In this document: piece after piece, positions 1-64,000 of the stretch | Position numbering within the stretch: the first letter of the stretch is position 1 | Layout: each line of letters begins with the position of its first letter | NCBI GenBank assembly: GCA_963514005.1 | Contig: OY740821.1 | Coordinates: 13,144,001 to 13,208,000, forward strand | Direction: 5' to 3' | Source of the DNA: Raja brachyura | Lineage: Eukaryota | Length of the DNA: 64,000 bases | The notes under the pieces: generated by a model | Database searches by the model: none | Told to the model about the DNA's origin: nothing | The model's input: the letters and a program-made list of their open reading frames with translations, nothing else | Position numbers and translations under genes: made by a program

Positions 1-1214
1 CAGCATCAGTGCCATTTGTGTCACCCACACAGCCTTAATCCCCACTCAATCACACATCCCCACTGTCCTCTCCTACCTGCCCCTCTTCGGAACTTTTATA
101 ACACAGTTGTTTTCTCACTTTTCCAGTTCTGATAAAGGGTCATCAATCTGAAATCTCAACTCTCTTTCTCACTCTACATCTGCAGCCTGACTGCTGAGCA
201 TTTCCAGAATTCTGTTTTTATGTTGGCTGAAACCCATGTCAATCAAGATAAAGACTGAAGAAAATTGGCCAACATGCACACATGTCCCAATAGTGGTTAC
301 TGAAAAACAGAAACAGGAGATAGCAGGCCCAGCCCACCTCCCCCTCCGACACCAAGCCATGCTAGTCCTTTGTCCAACCTCTACAGCCGTGTCCAGCAGT
401 GTAGTGGGTTTGGGATAGTTTTCTTAGATGGATGACAGCCAGTGGTTTCCAAAGCACCTCATCTGCTTTGAAACATTTATCATAGGGGTGGAGGAAAAGT
501 AGGAAATACTTCAATTAAAAGGCTGTCAGGGAGCCACTGAACCATTGCACAAATCTACCTGAAAAATCAGCAACTAGAATGAACCTGCCTCTTGGCACGA
601 AGCACCTCTTATTCCTATAAAGAAACAATCAAACTATGTGTTGGGCTATGAATAGTGTCTCCATACATACATGCAAAAGACCAAATACTGACAGCCGAGT
701 GCCTTGGCTTTTTTTGCAAATTCCCTGAAGAGAATTAGAGGCAATTAAATATTGGAGTAACTCCCAGAGCAGACAGGATGCAGCATGGAATCCTTTTGAT
801 CAACATGTTTCAGAAACCATTAAAACTTTTGAGCTGAATCTGAATATTGGAAGTGTGCAGGATTTACTCTGATTTCTATAAGGTGTTCAAAGCAAAATTG
901 TCATGCCAAATAGCTGCTCCGAGAGAAGGGATTTGTGTCAATTATGGGGCACGGGTGCAGAGGAAAGGTCAAAATTATGAAGGATCAAAACAGAGTGGAG
1001 AAAATAAAAAGTTGCCATTTGGCAGAAGGGTTGAGTATCAGTTGGATATCATTACTTGAAAGGGCAGTTGAAGCAGATTACCTTCCAAAATGAAACTGGG
1101 TAGATACTTAACCCGAGAGAACAGAATGTTACGAGGGAAAGAGTTGGAGAATGAGACTGACTTGCCGACATGCAGTGCAGAGTCATTGGGCAAAATAGCT
1201 TCTTCCTGCGCTAT

Positions 1215-1880
1215 CCCTCCTTAACTCCCTGGTCAATTCGTCCCTTCCTACCCAAACCACCCCCGCCCCTGGTACTTTCCCCTGCAACCGTAGAAAATGC
1301 TACACCTGTCGCTTTACCTCCCCCCTCGACTCCATCCAAGGACCCAATCAGTCTTTCCAGGTGAGGCAGCACCTCCTCCAACCTCATCTACTGCATCCGT
1401 TGTTCCTGGTGTCAACTTCTCTACATCGGCGAGGCCAAGCGCAGGCTCGGCGATCGCTTCGCCCAACACCTCCGCTCAGTTCGTACAAACCAACCTGATC
1501 TCCCGATTGCTCAGCACTTAAATTCCCCGTCCCATTCCCAATCTGACTTTCCTGTCCTGGGCATCCTCCATTGCCAGAGTGAGGCCCAGTGCTAATTGGA
1601 GGAACAGCACCTCATATTTCGCTTGGGTAGTTTACACCCAGCGGTATGAACATTGACTTCTCTAATTTTAGATAATCCTTGCTTTCTCCCTCCTTCCCCT
1701 CCCCTTTCCCAGCTCTCCCAAAAAGCCTACTGTCTCCGCCTCTTCCTTTATTTTTCCTGCCCCCCCTCCCCCCCGGGGACATAAGTCATAAGTCTGAAGA
1801 AGGGTCTCGACCCGAAACGTCGCCTATTCCTTCTCCCCATAGATGCTGCCTCACCCGCTGAGTTTCTCCAGCACTTTTTG
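1215..1880 (+). mobile_element. Penelope-like retroelement, 5'-truncated (GIY-YIG endonuclease remnant plus pseudo-LTR)
   Basis: Translates as GTFPCNRRKCYTC...TSSNLIYCIRCSWCQLLYIGEAKRRLGDRFAQHLRSVR...LEEQHLIFRLG (PLE linker plus GIY-YIG, with stops and frameshifts). Followed by the hammerhead-bearing terminal repeat. Degenerate TSD tcttcctgcgctat (1201-1214) / tcttcctgtgcaat (1881-1894). Confidence 0.85.
1794..1821 (+). ncRNA. Minimal type I hammerhead ribozyme motif in PLE pseudo-LTR
   Basis: CTGAAGA-A-GGGTC-TC-GACCC-GAAAC-GTC: CUGANGA box, stem II, GAAA box, palindromic ACGT in place of stem III, GUC triplet. Stem I is only ~2 bp. Confidence 0.7.
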
Positions 1881-2149
1881 TCTTCCTGTGCAATGTATTT
1901 TGAGGTAGGAGGAACGAGTATGTGCTGAGTGGCAACAAAATTATTTGCTTTGGACTGTGAGCCCAGAACTAGAGGCATAAAATGAAGCCTATCTCGACTA
2001 ATACCTGGAATTGTATCAGCGATTGTTGGAAGTTCAATGTCCAGATAATACACATGAGGAAGGATTGATAAAAATTAAGTGCAATTGTTTTCTTTATTCA
2101 GACACAGGATGTAGGCGTAGCTAGGCCAGCATTTATTGCCCATCCTTAA

Positions 2150-2660
2150 TTGCCCAGAGAGCTTTGGAAGCTGAGTCATTAAGTATATTCAAGGCCAAGT
2201 TTAATACATTTATGACCCACTGAGGAGTCAAAGGTTATGGGGAACAAACATGCATAAAGCCAAGGCCAGGATCAAATCAGCCATGAAAATATTGAATGGT
2301 AGAGCAGGCTTAAAGTTGAATGATCTAGGTTTCTTTCCCTAAATAAAATACAAAATTAGGAAAGGGATACGCAGAGTAGATAGTAATTTTTTTTCCTATC
2401 GTGCAGGTAACCTAGACAAGAGAGTATAGATTTGTGGGAGATGTAGAAGGTGCGAGGAGAATTGAGAGGGAACTGTTTCACACGGTGGGCAGTTGGAATC
2501 TGCAACACACTGCCTGAAGAGATGGTGTAGGCAGAAACTCTCTCAATATCTAGACAAGTAGTTAAATTGCCTTGGCATAGAGGGATCCAGATCTAATGTG
2601 GGTAAGTGGGATCAATGTATGTGAGTCTTGGGCAGCATGGACATGGTGCTGTATGGCTCC
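2150..2660 (+). mobile_element. CR1-type LINE 3' fragments (degenerate)
   Basis: Typical CR1 3' motifs (tttcacac...ggaatctgcaacacactgcctgaaga; gatcaaatcagccatga...gaatggtagagcaggct). Boundaries approximate. Confidence 0.55.
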
Positions 2661-3439
2661 GACTAAAAATCACATTAATTAACCAATGACATTTTTAATA
2701 ACAGTTCAATAGTTCTGTGGTCACCTTTACTGATACTAACTTTGTAATTCCAGATTTTTAATTCTGGATTTCAGTGGCTCAGCTGGTGTGGTGTGTTTCA
2801 AACTTCTCTGTCTGCAAGTTTAATCCAGGCCTCTGGCCACCTGTTCCAGGCCACTACATCATTGTTCCACTATTACAAAAGTTGTTATTTCTGCTTAACC
2901 GCTAAGAGATGCAATAAAGTTGAGCTAATTGGAGAGTAAAATTCTGCCAGTGAGGAATCTATCTTCCTGCAATGTACTAGGGAACACATTTCAAAGAAAA
3001 GCCCTGTGAAGCAGTGCAGAATGTGCCAAAATTGTGAAGGCGCTGTTTACCAACATCCAAATTCCTCTTTCAGCCCAAGCACTTGGTCAGTTATGTGAAA
3101 ATTACTTTCTCTGGGAAGGTCCACTAAGCAAGCAAATTCAGGCCTGCACCTTCACTTCCTGCTAAGCAGCAAGAGTGTGGCACCGACAGTCCCTGTGGAT
3201 GAGTCACACTGTTCCACCTACACACTCACGCCAATGTCTGGCAGAACGGGAAGTGATTTTTGAATATTGATATTCAATGGTAAAGATCACCAGCCTTCTG
3301 TACTTCTTATGCATTAAGCTAAAGTCTCTGGAGACTAAATTATAAATAAAAAGTGTATTTCCAATTTTCATCCCTTCTTATGCTGAAAATAGTGATTCTG
3401 TGGAGTTACATTTCTTCTGGACAAACTAACAATCTGGGG

Positions 3440-3920
3440 ATTGCTCCCTTTCAAGTTCAAATGGTGTGCCACTTGGAGGGAAACCTGCAGGTGGGGATGT
3501 ATCCATGTGTCTGAACCCCTTGCTCATTTTAGTAGATATAGGTCTGGGAGGTGTTATCCAAGTGGCCTCGGTGAGGAAGTACAGGCCATCTTATAAATGG
3601 TACACATTGCCGCCATGACGTGCCAATGGTGGAGAGAATAAACGTTTAGGGCAGTGGATGAGGTGCCAGTCAAATTTCAGGTCCTGTTGGAGCTGTGCTC
3701 ATCTATGGAAAGTATATCATCACACTCTTTACTTGTGCTTTTTAGGCGGTAGAAAGGCTTTGGGGTGTCAGAAAGAGAGTCACTTACTGCAGGATACCTC
3801 GCGTTTTGTAGCCACAGTATTCATGTGGTCCGTCAGTTGAGTTTCTGGTCAGTACGGACCCTGGGATGTTGATGATAGGGAACTTGACGACGATAAAGCA
3901 AATGAATGTCAGGGGGAACT
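3440..3920 (-). mobile_element. L2/CR1-group LINE 3' fragment (degenerate)
   Basis: Reverse-complement similarity to the + strand copy at 60700-61090 (atcttataaatggtacacattgccgcc...ggtggagagaataaacgttt). Confidence 0.5.
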
Positions 3921-4844
3921 AGTCCAAAGCTCGAGCTGTTTTTGTAAGCCCTCTTTGGTCAGCTGCACGGAAGCTAGTTATGCAGCCTCAGCCCCACCCC
4001 CACCCAATGCTCGCCAAGATTGGTTCACTCACCACAGACCAACAATCAAACCTCATGAATGAGTAAGGTACCCAAGACGTTCACCCTAATATTTCTAACT
4101 GCCAATAATCTCAAAAAAATAGCTCTCCCTCACTTCCACCTGCCACCCCCTCGTCCTTATTTACAGCTGCAAACGGTACCATTTTCTGGGTTACTGAGAT
4201 TAGAGTGGTAAATTGAACAAATGCCTACAAATCACATCTGCCCAGGGCATGTGAAGAATTAGGCCCCACAATCTGATATTCTTGATCAGAATAGCACCAT
4301 GAGGTGCCAGTAAACGTGGAAACGGTGAGAACGATGCTGCACATTATAAAGGAGGCATACAGTATCACCATCCAAGTTTCGGTAGCATACAGATTACAGT
4401 GGCTTCCTTGTTCCAAGTTTCTACTGAGCACAGCCTTCAGGAATGGTGGACACAGCCCGTGGCCTTCTGTAGTGGATGAGGCCTGTACTTGGCAGCTTGG
4501 CTGTTCAGCTGGGGGTGGGGAAAGGAACCAATGTTTACAAGGTCTGGTTCGGCAAGTCTTGAATATTTCCTTTGTTTCCATGGTGTTTGCAGGTCCTTCT
4601 GGCAGCTTTTCCAACTTATTTACAGTAATATCTGATGTCATTGGCACAAACTCTTAGACTGGAGAAATGACTCCCATGACTGCAGAAACTGGCTGTGCCA
4701 ACACAAACCCTTTTTTTTCCCTCTGTGCTCTGCAAACAACAGTCAGGCCACACTGTGCAAAATGACAGCAACTTTGTGCGTTTGAGACTAACAAGGGTCA
4801 AAACTCAGACCTGGGGCCTGCATGTGTAACAGCCAGCTGAGCTC

Positions 4845-5350
4845 TTGCATTTATATAGCACCTTTCACATCAAGAACATTCCATAATGTTTTACAGCCAA
4901 TGAGCACTACTGAGCTGAAGTCACTGGTGTAATATTGGAAACCTGGCAGCCAAAATTGCACACAGCAAGATCCCACACACTGCATTCTGATACTGACTGG
5001 ACAATGGTTTTCTTGTGATGTTGATTAAAACATAAATATTGGCTGCCAGACCTGGCAAAATTCCTCTGCTCGTCCCTGAAATAGTTTCCTGAAGGACAGA
5101 CAGGGATCCAATACCTACTGCACTGCAGAATTCCCTCCGTACTGCCCCTCCCACAGCACGGTGCTCCCTCAGTAACGCACCCCTCACAGTGCGTCATTCC
5201 CTCAGTATTGCCCCTCTAACGGTGTGACGCTCCCTCAGCTCCCACCTCCTATAGGGAGGAACTCCCTCGGCACAGCATAGAAATATTTTGATTTCGGTGG
5301 AGTGGGATTTGAATTCACAATCTTCTGATTCAGAGACCATTCAGCACAGT
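4845..5350 (-). mobile_element. tRNA-derived Deu-domain SINE (SacSINE/AmnSINE-like)
   Basis: Antisense match to copies at 14980 and 56590: tRNA-like head, internal actgagggag repeats, 3' tail ...gctatataaatgcaag. Confidence 0.6.
5131..5275. repeat. Degenerate ~33-bp tandem repeat inside SINE
   Basis: ytccctc(a/c/g) units start at 5131, 5164, 5197, 5230 and 5262. Confidence 0.7.
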
Positions 5351-5579
5351 TCATCGTCATGAATATACTTGATGTGTGGATATATGTTATCAACAGTTGG
5401 AGAAGAAGAGTCAATACCAATGCAGAGCCTCGCTGGACAATCTCCAGACATACAAATTTAACAGTACGAGTTATTGGAATAACAAATACATTTCTAGCCT
5501 CTGTTATGGGAGTTGATTCTATTAAAATGGTTCAAATCCAAGAGGGGATGGGAAGCTGTTGCTCCGGCTGGAAAGCTTA

Positions 5580-5825
5580 AAGCTCAGGTATTGAGAAAAA
5601 GGAGGCATCCATTTAGGACAAAGATAAGAAATATCTTCTCTGAGCAGCATGTGAATCTCTTCCCCCCCCCTCCCCTGTTGTTGCTGCGTGCTTGCACTGG
5701 GAATCAAGGGCTAATGGGTTTGGTTGGGGAATTGGACATGGCAAAGGATCAGCTGCTACAGTATCTGTGTAAATGAGGGAGCAGGCTTGAATAGCCAAAT
5801 GACCTCTTCATGCTCTGGTTTCCTA
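5580..5825 (+). mobile_element. CR1-type LINE 3' fragment
   Basis: ccatttaggacaaagataagaaatatcttctc...gatcagc...gagcaggcttgaatagccaaatgacc, a CR1 3' end pattern. Confidence 0.5.
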
Positions 5826-7084
5826 AGGTCGTAAAGCATTGAGGCTGACATTAAGATCAACATTGCTGAGATCACCCAGCACAATAACAAGCCAGTGAAT
5901 CTCAGACTTTCCTGGTCCAGGTGACTCAGCATTAATAATTTCAGTGCCTTCACTCCAGGAAGTTTCCAAGCTTGTTTCCAAGTCCAGATGCAAGTATGAG
6001 GTAGCTGGATTAGAAAGCACAAGGTGAAGGATTCACACCACAACTGTCACTATTCTTCAGTGGCCATCTGACTCTCTCGTGCCAAACTGCAGTCTGCGGT
6101 GCAGGATCTCTCTTCCGCTATTCTAGCCTCACCTCTCTTTCACTGGTGACTGTGCTCCAGATCCTAAACCATTGTCATGTTGGTGGAAACCCAACATAAC
6201 ATAGGTTCAGGGCAGTCTGAAGCCATGTTATAATAGCAAGAGCCAAAACTGTCCCCAGGTCAGCAGTAACTCAGGTACCCTATCTCAGTCCATCACCAAA
6301 CTGCACATGCTGGCACAAGCTTGCATACACACAGATGCACACACACTTCTGCTCACACTTTCAGTCGGCATTAAAATGCTAAGTTTCCATTGTGGATTTC
6401 TTTACGGAAAAGCAAACCTGTATTTTTTTGTTTTCTTTTCCACTGGCAAACACCCTTTGAAAAGGTTTTTATAAAGGTTTAACTGTAAGTAGCATTGGAA
6501 TGTATGTTGATGTAACCCTAACAACAAGGTAGATTGTTTTCCCAAGCCACTGTCACGAGTTGTTTATCCAGTTTCAAACCACACTGGTTGGCGAGTCAAT
6601 AAATAGTTCATCAGTGGCTAATGGTGCAAATAAACTGCCGTGGAGAAAAAAATGCAGCAACTGTAAGGGTCAGAACACCAGGTGGTGCAGAGCAACTCTT
6701 CACAGTCAAGTTCTATTGCCTGTAAGCAGTCAAACAGCTCAGAGTACACAGGTTCGATCCTGACATCCACTGCTGCCTGTGTGACCACATGGATTTCCTC
6801 TGGTGCTTTACCCCCAAATCCTCATGACATTCAAGCTAAATGGCCACTGTAAATTGCCCCTAGTATGTAGAATATGGGGGGAATTAATGGAAATATGGGG
6901 AAGATTTTTCTTTAATGGGATTTGGGGGAAGCAGCTACTCGCCATTTGGCACAGACGAGTCTTTTGACACCTCTTACCATCCCTTCCCTCTCTGATGTTT
7001 CTTTCTCTCAACTCTTTCAACTCTCTCAACGTCCTTCACACACACAGTGAAGAGTATGGCACTGCAGGATAAACAAATCAACAA

Positions 7085-7560
7085 TCACTGCCCTCTTCTA
7101 AGGCAACATCCTCAGCAATGAGGTCCTAGTTACCCTCAGTCAACTGCATTGGGCTGGCCATTTCATTTGCATGCCCAATACCAAACTCCAGACACTGAAA
7201 CTCTCTTCCAAGCTCTGTTGTGGGAGGCGATTTTCAGGTGGACAGAAGAAAAGAATCATGGTCATGCTTGAAGAAATGCAACATCCTCACTGACTCCTCT
7301 GGCCACAACCACACAAAGTGGAGAAGGAACATTCAGGATGGTATTGAGAACCTTAATACCATGGATCAGAAGCACAGAGAAGTCCTGTCTAAGCGGTGAA
7401 AGGAGTGCACTACCTCAGAAACCACCCACCCACCCCAGCAGCCATCTCCCGCCCCCTCTTTGGAAATCTGCGATTCCCACATTGACCTCATCAGCTACCT
7501 CAGAACCCACAGAATTGAAGCAAGTCATTCTCAATCCTGAGGGACGTCCCACGAAAAAGC
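7085..7560 (+). mobile_element. RTE-clade LINE 3' fragment (degenerate)
   Basis: Remnants of QLHWAGH..MP, GGQKK and LKKCNI, and a terminal H.DLIS.LRTH zinc-finger remnant. Homologous to 49325-49880. Confidence 0.6.
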
Positions 7561-7775
7561 TAACAAAAGTGGCTTCTTTCAAATGGCCTGAATGGTCTGT
7601 TTTTACGCTGTACAATTATGACACCATCACCGCCATCCCTCCGTATTGTACCTTCCACATCACACACACTCTAGTTCAAGGGAGAATCAGAAAATTTTGC
7701 TAACTCACCAAACGTTCATCAATAATGTTGGTTTTTAGGAGCATCTTAAAAGAGGAGAAATACATTGTTTATATC

Positions 7776-8082
7776 GGTGGCACAGTGGTGCAGTGGTATA
7801 GTTGCTGCCTTACAGCGCCAGAGACCCTGGTTCGATCCCAACTACAGGTGCCGTCCGTACAGAGTTTGTACATTTTCCTTGTGACCACATGGGTTTTCTC
7901 CAGGTGCTCCGGTTTCCTCCCACACTCCAAAAGACATGCAGGGTTGTAGCTTAATTGGCTTTGGTAAAATTGTAAACTGTCCCTAGTGCCTAGGATCGTG
8001 CTAATGTTTGGGGTGATCGCTGGCTGGCGCAGACTTGGTGGGCCGAACGGCCTGTTTTCACACTCTATCTTTAAAGTCTAAA
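7776..8082 (+). mobile_element. V-SINE (HE1-like), near full length
   Basis: tRNA-like head (A box tggtgcagtgg, B box ggttcgatcc), V-domain gggttttctccaggtgctccggtttcctcccac, CR1-like tail gggccgaacggcctgttt. Confidence 0.85.
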
Positions 8083-8684
8083 TACAGAGGTGGGTATGTT
8101 TATGGAGGGAGTTCCAGAGGTTGGCACAGCTGCCAGTGGTGGAGTGTTTAAATTTAGTGATTATCCAGTGGCCAAAATTGGAGGAAAGCAGAGATCTGAG
8201 GATTGTGAGGCTGGCAGGGTTTACAGGCTGAAGGAAGGTTGAGGCTATGGAGGGATTTGAAAAGGATGAACATCTTAATCTCAAAGCCACACTTAACTGG
8301 GAACCAGAATGTCCCATTGTGCAGAGGTGGTGATGGGCGAGGAGGAGGCTGTGACATGGGCAGGTTTGTCAAGACTGGCTGGCCAGGAGTGTGTGCATAA
8401 AACACAAAGCCACAAACCTCCTCCACACAAGGACCAGCCCTAGAATCAGCAGTTTTCCTGCCTTCGCCCTATTGAAACAGTCAGATGAGAGCCCTGTACC
8501 TCCGTTCTGACAGAATGCAGAAGCAAACTACCTGCCAAATGGCTTTGGACTTGATTGTGACAGGGGGGTGGACTTGAAAATCATTGCAGCATAAAGCATG
8601 TTTAATGATTAATTCTGCAATTTAGTGAATTCCTCACTGCACTAAAGAAAAATAACTCGAGGTTGTGATGCATGCTAAACTGCA

Positions 8685-8946
8685 CAGAATCACACAGCAT
8701 AGAAATAGGCTCTTGGCCCCACTGAGACTGTGCCAACCATCAAACATCCATTTACACGAATCCCTTTTTATTCTCCCTACATTCCTATCGACCCTCCCCA
8801 GATTCTACCACTCACCTACTGTACACACTGGGTCAATTTACAACAGCCAATTAACCTAGCAGCCCACGTATTTGGGATGTGGGAGGAAACTGGAACACTC
8901 GGGGGGGAAACTCGCAGTCAAAGGGAGAATTTGAAAACTCCACACA
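8685..8946 (-). mobile_element. V-SINE (degenerate)
   Basis: Antisense V-domain gggatgtgggaggaaactggaacactcggggg and antisense tail cagcatagaaataggc. Confidence 0.7.
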
Positions 8947-9014
8947 TACAAAAAATCTATCTCCACCATCTCAAAGAACACTTGATGGCCGAGGTTCATC
9001 AAATGACAAAGACA

Positions 9015-9240
9015 GTTGACACAAAATGCTGGAGTAACTCAGCGGGACAGGCAGAAAGTTAGTTGTTTCTCTAAATACTGCGGAATACTGCAGAGGGAGT
9101 CAAAACCAATTGGAGTTTCAGTTGAAACAGTGCCCGGCTCTCAGTCTGAAGATGTTTCTTGACCCGAAACATCACCTATTCCTTCTCTCCAGAGATGCTG
9201 CCTGACCCGCTGAGTTACTCCAGCATTTTTTGTCTGTCTT
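9015..9240. mobile_element. PLE pseudo-LTR-derived fold-back element
   Basis: Arms tgctggagtaactcagcggg / cccgctgagttactccagca with a degenerate hammerhead core at 9146-9173. Confidence 0.7.
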
Positions 9241-9469
9241 CAATAATTAGACCTTGCTGTGTAGATCTAACTCAGAAGGCATTTGATAATGTCAGTAATT
9301 CTTGACTTATTTTTTGTTCATAAATTCATAGATGTATATTCCCTTTCATTATGGAATAAACTTCCTATATTAACATGTCATACTGTAACTACATCTTCAT
9401 CACAATTTGTGAAAAATTACAACTCTTTCAGTAGCAGTAGGGTGGGGAGGAGTGGCTACAATCTCAGCT

Positions 9470-9990
9470 ATGATTCAGTGGTAATTGGCAGACAGGATTG
9501 TCCATTCAAATCTCACTGCAAAAATCTGGCTTTACAGTCCACAATAGTGCTCAGGAAGTGTTGCATTGTTGGGGATGCCGTCTTTCAGATGGCATCCTAT
9601 GCTACCTCAACTCCTTGCCTGTTCTCTCAAGTGGATGCAAAATATTCTGTGGTGCTGCTTCTAAGAAGAGCAAGAGAGTTCTCCCCAGTGTCCTGTTCAA
9701 CAACTATCCTCAAGTTAAAAACAAACTGCTGGAGCAAGTCAGCATGTCAAGCGGCATAGTGGAATTGATATGCGATGTTTCAGGTCAGGACCATTTCTTA
9801 GTATGAAGAAGGGTCCCGACCCGAGTCGTTGCTGATCCATTCCCTCCACAGATGCTGCCTGACCCACTGAGTGCCTCCAGCTCTTTGTGATTTGCTTAAG
9901 ACTCTTACATGTGCAGCACCTTTTGTTTCTACAGTCTTTAAGTTAACATCATTGGAACAGATTATCTTTTCATTTGTGGGAGATCTCTAC
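9470..9990 (+). mobile_element. Deu-domain SINE interrupted by a PLE-derived repeat (~9720-9932)
   Basis: gtgctcaggaagtgttgcattgttggggatgccgtctttcagatg...gaagagcaagagagttctccccagtgtcctg resembles the Deu core; the insert is homologous to the pLTR family. Confidence 0.55.
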
Positions 9991-11364
9991 CTTTCATTGG
10001 GATAGCAGATAGGTGCACTGCTCTCCGATCTGAATGCCCTAAAATCATCAGTATGAGCAAGAGCAGCCAGTCAGTCAAATAGTACTACCAAACCTATTAT
10101 TTTTATCCTCGTTTTCCAAACCCTCTATAATCTCACCCCTTCCTGTTTTTGTACCCCCTTCTAGCTTTAAAACTCCCAAATCTTCTACTCTGGTGTCATG
10201 ACCTTCTCCAAAGCTAATTACTCCACCACTGGTGATCGTGCCTTCAGCCGGCTGGGCCCCAGTTCTGGAATTCCCTCCCTCAACCTTTCCACTTCTTTCA
10301 CCTCTTTAAAACATTCCAAACTGACCAAGCTTTTGTTCACTTATCGCAATATTCAGCATGAGATTCAATGTCGAATTATGTTTGATAATCAATTATACGC
10401 TGCAACCTGGGATGTGTTTTCTACAGGAGCTACAGAAATATGCTATGTTTGAAGCACCTAAGATCTTTCACCTAATAGTGTTACCGAGGCACGGCACTTC
10501 TATACCATATTGATACTGCAGGTACCAATCTGCATCTTATGTCTAAAGAAGGGTCTTGACCCAAAACATCACCCATTCCTTCTCTCCAGATATGTTGCCG
10601 GTCCTGCTGAGTTACTCCAGCACTTTGTATCTATTTATTGCAGGTGACACAGGTATGCCAGCATTCCAAGCATAGAACTATCACACCGTTTCCAGCTTCT
10701 ACTCTGCTGCTAGATAGCACTGATACGACAGAGTCCTCACCCAAGCGGAAAAAGATTCCCATGCCTTGTTTAGCATTAAAGTGCTCAAACAGAGTAAGTT
10801 GGCTTCACATCTGCTTCGGTAAGGGAAAAGCCTCCTATCCAAGCAACAGCACAATACAGTTGGCCTATTCTACCTACTGGAGCAGAGCAGGACCCACTTA
10901 TACACCTCAACCAAAGTACACATTCCTGCACTCCACAGGCAAACAAACCACAGTGAAAGACGGCAGCTCACTGGCACAGGCTTGACGTGCGAGGTCTCGC
11001 CCTAGGCACCCGGAAACATGGATAAATAACCACAGGGATTCCAAATTCTCTGTGCCGATGGGAAAGTGCATCTCCTTGCTCCTCCCCTCACGTAACTACT
11101 GACGGTTAAGAGACTCCAATACTTCTATGTGGCCATCCTCCAAGGGAGGGGATTGGATGGTGTGTGTTGGCAGGCACAGCAGCAAGCCTGGTATACCTCT
11201 AATGCCACACTGGCCACAATCCTGATCTGGCTACACTCGGACCAACCCACTTTTCCAATGCTGACAAGGAGATGCTTAAACTATGGTTTAACAATGGAGT
11301 CTAAGTGACACAGCACGTGGTTGAGGAGGTGGGGAATAGAGGAGCAAGTCACAAAGTCATGCAG

Positions 11365-11620
11365 AGACATAGCACGGAAACAGGCCTTTCAGCCCGCTGA
11401 ACCTGTGCTGACCATTCAAGCATCCATTTTTACACCAATGCTATCCAAACACATTTTAGTCTCCCCACATTCCCATCAATTATTCTCCACCCTTTGATTC
11501 TCTAACTCACCTACACACTGGAGTACTTTTCAGAGGTGAATTAACCAAACAACCATCCATCTTTGGGATGTGGGAGGAAAGTGAAACACTCGGATGAAAC
11601 AAGTGGTCACAGGAAAACTC
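11365..11620 (-). mobile_element. V-SINE (degenerate)
   Basis: agcacggaaacaggcctttcagccc tail and ctttgggatgtgggaggaaa V-domain, both antisense. Confidence 0.7.
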
Positions 11621-12884
11621 ATGTGGTCACAACAAGTGTCCATCACCAGTTTTGAGCTGTGTGGTTCATTGTCTTTCCCTTTCCGTCTCCACCCCACCTA
11701 CTTTGCAACATTTTCCCCCTTCATCAGAGGGTTCCAAGGGTTAAACGCCACAATCCATTGCAGCTGGATGGGGCCCGTTTTAATCCAAGTCTTTTGACTC
11801 TTTAGCTCTGCCTTTTCAGCAGTACTCGGCCTTCAAAAGGTCAGATTCCACAGGCCCCTCAAACTGCCATAGCTAATGGCAGTATAATCAGGGTCTTTAT
11901 TCAGAAACAATGGTCTTCACACAGGGAGAAACCAGAGGTAGCCCTTTGTGAATTGGCACATCGGACAAACCCGGCTTTGTCAGGCTTTGAGGGCGAATAC
12001 TTTATCAGCCTCCAACTTATCTACTCTGCTTCTGAGGAGAGGAGCCATAATCTCTGACCACTTGGCAAAGTTGGACAGAGTCACCCGCAGGCATTTTCTG
12101 GATTCAACAATTAAACAATTCACAGTGTAGTGTGCAAGCTACTTAACACACTTGTCCTGGCACACAGCAGCTGTTAACGCTATTCTGTGCATTCCCCTGG
12201 CTCCATGTTCAGATCTTAGCCACATCCATATCGATTGACTGGAAATGTTTAATTTTCCTGTTGCATAAATATTCCCCTAGTTCTGGTTCGTAGATGCATC
12301 AAATAAGCAACTGTGCAAGAGAAGAAGGTAAACATGGAATATTTGTTAGTTTCATCTCCTACTCCTCAACGTCTACGCTTTTCTCTAAGAATCCAGCCTG
12401 ACCATTGTGTTGATGTGATGATGGCTACATTCATTAACCAAGCTGAAACGGACCCTCTGTTCTGAGCCACATCATGACAACCAATTGTTCAGCAGTGAAC
12501 AGTATGCTGAAGTCTCCTGATCCAAAACATCAGTAAGTGGAACTGAAGCCCAAACAAGTAGGAGTGCGCAACAATCTGGGCAACAGCACCCACCCTCCCC
12601 ATCAGGCAACTCCTGTGTCACCTGCACAGTCTGTGAGTCCCACTTTCACCGGATCTGATACCTCTGAACCCTGGAATTGGGCAGTCCAAGAAGACAAAGA
12701 ACTAAGCTTGCATTCAGACGGTGCAGTACAGATCAATGAAGAGGTAAAAGGGCTCACATGCTGCCCACCTTCTATATCAAATATTTGCCCAAAATGTTAC
12801 TTACTAACCCGCACATTTCTGGGATGTTGGAGGAAACTGGGGCACCCAAGGGAAACCTACACAAGTCACAGAGAGAATGAAAAT

Positions 12885-13095
12885 CGACACTGGAGTAACT
12901 CAGCGGGTCAGGCGGCATCTCTGGAGAACATGGATAAGTGTCTATTCAGGTTGGGATTCGGGTTTGTTTCGGATTAGTTCCCAATCCGAAACACCACCTA
13001 TCCATGTTCTCCAGGAATGCTGCCTAACCCACTGAGTTGCTCCTGCACTTTGTGTCTTTTTCTTTGTAAACCAGCATCTGCAGTTACTTGTTTGT
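12885..13095. mobile_element. PLE pseudo-LTR-derived fold-back element inserted in a V-SINE remnant
   Basis: ctggagtaactcagcgggtcaggcggcatctctggagaacatggata ... tatccatgttctccagg inverted arms; V-SINE pieces on both sides. Confidence 0.65.
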
Positions 13096-14979
13096 ACAAA
13101 CTTCACACAGACAGCACCAGAGAACTGCTAGGTTCCTCCGTCATTTTGTTTTTTGCTCAAGGCTCCAGCATCTGCAGTCTCTTGTGTCACCAGAATCAAT
13201 CCTGGGTCATTGGATATATAATTATTTGAATGTAAAGTCCCAAGCTGCTGTGGTGAGATTTGAACTCGATTCTCAAGTTTGTAATTACTTTTCCAGTCAC
13301 TTAACCCACTACATTCCACACCAGTGCAGCGCCACAATATAAAGTCATACATAAAATGATTTAATTTCCTCCTTGAAACTAAATCTTAAACCAAAGATTG
13401 CAACAGAAATGTATGCTCTTATTTGATATGTATCCAAAACCTGACAATGTGGTTTTATCCAATGTGCTTGCAAAACCTGTGACAGAGTTGGCTTCCTTTT
13501 TTGTGCTGTTTATGAAATAGTTGACAGATAACTCATTAGAAGAATTTATGAGGTCCAACAATGCGGGCTATTGAGATAAAAAGGCCTCATTACCATCTCA
13601 CTTCTTACACCCAGGCCGCCAAAACATTTGAAAGTTTAAATTGGGACCACTGATCATTAACAAGTGATAAATAGTGAAAGAGGGAGAACAAAAAGATGCA
13701 AGACCACAATTTCCTGTGCCCAAAGGCTGCACTGTAGAGCGGAAAGAAACTGGTTTGGAAGCGAAAATAGCTGAAGCCACCAGCAAAAAGGAGACAGCAT
13801 TGGAGGAACAATGGAAATCTGTGAACAAGGGAGCATTTAAACAATGAGTCTTGCTATTCAACCACCATCACAGTGGCCGAGTCTGGTTGAAAAAGGAGCT
13901 AATATTGAAGCTAAGGAATGATTTAGATATCCAATATCAACACCAATACAGTGCAATAAGACAGGCCAGGCACAAAAGGAAAATTTAGCTTGTCCACACT
14001 AGCTCTTACTTTAAGGAGATACCCTAAAACACGGCATACAAGCGGGCACAAGTTTATGACACTGCAAAGCCTCTTGGTGTGACATTGGCAAAACTTGCAC
14101 CATCGTGTACAGCTCTGTAGGTATATAAAGGTCAAACCTGCTCATGTCACCTCAAACTTTACAAGTCGTCAGAGACAGGTCCTTATCCCAGCAGTCTGGG
14201 CTGGATTCAAACCTAGATTTTCTGTTGCTGCTACTTAAAGTGGAAATAAAAGTACAGTTTTTGATCAAAATAGTGTCAGTTATCATCTTACAAAAGGAAG
14301 TCTACTTGTTCTAAGTGCAATGGTTAATCTCAGCATGAATATTTTATTGTGTCCATTTATTTATTCTATTGTGGAAATGCCTTTGTGGCTTTGCCCTTGC
14401 TGTCGACGTGACTCTCTCCAAATCTACAACCGTGCAAGATTTCTGTGCTCCCACAATTCAGGCCACTTGCTCATCCCTCGACTTTGGTTCTTCCACCGCT
14501 AACAGCCATCTCTGGAATTCCCTTTTTAAACCTTTTCCCCTCGGTTTCCTCCATTACGGTGCTCCTTAAAATCTGCCCCCATAACCAACCCTTTGGTTAC
14601 CCACTCTATTATTTCCTCATGTGGGGCAGAGTCAGTTTTAGTCAGTAAGCAGTTGTGATTCACCCAGATATTCCAAGATTCAAATTCTGGAGACAACATC
14701 TGGACTTGGAGGCAACATCTTGACTTGGAGGAGAACGTGCTAATATTTATCACTTGATCAAGGTTGACTTTCATCAGCATCTCATGACTTTACTTGCTTT
14801 AGCAAAGAAGAGAAATGAAAGACAATTTATTTCATGAAGTCTACTGCACCCACAACCCTTGTAAAATGTAATCCATTCCTCAACTTAACCCCACTTCCAT
14901 GATGTGAAGTAGAGCTATGCAATGCTTCTCCCTATGACATACTAACTCTAGGGCTGCAGCTAGTCAAATCTCCAAAATG

Positions 14980-15380
14980 ATGGCCCAGTGGTAGTGCTCT
15001 CACCTTGAACTTCAAAGGTTGTGGGCTTGAATCCCACTCCCGAGATTCAAGCATAAAGATCTCAGCTGACACTTCAGCGAAGCACTGAGGAATTACTGCA
15101 ACGCTGGAAGGGCAGTGCCGAGGGAGTACCACGTCAGCAGCAAACCAAGAAGATGAGATGTTAAACCAAGGTGCTCTGCAAAATGCAGGGGAATTTCCAG
15201 ACTATGCTGGCCTATGATTTAAACCTCAATTAACAACCATGAAACAGGTAATTTGGACATTAGCACATTGCTTGTCTGTGGGAGACTGCTGTGCTCAGCC
15301 TGGCCACATTACAACGGTGATTATACATGATTAGTTGTGATGTGACCTTAAAAAGTGAAACGTGTGACAGAAATGAAAGT
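14980..15380 (+). mobile_element. tRNA-derived Deu-domain SINE
   Basis: tggcccagtggtag (A box), gggcttgaatcccac (B box), gatgagatgttaaaccaagg Deu-like core, tgtgggagactgctgtgc 3' region. Confidence 0.65.
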
Positions 15381-18270
15381 CTTTTTTTTCTGTTTTACTG
15401 TGCACAGAGCTTCTAACAAATGATACTCACTGCCATTCTTCAAATTGCTCGAAAATATTTATGCCCCTCAGAGTATTCATTGGTCTAACTCTACACATCT
15501 GGACAATTAATTCCATCCTAAATCTGCTGTTTCATTTCAGGATTTGATTTGCTAGATTGAACCCACACTTAAAGCACACGGTGTGTTGCAGAGAGCAGAG
15601 ACAAAATCCTTTGATCTCTATTGAGATGCTGTCTGAAAGCAGCCCAGAGAAATGGGCAGCGATATGTTGAATTTATGGCTGTAAACTCATAGCATAAAGC
15701 AGAGTATAAATTATTGAATTACGCAGGATATATGGCATGGTCCATTTGGCCCAACCAGTCTATGGTGGTGTTCATACTCCACCTGAGCATCTTTCCTTAT
15801 CTAAATCTCTCAATTTGCCCTCTATCCCCTTCTCCCTTAAATGGTCGTTCAGTCTCCTTTTCAATGCATATGTGCCTCAACCACTGTGAGCGAGTTCCAC
15901 CTTCTAACTACTCTTTGGATAAGGTGAATATCCTATTGTGTTTCATTGTACACGAGACCCATGAGTGTCATTCATGGGAACAACATGGGACAACAAAGCT
16001 TACATCAGTACAACAGGCGTGCTCAGATGTAGGAGTTCACACTTCACAAGAACAGTGTTGGAGGGAGGGTTTATTTCATTGAGATGCTATGATATACCTT
16101 ACCTGGGAGTGTCCCCAAAGCACCTGACCCAATTACTTTGTACAAGTTGGACACAGGGTACTGGAGTAATCTAGCAGATCAAATAGCATCTCAGGAGAAC
16201 TTGGATTTTGGGTTGGGACACTTGCAGAGATGCTGCTTGACCGGTTGAGTTACTCCAGCACTTTGCGTCCTTTTTATCTAAGCCAGCAATTTGCAGCTCT
16301 GTGTTTCTACCTTCTATACTTTGTACGTGTCTTTCCCTCAATGTCCAAGTGACTTCCTGGGTTTACTGACCTGGCAAATGATCTTGTGGAAGAGGATGGG
16401 AGGGAGATAATTAGCCTCTTGACTGCTGAGCTCAGAGCCACAACGCATTGGTAACAAAATGGAAGGTTTGTTGTCAGTGCTGTGAAGACCTACTCCACAA
16501 CGAAACACTGAGCAGGGCTGGAGATGTGTTGAAGTCGAAACAAATGGACTGTTGGTGTTATGCTAATTGAGACACAGTCATGACCCCATGCTGGCCTTTA
16601 TTCTCCCTGGCAGATCACACTGGGAGTTCTTCCCCCAGCCATGCACAGAATTCTCAATTGTCTTTTTGTCTTTTTAGAAAAAAAATCAGTCAGTGCAATC
16701 TGGATAAAAGGCAATTGGTCATACATGGTTGGCACTGTGTGACTCAATGGGCTTCATCATGTAGCCTATTGGAATCTGCAGTTCCGGTGCACACTCCCGG
16801 GAACAAAGAATGCCTTTTAGATACGAGGATGAAAGACTTGTTCTTTTGCCACACCTACTGCCACTTTAGTACGTCCTTGTAACTTACAAGTCTGAAGTCT
16901 GTATCATCAGTCTGAAGAAGGGCCCGGGCCCAAAACGTCACCCAACCACATATTCTAGAGAGGCAGCCTGAAAGCTCACAATTATCATATACCCTTCACT
17001 TTCCATCCTTCTCTCCTGATTCAAGAATATTGACAACACAAACTTGCCATTATGCCCTTATGATCTGTCCCGGTTCTCTGCCCCGCTGTCCTTGATCTGT
17101 CCCATTTCTCTGCACCTCTATGCTTCTTCACCACCCCCCCCCCCCCCCTTTTAACCATAGACTCCCCCTGTGGAAGGGGATACTGTTCAACTATAAGCTC
17201 TCCGGTGTCTCAATCAAGTGAGAACTGGACAGTAAAGGGATAAGATACTCTGAGTCTGGAGTGGATCACAACCGTTCCTCTCCTCGCCTGCTGCGAATAC
17301 GTGCGCAAGAATTTTCCAATGGTGAAGAGTGGTCGCGTTTGTTTCCCGGGCCAGTGAAAAGGTGGGTTTGCCCTTCCACCAACTCCCGAGAGAAGGGAGG
17401 AAACTGACCCGGACTGGAACGCGAGAAGAGACAATGTCAGGCAATACCAGACAATACCAATCACCCGCAAAGCGTTACACCACTCAGAATGAGAGCCACA
17501 CTCGTTCATCTGGATTATTCATACAGTCTGCATACTGTAGATTATAAACACTGATGCGACATGCACTTTGCAAAACTGGTAGACACCATTTCTTCACATG
17601 TCAGGGTGCAGAAAGTCTAACTTCAGGGTCGAAGGGTGAGTCACGTTCAGTACAAAACACCATTGTGATTTCACGGCAACAGACGTGCCGCAAGAACGAT
17701 CTGCTTTCAGTCACTCCGGTGTCATGAGGCCTTCCCAGACAATAAACTCAGTGTAACGGTCGGGGAGATATCCACACCACAGTGTATTGTGGGCTCTTGG
17801 CTAATACCTATCACAGATGCCCGGCATCTTAACGGGAAAGCAGTCTGAAGAAAAGCGTCCGCTCAGACAGACTGATACAGCTAGAAAACGCATTGGTGAC
17901 GAAACATTAAAGCATAAACTGCATTGTATCCTGCCCAGTTCATCTGTCCACACCATCTCTGTGAGCCAACAAAGCAGGAGAGCCGGCTCAGAAACCAGTT
18001 ATTTTCCAACTCGCCATTTCCCCTCACTTCAAAAGTGAGTATGTAATCGGAGAAGGAAAAAAACTGCACATGCTGGAAATATAAAATTTAAAACAATGAA
18101 CTCTAGAAATTCTCAACGTGGGTGAAGGGAGGAATAAGATCTAGACTTCTGAGCCAAACACAAACATTCTCGCTGCATGCATCGTCTCCTCCCATTCTTC
18201 CATATCGTCTGGAGAATACAGTCCCAGGTCACTCAATCTCTCCTCATGTGACAAACCCACCATTCCTGGA

Positions 18271-18478
18271 TAGGTACAAAGTGCTGGAGTGACTCAGCCG
18301 ATCAGGCAGCATCTCTGGAGAAAAAAGAAAGGTGATGTTTTGGGTCGGGATCCTTCTTCAGTCTGACCCGACTCAAAACGTCACCTATCCATGTTCTCCA
18401 GAGACATGCCTAACTCGCTGAGTAACTCCAGCATTTTGAGTGTCTTTGGTATAAACCAGCACCTGCAGATCCTTGTTT
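18271..18478. mobile_element. PLE pseudo-LTR-derived fold-back element with TSD
   Basis: Inverted arms flanked by the direct repeat ccaccattcctgga (18257-18270 / 18479-18492). Confidence 0.8.
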
Positions 18479-18706
18479 CCACCATTCCTGGAATTAGTCT
18501 GGTAAATCTTTGCTGCTGTCACGCTAGGACAGATACTGTATATCCTTTCTTAGGTAAGGAGACCAGTAATAATCTCACTTGGGCACCTTCTCCTTCTAGT
18601 GGTCCACAGCAATTTTTTTCCCCTTATTTATTCATTCATTTTCCAAGCTCAGGGCTTCAAGGGCATTATCAAGCATTTACTTCTCTAACTGCCCAGTTCT
18701 GACATT

Positions 18707-18931
18707 CTGGAGAACATGGATAGGTGACGTTTCACAGAATGCTGGAGTAACTCAGCGGGTCAGGCAGCATCTGTGGAGAACATGGATAGGTGACGTTTCA
18801 CAGAATGCTGGAGTAACTCAGCGGGTCAGGCAGCATCTGTGGAGAACATGGATAGGTGACGATTCACAGAGTGTTGGAGTAACTCAGCGGGTCAGGTAGC
18901 ATCTCTGGAGAACATGGATAGGTGACGTTTC
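18707..18931. repeat. 66-bp tandem repeat (~3.4 units) of pLTR segment
   Basis: agaacatgga recurs at 18711, 18777, 18843 and 18909. Confidence 0.9.
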
Positions 18932-20974
18932 GGGTCAGGACTCTTCTTCAGTCTGAAGAAGGTTTCTGACCAAAAACGTTGCTTATCCACGTTCTCCATG
19001 GATGTTGCCTGACCCGATGAGTTACTCCGGTACTCTGTGTCTTTCCTTTGTAAACCAGCATCTGCAGTTCCTTGTTTCTACATTCCTCACTATCAGCCAC
19101 ACTGGGCAAGAATAGCAGATATCCGCACAAATCCAGTACTTGAGGTCAACACCAATTAATTCTGGATTATTAACCAAATTTAAATTCCACAGCCGCTGTG
19201 GTCCGATTCAAACTCAGTCTCTGGATTGCCGCTATCATACCCGGGACAGCAGTGAAGGCACCCTGCCCCACAAAGCAGCACCAGGCAATATCTTATGTCT
19301 ATCTGAGAGTACAGATGATCCCCCCCAGCTCAGATAGAGCAGCATTCCTTGGAGGGTGAGCCTTGAGTGAAATGTGAATTCACAATGCCTGAAACTTCAG
19401 CCCCTCAGAATTTAGTGGAAAAAAAAAACTTGATTCACTTACAGATTCTCTCTCATCTTTTGGTCATGCTGGAATAGTCCCTCGCTAAGAAACCCTTCTG
19501 TATGTAGAGCTAGAAATCCAGGGGTTACAAAGTGGAAAATGTGTTGACACAGACAATGTGAGGTAATTTTATGCAGGTATCTTGTCATTAATACTGATTG
19601 GTACGAGGTTGTTTTTCTGGCATTCAGATTGCTCACATGACGTCAACATTAGTGCAACACCCAAAGTCTGTCTCCTGTGACATTTTCAAACAAGTTGGCC
19701 TAAATAATGACAGGCATTGTTCACCCAGAAAAAAAAATCTGTTTTTAATAACGCTCAAACTGAATATTATTTAAAAATGTATCAGTCATAGGTAGACTGC
19801 ACCACATCGCTCTACATGCTCTCCTCTCACTCTACAACATGTTCTCCTTCAACACTGACCCTTCCTTCCATTTTAAAACACTTTGCTGCCATCAAAACTG
19901 CCATTTAAATACCCATCTTGTGCAAAGTGAGGGTGTTTGCAAACTGTATTAATGTCCTTACAGAGAGTAAGTTCCCATCTAGATGTATCCTTGAATTGGT
20001 ATAAGGGTGTAAAAGAAGCCGACTCCCAAGGCACCCAGTCACCCCTCACAATTCCCTAGCCTCAGGAGCGCTCTAGGTCCCATCTTCAGATGTAAACCGC
20101 ATCCCAGAGGTCGCTGATCACTGCTGCATCAGGGATGTGACTGACACTCTCTACCAGAACAGGCTTCAAACACTTTTACTTTAGCCCACATGAACAGGCT
20201 GAACAGGGAATTTTGTTCTTCGAAGGAAAATTCTCTGACCCTACGCCAAAGCATTATCCCGTCCCTTATTTTTGAAATACAATGAACTGAGGACATCACT
20301 CCTGTGGATGAGCTGACCCCCACCAGGATGACCCACTGCCCCAAAATATTCCTGTCATTAAACCCAGGAACACACTCCCTGCCATCAGGGAGCAGCCAGC
20401 TATGCTGAAGTGATCACTGCTCACCAATCACTTGAAGGGTGCTGGTGGTATTGACTACTATACCTTTAAGAGTTGTCTGATGAGGTATGCATCTAAGTCC
20501 TCGCAGCACTGAGAAATGTGATCAGAAAATTCTGCTGCTCCTGAGACAGTCAAATGAGGGAGATAGAATGACGTTTTTCAACTGGTACTCGTGAACTTTG
20601 CAATCGTTGACGTACTTTTTAAAACAGCAACAAGAAGGCACAATAATCATGTTTTAACATTTTAAAAAGCACAAACAGAGGCCCATTTCTTATACGGATC
20701 TGTGGATAGATAGATGCTTGATACACAAGGGGTTGAAAGATTTCCAGGATAGGCAGGAATGCAGAGTTTCGGTCACAATCAGATCAGCCATGATCTTATC
20801 AAATGAAGCAGCGGGTAAAGGAGACGAGTGGCCTCCTCCTAAATCGTATGGGGAACACAACAAAATAAACTGAAGGAAGAGCTTAAAACCTTCAGAGGAA
20901 CTTCAGGGGTCAGAGGGTCTTGGGCACCCAGCTCCCCCCCACCTCTCAGTGATCTAGGAGCTCAAGGTTAACCT

Positions 20975-21028
20975 GGGGTGGGAGATTGCAACCTTCACAT
21001 AGTCCGCCCTGTTTCAACAAATGCAATC
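20975..21028 (+). ncRNA. HDV-like ribozyme fold (this copy probably CpG-decayed)
   Basis: P1 GGGGTGG(20975-81)/CCGCCCT(21004-10) with G1-U wobble; P2 GATTGCA(20984-90)/TGCAATC(21022-28) perfect; P3 ACC/AGT with one mismatch; L3 TTCACAT; single P1.1 C-G pair; minimal P4; candidate catalytic C21018 followed by AAA. Confidence 0.75.
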
Positions 21029-21115
21029 AACCCGGCGTGCACAATCAAATAAGATCAAATAGAACAAGTTGTCCTACAACTTTAGGCTGTGCATGCCACA
21101 CGCAAGAAGAAGAAG
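20975..21115 (+). mobile_element. Short non-autonomous non-LTR retroposon (Ingi/Vingi- or RTE-derived) with ribozyme head and (AAG)n tail
   Basis: Direct repeat aaggttaacctgg at 20964-20976 and 21116-21128; 3' end gccacacgcaagaagaagaag; no Pol III A/B boxes evident. Confidence 0.75.
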
Positions 21116-23561
21116 AAGGTTAACCTGGTGGTTCATAAAGCACAGCTGTACTGTTAGGCAGAGAAGTCAGGCACGGATAAAACTAACAGCTCCACATCCA
21201 ATCTGGTAGAATCACAGTAACTATTCCTGATATGAGTTTCTTAAATTCCTGGGTTTTTTTTAAGTAACTGAACTTAAGCTTCCCAGCTGCCACAGTGGGA
21301 TTTGAACTTGTGTCGCTCAATCATCAGACTTGGCATTGGGAATTACTATCATAACCCCTGTGCTACCACATTCGTGTGTTAGGCAGCAGGCAGGCAGGCA
21401 GTCAGTTGCCTTTTTCCACACCGTCACGGATCACTTTCAGGTCTGTATTTGTCCCACGTGATATCATCGGGGGGGGGGGGGGCTAATTGCCTTGGAAACA
21501 ATTACCCAAATTTGTTGGCATTTATTACAAGTGCAAGCAAATATAAATAGCACTTCTGATGACTTAAGATGCCAGTTGGTAACCTACTGGGAGGTAAGGG
21601 TCCAATGGGAGAAGGGGTATTTGATGTGGAGTAATCGCTATCATTCATGTCGCCAATTCCAGGTTATTAATTCATGGCAGCTAATAGAAATTACAAAAGG
21701 GTGGGCATGAGTGAGAAGATGCCACCCAACACCCAGCTGCATGACTGTGTAGAGATGTCTCATTTCCAGGGATTACCAAGCTGTGCCATGGCACATAGGC
21801 GCTGCTTTAATTAGTTCCTGAGAACTGGGCGTCACAGGCAAGGCCAACATTTATTGTCTATCCTCAATCGTCGTCGAGACAGTGCTGGTGAGCCAGAGTC
21901 CTTCTGATAGAGGTGACTGTCTGACCCTACCAGGTCAGAGGAAAGTTGAGTGTCAAGCGCATTGGAGAGGGTCAATTTCCTGCCTTAGAGGACAAACCCA
22001 GCCCAACACCTTGTACAAATGGGCATCGTTCATTAGGGAATCCAGACAATGAGTGTTTGTGGCACCCCATCCAAGCTTGATGGCATCCTAATCCAATACA
22101 GGGATGCTACACGTCCCACATGTCTTCACATGATACCAAGTAGTCCTATTGTCTTTCTGCAAAGCTTTTTTTAAAGCTTCTTAAAACCCCAAGACAACAA
22201 ACCTACCACAACTGCCATCATTTACCACAGAATTGGAGGCCATTTAGTCAACATAATAAGTATGGTCAGAGTCAACGGCAAGGTTTGAATTGGGAAGAGT
22301 TTGCAACATGAGAAACAAACATAATGGCATGGCAGGATGTTTGCACTGTAACCAGGCTCTTTTCTAGAATTAACCTAGACCCTTTATCCCTTCATTACAC
22401 AGCTCACACGACAGGTGGATGCTAACAATCCAAGTAAACACATCAAATATTTATCTCAAGGCAAGTTGCCAGAAACAAAACAAAACTCTCCTGAAGTTTA
22501 CTGTTTAACTATTAAGATAATAAAACACGGTATCACATTATAAAGCATAAAAGTAGAGTGCTGTTTGGAACTGTGCAATAAAAAATATTTTCCTCAGCTA
22601 ATTCTTGCAGGTTTCACTGCCGAGATAACAACTTTTACAATCTAACGACTTCAACAAAACATCTCAAGGCACTTCTCAGGAGAGTTACCAGACAAGAAAA
22701 AAATCAATACAGAACTGCATAGGGAGGCATTAGGCTAAATAACCAAAAGTTCACCTAGTGAGATAAGTTTAAAGGAGTGTCCCTAAAGGACGGGGAGAGG
22801 CAGAGGGATTTTGGGAGGGAAGCCCAAAGTTTGGGGCCTGGGCAGTTGCCAATGTTGGAATGATTGAAGCCGGGCAAAGTCCAGAGGCCAGATTTAGCAG
22901 AGTGCAATGAAACAACTATACAATACCGTCATATAGTTCTCCAGGCTTCTGCGTTATTAGTCCAGTAATGTAGTTGCAACATCAAAGTTTAATAATTCCA
23001 CCATTGATTCGTTCTGATAATGAGTTCCACTCCTGATATGTTAACTGTTTCTTATTCCACAAAACTACCTGACCTGCTAGATGTTTCTAGCATTTCTTTT
23101 GTTTTTATTTCAGATTTCCAGCATATGCAATTTTTGGGATTGTCATCCGGCTCTGGCAGTCGTGCCTTCATCTGCCTGGGCTGTGGAATTCCCTTCCTGA
23201 ACCGTTCTCCCTTTTGACCCATCTTCTCCACATTTAAGACTCACTCCCCTTAAAGCCACCTTGTCCATCCAACCCAGCCTGTGGTAATGATCTGAAGTTA
23301 AATACAGGCTCATCCTGCTCAGCTTTTCTTCATATGTCAACCCTCTCTTCTGGAGAGAAGTCTTTCTACCCAAATCCAGATCCCAGGCGTTAAAAAAAAA
23401 AAGCATTTGCACAACATCACTCCCAACACGAAACTCCAGGCTTCCATTCCAGCCTGTGGTATTAGCTGATGGAAGTTGGGGCAATGGAATATGTTGGGGG
23501 CAATATAAGGATCAGTGTGAAAGCGAGGTACAGAATCCGTCAGTGGAGTAGTGCTGCGGGG

Positions 23562-23622
23562 CTGAATGGCACTCGTGCTGAAGTTAACTGTAATGTTAAA
23601 CTTTAGCACGAGTGCCATTCAG
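23562..23622. repeat. Near-perfect 61-nt inverted repeat (hairpin)
   Basis: ctgaatggcactcgtgctgaagtt [13 nt] aactttagcacgagtgccattcag: 24-bp stem with a single G-U (+ strand) or A-C (- strand) position. Confidence 0.9.
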
Positions 23623-25261
23623 GCAAGTACAGGATCAGGCTGTGTGCGTGCCAACCTAGGGGTATGTGCTGCCCAGCCTCACCCTTGAACAAGGGTTCAA
23701 TGAACTCTTTGGGCAAATTATTAGAAGACCAACAAACCCGGAATTGTACAGCAAAGTTAATGGCAGGAAAGAGTATCTGGGATAGGGAATAATGAAAAGA
23801 AAGAGAGTCCTGGGGGAGGACTGAAATCTGAAAGCACGCTCTGTGCCTGCCAGCATAAAGAGACTTGTCCCTTCAACAGAACGCTTGGCTTTGCATTCCA
23901 TTCCACACAGAAATAGAAGCACTCAGATAGCTGCACCCGACCACTGATGGAAAACGGACGCAGCTCCCCATTTATGCAGAATGACGGCATCATTCTTTTA
24001 TAGCCATCAGTGTCAATCAGCAAGCACACATTCCAATGGAGACACTTGTGTGGAGGAATTACAGGTCAGGCAATGGGATTAGACAGCACCGAATTAGGCC
24101 AGCAGGAATTATTCAGGCTAAAAAGACTCACTGAGGTCCATAGTTGGAAATATATTGAATAAGCACTTCTCATTTCTACTGTCATTTTCAAGTATTATAA
24201 TATTTCATGTACGAAAGGACATGAAGGCAATTGATTACATGAACGCAGAGAAACATCAGTAAATTAAAGATAAATGTTTCTACATTATTCGAGGGAATGC
24301 TTGATAAAGAAACTACTTCTTATTCTTATCCCATACAGGACGTGCCAGAATGCTTCATAGTAACAGGTGGCTGTTGGCGAGGACATTGGGAAAAGACTTT
24401 GAATGGCATCGTCAGATCTCGTACACCTGCCCAGGTCAGTGAACAAGGACACATTTTGACATCTCATCGTTTGAGAGTAAAAAAAATACACCTGTCTTAA
24501 TATTGTTTGAAGAGTTAGCCTAGAGTTTTCAGCTGCAGTGCGGGTCCAAACCTGTAATCTGTTTTCCTCATTTTAAGAGACACACAAGAGGCTGCAGATG
24601 CTGGAACCTAGAGCGAAAAAAACAATTGGGAGTCCAGAGGAAAGGTCTCAATGTGAAACATCATCTGTCCATTTCTGTCCAGCTGAGTTCCTCTGGCAGA
24701 TTTTCTAATTTTAAATCTGAGATTGGTAAATTATTGTTAACCAAAGAGAGTTAGGGATATGTGGAAAACATAGAGGCCAGCTATGATCTCTTTCAATTAT
24801 GACCAGTTTCCAGGAGGCAAGTGGCCACCTCCTGTTCCTATGTTCTAATTCTTACATTTGTAAACATCATAAAAATTAAGCTCATCAAATGGGAAGAATA
24901 GTTATCTTTATGCCGCTTGCAGTTTGGAGTGTGTTATCGGCAATAGAGACAGACAAAGTCCTCGACCAGGAACTCGGAGTACAAAACAGGCTGTTCAAAG
25001 CATGTTTACCTCGGGACCAAGTTACCATAGCAGCCACAGATCAAAGAGCCATTAACGTTAAAAGTTATGGTTCTTTGAAGGTCATTCATTCCACAAAAAG
25101 TTTGGGAGCATCCAGCAAGTTTCCATTTAAATATAGAATGTTTAATCAGACCGCCCCACCCAAGAAGGCACAGGACAGCTCAGTGGGCACAGCTGTCTTT
25201 CACAGCTGCCCCCTCTATGTCCATGTGCTGTGCAATGCTGGAGAGCATCAGAGTCTAACCT

Positions 25262-25520
25262 AATAGAGTCATAACCTCATACAGCATGGAAACAGGCCCT
25301 TTGGCCCAATTTGCCCTTGCCAACCAAGATGCCCCATCTACACTGGTGTCATCTGCCCGTGTTTGGCCCATATCCCTCTAAACCTTTCCTATCCATGTAC
25401 CTGTCCACATGCATTTTAAATGTTGTTATGGTACCCGCCTACAACTGCCTCCTCTGGCAATTCATTCCATGAATGCACAAACCTCTGTGTGAAAAGGTAG
25501 TCCCCCAGGTTCATATTAAA
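25262..25520 (-). mobile_element. CR1-type LINE 3' end
   Basis: catacagcatggaaacaggcccttggccc...ccctctaaacctttcctatccatgtacctgtcc, the antisense CR1 tail shared with the V-SINE 3' end. Confidence 0.7.
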
Positions 25521-28500
25521 TGGACAGGGAATGTTTTGGATCCATTCAAAATGTTGTCTGTCCATTCTTTCCACAGATGCTGCCTGACCCATTGAGTTCC
25601 ACCAGCACCAATTTGTTATAGGCTAGCCTAAACCTGCCTTCACCTATTAGTCACTCGATTTCCAGTATGGAGCAGAAACCCTGGCCAATTTGAACACACT
25701 TCAAGGCCTTTGGTACATTGGCTGAAGCCAATTGGGGACCCCTAACTGTACGCTTTGCAAACGCAACTGGCCCTGGCAACTCCTCGTCACAGTAACTTCT
25801 GGTACATTTCTCGATAGATCATCAGGGAATTGCGTTGCTCCAGAACCTTTGACTTCCTTTTCTGAATATCTCAAACCCCGTTACACCCAGTGAAGTGTAG
25901 TCACCCTTGTAATGGTGGAGGGAAACATGACACACCACAAGATCCCACAAACACAAATGTGATTACAACCTGATGATTTGTTTTATGACTAATAAATATT
26001 TGGCAGGAATAAAAACAGAACATGCTGGAGGCAATCAGCAGATCAGGCAGCGTCCATGCAAAGAGAAAGAGTTAACTTTCAGTCCAGTCCGAATGAATGG
26101 TTTCTCTTTCCACAGGTGCTGCCTGACCTGCTGAGCATTTCCAACTTATTCTGATTTCCAATGTCAGATTTCCAGGATCTGATTACTTAATAAATGAAAC
26201 CTCCGCCCCTAAAGCATTTTGGTTGATATTAAAACAAACGTTTCTATCAAGTGCTTGACAATCACATGCCTGTTCATCACGATCACGCTCTTGTGAAGGT
26301 TAAGTGCTTGCTGGGTTTCTAAATTAATGCCATTTACAGGATATCACAGTCAACTCTGCTAAGTCTCTCCGGCATGTCAGAAGTCGAGCTCAGCTCCCAT
26401 TAATGAGAGCGGCGAAACTGGGGTTTATTAGAGGCGCTTGAAAAATCTGTAAAATAGCACCTTATGTAAAAGAGCAACGCCCAGTCAGATTGGTCTCCAA
26501 CTGATTCACACAGACACACCCTGGGCACAAATATTTCAATCCAGTTCTGCAGGTACTTTAACTCTTTGAGGTCTGGCCCGCTCATCTCACCAGAGCAGGA
26601 GAAGGAAGTAGACCATCAGTTTGCTGCACGCCAACCTCACTGTTTAGCACAGAGTAAACAGACAGAGGCGTGTTGGACAGACAGATTGGAAAGACCCAGC
26701 TTAATTTTCTGTACTGCACCAGGATGTTTGAACTCAGGGCTGTTGCAATTGGCATTTTGGACCCTGGACTAGAAGGAGAGGCTCACTGGCATTGCTTCCA
26801 CATTGCCTTTGTGATGTTCCAGAGCACCTGACAGCCAAAATAGTATTTTTAAGTGTTGACCCCAATCAAACCATGTCCCAAACTTATGCACAACAAGATC
26901 CCCCAAACATCAGAGAATTTCCTGACCTTCCACTTACAGTGATGGTTTTGATACTATTGGGCCCCAATATTCCCAAGAAAAATCTTCTTCACAGTGGAAA
27001 GAGGGAGGGAAATTCCATATAATATGATTCCCTGTCATACGCAGGATATTTGTCCTGCATTTTTTTTTTTGCCCCCGCAGGAGCTACCAGACACAACATT
27101 GAATTGCTTTTAGCAGGCGTCTGTTGCAGGACTGTGTGAAGGGGAAAGAATCTCACCAATCTCTGGTTTAATTTAAGGCATGTTAATGTTGGAACTGCAT
27201 TCTGAACTCCAGTGCTCACAGTCCAAGTTAAATAGCACGAATTCACTTTAACGTTATCTGTGCCTCAGGCTTTCCAAAAATTCTTGGTGGGTAAACGTGT
27301 CAGGGCTTCATGGTCTATAAACATAAACATTTTAACCAGCGATGCAAAAACAAATGTATGGCAACAAACAGCCTCTGTGCTTTTTCACATATTTCACCAC
27401 GGCAACATTTGTCGATGAACTTCGGTAAAATTAGACAGCATGTTTACGCCAGTTACTGTGCCGAACACCGGGTCGCTTCGCATTTGGATAAAGATTAAAT
27501 GACAGGAACAGAATGATGAAGGAGCAGATTGAAGCGTGGTCAGGGAAGCCACGTAACGCGTCTGCAATCGCCCCTTTTCCTTGGCCCTGGTTCGTGAAAA
27601 TAAAGACCTGCATTTGCATAGCGCCTTTTGCATCCCTTCCAAGAAATCCCCAAGTGCTTCATAGCCAATGGAATACTTTTAAAGCGAATTAACCTGCCCA
27701 GCAAGCTCCCTCAATCGCCAATGCAACAATGACCGGTGAATGAATCAGGAGGCTTTCCCTCTTAAAATAGTGCGTCCAGCCAAGAGAGCGGACGTGGCCT
27801 CGGTTTAACGAAAGACAGCCTCATCTCGGCACCAAATTCGAGTAACTCGACTTGCATCGAGCTGAACATCGGACTCAGGACAGTGGGTTTGGAAGATCCA
27901 AATGGCGTCGGGTCTTGGAGGCTGGGAATGGGCTCGGCTGCCAAGCAGAATCTGCTTGCTTGGGGGGTTGTGTTAAACACCCGGCTGCTCACTGGACACA
28001 CGGGACAGGGTCGTGTATCTTTGTGTGGCTCAGCACCTTTGGAGGGGGAAGAGAAACTGAATATTTTTTTTGGAAAAGCAAGTCAGACTTGCTCTTCCAA
28101 CGAGATTGTTTCATTCTCACTGGCACCGAACGACACGTACAGCTGCAAGAAGAGTCCAAGTTACAGCCAAAACAAATTAGCGCTGTTCCACTTACAAGAA
28201 CAAGTAGAAAATGGGAAAATAATCGCAGGTGCTTTTGTCTGTGCAAGGTTTGTGTTTTCAAGCGTTAGTTGGAATGCTCATGACTATTCATTCATGGGGC
28301 ATCAAAGCAGCTTTTAGAATTTCATTCAGGTGGTAGAAAAGCACCAAGACTAGTGCCAAAGCACCCTGAGTAAACGAGGACTGATGTTCGTGCTTTCATT
28401 AACAGACTTTGCCCCCCCCCCCCCCCCATACAAATCAGTTATTGGAATTAAAAATACAAAACAAGGCCATTCAGTCCATCGTTGGCCATGCTGGAGAAAA

Positions 28501-28644
28501 ACAGACTGCAGATCAATCCCACATAAGTCTGAAGAATGGTCCCGACCCGAAACATCACTCATCCCTTTTCTCCAGAGATGCTGCCTGGCCCACTGAGTTA
28601 CTCCAGCACTTTTTGTTTCTCTCCACTTCTGTTTTAGTTTCATT

Positions 28645-28919
28645 TAAACAGGTCCTTCAGCCCACCGAGTTCTTGCCGACCAACGGTCACCTGTGCACCA
28701 GCACTCTCCTACACACTGGGGACAATTTACAGAAGCCAATTAAACCTACAAAACTGTGCGTCTTTGGGATGTGGGAGGAAACCAGAGCACCCGGAGAAAA
28801 TCCACGCAGGTCACGGGGAGAAGGTACAAACTCTGTGCAGACAGCACCCATAGTCAGAATCGAGCCCAGGTCTCTGGCGCTGTGAGGCAGCAACTCTACC
28901 GCTGTGCCACCGTGCCACC
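28645..28919 (-). mobile_element. V-SINE (HE1-like), near full length
   Basis: Antisense tRNA head (ctctaccgctgtgccaccgtgccacc), V-domain gtgggaggaaaccagagcacccggagaaaa, and tail. Confidence 0.85.
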
Positions 28920-29509
28920 TACTTCTCAATATTGGAAAAGGCCCAGTGGGACCCATCGCAACACATCCCCTGATACAGTGTCAAAGGATTCAAGAGTAGG
29001 CAAATAACTGGGCACTTGTCCCAAGGCCACTCCACTATCAATGGGGTCAAGTCAGGAATGTTGGAGCAACCCTGAATTCGGTCCAAACATCCAGAACAGA
29101 GCACCTGCTAGTTCGGTGCTCCAAGTGCTGGAGTCCACATCCAGCTCTGGGACTGTGGTGTGCGCCATCTACAAGAAGCCCCACAGTGAGGTTAATCCCA
29201 TAGCATCTCCTGAATCCTGACGCCTGCTCCAGAGATAGGGCAGCAGCAGCAGCAGCAACGCATTCAGAAACATCTTCAGCTTCCCCAAAGCCCCATGGAT
29301 TCTGACCTAGCACATGGTGGAATTCTGGCTGAGTTCCGCAACCACTGAACTAGAAGTACAAATTTGATTCTCACCCCAGTAGCTCGATAATTTAAATTCA
29401 GTTCATAAAATAAATCTGAAATGTAAAAGAAACTGATATCAGCAGCAGTGACCAAAAACCAATGTGCCACTAGGACGTGTGACTGCATTGGCAGGTCAGA
29501 TTTGAAACA

Positions 29510-29792
29510 TTGAGTAGAGTTGCTGCTTTACAGCGCCAGAGACCTGGGTTCAATCCTGACCTCTTGAGCTGTCTGTGCCGAGTTTGCACGTTCTCCCTGT
29601 GACCGCGTGGGTTTCCCCTGCGTGCTCCGGATTCCCTTCCACATTCCCAAGATGTACAGGTTTGTAGGTTAATTGGCTACGGTAACATTTTACATTGTCC
29701 CTATTGTGTAGGATAGTATTAGTGCACTGGGAACACTGGTCGGCGCGGACTAAGTGGGCCGAAAGGTCTGTTTTCGCGCAGTATCTCTAAAC
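29510..29792 (+). mobile_element. V-SINE (HE1-like)
   Basis: gtagagttgctgctttacagcgccagagacctgggttcaatcc...gagtttgcacgttctccctgtgaccgcgtgggtttcc...gggccgaaaggtctgttt. Confidence 0.85.
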
Positions 29793-30819
29793 TTTTTTAA
29801 ATGGCATTAGTGCAATAAACTAATATTGAATCATTGGGATACTGTAAATAGATGCTTGTCTGCTGACAGTAACATAATGAGCCGAATGGCCTGTTTCCAT
29901 ATTGACTATCCCAACTATGGATGCACCAAATGCAGCCGTGGCATTCTCACAGTTGCAAGGTCTGGCACACCACTCACAGAAGGACCCGCCTCGTGCCACC
30001 CACTCCCGAACCTACTGGAGCACTTGGCTGGAACAAACTTTGATTTTTCTGTTCAAAAACACAAAAGACGGTCAACATAATGGGATTAAAACTAAAGTCT
30101 TAAACAAGCACTGTACAATTGTTTTGATCTCATGTTTTCTCACAATCTTAGCTTTGGACCCTGACCCAGTCCAAATAGCAGAGTGAGATCATGCTACAGT
30201 TACCACAGATAAAACTCAATCAATGGCATCAATGTTAGGCATGTTACCTTCAGACATTCGCAACCACAGATGAACCAGAATGGCCTTCTTGCACGCAACG
30301 GGCAGAATCCCAGGTCAAATATGGGTTGGATCCATTTGCCAAGAAGAAAAAGACTCGAGAAGCATCAATTCTTGGTGATATTAAGCAAGTTGGCCTCCAA
30401 ATGGCCCAGGGGGTGAAATACATTGTCCAAAGGAGCATGTGGCTGGAGATTGAGGCTGACTTTCACCCCCCGCCACCCCCTCCATCTCTGTATTCGCTGA
30501 TTCACAGGGCAGACAGGGAGCTTAAGTAGCCGACTGCAGGAAGGGAAAGACAACACCTCGTCTTTGATTCCTTGGAGTAAGGAGGAGAAAGGGAAACCAG
30601 TCACAAATCCTTCTACCCACCAGGATCAGGCATAAAGACTAGTCAAATGAGTGGGTGGGGGGGGGGGGGGGGGGGAAGAGATGGGAGCTCTGTGATGCCT
30701 AAGATCCCAAATTTGCGCTGTGGAAGTTGGGGCACCGTCATGTCGGAAACAGGTGGAGGAAGCAGTGTGGCCCCTTGCCCCTGCTCTGCCATCCCATGGT
30801 AGAGGCATCTGCAACCAGA

Positions 30820-31150
30820 GGGCCTAGGTTTAAGGTGAGGCGTTAAGGAGAGGATCTGAGGAAAGATTATTTTCATGCAGAGGGTGGTTGGAATCTGGAA
30901 CACATTGCCCGAGGGGGTGGTGGAGGCAAAGTCTCACTACGTTTAAGATGCATCTGGATAAGCACTTGAATCACCAAGTCATAGAAGGCTAAGGAACAAG
31001 TGTAGATGTGTACATAGAAACAGGGAACTACAGATGCTGGTTTATGCCAAGGATGTAAAAGAATGGGTGACGTTTTGGTTTGGGACTCTTCTTCAGACTG
31101 GATGGGTACTTAATGGGCAGGATGGGCCAGTTTCTGGGCTGCATGACTCT
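30820..31150 (+). mobile_element. CR1-type LINE 3' fragment with a pLTR-family insert (~31010-31100)
   Basis: aggtttaaggtgagg...aggaaagattattttcatgcagagggtggttggaatctggaacacattgcc. Confidence 0.65.
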
Positions 31151-31281
31151 GAGATCGAAGGCGTCGAGCCCGCTTTCCTGCCCATCTTCCTTTGTCCTCC
31201 AATTCACAACATCAAAAATCTATTGCAGCAGCCATGGATACATCTGGGATAGAATTCCAAAGATTCACACCTCACACAAAT

Positions 31282-31387
31282 ACACAATAATCATGTGTGT
31301 TGTCTTTCTGCTGACTGGATAGCACGCAACAAAGAGCGTTTCACTGTACTTCGGTACATGTGACAATAAATGAAACTGAACTGAACT
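31282..31387 (+). mobile_element. LINE 3' end (Rex1/Babar-like, tentative) with short tandem tail
   Basis: tttcactgtacttcggtacatgtgacaataaatgaaactgaactgaact; related copies antisense at ~32630 and 44881. Confidence 0.5.
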
Positions 31388-32799
31388 ACCAGCTTCACCG
31401 AAAGGAATTTCCCCCCATTTCAATCCTAAATGACTGCCCCCTTATCCCAAGACTAAGCTCGCCTCGCATTCTTCAGAATTGAAATGAATAAAGGCCAATT
31501 TCTCCCCATCCTTCAGGACAGGATCTGGGAGAAATCAGCCACTGCCTCCTTCTTCCAAAAGCTATTCTGTGCGTATACAAGGGGCAGGGCCGAAATTCAG
31601 TCGAAATCGTCAGTCAGCAACTCAAGCTTCAGAGTGGAAACCCTTGGAAGTGTGACCACTTCCCTCAGCAGAGCCACACACAGAGAAGATGGCAGAAGTG
31701 CAAAAGGGAGCACTGTTTGGTGCCTCGGGTCACAAGTGACTCCCGTCAATCTAAAAGAGATATGTAGGGAAGGTGCTGTGGTGAAGGAAATGGGCAACGT
31801 AGGTGTTGAGAGAAATGATCTCTGACTGTGGTCAGCACGGGAGCAAATCGACATCTACCAAACCTCAGAGTAGAATGTAAATAACAGGGTTATAGAACAT
31901 AGGACAGTATAGCACAGGAACAGCCCCTTCAGCTTACCATGTCCTGATGTCAAGTTATGCTAATCTCCTCTGCCTGCACTTGATCCATATCCTTCCATTT
32001 CCTGCCTATCCATGTGTCCATCTAAAGTCTCTGTAATGCCACTATCAATGTTCACCTGCATTAATTCCTCTATTTTTCCTTCTCATGCAATTTGCGCTCA
32101 CGGGTGTGGATTTGATTCTGGCTACACTTGGCTTGCAAATCGGTTTCTCATGCCCCAGTCAAGTTATCTGCAGCTGAAAGGCCAGATAGCCTTGGCTCGG
32201 TTCACGGCTCTATGTGGCTGTCTTTGTTGGCTGTACATTTGTTCCTCGCTCTTGTTTACCTTCTCAGTAATGATGTAGATAAACAGATTAGTGCAATGAT
32301 TCAGCTCACACACATTCAGGTGCAGATTCCCAAACTGAGAGCCCTCTTTACATGGAGTTACATCTGGATTTGCAAATGCCTCTCATTCAATCTTACATTT
32401 AGATTAGAGATATAGGATGGAAACAGGCCCTTCGGCCCATCGGGTCCACAATGACCAAACTGGTTCTGTGTTATCTTAAAAACTCATATTTCAAGGAATT
32501 GCCCATAATAGTCCAAATCTTTCATCAAACTGTTAGAAAAACCTCTCCCTTTTCATTGTGAAAGAGCAAGTAAACTATACAAATGGTAACTGATGAATGT
32601 GGGAGCTATAGTGAACCATGGTCTTGATTCATTATTGTCACATGCACTGAGATACAGTGACAAATGTGCAATTCAGGCAAATCACAATCCTTGCACACCA
32701 AAATAACAGATAGTTAGTGAGTTAAATGTAGATAACTAAGGCAAGCAGAAACAAAAGGCAAACAGCAATGGAGGTCAAAGTACAGGAAACTATTGAGAG

Positions 32800-33110
32800 C
32801 AGCAAACTTAAAGTGTTGTATTACAAATGTCTGCAGCATTCGCAATAAGGTCGATTAATTATCTCGGTTCGGCAGACATGATGTGGAATTAGAATTCGGT
32901 TAGGGTGGAGCTCAGAAACAATAGCAGAAAATACTGGTAGGCGCTATTTATGAACCACCAAATTGTAGTGGTGATATTGGGCAGGACAATAAATCAGGAA
33001 ATTAGGAGGTGCATGTAACAGAGGTGATAGATTAATCATAGAGGTTTTTAATCTACATTTAAATTGGACAAGTCAAATTATGGTTAAAAAATGGAGGATG
33101 GTTTTCTTAG
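32800..33110 (+). mobile_element. CR1 ORF2 endonuclease-region remnant
   Basis: Degenerate TN...SIRNKV, ..VELRN and ..YEPPN motifs typical of the CR1 APE domain. Confidence 0.5.
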
Positions 33111-33474
33111 ATTCAGATTAAGATTAATTTTTTGTTAAATATACCAGGGTGCAACAAAATTCCTTTTTTGCATGAGGTTCAGAGTAAACAGGTAAAGATA
33201 GAGACAACAATAAATACAACATCAAATGCAAAACAGCAGAATTGTGCAAGACAGCATTTCAATCTGGATAGTGTAAAACATTGACTGAATCGCAATAATG
33301 AAATAGCTGAATGGGGTAGAAACATAGAAAACAGGTGCATGAGTAGGCCATTCAGCCCTTTGAGCCAGCACCGCCATTCAATATGATCATGGCTGATCAT
33401 CAAAAATCATTCCCCCATTCCTGCTTTTTCCCCATATCCCTTGATTCCCTGAGGCCCAAGAGCTAAATCTAACG

Positions 33475-33602
33475 TTTAGGAAGGAACTGCAGATGCTGGA
33501 AAATCGAAGGTAGACAATGCTGGAGAAACTCAGCGGTGAGGCAGCATCTATGGAGTGAAGGAAATAGGCAACGCTACCTATTCTCCAGCATTTTTGTCTA
33601 GA
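33475..33602. mobile_element. pLTR-derived element with TSD, inserted in a CR1 3' end (33319-33620, minus strand)
   Basis: Direct repeat taaatctaacg at 33464-33474 and 33603-33613. Confidence 0.75.
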
Positions 33603-34205
33603 TAAATCTAACGCTCTGTTGAAAACTCCAACTCTCTCTTGAAAGTTAAAAGAAAGGGAGAAAGAGCAAGGGGGGGGGGGGGGGGAGAGAGAAAGCGAGG
33701 CAGAGGGAGGAAAAGGAGATTGCAGTATTTGTTTGGTGCCTCCAGAACACTTGGCACTGTGAATGCAGTTGAACAAAAAGCAAGCCTACCCACATTCCTG
33801 CTTGCTTACACCGAGTGCCATGTGATGTGAAAGAGATGCTCAGTGATATTGCTCAGTTGTTTTGCTGGATAGTAGCGGATCATTCCCCAGGAGGTGAATA
33901 GGTAAGATGCGGGAGGAGTAGGGTGTAACATACATGGTCGAGCAGGTTTGAAGGGAGCCAACTAGTCCATAAATCTCACAATTGCGACCAGTTGTTACTG
34001 ACTAAAGTGGGAACAAGTTCCATCCACAAAGCACCTTTGCAGAGGGACATGTCCCAGCACACTTCACAGAAGCCTAACTGTCCAGGAGTAATTGGGTGGT
34101 TGGTTCCATGCAGACTCTGAAGAGGAAAAGAGTTGGAGCGGAACAGAGGTTTTGACGGAGAGAAGTCTGGAAAGTCATTGGGAGACCAAAGTTAAACAAA
34201 TGTAG

Positions 34206-34295
34206 AAGGAGGAACTACTTCTGAAACGTTGCCAATTTCCTTCGCTCCATAGATGCTGCCTCACCCGCTGAGTTTCTCCAGCATTTTTGTCTACC
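34206..34295 (+). mobile_element. pLTR-derived short element with TSD
   Basis: Direct repeat ttaaacaaatgtag at 34192-34205 and 34296-34309. Confidence 0.75.
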
Positions 34296-35498
34296 TTAAA
34301 CAAATGTAGTGCTGGTTACAAATACAGGACACGAGGGGCCACACGAGCATCGAAACATACATTTTATAATGGAAGCATCAAGACTGAGTGGGACAATGTC
34401 TGCGGAACGGGAGCACTCGAGCCCAGAGATAGCAGATGAAGTTTACAGCAACAAGTAAGCGGGTGGAGCAGAGGCAAACGAATGAATGGTTTCAATCTCC
34501 GTGACTCCTATGCATTTATTCCTGGCAGCGAGGATGGAAGGGACACGGGGAATGGATTTAGTTTGCAATGCCGAAAAGAAGCCACGGATACTGAAAGAAA
34601 AATATATTACCAGGCAGGAAAATTCCAAGTGGAAACTTTTACTTTATTTCCAGAGACAGAGCTAGCAGTGTAACTGGGACGGCGGCTGTTGATACATGCA
34701 GCAGAAAGGAACAGGGCCGCTGAGAAATGGTTAAAACCACAAATCTCTGCAATCTGTAACAAGCAAATCAGAATCTACTGATCCATTGTACAAGGGACTG
34801 TTCGCCTTTTTGGCAGCGACATGTAAATCAGTAAAGCCTCCAGCGATCAATGCAGATTAAAAATAATGGGAGTGATTGACATTCTTGGGCGGGGGGCAAA
34901 GGGGATGACAGAGTTAAAAGACACAATAAATGAATAACTGATCTTTAAACATGAGTATTCCAATAGGCTTAGTGCTGCAAGATTTGCATTTATATAGCGT
35001 CTGATCACGCAAGGTTAATGACTCGCAAGTGCCAAACACAGAGGAGGCGATTTGCAAACACCAGCCTCTCTCTTGCAATGAAGAGAATGTCCAAACAACC
35101 TACAGCTGCTTTGACAACTTGTAAATTAAACTCTGGAGCTGGGTAACTCCAGCTCCTGGCGCGCAGGATTCCAGACAGCCGGAAAGTAATTGTGCTGAAA
35201 TTCACTTGGAGGATCAGAGTGTAGTTTTTGGAAGCTCCTCAGCCCCTCTCTCTATTCATTCAGCCTTCTGCGGCGGATTGAACAAACCCGACTTCCCTTT
35301 CCCCAGTGAGACCACAGTCTGGTGAAGGTCAGGGACCGAGTCACTGGCATAAAGTAGAACATTGCTGGTGGCATGCGAACGTGACTCTGAAAAAATACAC
35401 CCCGACCAGGGGAATCGTGGCATGCGAAACTACCGAGTGATTTCGAGCAAACAGTCACAGAGGAACGAGGGGGTAATTTCAGTCAGAATAAATCTCCT

Positions 35499-35684
35499 GG
35501 GTAGACAAAAGTGCTGGAGAAACTCAGCGGGTGCAGCAGCATCTATGGAGCGAAGGAAATAGGCAACGTTTCGGGACGAAACGTTGCCTATTTCCTTCGC
35601 TCCATAGATGCTGCTGCACCCGCTGAGTTTCCCCAGCACTTTTGTCTACCTTCGATTTTCCAGCATCTGCAGTTCCTTCTTAAA
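35499..35684. mobile_element. pLTR-derived near-perfect fold-back element with 15-bp TSD
   Basis: 74-bp arms 35500-35573 / 35577-35650 (1 mismatch, 3-nt loop); TSD cagaataaatctcct at 35484-35498 / 35685-35699. Confidence 0.9.
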
Positions 35685-36447
35685 CAGAATAAATCTCCTC
35701 TTCACCATCCTCAAAACAAGTCCATCACTGAATTAAGATGCTCCGAAATTCTCCCTATGACTCTCATTTCAACCCCCAGCTTCTGGTATCTGCTCATGTG
35801 GCAAAGTTAACCCCGTTTCAAACTTTAGGGACGGGTTAGGGAAATGAAACCTTCAAACAACGTGGGGGCTTACTGGGACCCATCACGTTTGACGTTCCCC
35901 TCAGTCAAAGCTTACTGCAGTTCTGTCAGTGGGTAAAACAAGACTAAATATTAGCGGAAAGTCTTGTAGTTTGCAGAGTCTGGCTGTGATTTCCGATATT
36001 GATATCACGCCCCAAGTTTGCTCTCCAAACAAACCAAGGCGGCAAAAAGAAAGTTCGCGGGGACGTGCGGACGCTGTCCTGGGCTCGGTGCTTGCTCACG
36101 CATGCACTTTCCGCTCGAACTCGCTGACCTGATTTTTTACATTTCTGTTAACGTGTTCAGTGCCAAGCGAGTCAGCTTCTCGCAACCTGAACCACTCCCA
36201 TTGAGCAACCTCACTTTATCGCCCGTCTTACGCAAAGAAACTAGAAACAAACAAGCTTTTATAGCTCTCCGTTTCCGTCTTGAAATGGGGGGAGGTTGTC
36301 ACCGGAGGGTTTCACTTCGGCCTCCAAGAGAAGAAATGGTATTCATTACCCACAAGAAGTACTAAATTAGTTTGAGATAAAGTTTTACACAAATTATAGA
36401 CAACTTTTGTAACTTAAGACAGACCAAGAAAGATCAAGCCACCTTAC

Positions 36448-36514
36448 CTGACTGAGAGGCAACACCACGTAGAACCCAGAGCAAGTATATGCTCAACACC
36501 TGCACAATGTCCAT
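36448..36514 (-). CDS. ERBB3: Probable ERBB3 (ErbB-family receptor) coding exon 1, signal peptide
   Basis: aagATGG Kozak context; MDIVQVLSIYLLWVLRGVASQS plus phase-1 donor G|GTAAGG. Resembles ERBB3 exon 1 (..LQVL..L..RG...SQA|V) and ERBB4 (SQS|V). Lies downstream of RPS26 on the same strand, as human ERBB3 does. Exon 2 was not found in the window. Confidence 0.65.
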
Positions 36515-37000
36515 CTTCTCCTTTCCAGATTGGCTTCGTATCCTTGAGTCACCTCTATGAAATTAGCTCCATGACTTGTACTTTTTAAAATTAAATAAAA
36601 CCCACGAGTGTTAAATCGTTTGGAAAGTTGAGAATGTTTTCAGTCAAACTTTCTGATTGCTAGGCGAGTTGTTGCTCTGCGCTCCGCTCTCGGCAGTTTC
36701 TCGCTGATATGACACATGGGGTTGGCTCCACCTTCTGAAGCCAAATCACATCATCAGGAAGGTGAGAAGCCACACTGCAAAGATGCACGCTGCGTTCTTC
36801 TTTGAACACATTTAAGGAACCGAACATAAACCAGATTGTGTTTAAAGTATGAGTTTGGTGACATTATAAAACAACGTGTGTGTTTGTGAAATCCCACTTT
36901 GCCAAAGTTGAGCCGTACAGTTTATTAGCCACCTCACAGACCATCTCGTGCCTGGGCGGAGTTACAGCAATCGTGAGCGCAAGACGCTAATAACACACTT
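36515..37000 (-). promoter_or_regulatory. Putative ERBB3 5' UTR/proximal promoter
   Basis: Repeat-free with locally raised CpG (35950-37000); AP-1 TGAGTCA at 36545-36551. TSS not determinable. Confidence 0.4.
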
Positions 37001-37285
37001 TGGTATTGCAAATTGTATGAAATACGTGCCAATCAATAATATACTTTGAAAAGTTTTCGTTTTTCCCAAAATCTAAAATAGAAGTAAATCATTTATATAA
37101 ATGGGCTATTTTTAAAACGCTGTTAACACCGTCATTTCAAATCTTCCTGCTAACCTTTCGTTGTTCCCATTTTGTCCAAAAGGTGTTGTTTCAAACCGGA
37201 TTACTTAATCTTATAAAATCGAGGAACCTGTTATGCCTTGTCCACCCACCCCCTCTCTTCCATCTTTCTCTTCCTCACTCCCTCC

Positions 37286-37309
37286 CTCTCTCTCTCTCTC
37301 TCTCTCTCT
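37286..37309. repeat. (CT)n microsatellite within a pLTR-family copy
   Basis: Direct inspection. Confidence 0.9.
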
Positions 37310-38068
37310 ACAATCAGTTTGAACAAGAGTCTCGATCCGAAACGTCACCTATCCATGTTCTCCAGAGATGCTGCCTGACCTGCTAATCCAACACATTGTG
37401 TCTTGCTTTACTTAATCTTATGATCTTTGGTACTGTCTCACGTTCAATTGAACCTGTCCTCATACATACACACGCACGCACATACCAGGAGGGGGCAGTA
37501 GACAGGGGTCGCGAATGCCAATTAATTTTATACCCACCTTAACTGAGGTGTATGAAGACAGGAGGGGGTGAAAGCTGTGTTTGCTCCATCATACTTCAGC
37601 TAATGTCAGTCAGCCAAGGACCAAAGATGAATCTTCCATATTTTGCATAGTTTAAACAGTTCCACAAATATTATCTTTTCACCCAATTAAGAGAAAGCAC
37701 GTTAACAGGCTGTGGATTTCTGCCCTTATACACTAGCTTTCAGATATGGGTCACAAAATCAAGGGCTGAAGTGTGTTTATTTCAATGCAAGGGGTGCTAT
37801 GGGTGAACTACAATGAGTGCATGGAACTACAATTGTAATTGTAATTCATTTATTAGCCAAGTATGTAAAAACATACAAATAATTTGATTTGCCATAATCA
37901 TACCAAAAAAGCAACAAGACACACAACATAAAAAATAACATAAACATCCGCCACAGCGCACTGCGATGGAAGGCAATAACGTGTTATCTCCTTCCCTCCT
38001 TTTCTCCCGCGGTCGAGGCAGTCGAACCATCCGCAGTCGAGGCGATCGAAGCTCCCGCAGCCGTTGCA

Positions 38069-39080
38069 GCCATTACAGATACTTGGTAGCGAGATTGGCA
38101 GCTCCAGGGTTTGGATGGTTTAGATGTGTGTGAAAGAGATGTAAACGAGGTGGAGGAGTTGCATTGCTAATCAGGGAGATTGTCACAGCTGCACTCAGGA
38201 CATACTGGAGGGTTCATTCATTGAGGTGATATGGGTAGAATTCTAAATACTTAAGGTGCAATCACTCTGATAGGATTATAGACACTGGGACAGAGGAACA
38301 GATGTGTAGACAGATTGCAGAAAGATGTAAAAGCAACAGGGTGACTTTAGTTTCCCCAACATTGTCTGGATCATTGACTTGCTCAGTGCAAGTGGCATAG
38401 ATAGGGCAATATTTGGCATGTATATCCAAGAGGGTTTCTTGAAACAGTGTGCGAATAGTTCAATTTGAGGGAGGGAGGGGGGTGAGTGAGGAGAGGAGAG
38501 GAGAGGAGGTGGTCGGGCTCATTCTGGACATTGTGTCACGGAATAATCCTGGTCGGATGACTGGTGTGTCAGTGGAGAGCATTGTGGAAACAGTGATCAC
38601 AACTCCATAAATGAATAAAAGGTAAGTCTGGACCTTGGGGGAAGCTACTAAATTTGGGTAAAGACGATTATAACATTATTAGACAGGAGTTAGTAACGAT
38701 GAGTACTTTGCATCGGTATTGACCAAGGAGGAGATCAGTGTAGGGCACAAGTGTAGAGATCAAGCAGGAAGTGGTGTTGGGTCTCTTGAAGAACGCTAGT
38801 TAATGATTCCAGGGCCCGAGTGGCAAGAGAGATCGCTGGAGCCTGGATGCAGATCAGCAGCCAATGTTGTTCGTTTAAAAAGGAAAACAGAAATAATCCA
38901 GGAAATTATAGGTTGATGTGCCTCATATCAGTAATAGGGAAGCTGCAGGAGAGGACTGTTAGGGAACGTTTAAAGGAGATGTACAGGACAAGTTTTTGTT
39001 ATCTTACAGAAAGCAGCAGGTACCTGGACTGTGTGGTCCAGGGTGGTGGTGGAAGCAGATGCGATAGTGTCTTTCCAACG
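38069..39080 (+). mobile_element. CR1 LINE ORF2 remnants (endonuclease to RT start, heavily deleted)
   Basis: AITDTW, GGGVALLI, DF.FPNI, GNSDHNSI and FKKENRNNPGNYRLMCLISVIGKLQE motifs. Confidence 0.8.
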
Positions 39081-39712
39081 CTATCTGATTTTGTTATTGA
39101 AGGGAGGGATATCTGTTGCTCTTAAGCACCATCTTATGGCTAGCTCTGGACTAACAGTGCAAGGAGAAAGTAAAAAGGTTCTGATCTCTGAGGCAGTTCT
39201 ACAGCTGCGCCACTGTGCTGCCCTTTGTCCAATGTGCGGACAAAAATAAGGTTGCAACCAAATCAGGAGTCTGTAATCATAGTATACATACATTGGATAC
39301 CAACGGACAGACTGAGTAAATGGGCACCCAAGTGGCAAGCAGAATTTAATCCAGATAACGAATGCCATCTACCGTCTTGTCAAAATGTTTCTTAAATGTT
39401 GTGATAGTACCCATCTCAACTACCGCATCCGACAGCTATTTCCACACATCGACCACCCTTTGTGTAAAAAAAGTTCTCAATTCCCATATTCTGAGACTGC
39501 ATTTACCCTACCTATTCCTCTAATGATCTTGGACACCTCTATAAGATCACCCCTCATCCTCCTTGCCTGCTCAACTTCTCTATAGCTCAGACCATCGGGA
39601 TTGGCAACAACCTCATAAATCTTTTCTGCACCTTTTGCAGCTTAACATCTTTCCAATAACAGCATGGCCAAAACTGAACACAATACTCCAACCGCGGCCT
39701 TGTAAAACTGTA

Positions 39713-39984
39713 GGGTGCACGGTGGTGTAGCAGAAGAGTTGCTGCAGCGCCAGAGACCGGGGTTCGATCCTGTATACGGGTGCTGTCTGTACGGAGTTTG
39801 TACGTTCTCCCCGAGACCTACATGGGTTTTCTCCCACACTCCAAAGACGTACACGTTAATTGGCTTGGTATAAGTGCAACTTGTCCCTAGTGTGTGTAGG
39901 ATAGTGCTAGTGTGCGGGGATCAATGGTCGGTGCGGACTCAGTGGGCCGAAGGGCCTGTTTCCGTGCTGTATCTCTAAAGTCCA
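39713..39984 (+). mobile_element. V-SINE inserted in an antisense CR1 fragment (~39380-40060)
   Basis: Head, V-domain and tail all present; TSD aaaactgta at 39704-39712 / 39985-39993. Confidence 0.85.
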
Positions 39985-40944
39985 AAAACTGTAACATGAC
40001 CTCCCAACTTCTATACTCAATACTCTGACTGATGAAGGCCAGTGTGCCAAATCTTCTCAACCACTTTTCATGCTCTCATCCATGCCGACATAATTAAACT
40101 AGAATCTCCATACTATTGTAGTCAATTCCTCCCCATAAATGCTAATATTTTATTAGCTTTCCTAATTACTTGCTGTAACTGCACATTAGAAATCACACAG
40201 CAGGACACCCCTACATGTCTCACCACTTAGATGACATGCTAAAATAACTCACCATGCAACTCAAGATCGGCCTGTAGTCAGAGATCACCCTTCTCACCAT
40301 CGCCGTAGTCTAGATGAACAGGAGTCTTCTTACCATCAGCAATTTGGCATGGAGATGTGGGGGGGGGGGGGGGGGGGGGCTCTTTGGGATACATTTTCAA
40401 GTGGCTTTACAAGCCCTCAGACTACCTGCTATTTCTGCAGCTTCAAGGAGTCTGTTCCATGTCCAATCGAGGTGAGAGGGGTTGCAGCCATTCCTTTGGT
40501 ATTTGAAGGGATTACTCCTTAAAATTATGCTGCAGCCCCACACGCCAGGTCTTTATGGGGTTGGGCTAATTTAGGGGTCTTCTAATGGATCTACTCCAAA
40601 GGTGGACTGACCACTTGTTCACCACATCATTAGGTGAGGTTGTCTGAATACCGAGCCCTCTTCCACATCCATATGTGGCTTTGTCCTTTTATGCAGCAAA
40701 ATCTTTTTGGCAATCAGAGATACAGCATTTACCAACGATCAACCACCCACTCTCACCAATCCGACATGAATCCCATTTTATTCCTCCCACTTTACTACTT
40801 TCCACAGATTGTGCCATTCACAAGGCAATTTACAGTGGCCAATTAACCTATCAACAAACCACGTCTTTGGTATGTAGGATGAGACTGTCACAGGGAGAAT
40901 AAACAAACTCCACAGACAGCACCCAAGGTTAGGATTAGTTTAGA

Positions 40945-41183
40945 TGTGGCCCACTGAGCCCATCCATACACTAGTTCTGTCCTACACACCAGGGACAATT
41001 TATAGAAGCCAATTAACATACAAACCTGCATGTCTTTGTAACATGGGAGGAGAATGGAGCGCCCCTCGAAAACCCACGTGGTCACAGGGAGAACGTACAA
41101 ACTCTGTACAGACAGCACCAATAGTCAGGATCAAACCAGAGTCCCTGGCACTGTAAGACAGCAACTCTACCACTGTGCCACCC
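40945..41183 (-). mobile_element. V-SINE (with an older copy at ~40715-40930)
   Basis: Antisense head ctctaccactgtgccaccc and V-domain aaaacccacgtggtcacagggagaacgtacaaactc. Confidence 0.8.
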
Positions 41184-41334
41184 TAATGGACTGCAGTATT
41201 CCCTGCTCTCTAACATCAGGGAAAACGCGAAAAAGCAGGCGATCGTTCTAGTACGTGAAGGGCAACGAAATAGAACATTTTGCAAAAATATAGCACTGTT
41301 AATACTTGAAAGTTTTTCTTAAAATTTTTTTTAA

Positions 41335-43447
41335 AAAACTTTTATTGGCATTCCACAGCAAGCACATTTCCATAAAACGGGTTTCAGTTATAATGCTACA
41401 TGTATGCATCATCCACTTATGTTTGTCTTGAATTGCCTCTTTTTGAGATTTGTACAAAACAAATATAGAAACAAGAACACAGTAAAAACTACTAACACTT
41501 AGGGAGTGATCCTCTCTTTACCATATAATAAAAAAAATAGTAAAAATAAAGTCTGGCCTATGAGGCAGTTTTCCCAGCGTGACACAAATAAATCCAGTTT
41601 AAAGTTAACATATGCTGTTTTTTTCTCCATTTTATAAATATCTATTGCGATGTCCATCCATGCATTCAGAGTTGGGCTCTCCTGTGATAACCATTTCTTT
41701 GTAAGAACTTTTTTACCAGCTACCATCAATATATTCAGTAAGTATTTGTCTTTTTTCCGCCAGTCTTCAGGTATGTCCAAAAGACATGGTCTTACTCTCC
41801 AGGGGCACATGACATCTAAAAATGTCTCGATAGGCATCATGTAACTCTCTCCAAAAACCTTTAATAACAGGGCAATCCCAGAGAACATGGTAATGATCTG
41901 CCTTTAAATTTCCACATTTTCTCCAATGAACTGGAGAGTTCCCACCGTAATGGGATTTCTGAGCAGGCGTAATAAAATACTGTATCAGGCTTTTCCAACT
42001 AAACTCCCTCCACTTTTGTCAGCTGGTAAACTTCCATTGATACCTCCATACTGCTGTCCATTCTTCCTCGGATATGATTATTCCTCCTTCCTTCTCTGAT
42101 GTCATTTTAATATATAAGGTTGAGTGTGATCTAAGATTCAATAACCATTTATACGACCATTAACTCATTTTACTACTAGTACGAGTTATACGCTTTCGTA
42201 AATAATCCCATCAAACCTATACTCGACTCCGTTATATTTTTAACATTTTGATCAACATAGTTCCGCATCTGTAAGTATCGATAGAAGTCTTGTTTTTCGA
42301 ACAGGAATTTTTCTTTAAACTTAAGTGTTCCTTCTTTCATTATGTTACAAAGAGCAGTTATGCGTTTAACTGTCCACACTTTAAACCTACTATCTAATTT
42401 GTTAGGAGTAAAGTCTGTGTTATATGCGCACCATTTAAGGATTGTAATGTCTTCTTATAAATTATACTCTGTTATGACTTCTCCATATTTTAAGAGTAAA
42501 TTTTACCCAAGGATTTTCAATAGCATTTATATAGTCTGGAAGGTTGCTGTCAGCTGTGATCGCTTGTACAGGAATGACAAGTGTTCTCTATTCAATATTT
42601 TTCCATTGGGTATCATATGATGGGTTGCACCAGCATATCATAGATCTTAACTGTGCTGCCTGATAAGTCTTTGAGAGAGAGGGTAGACCCCAACCCCCCT
42701 TTTGTCAATCGTAAGGTTTTGTGACGGGTCCTAGGCCTTTTACCTTGCCATATATACCTTGACAATATTTTGTCCCATTCATTAAATTGTTTTTGATTAA
42801 TCTCTATTGGTAGGGTCTGAAATAAATATAACAGTCTTGGCAATATGTTCATTTTAATAGATTAAATTCTCGAACTGGGACTTAAGAAAGGAATTAGGCT
42901 CCATCTAGCTATATCCTCCTTAATTTTTAGGTGTATAGGTGAATAATTGCATTCTGATAGTTCTGTAAGATCCCTTGGTATAATGATGCCCAAATATTTG
43001 AGATGTTCTGCTTGCTATGCCAGAGGGTACCTACTTCTGACTTCTCCTGATGGGCTGTAGTTGTATGTAAGCAGTTATGTTTTACCTATGTTAATCTTGT
43101 ATCCTGATAGTTGACCGTATTGTTCGAGTGATTGCATGAATTTAGGTAGAGAGTTTGTTGATTGCCCCAAACAAATCAAAATGTCATCTGCCTAACAGGC
43201 CAGTTTATGTTCAGTCCTTTGAATAGTAATACCTTTTATTTCTTCGTTTTGTCTTATATATTGGGCTAGTGGTTCCAAATATATGGTCCAAAGAGTAATG
43301 GTGACCATGCACTCTCCTGTCTTGAACCCTTTTTAGAGAAAAACTCTTTGATAAATATCCGTCAACTTTAATTCTAGCAGTGGGCTTATTATATAGTGCC
43401 TGTATGGTTTTAATAATAGTGTCATGCAGGCCAAATCTATGTAGAAC
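41335..43447 (-). mobile_element. L1-clade LINE, 5'-truncated, ORF2 pseudogenised
   Basis: VLHRFGLHDTIIKTIQALYNKPTARIKVDG; LEPLAQYIRQNEEIKGI; HKLAC*ADD (RT YADD hit by a stop); MNILPRLLYLFQTLP...YIWQGKRPR; AATAAA at 41341-41346 and an A-rich tail. Confidence 0.9.
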
Positions 43448-43736
43448 TCATTAGAGAAAATTCCAGTTTTCTGCTTTGAAAGTTTTTCAAAGCAATAGGC
43501 ACAATCTGGTACAGATACAGTCCCCCAGGAAGCTAAACAGAATTTCCATTTTGCTAGCTTCCACAAAACCTTCCATGTAAAAACCTTGATAGCTCATCAG
43601 TGAAGTTTGAGCAGCAGTGACACTGCAAATATAAGCAGCAAAACAATGAAATTCACATCTCACTGCATCGTGTAAGCAGCTTTCATTGATCCAAACATCA
43701 AAATAAGGTCCAAATAAATTTCAGTGGTCCAACATT

Positions 43737-43742
43737 TTTATT
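43737..43742 (-). terminator. RPS26: RPS26 polyadenylation signal AATAAA
   Basis: tttatt on the + strand, 32 nt past the stop codon. Confidence 0.85.
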
Positions 43743-43773
43743 ATTCAAACCAAATGACAGGATTTGTTAATGG

Positions 43774-43812
43774 TTACATAGGTTTGGGAGGAGGTCCACG
43801 TGGGATGTTAGC
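43774..43812 (-). CDS. RPS26: 40S ribosomal protein S26 (eS26), exon 4
   Basis: Pyrimidine tract plus ccattccag acceptor; ANIPRGPPPKPM*. Confidence 0.95.
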   Translation of the reverse strand, partial: ANIPRGPPPKPM

Positions 43813-44430
43813 CTGGAATGGAGAAAAAAATAAGTGTCAGCTGTTGCAGAAAGCAGTTTGCTACAAAGAATGCCACTCAGAAACAGGCATCCATGCGCTG
43901 AACATAAAAACAAGTCAAAAGCAAACATTTAACAGGTATTAAATTTGAGATATTTACTCATGTTCTGTTGCACACCTGCCATTAATATAAACTGAGCACA
44001 CATTTTTTTGTACATCGCTAATCACCATGTACATTACCAACACCAGAGTGCTTCAGAATTCATGAAGTAGATGAGTGAAATTTGTCATCTCCCCTCATAA
44101 AGCAGCAGCCACTATTTTTAAAAACACACAGTGCCACAACCTGGAATTTAGGTGTCTCTGCACAGGGATGGGGTGGTAAAACACCGTTGCTCAGGCATTC
44201 TGAAGCAGTCAAGGAATGCGATTCCATCATTCATCATTTCCCTTATCCAACCAACACCAGCATTGGTGGACGTGACAATAAATGTAACTTGAACCCTCCC
44301 AAACACCCAGGGTGCATCTTCTAACCAGTTAAGATACCACTATGGAACCCAATATCACAAGCAATATGGGTCAATGACTAATCAAAGTTGGAATGTCTGG
44401 TTTATTTACTGACAGCCTTTCAATACTTAC

Positions 44431-44561
44431 TCCTGGCCTGAAACGTGGTGGTGGAGTTCGATCCTTCCTAGCCTCCCGAGAACGGTTTCTCACCACCTTG
44501 CTGTGGATGGCACAGCTGACGCAGTAATGCAACTTCACATACAGCTTGGGCAGCACATATG
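44431..44561 (-). CDS. RPS26: 40S ribosomal protein S26 (eS26), exon 3
   Basis: 131 nt; [44 protein letters not shown]; ttttcag acceptor and gtaagt donor. Confidence 0.98.
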
Positions 44562-44615
44562 CTGAAAACAAAGAAAAGAACAGCAAACAATCAACAGCAG
44601 AATCCTTGCTTTTCA

Positions 44616-44882
<267 letters not shown>

Positions 44883-45191
44883 TTAGTTCTATAATTATCA
44901 AATGTACCGAGGTACAGTGAAATGCCATTCTGCATGCTCACCAGTCAGATTGGATAAACCCTACATTGTAGTTATCGGTTCTCAAATTAAAACATTTTTT
45001 TTGTCTTCAATGCGGGCTCGACCAGGATTTATTGCCCACTTACAGAGTGCCCACGAGCCGTGGTGGGTGTTAAAAATGAACACCAATCATAGGCCTCGAG
45101 TCACACATTGGACACCCTGGGGTGAAGATGGCAGACTTTTATTCAAGGACACTAACAAATCAGATGGGTTTAACAATCTAACAATCCCAGT

Positions 45192-45219
45192 CTGAAGAAG
45201 GGTCTCGACCCGAAACGTC
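45192..45219 (+). ncRNA. Minimal hammerhead motif in a TSD-flanked pLTR element (45184-45284), RPS26 intron 1, antisense
   Basis: CTGAAGA-A-GGGTC-TC-GACCC-GAAAC-GTC; TSD ttaacaatctaaca at 45170-45183 / 45285-45298. Confidence 0.7.
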
Positions 45220-45463
45220 CCCTTCTCCTTCGCTCCTTAGATGCTGCTGCACCCGCTGAGTTTCTCCAGCTTTTTGTGTAACCCTTAACAATCTAACAGC
45301 TGTTTTTCTCAAATTCTTTGGGGGAAAAAGATATCCAGATATAATCATTTGAATTTAATTTCTCTTATAGCCACAGATTCAAAAATGTTCTTGGAGCAGT
45401 GCTCCACAACACTCCCTGCTAACATAGTAATTTAGCCTCTGTGTTAACACTATGTACAACATG

Positions 45464-45688
45464 TTGTTAAAGAAGGAACTGCAGATGCTGGAGAATCGAG
45501 GGTTACACAAAAAGCTGGAGAAACTCAGCGGGTGCAGTTTTTCAGGTCATTGGTGGAGGTAAGGCGGGACAGGAATTTTTCAGGCCCTTGGTGGAGGGAA
45601 GAAGGGTCTCGACCCGAACGTAGCCTATCTCCTTCGCTCCTTAGATGCTGCTGCACCCGCTGAGTTTCTCCAGCTTTTTGTGTAACCC
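45464..45688. mobile_element. pLTR-derived fold-back element in RPS26 intron 1
   Basis: Inverted arms; TSD tatgtacaacatg (45451-45463) / tatatacaacatg (45689-45701). Confidence 0.8.
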
Positions 45689-45806
45689 TATATACAACAT
45701 GCTAGGTTGACAAACACATCAAATTGACATTGCTCTTCACATGTGTTAGTGCCGGATGATATTTGACATGGGGCTGAATTCTTGTACCGTTATTCCCCGA
45801 CTCAAT

Positions 45807-45834
45807 CTGAAGAAGGGTCTCGACCTGAAACGTC
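45807..45834 (+). ncRNA. Minimal hammerhead motif, RPS26 intron 1, antisense
   Basis: CTGAAGA-A-GGGTC-TC-GACCT-GAAAC-GTC (G-U at the base of stem II). Confidence 0.6.
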
Positions 45835-46875
45835 ACCTATTCCTTTTCTCCAGTGATGCTGTCTGACCAGCTGAGTTACTCCAGCTTTTTGCATCTATCT
45901 TCGGTTTAAACCAACAACTGCAGTTCCTTCCTACACAACTATTAATTTACTGGAGCATTATAAATGGTAACCAAAATGTAACTTTAAACCAGTTGCATAC
46001 CACCTCCTTGCACACAAATTCACATTGCTCTGGAGACTTGACTCAGCTTAACAAAACTATGCATGCACCATTCTGGGGATTAAGGATCTAATGAATAGAC
46101 CTGTTTAAGCGAGAACTTCTTCAGTGCAGACTTGGATAGATTTGTTTCTCCAGAATAGTTCTCTCTCCATTGATGTGTGTTCCATTGCTTTTTATTGTAT
46201 GACTGACTTGGCAAATGAAATTCCTCATTTGTTGCAAAACATACTTGGGTAATAAAGCATTATTGTAATTGTGACGTTGCCTGGCCTGCTGAGTATTTCT
46301 TGTTTGTTTTTGGAGATTAAAAGCTCTGCAGTTAAAAAATGTGTGCACCAGTCTACCTATGGATTCCGTATATTCACATTTTCATCTGCCTCGAATGATT
46401 TTATTCCATATTAACGTTAAAATCAGGCGCAGATTGTGGAACAGGGCTCCAAATACACACAGGCCTTTTTGTATTTGGAAGCGGTTCCTCGCTTCGAACT
46501 ACAATAAGTATGTCTCCAATAGTGAGTAAATTCGAGTTATATCATATCGAAATGTCAACAGAATGTAACATCAGGTCGTTTCTGCTGGCTGGCTTGCAGT
46601 GCAATTGACAGACGGTGTCCCCATCGATCGACCCACCCAGCAAGCCGCCTCCGCCAGCCTCCGGGTGCCCGCACAAGGCGGCCCAGCCCTGCGGGGAGGC
46701 AGGCTCCTGGGCCGGGCCCGGCATGTAGGCCTCGGCCCGCAAACGGCTCAGTGCTTCGACCACCCGCTTCCCAGGGGGCGAGAAGGGTGGTCGAGGCGGG
46801 AGGGCGAGGGCTAGACGGGGAGCGGGGCGACGCTGGCGGCGGCGGGAGGAAGCGGCGAGACGGGCCGACACTCAC

Positions 46876-46878
46876 CAT
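46876..46878 (-). CDS. RPS26: RPS26 exon 1 coding part (ATG only)
   Basis: gaagATG|gtgagt; joins exon 2 in frame; 3+178+131+39 = 351 nt = 116 aa plus stop. Confidence 0.95.
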
Positions 46879-46930
46879 CTTCAACACGAGTCACAAAGAG
46901 AAACGGAAGCAGGCGCTCGCGCCTTTTATA
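46879..46930 (-). promoter_or_regulatory. RPS26: RPS26 core promoter: TATA box and TCT/5'TOP initiator
   Basis: TATAAAA at 46930-46924; pyrimidine tract cttccgtttCtcttt with C46900 exactly 30 nt downstream; ETS-type CGGAAG at 46904-46909. Confidence 0.85.
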
Positions 46931-47719
46931 CCTCCGCGCTCAGGCCCCGCAACTGGCAGAAACAACCCCCAATGCCGCATTCAGCACCGGCATCACGGCA
47001 GCGGCTGCCCCGCCGCACTGATCCACCATGGCGGCTGAACAGCGCTCCCGCCACTCGGCCCTTTTGCGTCTGTAAGCACCGGGAACTACTTCCTGCGGCG
47101 GAGGGCGACGCCGCGGCGGGCCGGTGAAGGGGCCGCTACCCAGCGAGCAGCGCGCGCCAGCAGTGGTCACGTGACGCGGGCTGTCAATCAGTGGGAGCAC
47201 GGGTCACACTGCGTCAAACGCCCCGCCTCCGGGTTGAAGGCACTTGGAGATGGGGCCCATCTTTGGTTTGAACAAAAATTGAATCAAGTGCACCGTAATC
47301 GTAGAGGCAGAAAGGTTGAGGAACTGTGTTAAGAGCCGTACCTACTAACAGTACATTAACATACAGGATGGTCAAGAAACCAGAGATGGATAAGAAATAG
47401 AACTGCAAGAGATTAGAGAAATAGGGAGGGAAACAGTGTGACAATGTTACAAGGATGACAATGTTAACACCAAAGGTTAACATTGAGATATTGCTTAAAA
47501 GGGAGCTAACGTGGTGTTGGGGATGATGGGAGGTGATTCTGAGCGCAAGTAAGGACACAGGGAGCTGGATGCGTTTAGGTTTGTGCTCTTGGTAAGGTGG
47601 TGGCAATGGGGTCAGAGTTCAAATCAGATGCCAAGTTTGCAGACAGCTTGGTTCAGTTTGAGACAGTGGTCAGGAACGGGAGCAGATTTAAATGGAGAGG
47701 GAATGGAATTTAAAATAAA

Positions 47720-48635
47720 AACAAAAACTATTGGAAACACTCAGATCCAGGCTGAATTCATGGAAAGGGAAATTGAGTTAGCATCTCCGGTCAATGATCC
47801 TAGGTTTGAACTGGAAAAGTGAAAAGACAAGTTAGTTTTAAGTTGCAGAAAGGGCAAGGAAGGGATAGATTGAACAAAATGCATATCTTGGATAGGGCAA
47901 GGCAGGATTACAATGTATTCAACGGTTTACAGATGAGGGTAATGGTTGAATGAGGGTAGTTTGAGAGAAAGAGAATAAAAAGGGACATAGAGAAGCTGCG
48001 AAACACGGGTCAGAGTTGTTGCTGAGGCCTTAAACCAAAAGTATTTTGAAAATGCCCAGCAGATCAAGCAGTGTCTGAGGAGAGAGAAAGAGTTGAACTA
48101 CCGTTACAGATGAATGAACTTAATGGCAGAACTGGCTAGTTTCAATACAAACTAAATGCAAGTTATCTGAAATTGTTGAATTCAATAGTCCCAAAGGCTA
48201 CAACATGCCCATACAGATGAGATGCTGTCCTTCAAGCTTACGTTGGGCCTCATTAGGTTAGTGCAGGAGGCGACAGAAACATGGTTCAGAAAGGGAGTGG
48301 GATATATAGAGTGAAAATTACAGGTAAATGGAAGCTCCAGGTTGTCTATGTGGACTGGACAGAGAAGTCCTGCAGAGCAGCCACCCAATCTGCATTCAGG
48401 TTCTCCAAGGCATAGGAGGCCACACTGTGAACATTGAATGCAGTGCACTGGGCTGGAAGAAGTACAGGCGAATCACTGCTTCACTGAGAAGGACTGTGTA
48501 TGTCCTTGGTTGGTGGGAAGGGAAAGAATAGGTGTTGTATGACAGTTACAAATGACAGTGCAATAAAGGGAAGCATTTCGTGGTGATGAAAGAGTGGACT
48601 ACGGAATTGTGAAGTGAAATGTCCATAGGGAATGC
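47720..48635 (-). mobile_element. Old Penelope-like element (degenerate GIY-YIG)
   Basis: Minus-strand ORF 48182-48448, HCIQCSQCGLLCLGEPECRLG, is homologous to the PLE YCIRCS.C.L.YIGE..RRLG motif. It probably resumes at ~49235-49315. Confidence 0.7.
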
Positions 48636-49234
48636 GATATTGGTATTGATAGGCAACGATGCATGCTGTATATACAGGCGAATATCCTCTTGCGTAAATT
48701 TGGTGCGTGTGCAGATGTGGTGAAGATGTCGCTATTTAGAGCATACTGCACACCCCTCTACACTGCGTACCTGTGGTCGAACTATATAAAGACAAGTATG
48801 CAGAGACTAAAGGTGGCATATAACGATGCCATGAGAACACTGATGGTGTAGTGCCAGTAATATGTTTGTGGCTGCAGGAGTCAGTACTTTAGAAGCTATC
48901 CTAAGACACCACATGTATAAATTCATTTGCAGGATAAATGACTCTAAAAATGCGCTTATTGTGGCCTTGACAAAAATAAGGGTTAGCACTACACGCTACG
49001 AATCCCAGCTGTGGAGACACTGGTATCGTTGTCTCGTTGTACGACACTGATCATCTTTTACTCTGGATTTTTAACTTAAGTATTGTGGGTTTTTTAAAAT
49101 ATATAAATTGTGATGTTTTTATGTGATTTACCATGATTTTATATATATTTATGATATTTGATATGCAATGCATTTTTAATATAATGTTGCCCCTTGTCTG
49201 GACCTTGAGTCCGTAATAAAGTTATTATTATTAT
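48636..49234 (+). mobile_element. Non-LTR retrotransposon 3' fragment (RTE-X-like, clade tentative)
   Basis: ORF C-terminus LYIQANILLRKFGAC...LFRAYCTPLY...LW...LKVAYNDAMR, then an AT-rich UTR, AATAAA and a (TTA)n tail. Confidence 0.7.
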
Positions 49235-49324
49235 AAAGGGAGCAGAGGGGAGAGAGGCAAGGGGAGGGAAAGATACATCTGGTGGTAACCTTGTTGAAGT
49301 TAGCAGAAATTATGAGGCTCAAGC

Positions 49325-49880
49325 TAAACTCAATTGGCTCCTTTTGCCCAGGTTACATCGTCTTTCGGCCCGAAACTAGATTCCTGAAATAGACGCTCTA
49401 TTCTGAGCGCCATGAAGGAGGTTGCCAGGAATAGAGTAAAAAAAAACAAGGATTTGTTCAAAACTTCCTTGAAAAGTATCAACATCCCCACCGACTGCTG
49501 GGAACCTCTGGGCCAAGACCGCTCAAAGGTCAAGAAGCACTTGGGATTCCACGAACACCTGGCCCATGAACAGAGGCAGGTAGACAGTCATTTAGGGAGG
49601 CCACAGAGCACATCTTACTCCAAAAGGATTCCTCTTGTTGGAAAATGGTGGAGGTGATTGCATCTGAGTTATCCAGGTCGAGCCGAGATCACACCTCTGT
49701 GAAGCATGCAGAAGCCCCATGTAAAGGGCAAAAGCAGCACAGCAATGTGCAAACTACCCCCCCCCCCCCAAAAAAAAAAAATAAACTCAGGCACCTTGTG
49801 CCCCACATGTGGAACTGTCTGTGGTCCCCACAATGACCTCATCAGATACTCCAGAACCAAAATCCTCAATCCTAAAGTAT
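49325..49880 (+). mobile_element. RTE-clade LINE 3' fragment
   Basis: KDLFKTSLKSINIPTDCWEPLGQDRSK and terminal CPTCGTVC...DLIRYSRT zinc-finger remnant. Confidence 0.65.
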
Positions 49881-50409
49881 GGCATAAGACAAAAGCATAG
49901 TGGTTTATATGTCAAACAAGAACGTACTTGTCATTTTATATATATAGCAACTCGTGTATCTTATGAAACAGGGCCCTCTGGAGGCAACACTAAAAATAAC
50001 CAAGTTGGACTGGCCATTGTCACACTGCAAGAACACAGGTGGATCTTCCTCAACGGTGCCATTTCACAGTGTAAACACTCAGTGAAACAACAGCCGACAA
50101 AACTGCGGCTGTGCGACCCAACTGTTGGGGGTAAAGCTCGCTCGTGTCTATAAATACAATAAGCTAGTCCTGTAGGCTGACACCTGGGAGTTTCGGTGTT
50201 TTGTACCATGCAGGCCAGCTCCCAATGCAGTGTGGCTATTCTTCCAAAACAAGAAGAAATAAAGCCAAAAGGCATAAAAGTGACAAACCCTTTGAGCAGC
50301 TCTTACAGAAGCACAGTGCTATTTCGTGTTTTTCCCTCTGCCTCTGTTGAAAGGTCATTGATCCAAAACTAACTCTTTTTCTCTCTGCAAAGTGCAGGCG
50401 AAACTTTGT

Positions 50410-50685
50410 AGGTAGACAAAAGTGCTGGAGAAACTCAGCGGGTGCAGCAGCATCTATGGAGCAAAGGAAATAGGCAACATTTCGGGCCGAAACCCTTCTT
50501 CAGACTGATGTAGGGTGGGGGTGGGGGGGGGGGGGGGCGGGGAGAATAAAGGAGAAAGGAAAAGGAGGAGCCCGAGGGCAGAGGGAGAGCTGAGAAGGGG
50601 AGGAGACAGCTACCGGAAATTGGAGAAGTCAGTGTTTATGCCGCTAGGGTGCAAACTGCCCAAGCGGAATATGAGGTGCTGCCTG
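50410..50685 (-). mobile_element. Penelope-like element 3' end (EN tail plus pLTR), nested in another pLTR-family copy
   Basis: Reverse complement of 51520-51777; hammerhead core with GAAAT variant at ~50466-50493. Confidence 0.8.
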
Positions 50686-51258
50686 AAACTTTGTGTCAGG
50701 CAGCATCTGTGAAGGGAAATGAACACTCAATGTTTTGGGTCGGGACCCTTCTTCAGACTGATTGGAGTATGGGTGGGGGGGGGGAAAGAGGTGTGCAGCT
50801 GGAAGTGAGGAGACGGGGGTGTGACAAAGCCAGGCAAGTGATAGGTGGATACAGGTGAGGGGTGGATGGATTGGCAGATGGGTGGAGACAGTGACAAAAG
50901 GCTGGAGATGAAAAGGAAACAAAATGGTGTCAGATAAGGAGAGAAGAGGTGGAATGATATGCAAAGCCAGAGGTGAGGGGGATATAGATGGAAGAGGATG
51001 GGTTTCTCTCTCCAGATACAACCTGACCCATTGACCATCTCCAGTATTTTCGGTTCTATTTCACCATCCCTGGCATCGCTATATATTTCTATTTAGATAG
51101 GAACCATTTGCAAACACATTGGTTGTCTGTGGAAGAGAAAATGTAGTATTCCCTGTATATGCATTATGTCCAGATTATACCTAAACATTTTCCTTTCTAT
51201 GCTTGTTGATCAGACAAAAAGTGTGTATGGGAATAAAACAAGTTCATAAGTCACGGGA

Positions 51259-51777
51259 ATGGGTGCGACAGAGGTTCACCTGCACCTCCTCCAACCTCAT
51301 CTATTGCATCCGCTGCTCTAGATGCCAGCTGATCTACATCGGTGAGATCTACATCGGCGTAGGCTTGGCGATCGTTTCGCCGAACACCTCCGCTCGGTCC
51401 GCATTAACCAACCTGATCTCCCTGTGGCTCAGCACTTCAACTCCCCCTCCCATTCCGAATCCGACCTTTCTGTCCTGGGCCTCCTCCATGGCCAGAGTGA
51501 GCACCACCGGAAATTGGAGGAGCAGCACCTCATATTCCGCTTGGGCAGTCTGCACCCCAGCGGCTTGAACATTGACTTCTCCAATTTCCGGTAGCCCTTG
51601 CTGTCTCCTCCCCTTCTCAGCTCTCCCTCAGCCCTCTGGCTCCTCTTCCTTTCTTCTTCCCGCCCCCCACCCTGCATCAGTCTGAAGAAGGGTTTTGGCC
51701 CGAAACGTTGCCTATTTCCTTCGCTCCATAGATGCTGCCGCACCCGCTGAGTTATTGGTCCAGCATTTTTGTCTACC
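51259..51777 (+). mobile_element. Penelope-like retroelement, 5'-truncated (GIY-YIG plus pLTR)
   Basis: RQRFTCTSSNLIYCIRCSRCQLIYIGE...; small internal duplication gatctacatcgg; TSD tcataagtcacggga (51244-51258) / tcataagtcatggga (51778-51792). Confidence 0.9.
51682..51709 (+). ncRNA. Minimal hammerhead motif (subfamily variant)
   Basis: CTGAAGA-A-GGGTT-TT-GGCCC-GAAAC-GTT. Confidence 0.6.
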
Positions 51778-51838
51778 TCATAAGTCATGGGAGCAGATTT
51801 AAGCCATTCGGCCCACTCCTCCATTCAATCATGGCTGA

Positions 51839-52047
51839 AGGTAGACAAAAGTGCTGGAGAAACTCAGTGGGTGCAGCAGCATCTATGGAGCGAAGGAAAT
51901 AGGCAACGTTTCGGGCCGAAACCCTCCTTCAGACTGATGGGGCATCCAGCATCTGCAGTTCCTTCCATAGATGCTGCTGCACCCGCTGAGTTTCTCCAGC
52001 ACTTATGTCTACCTTTGATTTTCCAGCATCTGCAGTTCCTTCTTAAA
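51839..52047. mobile_element. pLTR-derived fold-back element in a CR1 tail
   Basis: TSD caatcatggctga at 51826-51838 / 52048-52060. Confidence 0.8.
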
Positions 52048-55000
52048 CAATCATGGCTGATATATTTTTCCCTCTCAACCTTATTCTCCTGCCTTCTCCC
52101 CATAACTTTTGACACCCTTTCTAATCAAGCATCTGTCAATCTCCACCTTAAAAAATCCCAAAACATTAGTAAATGGAAGAGACAGTTAGTGCTGCTAATT
52201 TGCTGGGAGATGGAGCAAAAGGAAACATTTCTAGTCAGCAGCAAGCAGTCACATAAAACTGAGCAAACCACTTTACATTTTCAAACTCTGGAGGCTAGTA
52301 CCAATAACAATCACAAGTATACCAAAATAGTTTCAAACCATTTCCAGCATCATTATTCTTCACTTAGTGCAGACAGTTAACATTGGAAACACCCCTGGGA
52401 GAGAAGAGTGAGAAATGTAAATCACAGCGCTTATACACACTAAATGTGTGAAAGTGCGTAAACCACTTGAAGTCGGGTTTTCTGCAACTGTAACATCCAG
52501 GCTTAGACTGATAATTGTTAAAGTACACGTGCTGCTAAGGGGCCAAACAATGCCCATCGCCAACAAGACGATCACTAACTACCTACCCTTGACCTTTAAC
52601 CATCATTAAACCTTCCATGAGCCCCTTCAGACCCCCACAAAATCCCTTCCACAAGGCACATCAGTAGAACGAAAAACATCTTCATTTGCATAGGTAAATG
52701 CAGGTCCAAAGATCCACAATGCCATCCAGGGCACAATAGCATGCTTAAATAGCACCTCATTCACCTGGCTAAATATTCATCACCTCAACTATTGGCAAAT
52801 ACTGTTTGCAATGTGCACCATCGATAAAATGTATTGCAGAGACTCACTGTGAACAGAAGAAATAAACAAGGAAGAACATCATGCCTGCTCTGATCATGGT
52901 TGAGCTTATAGCCTCAGTGCCACATATTCCGAGATCTCTTTGGTATCTAAAAATATTCAAGCCTTCTGAGACAACACCTGCCAAACCCAAGGCTTGTTCC
53001 CTCTGGCTGACACACAGGAACACCACCAACAGCAGGCTCTCTTCCAAATTGGACACAATGTTGACTTGTCCTTTCACCGTCACTGGGTCAAAATCCTGGA
53101 GATCCCTACTCAATGTACTGTGGGACTGCCTTCACAAGGACTGCACAACTTCAATGCAGTGTATCATCACTACTCTCTGATGGGCAATGGATGCTGACCT
53201 TCCCAATGCCCATATCCCATAAAAATAAAACCAAGTACATATACATGTTACAAATCTAATACGGAAAGTAGAGGAATACAAAGACTTCATAATGTGAACA
53301 ACATTTTTTTCAGAGAAGGTAATGAATTTAAAGAATTTAATTTTAATTAAGTTTGTAAAGCATTAACTCATTTGTTTAACTGCTAGTCCTGTTGCCTTTC
53401 AGTAGCAATTGTCATTGAATTTTGCAGTATAGAAACGGGCCTTTGGCAACTTTTATATTCAATGCCCCAAGCCTATGAAGACAAGCATACCATGTGCTTT
53501 CTTCACCACTCTATCTACTTATGTTACCAAATTCACAGGACTGTCGACTTGAAGCCGAAGGTCCCTTTGTTCATCGGCATTTCTTATCATTCTACTGAAT
53601 ATATCTGAGTTACTCCAGCACTTTGTTATTTATCTGTGACTAAACCATTGTCTGCTGCAAGATTATTCAGCTGCAATTAAACAGAGCCAAGTACCAAAGT
53701 ACAATACAAATTTTAAAAATCAAATCGGTTTCACTTCATCTCTGTATTTTTTTTAATGGATCAACATAATTACAAAAAGGAAATAAAAGGTTTCTAACCT
53801 TACATAGTTTATATAAGGTGCATTTATTCTTTCACCATATTTTACATATAATTTTTTGAGCTTTAAGAAAAATAAAACTTCCATTAATTTCAGATTTTTA
53901 AGCCTAAGTGAGTAAGTATGCACAATGTTATCAACCTTCCGTTTTTGTACCTATTGTTCAACTAGTAACTAAATGGTGTATGGTAGATGTGGTCCCATTT
54001 TCGGCCCCAGTCTATGGGATAAACTCAGCTTGAGTTTGAGTTTCTGATGGCACTCCAGTGTTCCTTACTGCCAAGTATATGTTTGCAAAAAACTGCATAA
54101 TGACTAGTTGGGACAGACCTACGACACTTTTCAGGCACACTCAATGAATGACTATCGAGGCAAGGTATCCAAGGACAGTAGATGCCCAAACCACATCTCA
54201 TGACCACTATCCTTCAGGAAAGAAATCAGAAATAACATAATATGTAATGGAATTATTGCCATTCTTACTCTCGCAAAAAAAATAATTAAATGTTCAAAAG
54301 TCTAAGATGTTTCTTCCCCAACTTGGGTTACTGTATAGTGATCAGCAGTAGAAACTCTGTTTATTAGTCCAGCTCCCTGAAATGAACCAACAGCATTTCC
54401 CTGATTGCTATCCTGAGGTCAGTTCATTCAGGAGGCAGAACTGAACCTGGCACCTGCCCGATCAGGACCCCTCATATATTGTAGCTCTTTAATTATCCCG
54501 AACATAATGAGCGGAGTCAAGGTATTATTTTTCAGTTCTCGATGTACTGCAGCCTTTGAAAAAATCCCTCCCTACAAATCGGTCAGCCACTTGTGCAAAA
54601 ACAGTTAATTGACAATAATACCTGCAATAATAACTGCTGCGGTAACTACTTGGTGCTTTTCATTTTTGGTGAGAAGAGTGCATATTATGTACTAGGATTG
54701 GGTGGAAATGTCAAACTTAGATAAATATCGTGATAAGTTGAAACCAGCCACCACATCAATGAGCCAGTTTGAACATTATGGTCTGGTGTACGCAGGGGTA
54801 GTAAAGATTCAGGTTGCACACATCCAACTGCAATAACAGATGTTAATCAACCACCCTACCGCAAGTGTTCATGTGTATTTCTGTGTAAATCAGTTTGAAA
54901 TTTGGCTCGCTGGGCTTTCAATTAACCCTTTCAAGCCCTTTGCTAATCCACCAAATCTTCTAAAACTCAGCAAATGCATCATAAAACCCCACATCTTGGA

Positions 55001-56589
55001 AGGATCGCAACACAATATACTTTAGTGTTTGAAATTAAGGCTTGGTGCTGTTGTTACCTCTTTGATGGTGAAGAATGCAAGTCTTGTTTAGTCATGACCC
55101 AAAGCTTGTTCCTTCCACAATCCTCTCCACCGTGGAATTGATCCAACCGATTTTATCTCGCAAGGATTAAATCTGAGATTCTTCTGGTCTGTATGGTTTA
55201 GTGCCCCAAAATTACCCAACCGAGTAACAAGGTTTTTAATCAAAATTTAATTAAAAAACATGATGTTAAAGTAACACTTAAATCACTCCACCCCCTTGTA
55301 CTTTCTTTTTGGAGAATGATTGAAATGTGAGACATGTCCTTAAAACTCATGTCTTTCATTACGTTAAAAAACAAAGTTCTGGAGTAACTCAGCTGGTCAT
55401 GCAGCATCTCTAGAGAACATGGACAGGTCATGTTTCGGGTCAGGAGCTTTCTTCTGGCTGATGGTCTTTCATTATAGAGCAACCACACTTCATTGATAAA
55501 TTATAAGCCATAAAGTACATAAATCAAAGCCTTATTTTAACCATAAGGCAAGATTTGTAATTATACTAAACTGGCATTCGGGAAACTTGTGCTTGGATAG
55601 GTTTTTTTCTTTAAATAAACTGTCCAAATCAACTCCTCCAAAGCAGACACATTGGTTCAATGTATATTTGAGATTCTTCTACACTACTATGTCATTCATG
55701 CCAAGTTAACTGAAGTTGGACTGAAGTTCTGCATCAATTTATCAGTCTCATTTATTCCTTTTCTTGCCAGATCCTTCAGTTGCTTCAATCTGGACTGGAT
55801 GCAAAATGTTTTCAAGAGAGTAATTGTCTTCTGCATTAGAACCCAAGACTGCTAATGTCAATTTGGTGATAGTGCTGGGAAAGGCCTCCCAGATTATCCT
55901 TTTCCATTTGCAAGGTTTAAGGTGATGTGGAGTTGGAAGTGACAGGAATTGATCCACAGCCTAGGATAGGACAACAGATAGGATTCAACAGGTGATCTTT
56001 ATGCTCATCAAGGTGATGGTCATCATGGGTGAAAAAAAGGAATGACCTATTTTCGACATTGTCAGATAGCTCGGTGAGGTGTTTTTCATGAAAAACAAGG
56101 TAATTTTTGCTTTGTCCAATTATATCTGTCAAGCACCTTGTTCAAGTTGATTATTTTTACAACTGTCGTTGAATTTAAATGGTCAGTTCATCAGCTATTT
56201 TGTGCTGTGGACTCACTAGAAACTAGACTGGTGCTGAACAAACTTCATTTCTGGGTTTACACCAGCAGGGAAGATATTAAACTTGAACTTTGAATTTAGC
56301 TCCATACACATTTAAATGTGTGTCAAACTGAATCAGTACAAATCTCATGATTCCTTATTCTCACAAGCGTACACTGAAAATTACATTTAAAATATCAACC
56401 CAATTCAAATTTGGGCAAAAATTGATTAAAATAAATGCAGAAATGCATGGTGTCTGGTAATTGTAATTGTTACAGTTTTCTCATTCATACTGCATTAGGT
56501 GCAGTTATGTTGAGGGAGGATTCGTTTGAACCAAAACATGTAATGTCGGCTGGTTTTGTCTGTCGTTGCAGCAGTTGTTTTCCAGTCTC

Positions 56590-57020
56590 TCCTAACATGA
56601 CAGCATGAGGTTCAATGGCAAAACTCCCAAGTCAGAAACCTTCCAGTTAAATCTCATCCCCATTTCAAGCACATTATCTAAGACAAGTTGAGTTTGGTAT
56701 TGCGGAAGTGCTGCATAGTTAGAGATGGCATATTTTAGATGAGTTGTTACACAAACTGCAATCTTAGGTGGACATAAAAGATTCCACAGGTTTATCTGGA
56801 GCGTGGAGAAATTCTCCTCGGTGTCCTGGTTAACATTCTATTATCGACACTATCAAAACCAAATGAACTAGCAATCTCATTTGCAGTTTGTGGTACCTTG
56901 TGCGCAAAATGCAAACTGCATTTGCCTGCAAGAGGGAATGCTCCCAAAGCATTTCAGTCTGTGTGAAGCAAATTGAATGTTTCTAAGAGTCACCATTAAG
57001 CGCTATGTAAATGCAAGAAA
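56590..57020 (+). mobile_element. Deu-domain SINE (degenerate)
   Basis: gcggaagtgctgcatagttagagatggcatattttagatgag...aattctcctcggtgtcctgg...gcgctatgtaaatgcaag. Confidence 0.6.
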
Positions 57021-58917
57021 TTCCCTTACCCAATATAAACGGTATACTCTTTTATCTCATTGCAGGCCTTGTGCGCATATTGGCAGCCGCATTTGCCTGT
57101 GTGCCAACACTGATTATGCTACAAAATGTGTGAAATGCTTTGCCACTTGCTGGGATGTGAAACGCACCGTGTAGGAAAGATCTTTATTAGATTGTCCAAG
57201 TTTTTTTTTAAAAAGCTTCCTTGCAATTATGGCACATATGTGGATATCTATCCGGCAATGTTTATACAAAATAATGTGATTCCAGAGCACCAAGTCACCA
57301 GTGTTGTGTGATTTAGAAAATAACCAACTTGTCAACGGGTTCCTGAGTTTCTCAAGTTTATTTTAGTAGACCTTCAGCCATGACAGTACAAAACTTACAG
57401 TAGTTTTTCTCCAGTACACAAATATATATAATTATTATAATACATGTACAAAGGCTCTGGAGCAGTTTTTAAAAGCAACATAATGCAATTCATATTGATC
57501 ACAGGAGAAAAAAAGTCAAGACAATAATGGTCTGTTATCGTACTTACACACAAACGTATACGAATAAGTCCATCAAGAAAACTACTGTAAAGAGGGACAG
57601 TGGAGTATTGCACTTGGAATTCCGTACATTGTATAAAAACACAAGATTCACGCATTTTAAACACGCTATGGGTCAGCTTTTTTGAGGCAGCACATCGTTA
57701 TTAAGATTACATTTTACTGTCCTCAGACCAATTAACAGTTTCAAACTAAACAAAATTTACACCTACAGGTTAAAAAACTGCTTGCAAAAATCAAATCAGC
57801 AAGGTACAACAAATGCGATTATTTATAATTGATAGTCGATCCAGAAGTCAGTTTATCATTAATGTCATATTCACATTTTCATGAGGTATATAATATGTGC
57901 ATGTTATTTTTTTTTATTTAAAAAAAAATTGAAATTGAGGGACTGGGGCTTACCTCCATCTTTATCAGAAGTGGGCATTTTCTGAGAATCTCTCTAAATA
58001 GCCTAAGACATGCAGTTATACTCCACTTTAGCATGTATTTAGCTTACATACTCAAAGTGTATATAATGTTTTCCCCTCCAAACAACGGAGGCTTCTTCTT
58101 TAGGTTAGTGAAGTATATTGTTAAGCAGTCCACACAAACACACAGCAAAATTAAAAGTAGAAAATAGTGGCAGGTGAGTCGGCATCTAAAAAGATAAGTT
58201 AGGTCCATTGACCTGCATTTGTACCATTTGTGGTTTTCTTTAGGTTGCCAGCATTTCCACATTTTAGTTTTTTTCTATGCAAATTGTTGTGTACAACTAA
58301 AATGTCTCACATTCTCCCCACTGCAAATGAAAATGTCATCATTTGTTAAAATAAATAATTTCAACCACTGAAAGGAATATACTTCAAGGCAAGCCTCAAA
58401 TCCTGTGCACCATACTCTAAAATTGACCAGTTTCTGAACACAAAAGCAGGGTGGAAAGAGGAATTTGCATTTTATATTCATTGTAGTATAAATTATAATG
58501 GTCTTTCACAGTGCCCCTAAATTGCAGTCTTCAATCCAGAAACACAACCTTGTAATCACCACACATTGCATCCTCGGTTGCCCTCAAGGATGAGACACAA
58601 CAAACAGCATCCTTTGCCAATACTGTGCCCGTTTAGAAGATTGGCACAAACACAGACAAATTATGTGTGTACTAATTTGCTTTAAAGTAATACACCAGCT
58701 CAAAAGGTGAAAGACAACCATTAAATCACACTCACATCATTCAGGTCTATATGCTCTTTAATACTTGACTGTCCAGCAAGATGATGAGATTCATTTGAAG
58801 GTATCCTATCACTGAAATCAAGTGAGCAAACAACATTTATTCAGCTTTTCCATGCCCTCCATTTAGGGCTGTGAAACTCAAAATTGAGCATAGACAGAGC
58901 TAGCCGACTACCTCTAT

Positions 58918-58945
58918 CTGAAGAAGGGTCTCGACCCGAAACGTC
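58918..58945 (+). ncRNA. Minimal hammerhead motif at the 5' edge of a ~92-bp TSD-flanked element (58919-59010)
   Basis: CTGAAGA-A-GGGTC-TC-GACCC-GAAAC-GTC; TSD ctacctctatc at 58908-58918 / 59011-59021. Confidence 0.7.
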
Positions 58946-60699
58946 GCCTATCTCCTTCGCTCCTTAGATGCTGCTGCACCCGCTGAGTTTCTCCAGCCTT
59001 TTGTGTAACCCTACCTCTATCCTAAACAGGGAGGAAGACTGCGAATGGTGCAAAATACAAAACATATTTTTCCTTAATTTTCAACGATAGGAGCTGGTAC
59101 ACAAAAGGGTAACTTGGACATTTAAAAAAAAATCAAGATCCTCAGAATAACAAGGAAGTCCAATGTTCTTGACCCTTGTATATGGAAAGCAAGCTCGTGG
59201 GTTGGGGAACAATTGTGGAAATTATCACTGACTGTAATACTGCTTGGGCATTGGGGCGCGTCCTGGCCAAAGGGTGCCTCTTAAATGAGTCAGGAAGGGA
59301 GTTCCCAGCCTTTGGGTTTAGTTCTCAACGGTAACACTTGGTTATGCTGGGAAGTTCCACAAAATCCTAAGAGTTTTGAGGCAGGCCAAAGATCAGAAGT
59401 GAGTCATTAGTAATTTGTTTTCTGCCGTGTTAGGTTAACAAATCCCCACCATCAGGCAGAAGCCAGAGGCTGTTACAGGTCTGAGAAACCTACAGCTGCT
59501 TGATCTTCCTGAACATCCCAAGGTCTTCACATGTCCTGAAGCATTCCCAGGCCATTTACATGATCTGGGAAGGAAATATATGCAAGTGCAGGGTGTGATG
59601 AATGCACTTTGCATGTATTTTGCACCCAGGCATAGGGGAAGGAAAGAACTCCTAAACATTGTCAGTACATTTAAATTTAAACCTTTAGAAACTGTAAGAT
59701 ACCAGGATAAAGCTGACAAAATAGAATTGCTTGTGAAATTTTCTAACAGTTCTTGGATTGTAATGCAAATTCTTTTAGTGCTGAACAGTTCTGCTGAAAC
59801 CTGAAAAGGTCCATTTTTGGACTGTAGCACATAGTGTACTGTTCTTCAATTCCAGATAAGTATACCTTGGAAGAGTCTAGCTTTCAGCAACAAATGGCTT
59901 AAAGAAGCAACATAGAACGTTTGGGGGAAATTACAGTGGAGAAATGCTTCAAAATTGTACACTTGTGATGCACCTTACTTCTCTCACATTATGCTTGATG
60001 CTGATGCTGACTGCAGAACATACTCGCAATAGTCTCAGATGCACGGAGAAAATGAAAGGAGTTCTACCGAGAGGAGGCATAAGGATTATATTCCACACAG
60101 CATTGCACTGCACTCATTCAGATAGCAACTTTAAAGGGATAGCAGTGAATGGAGGTTAGAATTTTCCCGTGAAGCAGAAAATCACTTACAAGTGTGCAGA
60201 CATTTGAGACGCTACTCGGCACAGATAAAGCATGCATTACAAACAGATTGTTTTGTTGTTTAGGTACTTTTTTCCCCTCCACACTCTGAAGATGAAGGAT
60301 GTCAGCTGCAGAAATTCAAGTTTTGCATCATTTGTACCAAATGCTAAAACTGAACTCTGCCAAGTGAGGTACAAAACAGCCAGATTCAGAGTTGAGCTGC
60401 CATTATGACACACTTTGTCATAATGCATAAGCATTCCTTACCGCAACAGTGCAAGTGTTTCCATGGCATACGGTCTACTTGGAAATTTGAGCTGATTTTT
60501 ATGCTACAGATTTGGGTCCACTAACATTTGGTTTAAGACGAAACAAATACATTTCAAATAAAAGCCTTTTAGCTTGCTGAATACATAGTGAAAATGCATT
60601 GTGTGACATTAGCTTTACCTGAAATCTCATAACATTATTTTTAGGTCATCAAAAGTGTGGAGGGCTAAAAAGGAAATCAAGTGCAGTTACAGTTAACAG

Positions 60700-61090
60700 C
60701 CCATTTTGAGGCCAACCAGGGCAAAGCAACCCATTTGTTTGACAACCCAACCAGTAGCTTAAACATTCACTCTCTCCACTATGGCTGCAATGTGTACCAT
60801 TTACGCAATGCATTGCAGCAAATTGCCAAGACTTCTTAACAAAACCTTCAATATTCACAAACTTGACTACAAAAAGGACAACAGTAGCAGGTGCATGAGA
60901 ACTCCACCGCCTCGACTCCCAGACAAATTTCACACCATCCTGACTTGGAAATGTTTCTCTGTACCTTAATCTTCAACGCTTTACATTCTGGAACCTACCT
61001 GTCTGAAATCATCGTGAGAGTACCTCCACCAGAAGGACTTCAGCAGTTCAAGGTGATAGCTCACTAACATCTTTTGGATTAGAGAATGGC
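60700..61090 (+). mobile_element. L2/CR1-group LINE 3' fragment
   Basis: LNIHSLH..AAMCTIYAMHCSKLPRLL remnant; related pieces at 3440-3920 and ~52880-53220. Confidence 0.55.
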
Positions 61091-64000
61091 TATTCTGCCT
61101 TGTTACATATTATTAAGATTTAATTAATTTAAAAAAACTTTCTGCTACATTTTATTTATTTCTTTAAACTGACTTCCAATGCTAGCACTATTGCTGGAGC
61201 AGGTACATTAAGCCCGGGATACAGCTATTTTCCCAATGTCGTATCAAGCAGAGGGAAAACCAGATCGTTCATCAGGAAATAAGCAAATGCTGCACGATCA
61301 TCCTTCGAGTTCCAATTAGCAAAAAAGTAACAAACAACTCTTAAAGATACATCCCTTTGATCTACCATTCAGCCGGTGTTAGATTTTCACTTCCCACATT
61401 ACTTTCCTGTTTGTCAAATATTTTGGAAGTTTTTTCATATTAAAAGTACTATATAAACATTTTATGAGTCACGAATCCAAAAGATTGTGGGAAATTAAGA
61501 GTAGCTATTAAGCCATGGCTAAAATTTAATTTTTCCTCCAAAATGAAACGAGTTTTTGAAAATGATTTATAAATGTTACAGGATTATTTACTTAAAAAGG
61601 AATTTCGAATAAAAGCATTTTTGGTGTTTTAAGTGAAAAATGACAAATTCTGATAATAATCAACTGACTATAGAAGTGATCGATTATCAAGTTAAGTAAT
61701 TCAGCGAAACAACCACTAATCACTGCACCAGCTTTAAATATTGACAAAGTGCTTTGGAAAGCTGATCGAAAATGATTCAAGTTGTTAGATCGCGAGTGCG
61801 TGACTTGCAGAAGCTTGATTATTTGAGAAATCAAACACTTTCTTGTATAAAATGACATCCTTTATACAAAGACTAGTGTTCCAAGGAAACACAGATAGAA
61901 CCACAGATTTATTTTTTGTTTCACAATGTTTTATGACCTCCAATCAAACGAGAGCAAAATTAAAATTGGTGACAATTCATATTTACTGCAACACTCAAGC
62001 ACAAGCACACACGTAACAGCGGACGTTATTTGCGTTTCCTGTCCGGTTAACATAGGGTTACAGTCACAGTATACAGAGTCCCTATTTTGCCCTTCTCCTA
62101 AACTAAATACAGACATACAGTCAGTAGGTTGACAAACAAGGCGCTAAATGAAAGGAATAAGTTCATTTAAAATGCTACAAATGAAAAGGTTTGGGGTACT
62201 GCACGGTAAATGAATGCCTTTTTTTGTTTTGCAATCAAGGCTTGATGATCACACTATTGACTGGACCCAATGGTAAAAAAATTCAAAGTAAAATTAAAGT
62301 TTTTAGCTTTTGAATCCAAAGAGCGAGGATAAAATGCGGAAATCCTTAGAACGCGCTAGGCAAAAGTCACCTTATGGGAGCTATTTATTTTAGAGGAACT
62401 CTACCTCCAAATGGTTAGCCAAATTTACAGAACAGTGTCTGCTTTATTCAATTATTTAAGCAGAATGCAGTTGTCACTGGGTGACAGTAATAAGATGGGG
62501 TCCCTGGTCTTTAATCACTAATTTATTAAAGAGTTTTCTGTCAGGTATAAATTACTTTTTGGAAGTACTAGATCTTGGCAAAATAAAACTACCAACTTCA
62601 TTACTTTTAGTTCAGCTCACACTTCAGGGTTTTGTCGATCGGGGACTACAGCAACATCTACAAGTGACTTTCAATGACTCTTACCGTCTATATTCTTGTG
62701 ATATACCCTTTATACACTGCTTGTTTTTGTTTCTTCCAATTTTATGTCATTTGAGTTGCCTTAGGAGGTTCCTGCACCCATTCCAACTTACAATTCCAAA
62801 ATTTCACATTTCTTTTCAACAAAATAAAACTGAGGAGGTGATTCTAGATACAAACTTGGCCTTAAGGCTCTTCTGCATGCATGAAGACTCATAATTTGAT
62901 CCAATTCACACACAGGTCCAAGGCTAAAGAATACAGTAATCAAAAAACGTAAGACGGCATATGCTGGAAATCTGAGATATAAACAAAACAAAGAATGTTG
63001 GAGATGCTTTACAGGTCTGGCAACACATATTGAGGGCGGAACAGGGTTAATATTTTAGGTTGACCACGTTTCATCAAAATTAAATTATGATAAAATAGTT
63101 CTAATGAAATAAATCAACCTGTTCCTCTCTCCACTAGTGCTGCCAGACCTGCTGTGTATATCCAGTGGTTTCTGTTTTCACCAAAGTGTACAGCATGTAG
63201 GTGGGATTCAACAAGTTGAACTACAATCCTCTCCCCCCGGTGTAAATTTAAAAATCAGGGCGCGTTTCTGCAATTCTCATTTATCAGTGATCGATATTTG
63301 TCCTCTTTGCTCAATTGGGCTGTTCTTTAAGATTATATACAGGTTCAATGCAGCAAGGCGCTGAATAATGTACACTATCAATTTATGGATCAAACACTGT
63401 TAAGTATAAAGGGAAACGTTTTTAATTCCAAAAAGATTCTTTTTGCAGCAATTGGAAAATCTTGCTCCCCAGAGTATTGACTAATTTACAAAATGACCAG
63501 CAAACCATGGTAGTTGTTAAATATGGGGAAAATTCCAGTTGCAGTAGCAACAATCACAAGGCAGTTATAAACTGCTTGTTGATCTGTGGCTTTATTTACA
63601 TAATTTATCAGTAAAAAAAAACAATTATTTCCTCTTTTCTCCCCATCCCAAGATTTATTTTTGCCCTATTCCAACCTTAAAGTTCACTTTTTCCACCCCT
63701 TGAACCCACAGCCTGGTTGTTCTTGCCAGAAGAGGATCAGAAACTGCATTCACGTTTAGGGTTTGATGTGTAGATGAATAGCAGAAGCACCACTTTTGTA
63801 TCAGAACAGTATCATTCTCAACTCCTTGTCTCCCTTGAGGCTGCACACAGATAGAGAGCGGGCCGAGAAAAGTTAATGGAAAAATAAACTATAAAAAGTG
63901 TGCACCAAGTAATCTAATATAATCACTTACATCATTGATAATGGCCCGAGGTTTAAAAAACCCTCAACTACTACACAAGAGTAAGGGACTACAATACCTG

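Follow-up and report, generated by a model that had tools for sequence, protein, structure and literature searches.

The window, a 64-kb stretch of the Raja brachyura genome analysed over its whole length, is densely populated by insertions that carry a hammerhead motif. A profile HMM gave 50 matches at E<0.05 over the whole window and 0 in the reversed-window control. Grouped by eye, these make 33 insertions, all counts coming from this one window, and the family, long copies included, occupies ~9% of it. A degenerate core pattern allowing up to two mismatches matched 13 times, against 0.00 expected from 100 shuffles. The initial annotation had named 20 hammerhead sites, and the motif is present at 20/20; its figure of ~20 copies was right in describing a dense family and too low for the family's size. 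Nine of the 20 named rows retain all 11 core positions, and the five cores it had called intact (1794, 45192, 45807, 51682 and 58918) are exactly the rows that alone combine a full core, a paired stem II and ACGT. On the plus strand its sites were numbered by C3, apart from 37318, which is one off, and 45601, where C3/U4 are lost. On the minus strand they were numbered by the low end, and C3 itself lies at 18361, 18951, about 31096, 50503, 50756, 51932 and 55456. An Rfam search of the window returned no hammerhead family at E<=10, and the top Rfam miRNA matches, which are false, fall on an inverted unit at 35.5 kb (35499..35684). A DNA-pattern scan of metagenomes for the motif found 0; a protein scan gave 2 weak loci at 42-60% identity, which were left out of the argument.

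Positions within a copy are counted from C3, and the copies have either a short 3' end or a longer one that includes a tail. The copies of Penelope-like elements (PLEs) that reach endonuclease sequence, together with the older copy into which one of them inserted, are as follows, with their target-site duplications (TSDs).

1212..1880, plus strand: copy A, a 5'-truncated PLE of 669 bp; it has a CX4CxxC linker, a GIY-YIG/CCHH endonuclease end that contains a deletion and a stop, a pyrimidine UTR, an intact core (1794) and a short 3' end; TSD 1201-1211/1881-1891, 11 bp, 1 mismatch
51259..51777, plus strand: copy B, 519 bp, with a GIY-YIG endonuclease end, a 90-nt pyrimidine segment bounded by GT..AG (51591-51680), core 51682 and short end; TSD 15 bp, 1 mismatch
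50410..50684, minus strand: copy C, 275 bp, with the endonuclease's final codons, UTR, core 50503 and short end; exact 10-bp TSD; inserted within the older copy 50695..51063
50695..51063, minus strand: older copy with core 50756, a ~250-nt stretch of another pyrimidine UTR, and a small arm in inverted orientation (51008-51063); 3' part broken by copy C

The solo copies are listed next.

10524..10635, plus strand: decayed copy, 5' end -19; TSD 10 bp, 1 mismatch
16904..16971, plus strand: 3'-truncated copy, the sole one with C-G at stem II position 4
28520..28625, plus strand: core 28529, short end; TSD not found
31013..31101, minus strand: internally deleted copy, core and tail
34206..34295, plus strand: copy with filler at its 5' end, homologous from ~+20 onward and lacking the CUGAnGA box; exact 14-bp TSD
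37217..37408, plus strand: ~100 nt of UTR upstream, decayed core 37319; TSD 16 bp, 1 mismatch
45184..45284, plus strand: 101-bp copy beginning at -8, core intact, lying antisense within intron 1 of rps26; exact 14-bp TSD
45798..45937, plus strand: intact core 45807, long (tail) end; TSD not found
55362..55463, minus strand: decayed 102-bp copy, 5' end -7; exact 11-bp TSD
58919..59010, plus strand: 92-bp copy that begins at the core; exact 11-bp TSD

For 45807, 31097 and 16912, a search without a control gave 10-bp TSD candidates far upstream, which were dismissed as chance. The remaining features are inverted units and pairs.

9014..9240: possible pair, minus arm 9014-9054 and, 85 nt from it, a plus copy (core 9146), each with a short end, no TSD; these may be two separate insertions
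9717..9936: old unit, core 9803, plus arm with tail
12876..13103: old unit, no whole cores, plus arm with tail
16144..16316: old unit, no cores, plus arm with tail; exact 10-bp TSD
18271..18478: joint CAG-T-CTG, minus arm with core 18361 and short end, plus arm with tail; exact 14-bp TSD
18706..19085: joint CAG-T-CTG, cores 18951 (minus) and 18953 (plus), plus arm with tail; the minus arm runs on as a tandem array (66 bp x 3.4) with neither the CUGAnGA box nor stem II in its repeat unit
24577..24704: old unit, tail piece (minus) and deleted plus arm; TSD 10 bp, 1 mismatch
26012..26181: old pair, ends indistinct
33475..33599: minus arm with tail, plus arm short and deleted; TSD 14 bp, 1 mismatch
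35499..35684: young head-to-head unit, arms 99% identical, joint inside stem II, left arm short, right arm with tail; exact 15-bp TSD
45464..45687: minus arm with tail, 60-nt filler, plus arm with short end and damaged core 45601; TSD 14 bp, 1 mismatch
51839..52047: minus arm with core 51932 and short end, plus arm with tail; exact 13-bp TSD
62954..63197: old pair, ends indistinct

Judged by its sequence, the motif is a hammerhead of the minimal type I already known from PLEs, with putative cleavage. The copies conserve C3-U4-G5-A6-N7-G8-A9, G12-A13-A14, A15.1-U16.1 and H17, the positions that define this minimal type in PLEs. G10.1-C11.1 is G-C in 16/20 rows, and ACGT is the consensus at the palindromic 15.2-16.2. 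This agrees with the published PLE palindrome and with the annotated reading of a stem III that pairs only as a dimer. The extra A seen between A9 and G10.1 occurs in 95% of the 20 rows. The parallel once drawn for it with the CChMVd viroid is superfluous because the extra base is a standing feature of PLE hammerheads, described in 2014 together with their palindromic stem III (main text of PMC4209133). Core positions have a column identity of 0.93 vs 0.82 for other columns (permutation p=0.0014, with rows chosen for having cores). The account of stem II in the initial annotation needs correcting. The stem has 4 bp and a 4-nt loop (CUCG/UUCG/CCCG), where the proposed 5 bp would need a 2-nt loop, and its variation is confined to one pair (U-A in 16 rows, U-G in 3, C-G in 1). 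It shows one double-sided change, and 324/500 shuffles reach as many. Overall, 85% of stem II cells are paired, and the whole structure scores 85% vs 9-44% for slid controls; stem I has 1-5 of 5 pairs per copy, and position 17 is U in one young subfamily. Minimum-energy folds of natural copies did not contain the hammerhead fold and had stabilities like those of shuffles (z -0.59 to +0.32), and an unconstrained co-fold of two copies did not form the stem III dimer.

In copies A, B and C, the hammerhead lies on the sense strand, 3' of GIY-YIG ORF remnants, which is the pLTR position. The description of the copies as short and without an ORF fails for these three cores (1794, 51682 and 50503), each lying at the 3' end of such a remnant, and only 3/33 units contain endonuclease sequence. 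The pattern LIY-C..C-YIG..H..H in copies A and B is that of a C-terminal GIY-YIG with internal CCHH. The CX4CxxC of copy A falls within the CX2-5CxxC linker that precedes the endonuclease in Neptune and is absent in Penelope/Poseidon (PMC8557442, PMC3846280). The remnants are 77-81% identical to skate proteins and 63% to stingray, and align to the C-terminus of an RT-GIY-YIG protein whose longer relatives bear RVT_1, some also GIY-YIG. The Pfam GIY-YIG match (E 1e-3) is below the curated cut-off. A Pfam scan took in 146/155 long frames, and no RT sequence was found in the 64-kb window. The PLE origin proposed at the outset is borne out. Three copies continue in the sense direction to a GIY-YIG endonuclease end of Neptune type, and all three have a TSD and the same short 3' end as the short copies. 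Among reads from related animals on copy B, the depth over the endonuclease is ~0.2-0.6 of that over the core, depth not being copy number.

A TSD of at least 10 bp with at most 1 mismatch flanks 14/28 units tested vs 2% of 150 random controls. Two more appeared once unit limits were corrected (33573, 14 bp; 37318, 16 bp), so that 16 insertions have TSDs of 10-16 bp and the short copies do carry their own, as annotated. The 3' ends fall at two fixed sites, ~+94 and ~+131 from C3; among the 50 HMM matches 24 end at +84..+103, 13 at +126 or beyond and 13 elsewhere. TSD-defined solo copies start at -582, -423, -181, -101, -19, -8, -7, +2 and +6, and all end within +87..+96. A tail is present on exactly one arm in 10/11 clear inverted units and occurs in 3/14 clear solo units (p=0.001, or p=0.015 if the unclear units are scored as contrary). 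Near the cleavage site (after +28), 3' ends at +26..+30 number 0/50 and 5' starts at +27..+31 number 1/50. Arm-to-arm identity is 96-100% in 3 young units and 72-81% in 5 old ones, which fits both snap-back and two templates and thus does not distinguish them. The two end classes and the one-arm tail agree with a 2024 in vitro report of two internal RT start sites (PMC11167929).

The endonuclease-bearing and short copies are interleaved in the tree (19/20 rows, 84 columns, 31097 omitted as a long branch), and the short copies form no lineage of their own. The AU test rejected splitting the two kinds (p=0.0024), and did so too when UTR-bearing copies were added (p=5e-5). Within the window, no long copy belongs to the young clade 45192/45601/58918. 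A SINE-like family would combine a fixed 5' end with its own lineage; the short-copy ends range over +66..-19, and the lineage is rejected by the same AU test.

Across all arms, 5' ends spread from +66 to -582 with no single fixed start. One odd detail is that many copies begin at the hammerhead's front edge. Among 45 arms (5/50 matches, comprising array repeats, a second piece and a tail-only piece, were dropped), 18 begin within -12..+8 and 6 beyond, with a mode at -8..-4 and a continuous spread of shorter arms below this cliff; the ends differ by 10-20 nt between copies. One 21-nt window holds 20/45 arms vs ~11.5 expected from fitted exponential or log-normal truncation (p 0.0004 and 0/5000, respectively, which are optimistic because the two arms of a pair have their junction in common and the floor of the HMM is near -11). 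The length distribution, which the initial annotation had singled out for examination, is therefore not smooth. We did not find such a sharp pile-up described in the literature searched. The Initiator consensus is YYANWYY, and TCAGTCT at the cliff is both Initiator-like and acceptor-like. YYANWYY occurs at -5..+2 in 11/19 cores (13 with two anchors corrected) vs 1.2% of background positions, an enrichment to be qualified because the window overlaps conserved hammerhead bases. For reads on copy B, the top loose ends lie at 51675-51680, the hammerhead edge, in 3/4 runs, and in RNA run X23 the largest listed 5' loose end is 51679, the A of TCAGTCT, with 1175 reads. Run X21 showed strand bias. No RNA start pile-up was seen in two RNA runs (fragmented oligo-dT and single-cell, 5% and 1% read, a weak test), nor did RNA ends pile up at the cut site in these poly(A)-type libraries. 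One DNA contig of run X3 leaves out 90 nt at the corresponding position (51587-51678), with a side of 22 nt that is below the 30-nt caution level, and 0 RNA reads among the joints listed skip the 90-nt GT..AG segment; we take this as only a hint that the segment is an intron.

We conclude, with a probability of about 0.8, that the copies are 3'-anchored truncated or fold-back insertions of autonomous Neptune-type PLEs, from several subfamilies of differing age, in a 64-kb window without a full-length element. Truncated ordinary PLEs, which the initial annotation had offered as its alternative, fit better than a retrozyme-like family and are preferred because the endonuclease copies share the 3' end and TSDs of the short copies and interleave with them. 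The GIY-YIG endonuclease of the PLE would make staggered nicks, giving the 10-16-bp TSDs seen in the sequence. RT would begin at one of two fixed internal sites, ~94 or ~131 nt 3' of C3; the end classes are observed, and we infer that they mark RT starts from the work on the anole element PAc. RT would copy uncut RNA through the hammerhead, as shown by the internal position of the cores and the lack of any end at the cut site. RT would commonly halt early, most often at the hammerhead front edge, and the stopped cDNA could by one route become a solo copy of ~100 bp. By the other route it would be joined head-to-head with a second arm, via CAG-N-CTG or the stem II palindrome, to give an inverted unit with a one-arm tail; the junctions are observed, and snap-back or two-RNP priming could both produce them. 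In a minority of copies RT would pass the C-rich UTR into the endonuclease. Once inserted, cores would decay neutrally, chiefly at CpG (G12A is found in 6/20 cores), and cleavage, if any, would be relevant to tandem source elements, not to solo or inverted copies.

The cliff bears on two related proposals. The short copies may, tentatively and with the odds against it, be the PLE counterpart of strong-stop DNA, with a transcript start at TCAGTCT, internal RT in the 5' pLTR and run-off at the cap. Genomic 5' ends would then record the transcript start site, and 100-140-bp modules with the start site, hammerhead and both RT starts could re-mobilise in a SINE-like manner with no cleavage. That the copies already are such a self-propagating pLTR module, transcribed from TCAGTCT, reverse transcribed from +94/+131 of the 5' pLTR to run-off copies of 100-140 bp and re-mobilised in trans, is improbable. 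The proposal draws on the cliff itself with its continuous spread of shorter arms, on the qualified YYANWYY enrichment and the X23 loose end, and on precedents, as the start site lies inside the pLTR in Penelope and Chlamys (PMC8557442) and a rotifer host gene was mobilised in trans by pLTR cis-sequences (PMC3846280). However, TCAGTCT could just as readily be a 3' splice site; Drosophila Penelope has its start site 46 nt upstream of an intron that ends directly against the hammerhead. The 10-20-nt variation in 5' ends, the lack of a start pile-up in the two RNA runs and the absence of a separate short lineage also count against it.

A distinct retrozyme-like, non-autonomous family, as the initial annotation had inferred, would arise by dimeric hammerhead cleavage of tandem transcripts into monomeric circles, which the PLE RT would then copy into other positions in the genome. 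We consider this very improbable, although retrozymes of this kind derive from PLE pLTRs and are reported in the sole chondrichthyan genome sampled (bioRxiv 10.64898/2026.07.22.740005), and the core is conserved above other columns in rows chosen for having cores. The shared 3' end and TSDs, the interleaving and the spread of 5' ends speak against it. The family's one tandem array in the window lacks a core, same-strand cores are at least 209 nt apart in separate insertions, and neither arm ends nor RNA ends (in poly(A)-type libraries) pile up at the cut site, where rolling-circle monomers should be cut or permuted. Stem II covariation is at shuffle level, and tailed inverted units are PLE TPRT products, not rolling-circle ones. 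A separate proposal, concerned with activity only and compatible with truncated PLEs, is that the motif is a non-cleaving conserved PLE end sequence, such as a promoter or protein-binding site, that resembles a hammerhead. The folds and co-fold of natural copies, the incomplete stem I, U17 in one young subfamily and the in vitro inactivity of 8/9 Xenopus dimers point that way. We judge it unlikely, as the PLE consensus in the main text of PMC4209133 is matched at every core position, at the extra base, at G10.1-C11.1 and at the palindromic 15.2-16.2, and the anole PLE motif does cleave when the element's protein is present, with rescue by C3G/G8C (PMC11167929).

For annotation, batoid genomes would be dense with PLE end modules, judging from this window, and such modules mimic miRNA hairpins and could be mistaken for retrozymes. 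If the cliff is the transcript start, it would mark a PLE run-off product that we did not find described in the literature searched, and with copies in the thousands the PLE priming model could be tested on genome sequence alone. Similar to the minimal type I hammerheads of PLE pLTRs (Cervera & De la Pena 2014, PMC4209133), the motif has the same core, unpaired 9/10.1 base, G10.1-C11.1 and palindromic 15.2-16.2, and there too most copies are solitary and ascribed to truncated PLEs, with opposite-strand pairs 100-700 bp apart. Stem II is 4 bp here vs 7-8 bp in Schistosoma, and the main text of that paper contains no elasmobranch example. With Neptune EN+ PLEs (PMC8557442, PMC3846280) the copies share the C-terminal GIY-YIG and CCHH and the CX2-5CxxC linker, as well as the traits described for their complex insertions: 5' truncation, an inverted pLTR next to the copy, a tail of 30-40 bp at one end, palindromic joints, TSDs and solo pLTRs. 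They differ in density (33 units/64 kb), in TSD length (10-16 vs 8-10 bp) and in the sharp 5' pile-up. Poseidon PAc of Anolis (PMC11167929) likewise has two internal RT starts a tail apart, ~110-120 nt past stem II, extends both strands and uses an uncut RNA template with no RNA ends at the cut site; it belongs to another clade, the likeness here is one of sequence, and no ORF start codon was identified inside the window's hammerhead. Metazoan non-LTR retrozymes (PMC7761336; bioRxiv 10.64898/2026.07.22.740005) share the type I hammerhead, weak stem III, PLE pLTR ancestry and lack of protein, but they form core-per-unit tandem arrays and circRNA, whereas the copies here are solo or inverted, their sole array is without a core, and their ends follow the putative PLE RT start sites.

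The hammerhead-bearing copies reported in the initial annotation were confirmed, with the motif present at all 20 of the sites it listed. A degenerate core pattern allowing at most 2 mismatches gave 13 matches in the window versus 0 in 100 shuffles, and a profile made from the alignment of 19 natural arms (an arm is one half of an inverted unit, or a solo copy) gave 50 matches at E<0.05 versus 0 in the reversed window. Delimited by eye, these 50 matches resolve into 14 inverted and 19 solo insertion units (33 in all), and the family including its long copies occupies 5,784 bases (9% of the window). Target site duplications (TSDs; 10 bp or longer, no more than 1 mismatch) flanked 14 of the 28 units tested compared with 2% of 150 random pairs, an excess that bears out the description of the copies as TSD-flanked; 2 further units gained TSDs after their limits were corrected.

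The window also contains the rps26 gene (44431-46878, minus strand; Pfam Ribosomal_S26e), in which the ATG exon ends near 46876 and intron 1 runs to 44871. Three core-bearing copies lie in this intron (45192, 45601, 45807), each of them antisense to the transcript, and the sole sense arm has no core, numbers too few for a selection test. A second dispersed repeat of ~280 bp, with copies 68-80% identical (7776-8085, 8692-8950, 11363-11593, 28646-28922, 29513-29791, 39710-39989, 40964-41182), is probably a SINE. Frames at 41502-41903 (minus) and 38790-39122 (plus) gave no Pfam match at E 1e-3; they resemble LINE ORF2 remnants, with an L1-like C-terminus and a CR1/L2-like reverse transcriptase (RT) start, respectively.

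Numbered from C3 as +1, with the predicted cut site after +28, the motif reads CUGA-A-GA and one additional A, then stem II (4 bp, 4-nt loop), then GAA and A-CG-U-H. The 5-bp stem II drawn earlier would leave a 2-nt loop. All 11 conserved core positions are intact in 9 of 20 cores; exactly five of these, the ones originally named as intact, have in addition retained stem II and ACGT. The commonest core loss, G12A at a CpG (6 of 20 cores), looks like neutral decay. Core columns were better conserved than the rest (0.93 vs 0.82, p=0.0014, in rows chosen for having cores). The initial annotation's statement that stem II varies while staying paired stands for the pairing (85% of cells vs 9-44% in slid controls). 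Covariation was no better than in shuffles: across the 20 cores a double-sided change occurred in 1 copy only and was matched by 324 of 500 shuffles. An Rfam search of the window returned no matching hammerhead model, and energy folding of the copies did not give the hammerhead fold. A base between 9 and 10.1, G10.1-C11.1 and a palindromic 15.2-16.2 are standing features of the minimal hammerheads of Penelope-like elements (PLEs; Cervera and De la Pena, PMC4209133), so the motif, a putative ribozyme, is by its sequence of this already known kind. The PLE motifs are mostly solitary, probably truncated PLEs, and opposite-strand pairs occur (PMC4209133).

The PLE origin proposed for the copies was right. 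Three insertions reach 5′ into the GIY-YIG endonuclease end:

1212-1880, plus strand, copy A, same-strand 5′ extension into the endonuclease
51259-51777, plus strand, copy B, same-strand 5′ extension into the endonuclease
50684-50410, minus strand, copy C, same-strand 5′ extension into the endonuclease

All three have TSDs and share the short 3′ end of the 100-bp copies. The stop-free stretch of copy A matched Pfam GIY-YIG at E 1e-3, under the curated cut-off. Its identity is 77-81% with proteins of the little skate and 63% with one from a stingray; this stingray protein has a YIDD RT motif and the same C-terminus as copy B. On these similarities the host is probably a skate or ray. Among 97 longer relatives of the stingray protein, most have RVT_1 and some also GIY-YIG. 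Because copy A contains a CX4CxxC linker, which Craig et al. (PMC8557442) give as missing from Penelope/Poseidon, the source elements would be Neptune-type PLEs, an assignment made by the linker. Copy C is nested in an older copy within a cluster of four insertions (50400-52060), where an inverted unit sits ~60 nt after copy B.

A separate retrozyme-like family was not supported. TSD-defined solo copies have a fixed 3′ end (+87 to +96) and a variable 5′ end (-582, -423, -181, -101, -19, -8, -7, +2, +6). When 19 of the 20 cores were placed on a tree (84 columns), copies B and C clustered with the short copy 51932 and copy A was placed with both young groups; a separate endonuclease-bearing group was rejected (AU p=0.0024), so short and endonuclease-bearing copies are not separable. 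In four public sequencing runs of related animals, reads covered the endonuclease part of B to ~0.2-0.6 of core depth; this depth is not copy number, and the species may differ from that of the window. Retrozymes are by definition tandem arrays whose consecutive units hold complete hammerheads (bioRxiv 10.64898/2026.07.22.740005; PMC7761336). No whole-core tandem array was found within the window, the sole family array (18708-18931, 66 bp x 3.4) being coreless, and profile matches almost never ended at the cut site (0/50 end at +26..+30; 1/50 begins at +27..+31), both of which argue against the retrozyme-like reading. Two RNA runs, a weak test with these libraries, showed no site where many molecules start or stop. 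Other parts of the genome may hold whole-core arrays, as retrozymes are reported in one chondrichthyan (bioRxiv 10.64898/2026.07.22.740005).

The length distribution, which the initial annotation had singled out for checking, was not smooth. Among 45 arms, 21 start inside the element (+9 to +66), 18 within -12..+8 and 6 beyond that on the upstream side; at the peak, a single 21-nt window contains 20 starts vs ~11.5 under smooth fits (p 0.0004, which is optimistic because paired arms have junctions in common and the profile has a floor). The top loose ends fell at the same edge, 51675-51680, in 3 of 4 runs. A hidden UTR ahead of the short copies is unlikely, since most of the sequence there is not rich in pyrimidines. 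We found no published description of this 5′ cliff, most subscription papers lying outside the search.

We favor, at about 60%, RT stalling or snap-back at the boundary between the hammerhead and the C-rich tract. Run-off from a transcript starting at the hammerhead edge is a somewhat less probable source of the cliff; TCAGTCT fits the Initiator consensus in 11 of 19 cores, but the same bases could just as well be the acceptor of a GT..AG segment of 90 nt beginning at the ORF stop. This intron-like GT..pyrimidine..AG segment extends to the hammerhead at 51591-51680 in B, with corresponding segments at ~1670-1792 and 50505-50612 (minus), and in run X3 a single DNA contig skips 90 nt at the position corresponding to that in B. 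The segment is like the Penelope intron, whose end abuts the hammerhead (PMC4209133; PMC2377424). That short copies are, beyond run-off, also re-mobilised is less probable again. Single-cell reads from run X21 on 51241-51810 lay mostly on the minus strand of B (~8000 vs 1200-1800 over the core).

The 3′ ends of the 50 profile matches fell at +84..+103 (24), at +126 or beyond (13) and elsewhere (13, partly over-extension into flanks). The long end (the tail, ~+131) occurs on exactly one arm in 10 of 11 clear inverted units and in 3 of 14 clear solo units (p=0.001, or p=0.015 with unclear units counted against the contrast). The centre of an inverted-unit junction is either CAG-N-CTG, immediately ahead of the core, or the palindrome of stem II. 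Between arms, the filler at 45538-45597 (60 nt) contains a direct repeat and that at 51941-51964 is a fragment of the tail of the element itself, which suggests RT template jumps. Rfam miRNA-precursor matches at 35521-35629 (best E 2e-7, below gathering) coincide with an inverted PLE unit; such units could be miscalled as miRNAs or form genuine dsRNA hairpins. The RT of an anole element uses two internal start sites a tail apart and extends both strands on an uncut RNA template (PMC11167929), behavior that fits the 3′-end classes and inverted units observed here. Published accounts of PLE insertions (PMC8557442; PMC3846280) describe the arrangement seen in the window: a neighbouring copy in inverted orientation, a tail of 30-40 bp on one end, junctions that are palindromic, TSDs, and solo PLE terminal repeats (pLTRs).

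What the first reader, a model, noticed from the sequence alone, without database searches (positions are those of the whole stretch)
20964..21128. ~140-bp retroposon whose 5' end is an HDV-like ribozyme
Seen: insertion bounded by aaggttaacct(gg) direct repeats and ending in (AAG)4. Its first 54 nt follow the HDV nested double-pseudoknot order: P1 GGGGTGG/CCGCCCT (G1-U), P2 GATTGCA/TGCAATC, P3 ACC/AGT, L3 TTCACAT, a single P1.1 pair, a tiny P4, and J4/2 C-AAA. The element starts at the predicted cleavage site G1. The L3 CA (for CG) and J4/2 CAAA (for CGAA) deviations look like CpG decay, and P3 has one mismatch, so this copy may be crippled while the master was active. Established: HDV-like ribozymes define the 5' ends of R2, RTE and Ingi/L1Tc-type elements, which spawn short internally deleted derivatives. 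Inference: a Pol III-independent, ribozyme-headed SINE-like family (Vingi/Ingi-like by its tail) with a near-minimal ribozyme. I cannot tell whether it is already catalogued.
Basis: partly seen in the sequence, partly recalled or inferred. Interest (0 to 1): 0.85.

Follow-up and report, generated by a model that had tools for sequence, protein, structure and literature searches.

The report
Ribozyme-headed miniature Vingi retroposon family
A 141-base jumping element, present in over ten thousand copies, is built from the two ends of a 3-kb retrotransposon and starts with a tiny RNA fold predicted to cut itself free of host transcripts, so this animal genome likely carries thousands of self-cutting RNAs; elements of this general kind are already known.

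Summary
Confirmed. Window 20975-21115 is one copy of a high-copy 141-nt retroposon with an 11-bp target duplication and an (AAG)4 tail. An 18-mer from its 3' end has 12,039 exact matches. I found its parent, a ~3.1-kb single-ORF endonuclease/RT LINE without RNase H (likely Vingi). The parent supplies nt 1-77 and nt 100 to the end, so this is a short internally deleted element (SIDE), not a tRNA SINE. The 54-nt head fits the HDV double pseudoknot with almost no P4. Three sister LINE families start with the same fold, with compensatory changes at 13 of 18 pair positions (0 hits in 60 shuffles). The window copy is likely crippled (G25A, G27A). Self-cleavage, the promoter and formal clade placement are untested. 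The kind is known (NARTc, RIME, R2 SIDEs, hedgehog Vingi derivatives); the near-minimal ribozyme and the copy number are what differ.

The parts
20964..20974 (+). 5' target-site duplication (11 bp)
   Evidence: family TSDs 8-21 bp, median 12, in 55 of 74 headed copies vs 1 of 74 in a mismatched control
20975..21028 (+). 54-nt HDV-like ribozyme fold, predicted cleavage 5' of G1 (20975). P1 20975-81/21004-10; J1/2 20982-83; P2 20984-90/21022-28; P3 20991-93/21001-03; L3 20994-21000; P1.1 C20996-G21011; 6-nt linker in place of P4 21012-17; J4/2 21018-21
   Evidence: activity inferred, not shown
21018..21018 (+). C44, equivalent of the catalytic cytosine (HDV C75, CPEB3 C57)
   Evidence: position in the fold; kept in 65 of 72 sampled heads, the other 7 being C-to-T; CPEB3 numbering from PMC4836649 passages
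20999..21001 (+). copy-specific lesions G25A (20999, CpG site, removes the U20.G25 pair) and G27A (21001, breaks the P3 pair next to L3)
   Evidence: window fails L3 and P3; G25 in 67 of 72 and G27 in 67 of 72 sampled heads
20975..21051 (+). segment inherited from the 5' end of the parent LINE (nt 1-77; four more bases match in most LINE copies)
   Evidence: blastn of the element to LINE copies, 85-93% identity over nt 1-77
21056..21073 (+). 18-nt junction not found in the LINE; its 3' part pairs with the LINE-derived tail in a 7-bp hairpin (21066-72/21076-82)
   Evidence: fold; origin by fold-back or template switch is inferred
21074..21103 (+). segment inherited from the 3' end of the parent LINE: last three codons, stop codon (21083-85) and 18-nt 3' UTR
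   Evidence: ORF end collinear with intact relative P0001
21104..21115 (+). (AAG)4 tail, as in the parent and the sister Vingi-like LINEs
21116..21126 (+). 3' target-site duplication

Best explanation
The element is a 141-nt non-autonomous derivative of a 3.1-kb, likely Vingi-clade LINE that keeps only the LINE's first 77 nt and last ~42 nt; its 54-nt head is predicted to be an HDV-like ribozyme that would cut the RNA out of a host read-through transcript exactly before G1, after which the LINE's endonuclease/reverse transcriptase would likely copy it into new sites by target-primed reverse transcription. Shown: the two LINE-derived ends, copy number, target duplications ending at G1, the fold and its covariation across sister LINEs, three subfamilies. 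Inferred: cleavage, transcription from host promoters, use of the parent's own protein. The window copy is likely a weakened or dead ribozyme because of G25A and G27A.
For: Parent LINE shares nt 1-77 and nt 100-end; L248 holds both ends 3.1 kb apart. Its broken ORF is collinear with an intact 1,019-aa APE-RT protein from residue 19 to 1019 at 55-73% identity. Pfam finds endonuclease and RT but no RNase H in 10 pieces, while the Nimb-like control piece gives RNase H. In 90 consecutive 3'-anchored hits on C1, 5 are LINE ends and 85 short elements; 74 of 85 have the head within 200 bp. 55 of 74 have a TSD (control 1 of 74), and 45 of 55 end within 1 base of G1. A strict descriptor with 0 hits in 60 shuffles hits the start of three sister LINE families that were fetched by protein similarity. 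Read from that output, 13 of 18 pair positions show two-sided changes, including P1.1 C-G to U-A. The three positions that differ between the parent and the subfamily heads (8, 32, 45) all keep the fold. U20, U21, C22, A23, G25, U26, G37 and U38 match CPEB3 letter for letter and number for number (PMC4836649 passages). Precedent: self-cleaving SIDE heads in R2 (PMC3414825 passages) and NARTco (PMC4035085 passages).
Against: No cleavage data. No Rfam ribozyme model matches. Nested folding gives no excess stability (z -0.02 to -1.4 for the window copy, +0.92 and -1.3 for L263; pseudoknots are not modelled). P4 is almost absent. PMC4035085 reports that two well-folded SIDER candidates were inactive and that the Pr77 head is also a promoter, so precise G1 ends could come from a start site. 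The descriptor requires pairing, so 'all cells paired' is by construction. One further sister family (L213 type) failed it. Every parent copy scored is broken (45 of 141,154 first-look candidates scored, strict first look), while the short copies look younger (3-5.5% non-CpG divergence in heads, against 81-92% pairwise identity of LINE copies to L206); the driving master was not found.
Confidence: 0.8

Rival explanations
1. Same origin, but the head works mainly as an internal Pol II promoter, like trypanosome Pr77; the ribozyme fold is inherited baggage or only weakly active, and G1 is a transcription start.
For: Pr77 is both promoter and ribozyme, and some well-folded SIDER heads did not cleave (PMC4035085 passages). 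P4 is nearly missing. No RNA end data could be had: all runs laid were contigs.
Against: Compensatory changes across four lineages at 13 of 18 pair positions are RNA-structure signals that a DNA promoter would not need; the three head differences among parent and subfamilies all keep the fold.
Confidence: 0.12
2. The short element became a Pol III transcript (SINE-like) and no longer needs cleavage.
For: By eye, weak A-box-like and B-box-like stretches with 2-3 mismatches lie near nt 5-15 and 38-46 (box consensus recalled, no scan run). The element has no run of four T, whereas the LINE has one just past the deletion point, and the rarer second derivative keeps it (L085, L093).
Against: The head is the LINE's own 5' UTR. 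No tRNA gene in 4 loci (ARAGORN) and no small-RNA family over the element in Rfam. No Pol III terminator is built in.
Confidence: 0.05
3. The parent is an RTE-clade rather than a Vingi-clade LINE; mechanism unchanged.
For: RTE also gives bipartite derivatives and is listed with 5' ribozymes (PMC5786205 passages). That RTE is likewise single-ORF and lacks RNase H is recalled. No labelled RTE or Vingi protein was on hand for a tree.
Against: The RT of the intact relative scores higher against the genome's RNase H-bearing Nimb-like LINE (144 bits) than against its CR1/L2-like LINEs (112-122 bits). It carries PF14529 and a C-terminal Cys/His knuckle. That these features mark the I group is recalled.
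Confidence: 0.1
4. The younger copies were mobilised by a sister Vingi-like family after the parent died.
For: All scored parent copies are broken; the L150-type family ends in the same last few bases and AAG tail.
Against: The sister families' scored copies also look broken; only 45 candidates were scored, so an intact parent master may be unscored or unassembled.
Confidence: 0.12

Closest known systems
Non-autonomous internally deleted derivatives of Vingi-1_EE (hedgehog; Kojima et al. 2011, known to me through PMC5786205 passages; the original was not held)
   Same: 5' and 3' ends of a compact RNase H-less LINE joined across an internal deletion; vertebrate host.
   Different: PMC5786205 lists six clades with 5' ribozymes (R1, R2, R4, RTE, Ingi, LOA) and not Vingi. 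Here the head is shown to fit a 54-nt HDV-like fold. Whether Ruminski 2011's 'Ingi' set included elements later renamed Vingi I could not read.
NARTc/L1Tc, RIME/ingi, NARTco (trypanosome Pr77 elements; PMC4035085 passages)
   Same: Short derivative keeps the LINE's HDV-like ribozyme head; here too the shared 5' block is 77 nt; cleavage is shown for NARTco.
   Different: Parent L1Tc has RNase H; the ribozyme spans about 77 nt with a P4; protist hosts; Pr77 also has promoter activity, untested here.
R2 SIDEs and R2/R1 hybrid SIDEs of Drosophila (PMC3414825 passages)
   Same: Ribozyme head plus LINE 3' end, with an unrelated middle; depends on co-transcription and self-cleavage.
   Different: rDNA site-specific; R2Dwi_SIDE is 529 bp with a large ribozyme; low copy. 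This one is 141 nt, dispersed, with over ten thousand copies.
Minimal HDV-like and theta ribozymes (bioRxiv 10.1101/2023.06.13.544163 passages)
   Same: HDV core with P4 lost or vestigial.
   Different: Reported from gut phages, often beside tRNAs; that paper's refined theta motif gave no eukaryotic hit in the human, mouse and protist genomes it searched. This one heads an animal retroposon.
CPEB3 ribozyme (PMC4836649 passages)
   Same: Same letters at U20, U21, C22, A23, G25, U26, G37, U38.
   Different: A conserved intronic ribozyme with a real P4 hairpin and catalytic C57; no mobile-element context.

Membership tests
HDV-like ribozyme | Nested double pseudoknot order P1, P2, P3, P1.1 | tested here: met
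   strict descriptor met by family copies; relaxed form by the window copy; 0 hits in 60 shuffles
HDV-like ribozyme | G1 paired with the last P1 base at the element's 5' end | tested here: met
   G1 in 66 of 72, U36 in 65 of 72 heads; TSD ends within 1 base of G1 in 45 of 55
HDV-like ribozyme | U20.G25 in L3 and intact P3, in the family | tested here: met
   G25 in 67 of 72, G27 in 67 of 72 heads
HDV-like ribozyme | U20.G25 in L3 and intact P3, in the window copy | tested here: not met
   G25A and G27A
HDV-like ribozyme | Catalytic C in J4/2 ahead of P2 | tested here: met
   C44 in 65 of 72 heads and in the window copy; the C-N-R-A pattern used is recalled
HDV-like ribozyme | Covariation of helices among relatives | tested here: met
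   13 of 18 pair positions with two-sided changes among four lineages, counted by eye; one further family failed the descriptor
HDV-like ribozyme | Match to an Rfam HDV, CPEB3 or drz model | tested here: not met
   at E<=10
HDV-like ribozyme | Mg2+-dependent self-cleavage 5' of G1, lost in a C-to-U control | not testable with these tools
   bench test
Minimal (P4-less) HDV-like ribozymes | P4 absent or vestigial | tested here: met
   6 nt between G37 and C44, against about 38-48 nt in three sister LINEs
SIDE / bipartite non-autonomous LINE | 5' end from the 5' end of a LINE and 3' end from the 3' end of the same LINE | tested here: met
   both ends on one copy, L248
SIDE / bipartite non-autonomous LINE | Marks of retroposition: TSD, repeat tail, empty sites | tested here: met
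   55 of 74 TSDs vs 1 of 74; uninterrupted paralogues for 7 of 27 joined flanks; none seen for the window's own locus
Vingi clade (parent LINE) | Compact single ORF with APE and RT | tested here: met
   ~3.1 kb; broken copies collinear with intact 1,019-aa P0001; Pfam; definition from PMC13708176 passages
Vingi clade (parent LINE) | No RNase H domain | tested here: met
   0 of 10 pieces; control piece positive; none among precomputed domains of the 120 listed homologues
Vingi clade (parent LINE) | RT tree position as sister of Ingi | tested here: inconclusive
   no labelled references; RT nearer the Nimb-like than the CR1/L2-like LINEs; RTE not compared
Canonical SINE (tRNA, 7SL or 5S head) | Head derived from a small RNA gene | tested here: not met
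   head is the LINE 5' UTR; ARAGORN and Rfam negative
Canonical SINE (tRNA, 7SL or 5S head) | Pol III transcription | not testable with these tools
   only a by-eye look at box-like stretches

The most novel reading that the evidence does not exclude
This is an undescribed family carrying an active, P4-less 54-nt HDV-like ribozyme, the first of the minimal class to head an animal retroposon, and the genome holds thousands of working copies that cut host pre-mRNAs wherever they lie sense to transcription; the 77-nt head plus 42-nt tail define a natural minimal template for Vingi trans-mobilisation.
Probability: 0.4. Interest if true: 0.75.

Novelty: new variant of a known kind. Interest (0 to 1): 0.55.

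Why it matters
Ribozyme-headed deletion derivatives are known from trypanosomes and flies at modest copy number. Here one became a genome-wide family. 1,684 heads are letter-perfect for just two variants, and about 3,500 are predicted to keep an intact fold (hand estimate). That makes a standing question testable: do dispersed self-cleaving ribozymes cost host transcripts, and are sense-oriented intact copies purged from introns? It would extend 5' ribozymes to the Vingi clade, which the review passage I read does not list. It also offers a near-minimal eukaryotic HDV ribozyme beside three sister LINE ribozymes with long P4 regions. Vingi LINEs are in use as RNA-only gene-writing tools with native UTRs (PMC13708176 passages), so a natural 141-nt template shows which cis-sequences may suffice.

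Tried and rejected
Exclusion-pattern searches for the parent (49, 23 and 19 hits; 45, 23 and 19 inspected) returned no parent LINE, only short-element variants or truncated or interrupted copies; they were weak tests, and the parent came through a protein route. The top PF14529 hits were a Nimb-like family with no link to the element. Rfam was negative. Nested MFE folding was uninformative. A 5' UTR-3' UTR pairing idea was tested two ways on five LINE families: not significant for the parent (median z -0.85 and +0.05) or the L150 family, borderline for two, strong only for the L213 family; rejected as a general rule. Expression and RNA ends: only contigs were served, and the one 'RNA?' run laid may be DNA, so no evidence either way. 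Empty orthologous site: in run X15, contigs about 96-97% identical in the flanks run into the element from both sides, so the site is occupied there; in X16 the contig stops at 20954; no listed joint skips the element (15 joints shown, 15 not shown). Summed contig depth was not used as a copy number. Host gene: 0 of 60 selected window frames had a Pfam hit, so orientation to a host transcript is unknown. PDB holds only L1, R2 and group II intron RT relatives. Atlas and cluster look-ups gave no clade name or organism for P0001. A scripted pair count and Pol III box scan were not run; pairs were counted by eye. Not held: Ruminski 2011, Kojima 2011, Webb 2009; their supplements may already list this head. 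Repbase and Dfam could not be searched.
Full report
OBSERVATION. The sequence is as described. An 11-bp direct repeat (20964-20974, 21116-21126) flanks a 141-nt insert (20975-21115) ending in (AAG)4. Its first 54 nt follow the HDV order of helices. A descriptor that I wrote from recalled HDV rules, relaxed for the L3 change and one P3 mismatch, hits the window once, at 20975, and never in 60 dinucleotide shuffles; the strict form also gives 0 in the shuffles. Rfam has no matching model.

FAMILY. The genome (2.7 Gb) gave 2,344 first-look candidates, 40 scored at 94-100%. An 18-mer from the 3' part has 12,039 exact matches and its reversed control none. I took the first 90 of these on contig C1 as a sample not chosen by the head. 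Five are 3' ends of a longer element and 85 are short copies. 74 of 85 have the head within 200 bp; L266 and L276 have it further up, behind later insertions. 55 of 74 have a target duplication (8-21 bp, median 12) against 1 of 74 in a mismatched control. It ends directly before G1 in 28, one base later in 12 (all ending in G, so ambiguous with G1) and one base earlier in 5. For 7 of 27 copies tested, the joined flanks match uninterrupted paralogous repeats. After dropping two duplicate twins, 72 heads fall into subfamilies A (40), B (9) and C (23, the window's type) (the regex classes printed were faulty and are not used). Non-CpG divergence from the commonest letter is 3.2%, 5.3% and 5.5%; CpG sites 7%, 19% and 15%. 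By hand this suggests roughly 20,000-30,000 3' ends in all. Letter-perfect 54-nt heads number 364 for one C variant and 1,320 for the A variant. 26 of 72 heads pass my strict check, which scales to about 3,500 among the exact matches. All 12 sampled words occur in 17 public runs under 8 organism labels; leaving out possible sources, 7 runs, 6 studies and 6 labels. The repeat landscape looks to me like a cartilaginous fish; that is recalled and was not tested.

THE WINDOW COPY. It differs from the well-kept copy L005 at five places: G25A, G27A, G42A, G45A and C120T. Four are at CpG sites; G27A is not. G25 forms the U20.G25 pair that is thought to position the catalytic Mg2+ (PMC4836649 passages), and G27A opens the P3 pair beside L3. 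The site is also occupied in run X15, whose flanks differ by 3-4%.

PARENT. Pattern searches failed. An endonuclease search led to L150, a 3.1-kb element with a related head and an AAG tail. Its protein found further families, and one of them, L206, begins with the short element's first 75 nt at 89%. Further copies share nt 1-77 at 85-93% and nt 100 to the end at 84-100%. L248 has both ends 3.1 kb apart. The 3' block holds the last three codons, the stop and an 18-nt UTR. The 18 nt between the blocks are not from the LINE and complete a 7-bp hairpin with the tail. The ORF is broken in every copy scored (45 candidates scored, strict first look). It is collinear with an intact 1,019-aa protein of unnamed source. 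Pfam finds APE and RT and no RNase H in 10 pieces, with a positive control. A compact single ORF without RNase H is the Vingi definition in PMC13708176 (passages). The RT is closer to a Nimb-like LINE than to CR1/L2-like ones, but no labelled RTE, Ingi or Vingi protein was available, so the clade name is likely, not proven.

RIBOZYME EVIDENCE. Young copies cannot show covariation, but sister LINEs can. The strict descriptor hits the start of three other families (L150/L169, L186, L214), each fetched by protein similarity. Counted by eye from that output against the short element, two-sided changes occur at 5 of 7 P1, 6 of 7 P2, 1 of 3 P3 and the single P1.1 position: 13 of 18. The descriptor demands pairing, so the weight lies in where it hits and in the empty shuffles. 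A fourth family (L213 type) has P1, P3 and L3 but no clear J4/2, and failed. Between the parent and the subfamilies only positions 8 (J1/2), 32 (U-A to U.G) and 45 (variable J4/2 base) differ, all compatible with the fold. Only 6 nt separate G37 from C44, against about 38-48 in the sister LINEs, so the parent already had a P4-less head. Against: nested folding shows no excess stability, and PMC4035085 found two well-folded SIDER heads inactive (passages).

MECHANISM. Shown: bipartite origin, TSDs, G1-precise 5' ends, fold and covariation. Inferred from R2 SIDEs and NARTco (passages): a copy inside a host transcript would cleave before G1; the LINE protein would bind the 3' block, nick DNA and reverse-transcribe; and at 141 nt most copies would be completed to G1. 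How the 3' end of the RNA is set is not known. Rivals are a Pr77-like internal promoter, Pol III capture, RTE identity of the parent, and cross-mobilisation by a sister family; each is weighed in its own section.

COMPARISON AND NOVELTY. It works like NARTc, RIME and R2 SIDEs and passes the SIDE tests. It fails the canonical SINE test. PMC5786205 (passages) names Vingi among four clades that yield bipartite derivatives but not among six with ribozymes. [quoted passage not shown] Minimal P4-less HDV ribozymes are reported from gut phages (bioRxiv 2023.06.13.544163 passages). Seven literature searches (listings and abstract starts only) showed no paper on this family or on a Vingi ribozyme. The three key primary papers were not held, their supplements were not seen, and Repbase and Dfam could not be searched, so the sequence may well be catalogued as a repeat. 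PMC7761336 and PMC3391268 (passages) added background only. The scan's earlier notes hold nothing like this sequence and one unrelated fungal element.

VERDICT. Real, and well supported as a ribozyme-headed SIDE of a likely Vingi LINE. A new variant of a known kind, notable for its size, its P4-less head and thousands of intact-looking copies. Interest 0.55.

Noticed in passing
L150:1358, L169:1201, L186 (minus, 1235), L214:627: Three further Vingi-like LINE families in this genome each begin with their own HDV-like fold with a long P4 region and end in an AAG-type tail. Whether they also spawned short derivatives was not checked.
   Followed up: partly
L213:650-720, L207, L208, L212: A fourth family has P1, P3, L3 and a two-G P1.1 but no clear catalytic C before P2; its 5' UTR pairs with its 3' end better than shuffles (median z -4.1 and +4.25).
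   Followed up: partly
L085, L093: A second, shorter deletion derivative of the same parent with a different junction, apparently rare.
   Followed up: no
L253:402-540 (also L226, L244): A subfamily A copy inserted, with a target duplication, into a copy of its own parent LINE.
   Followed up: no
window 21034-21097; L291, L284, L263: The body hairpin joining the 5'- and 3'-derived blocks is stronger in subfamily C than in A or B (z -4.7, -1.1, -1.9; one copy each).
   Followed up: partly
L266, L274, L281, L323: Another short repeat lies within or against several copies near element nt 76-99; possibly a preferred target.
   Followed up: no
L249:2252-2833: A 194-codon open frame that reads like a ferritin retrocopy (recalled, not tested) inserted into a parent LINE copy.
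   Followed up: no
L103-L132, L161, L162: An abundant Nimb-like I-group LINE family with an upstream ORF and RNase H; the clade label is recalled.
   Followed up: partly
P0001: An intact 1,019-aa relative at 55-73% identity to the broken parent copies, far closer than the next hit (64% vs 45% on the RT query), from unnamed assemblies; could bear on horizontal transfer.
   Followed up: partly
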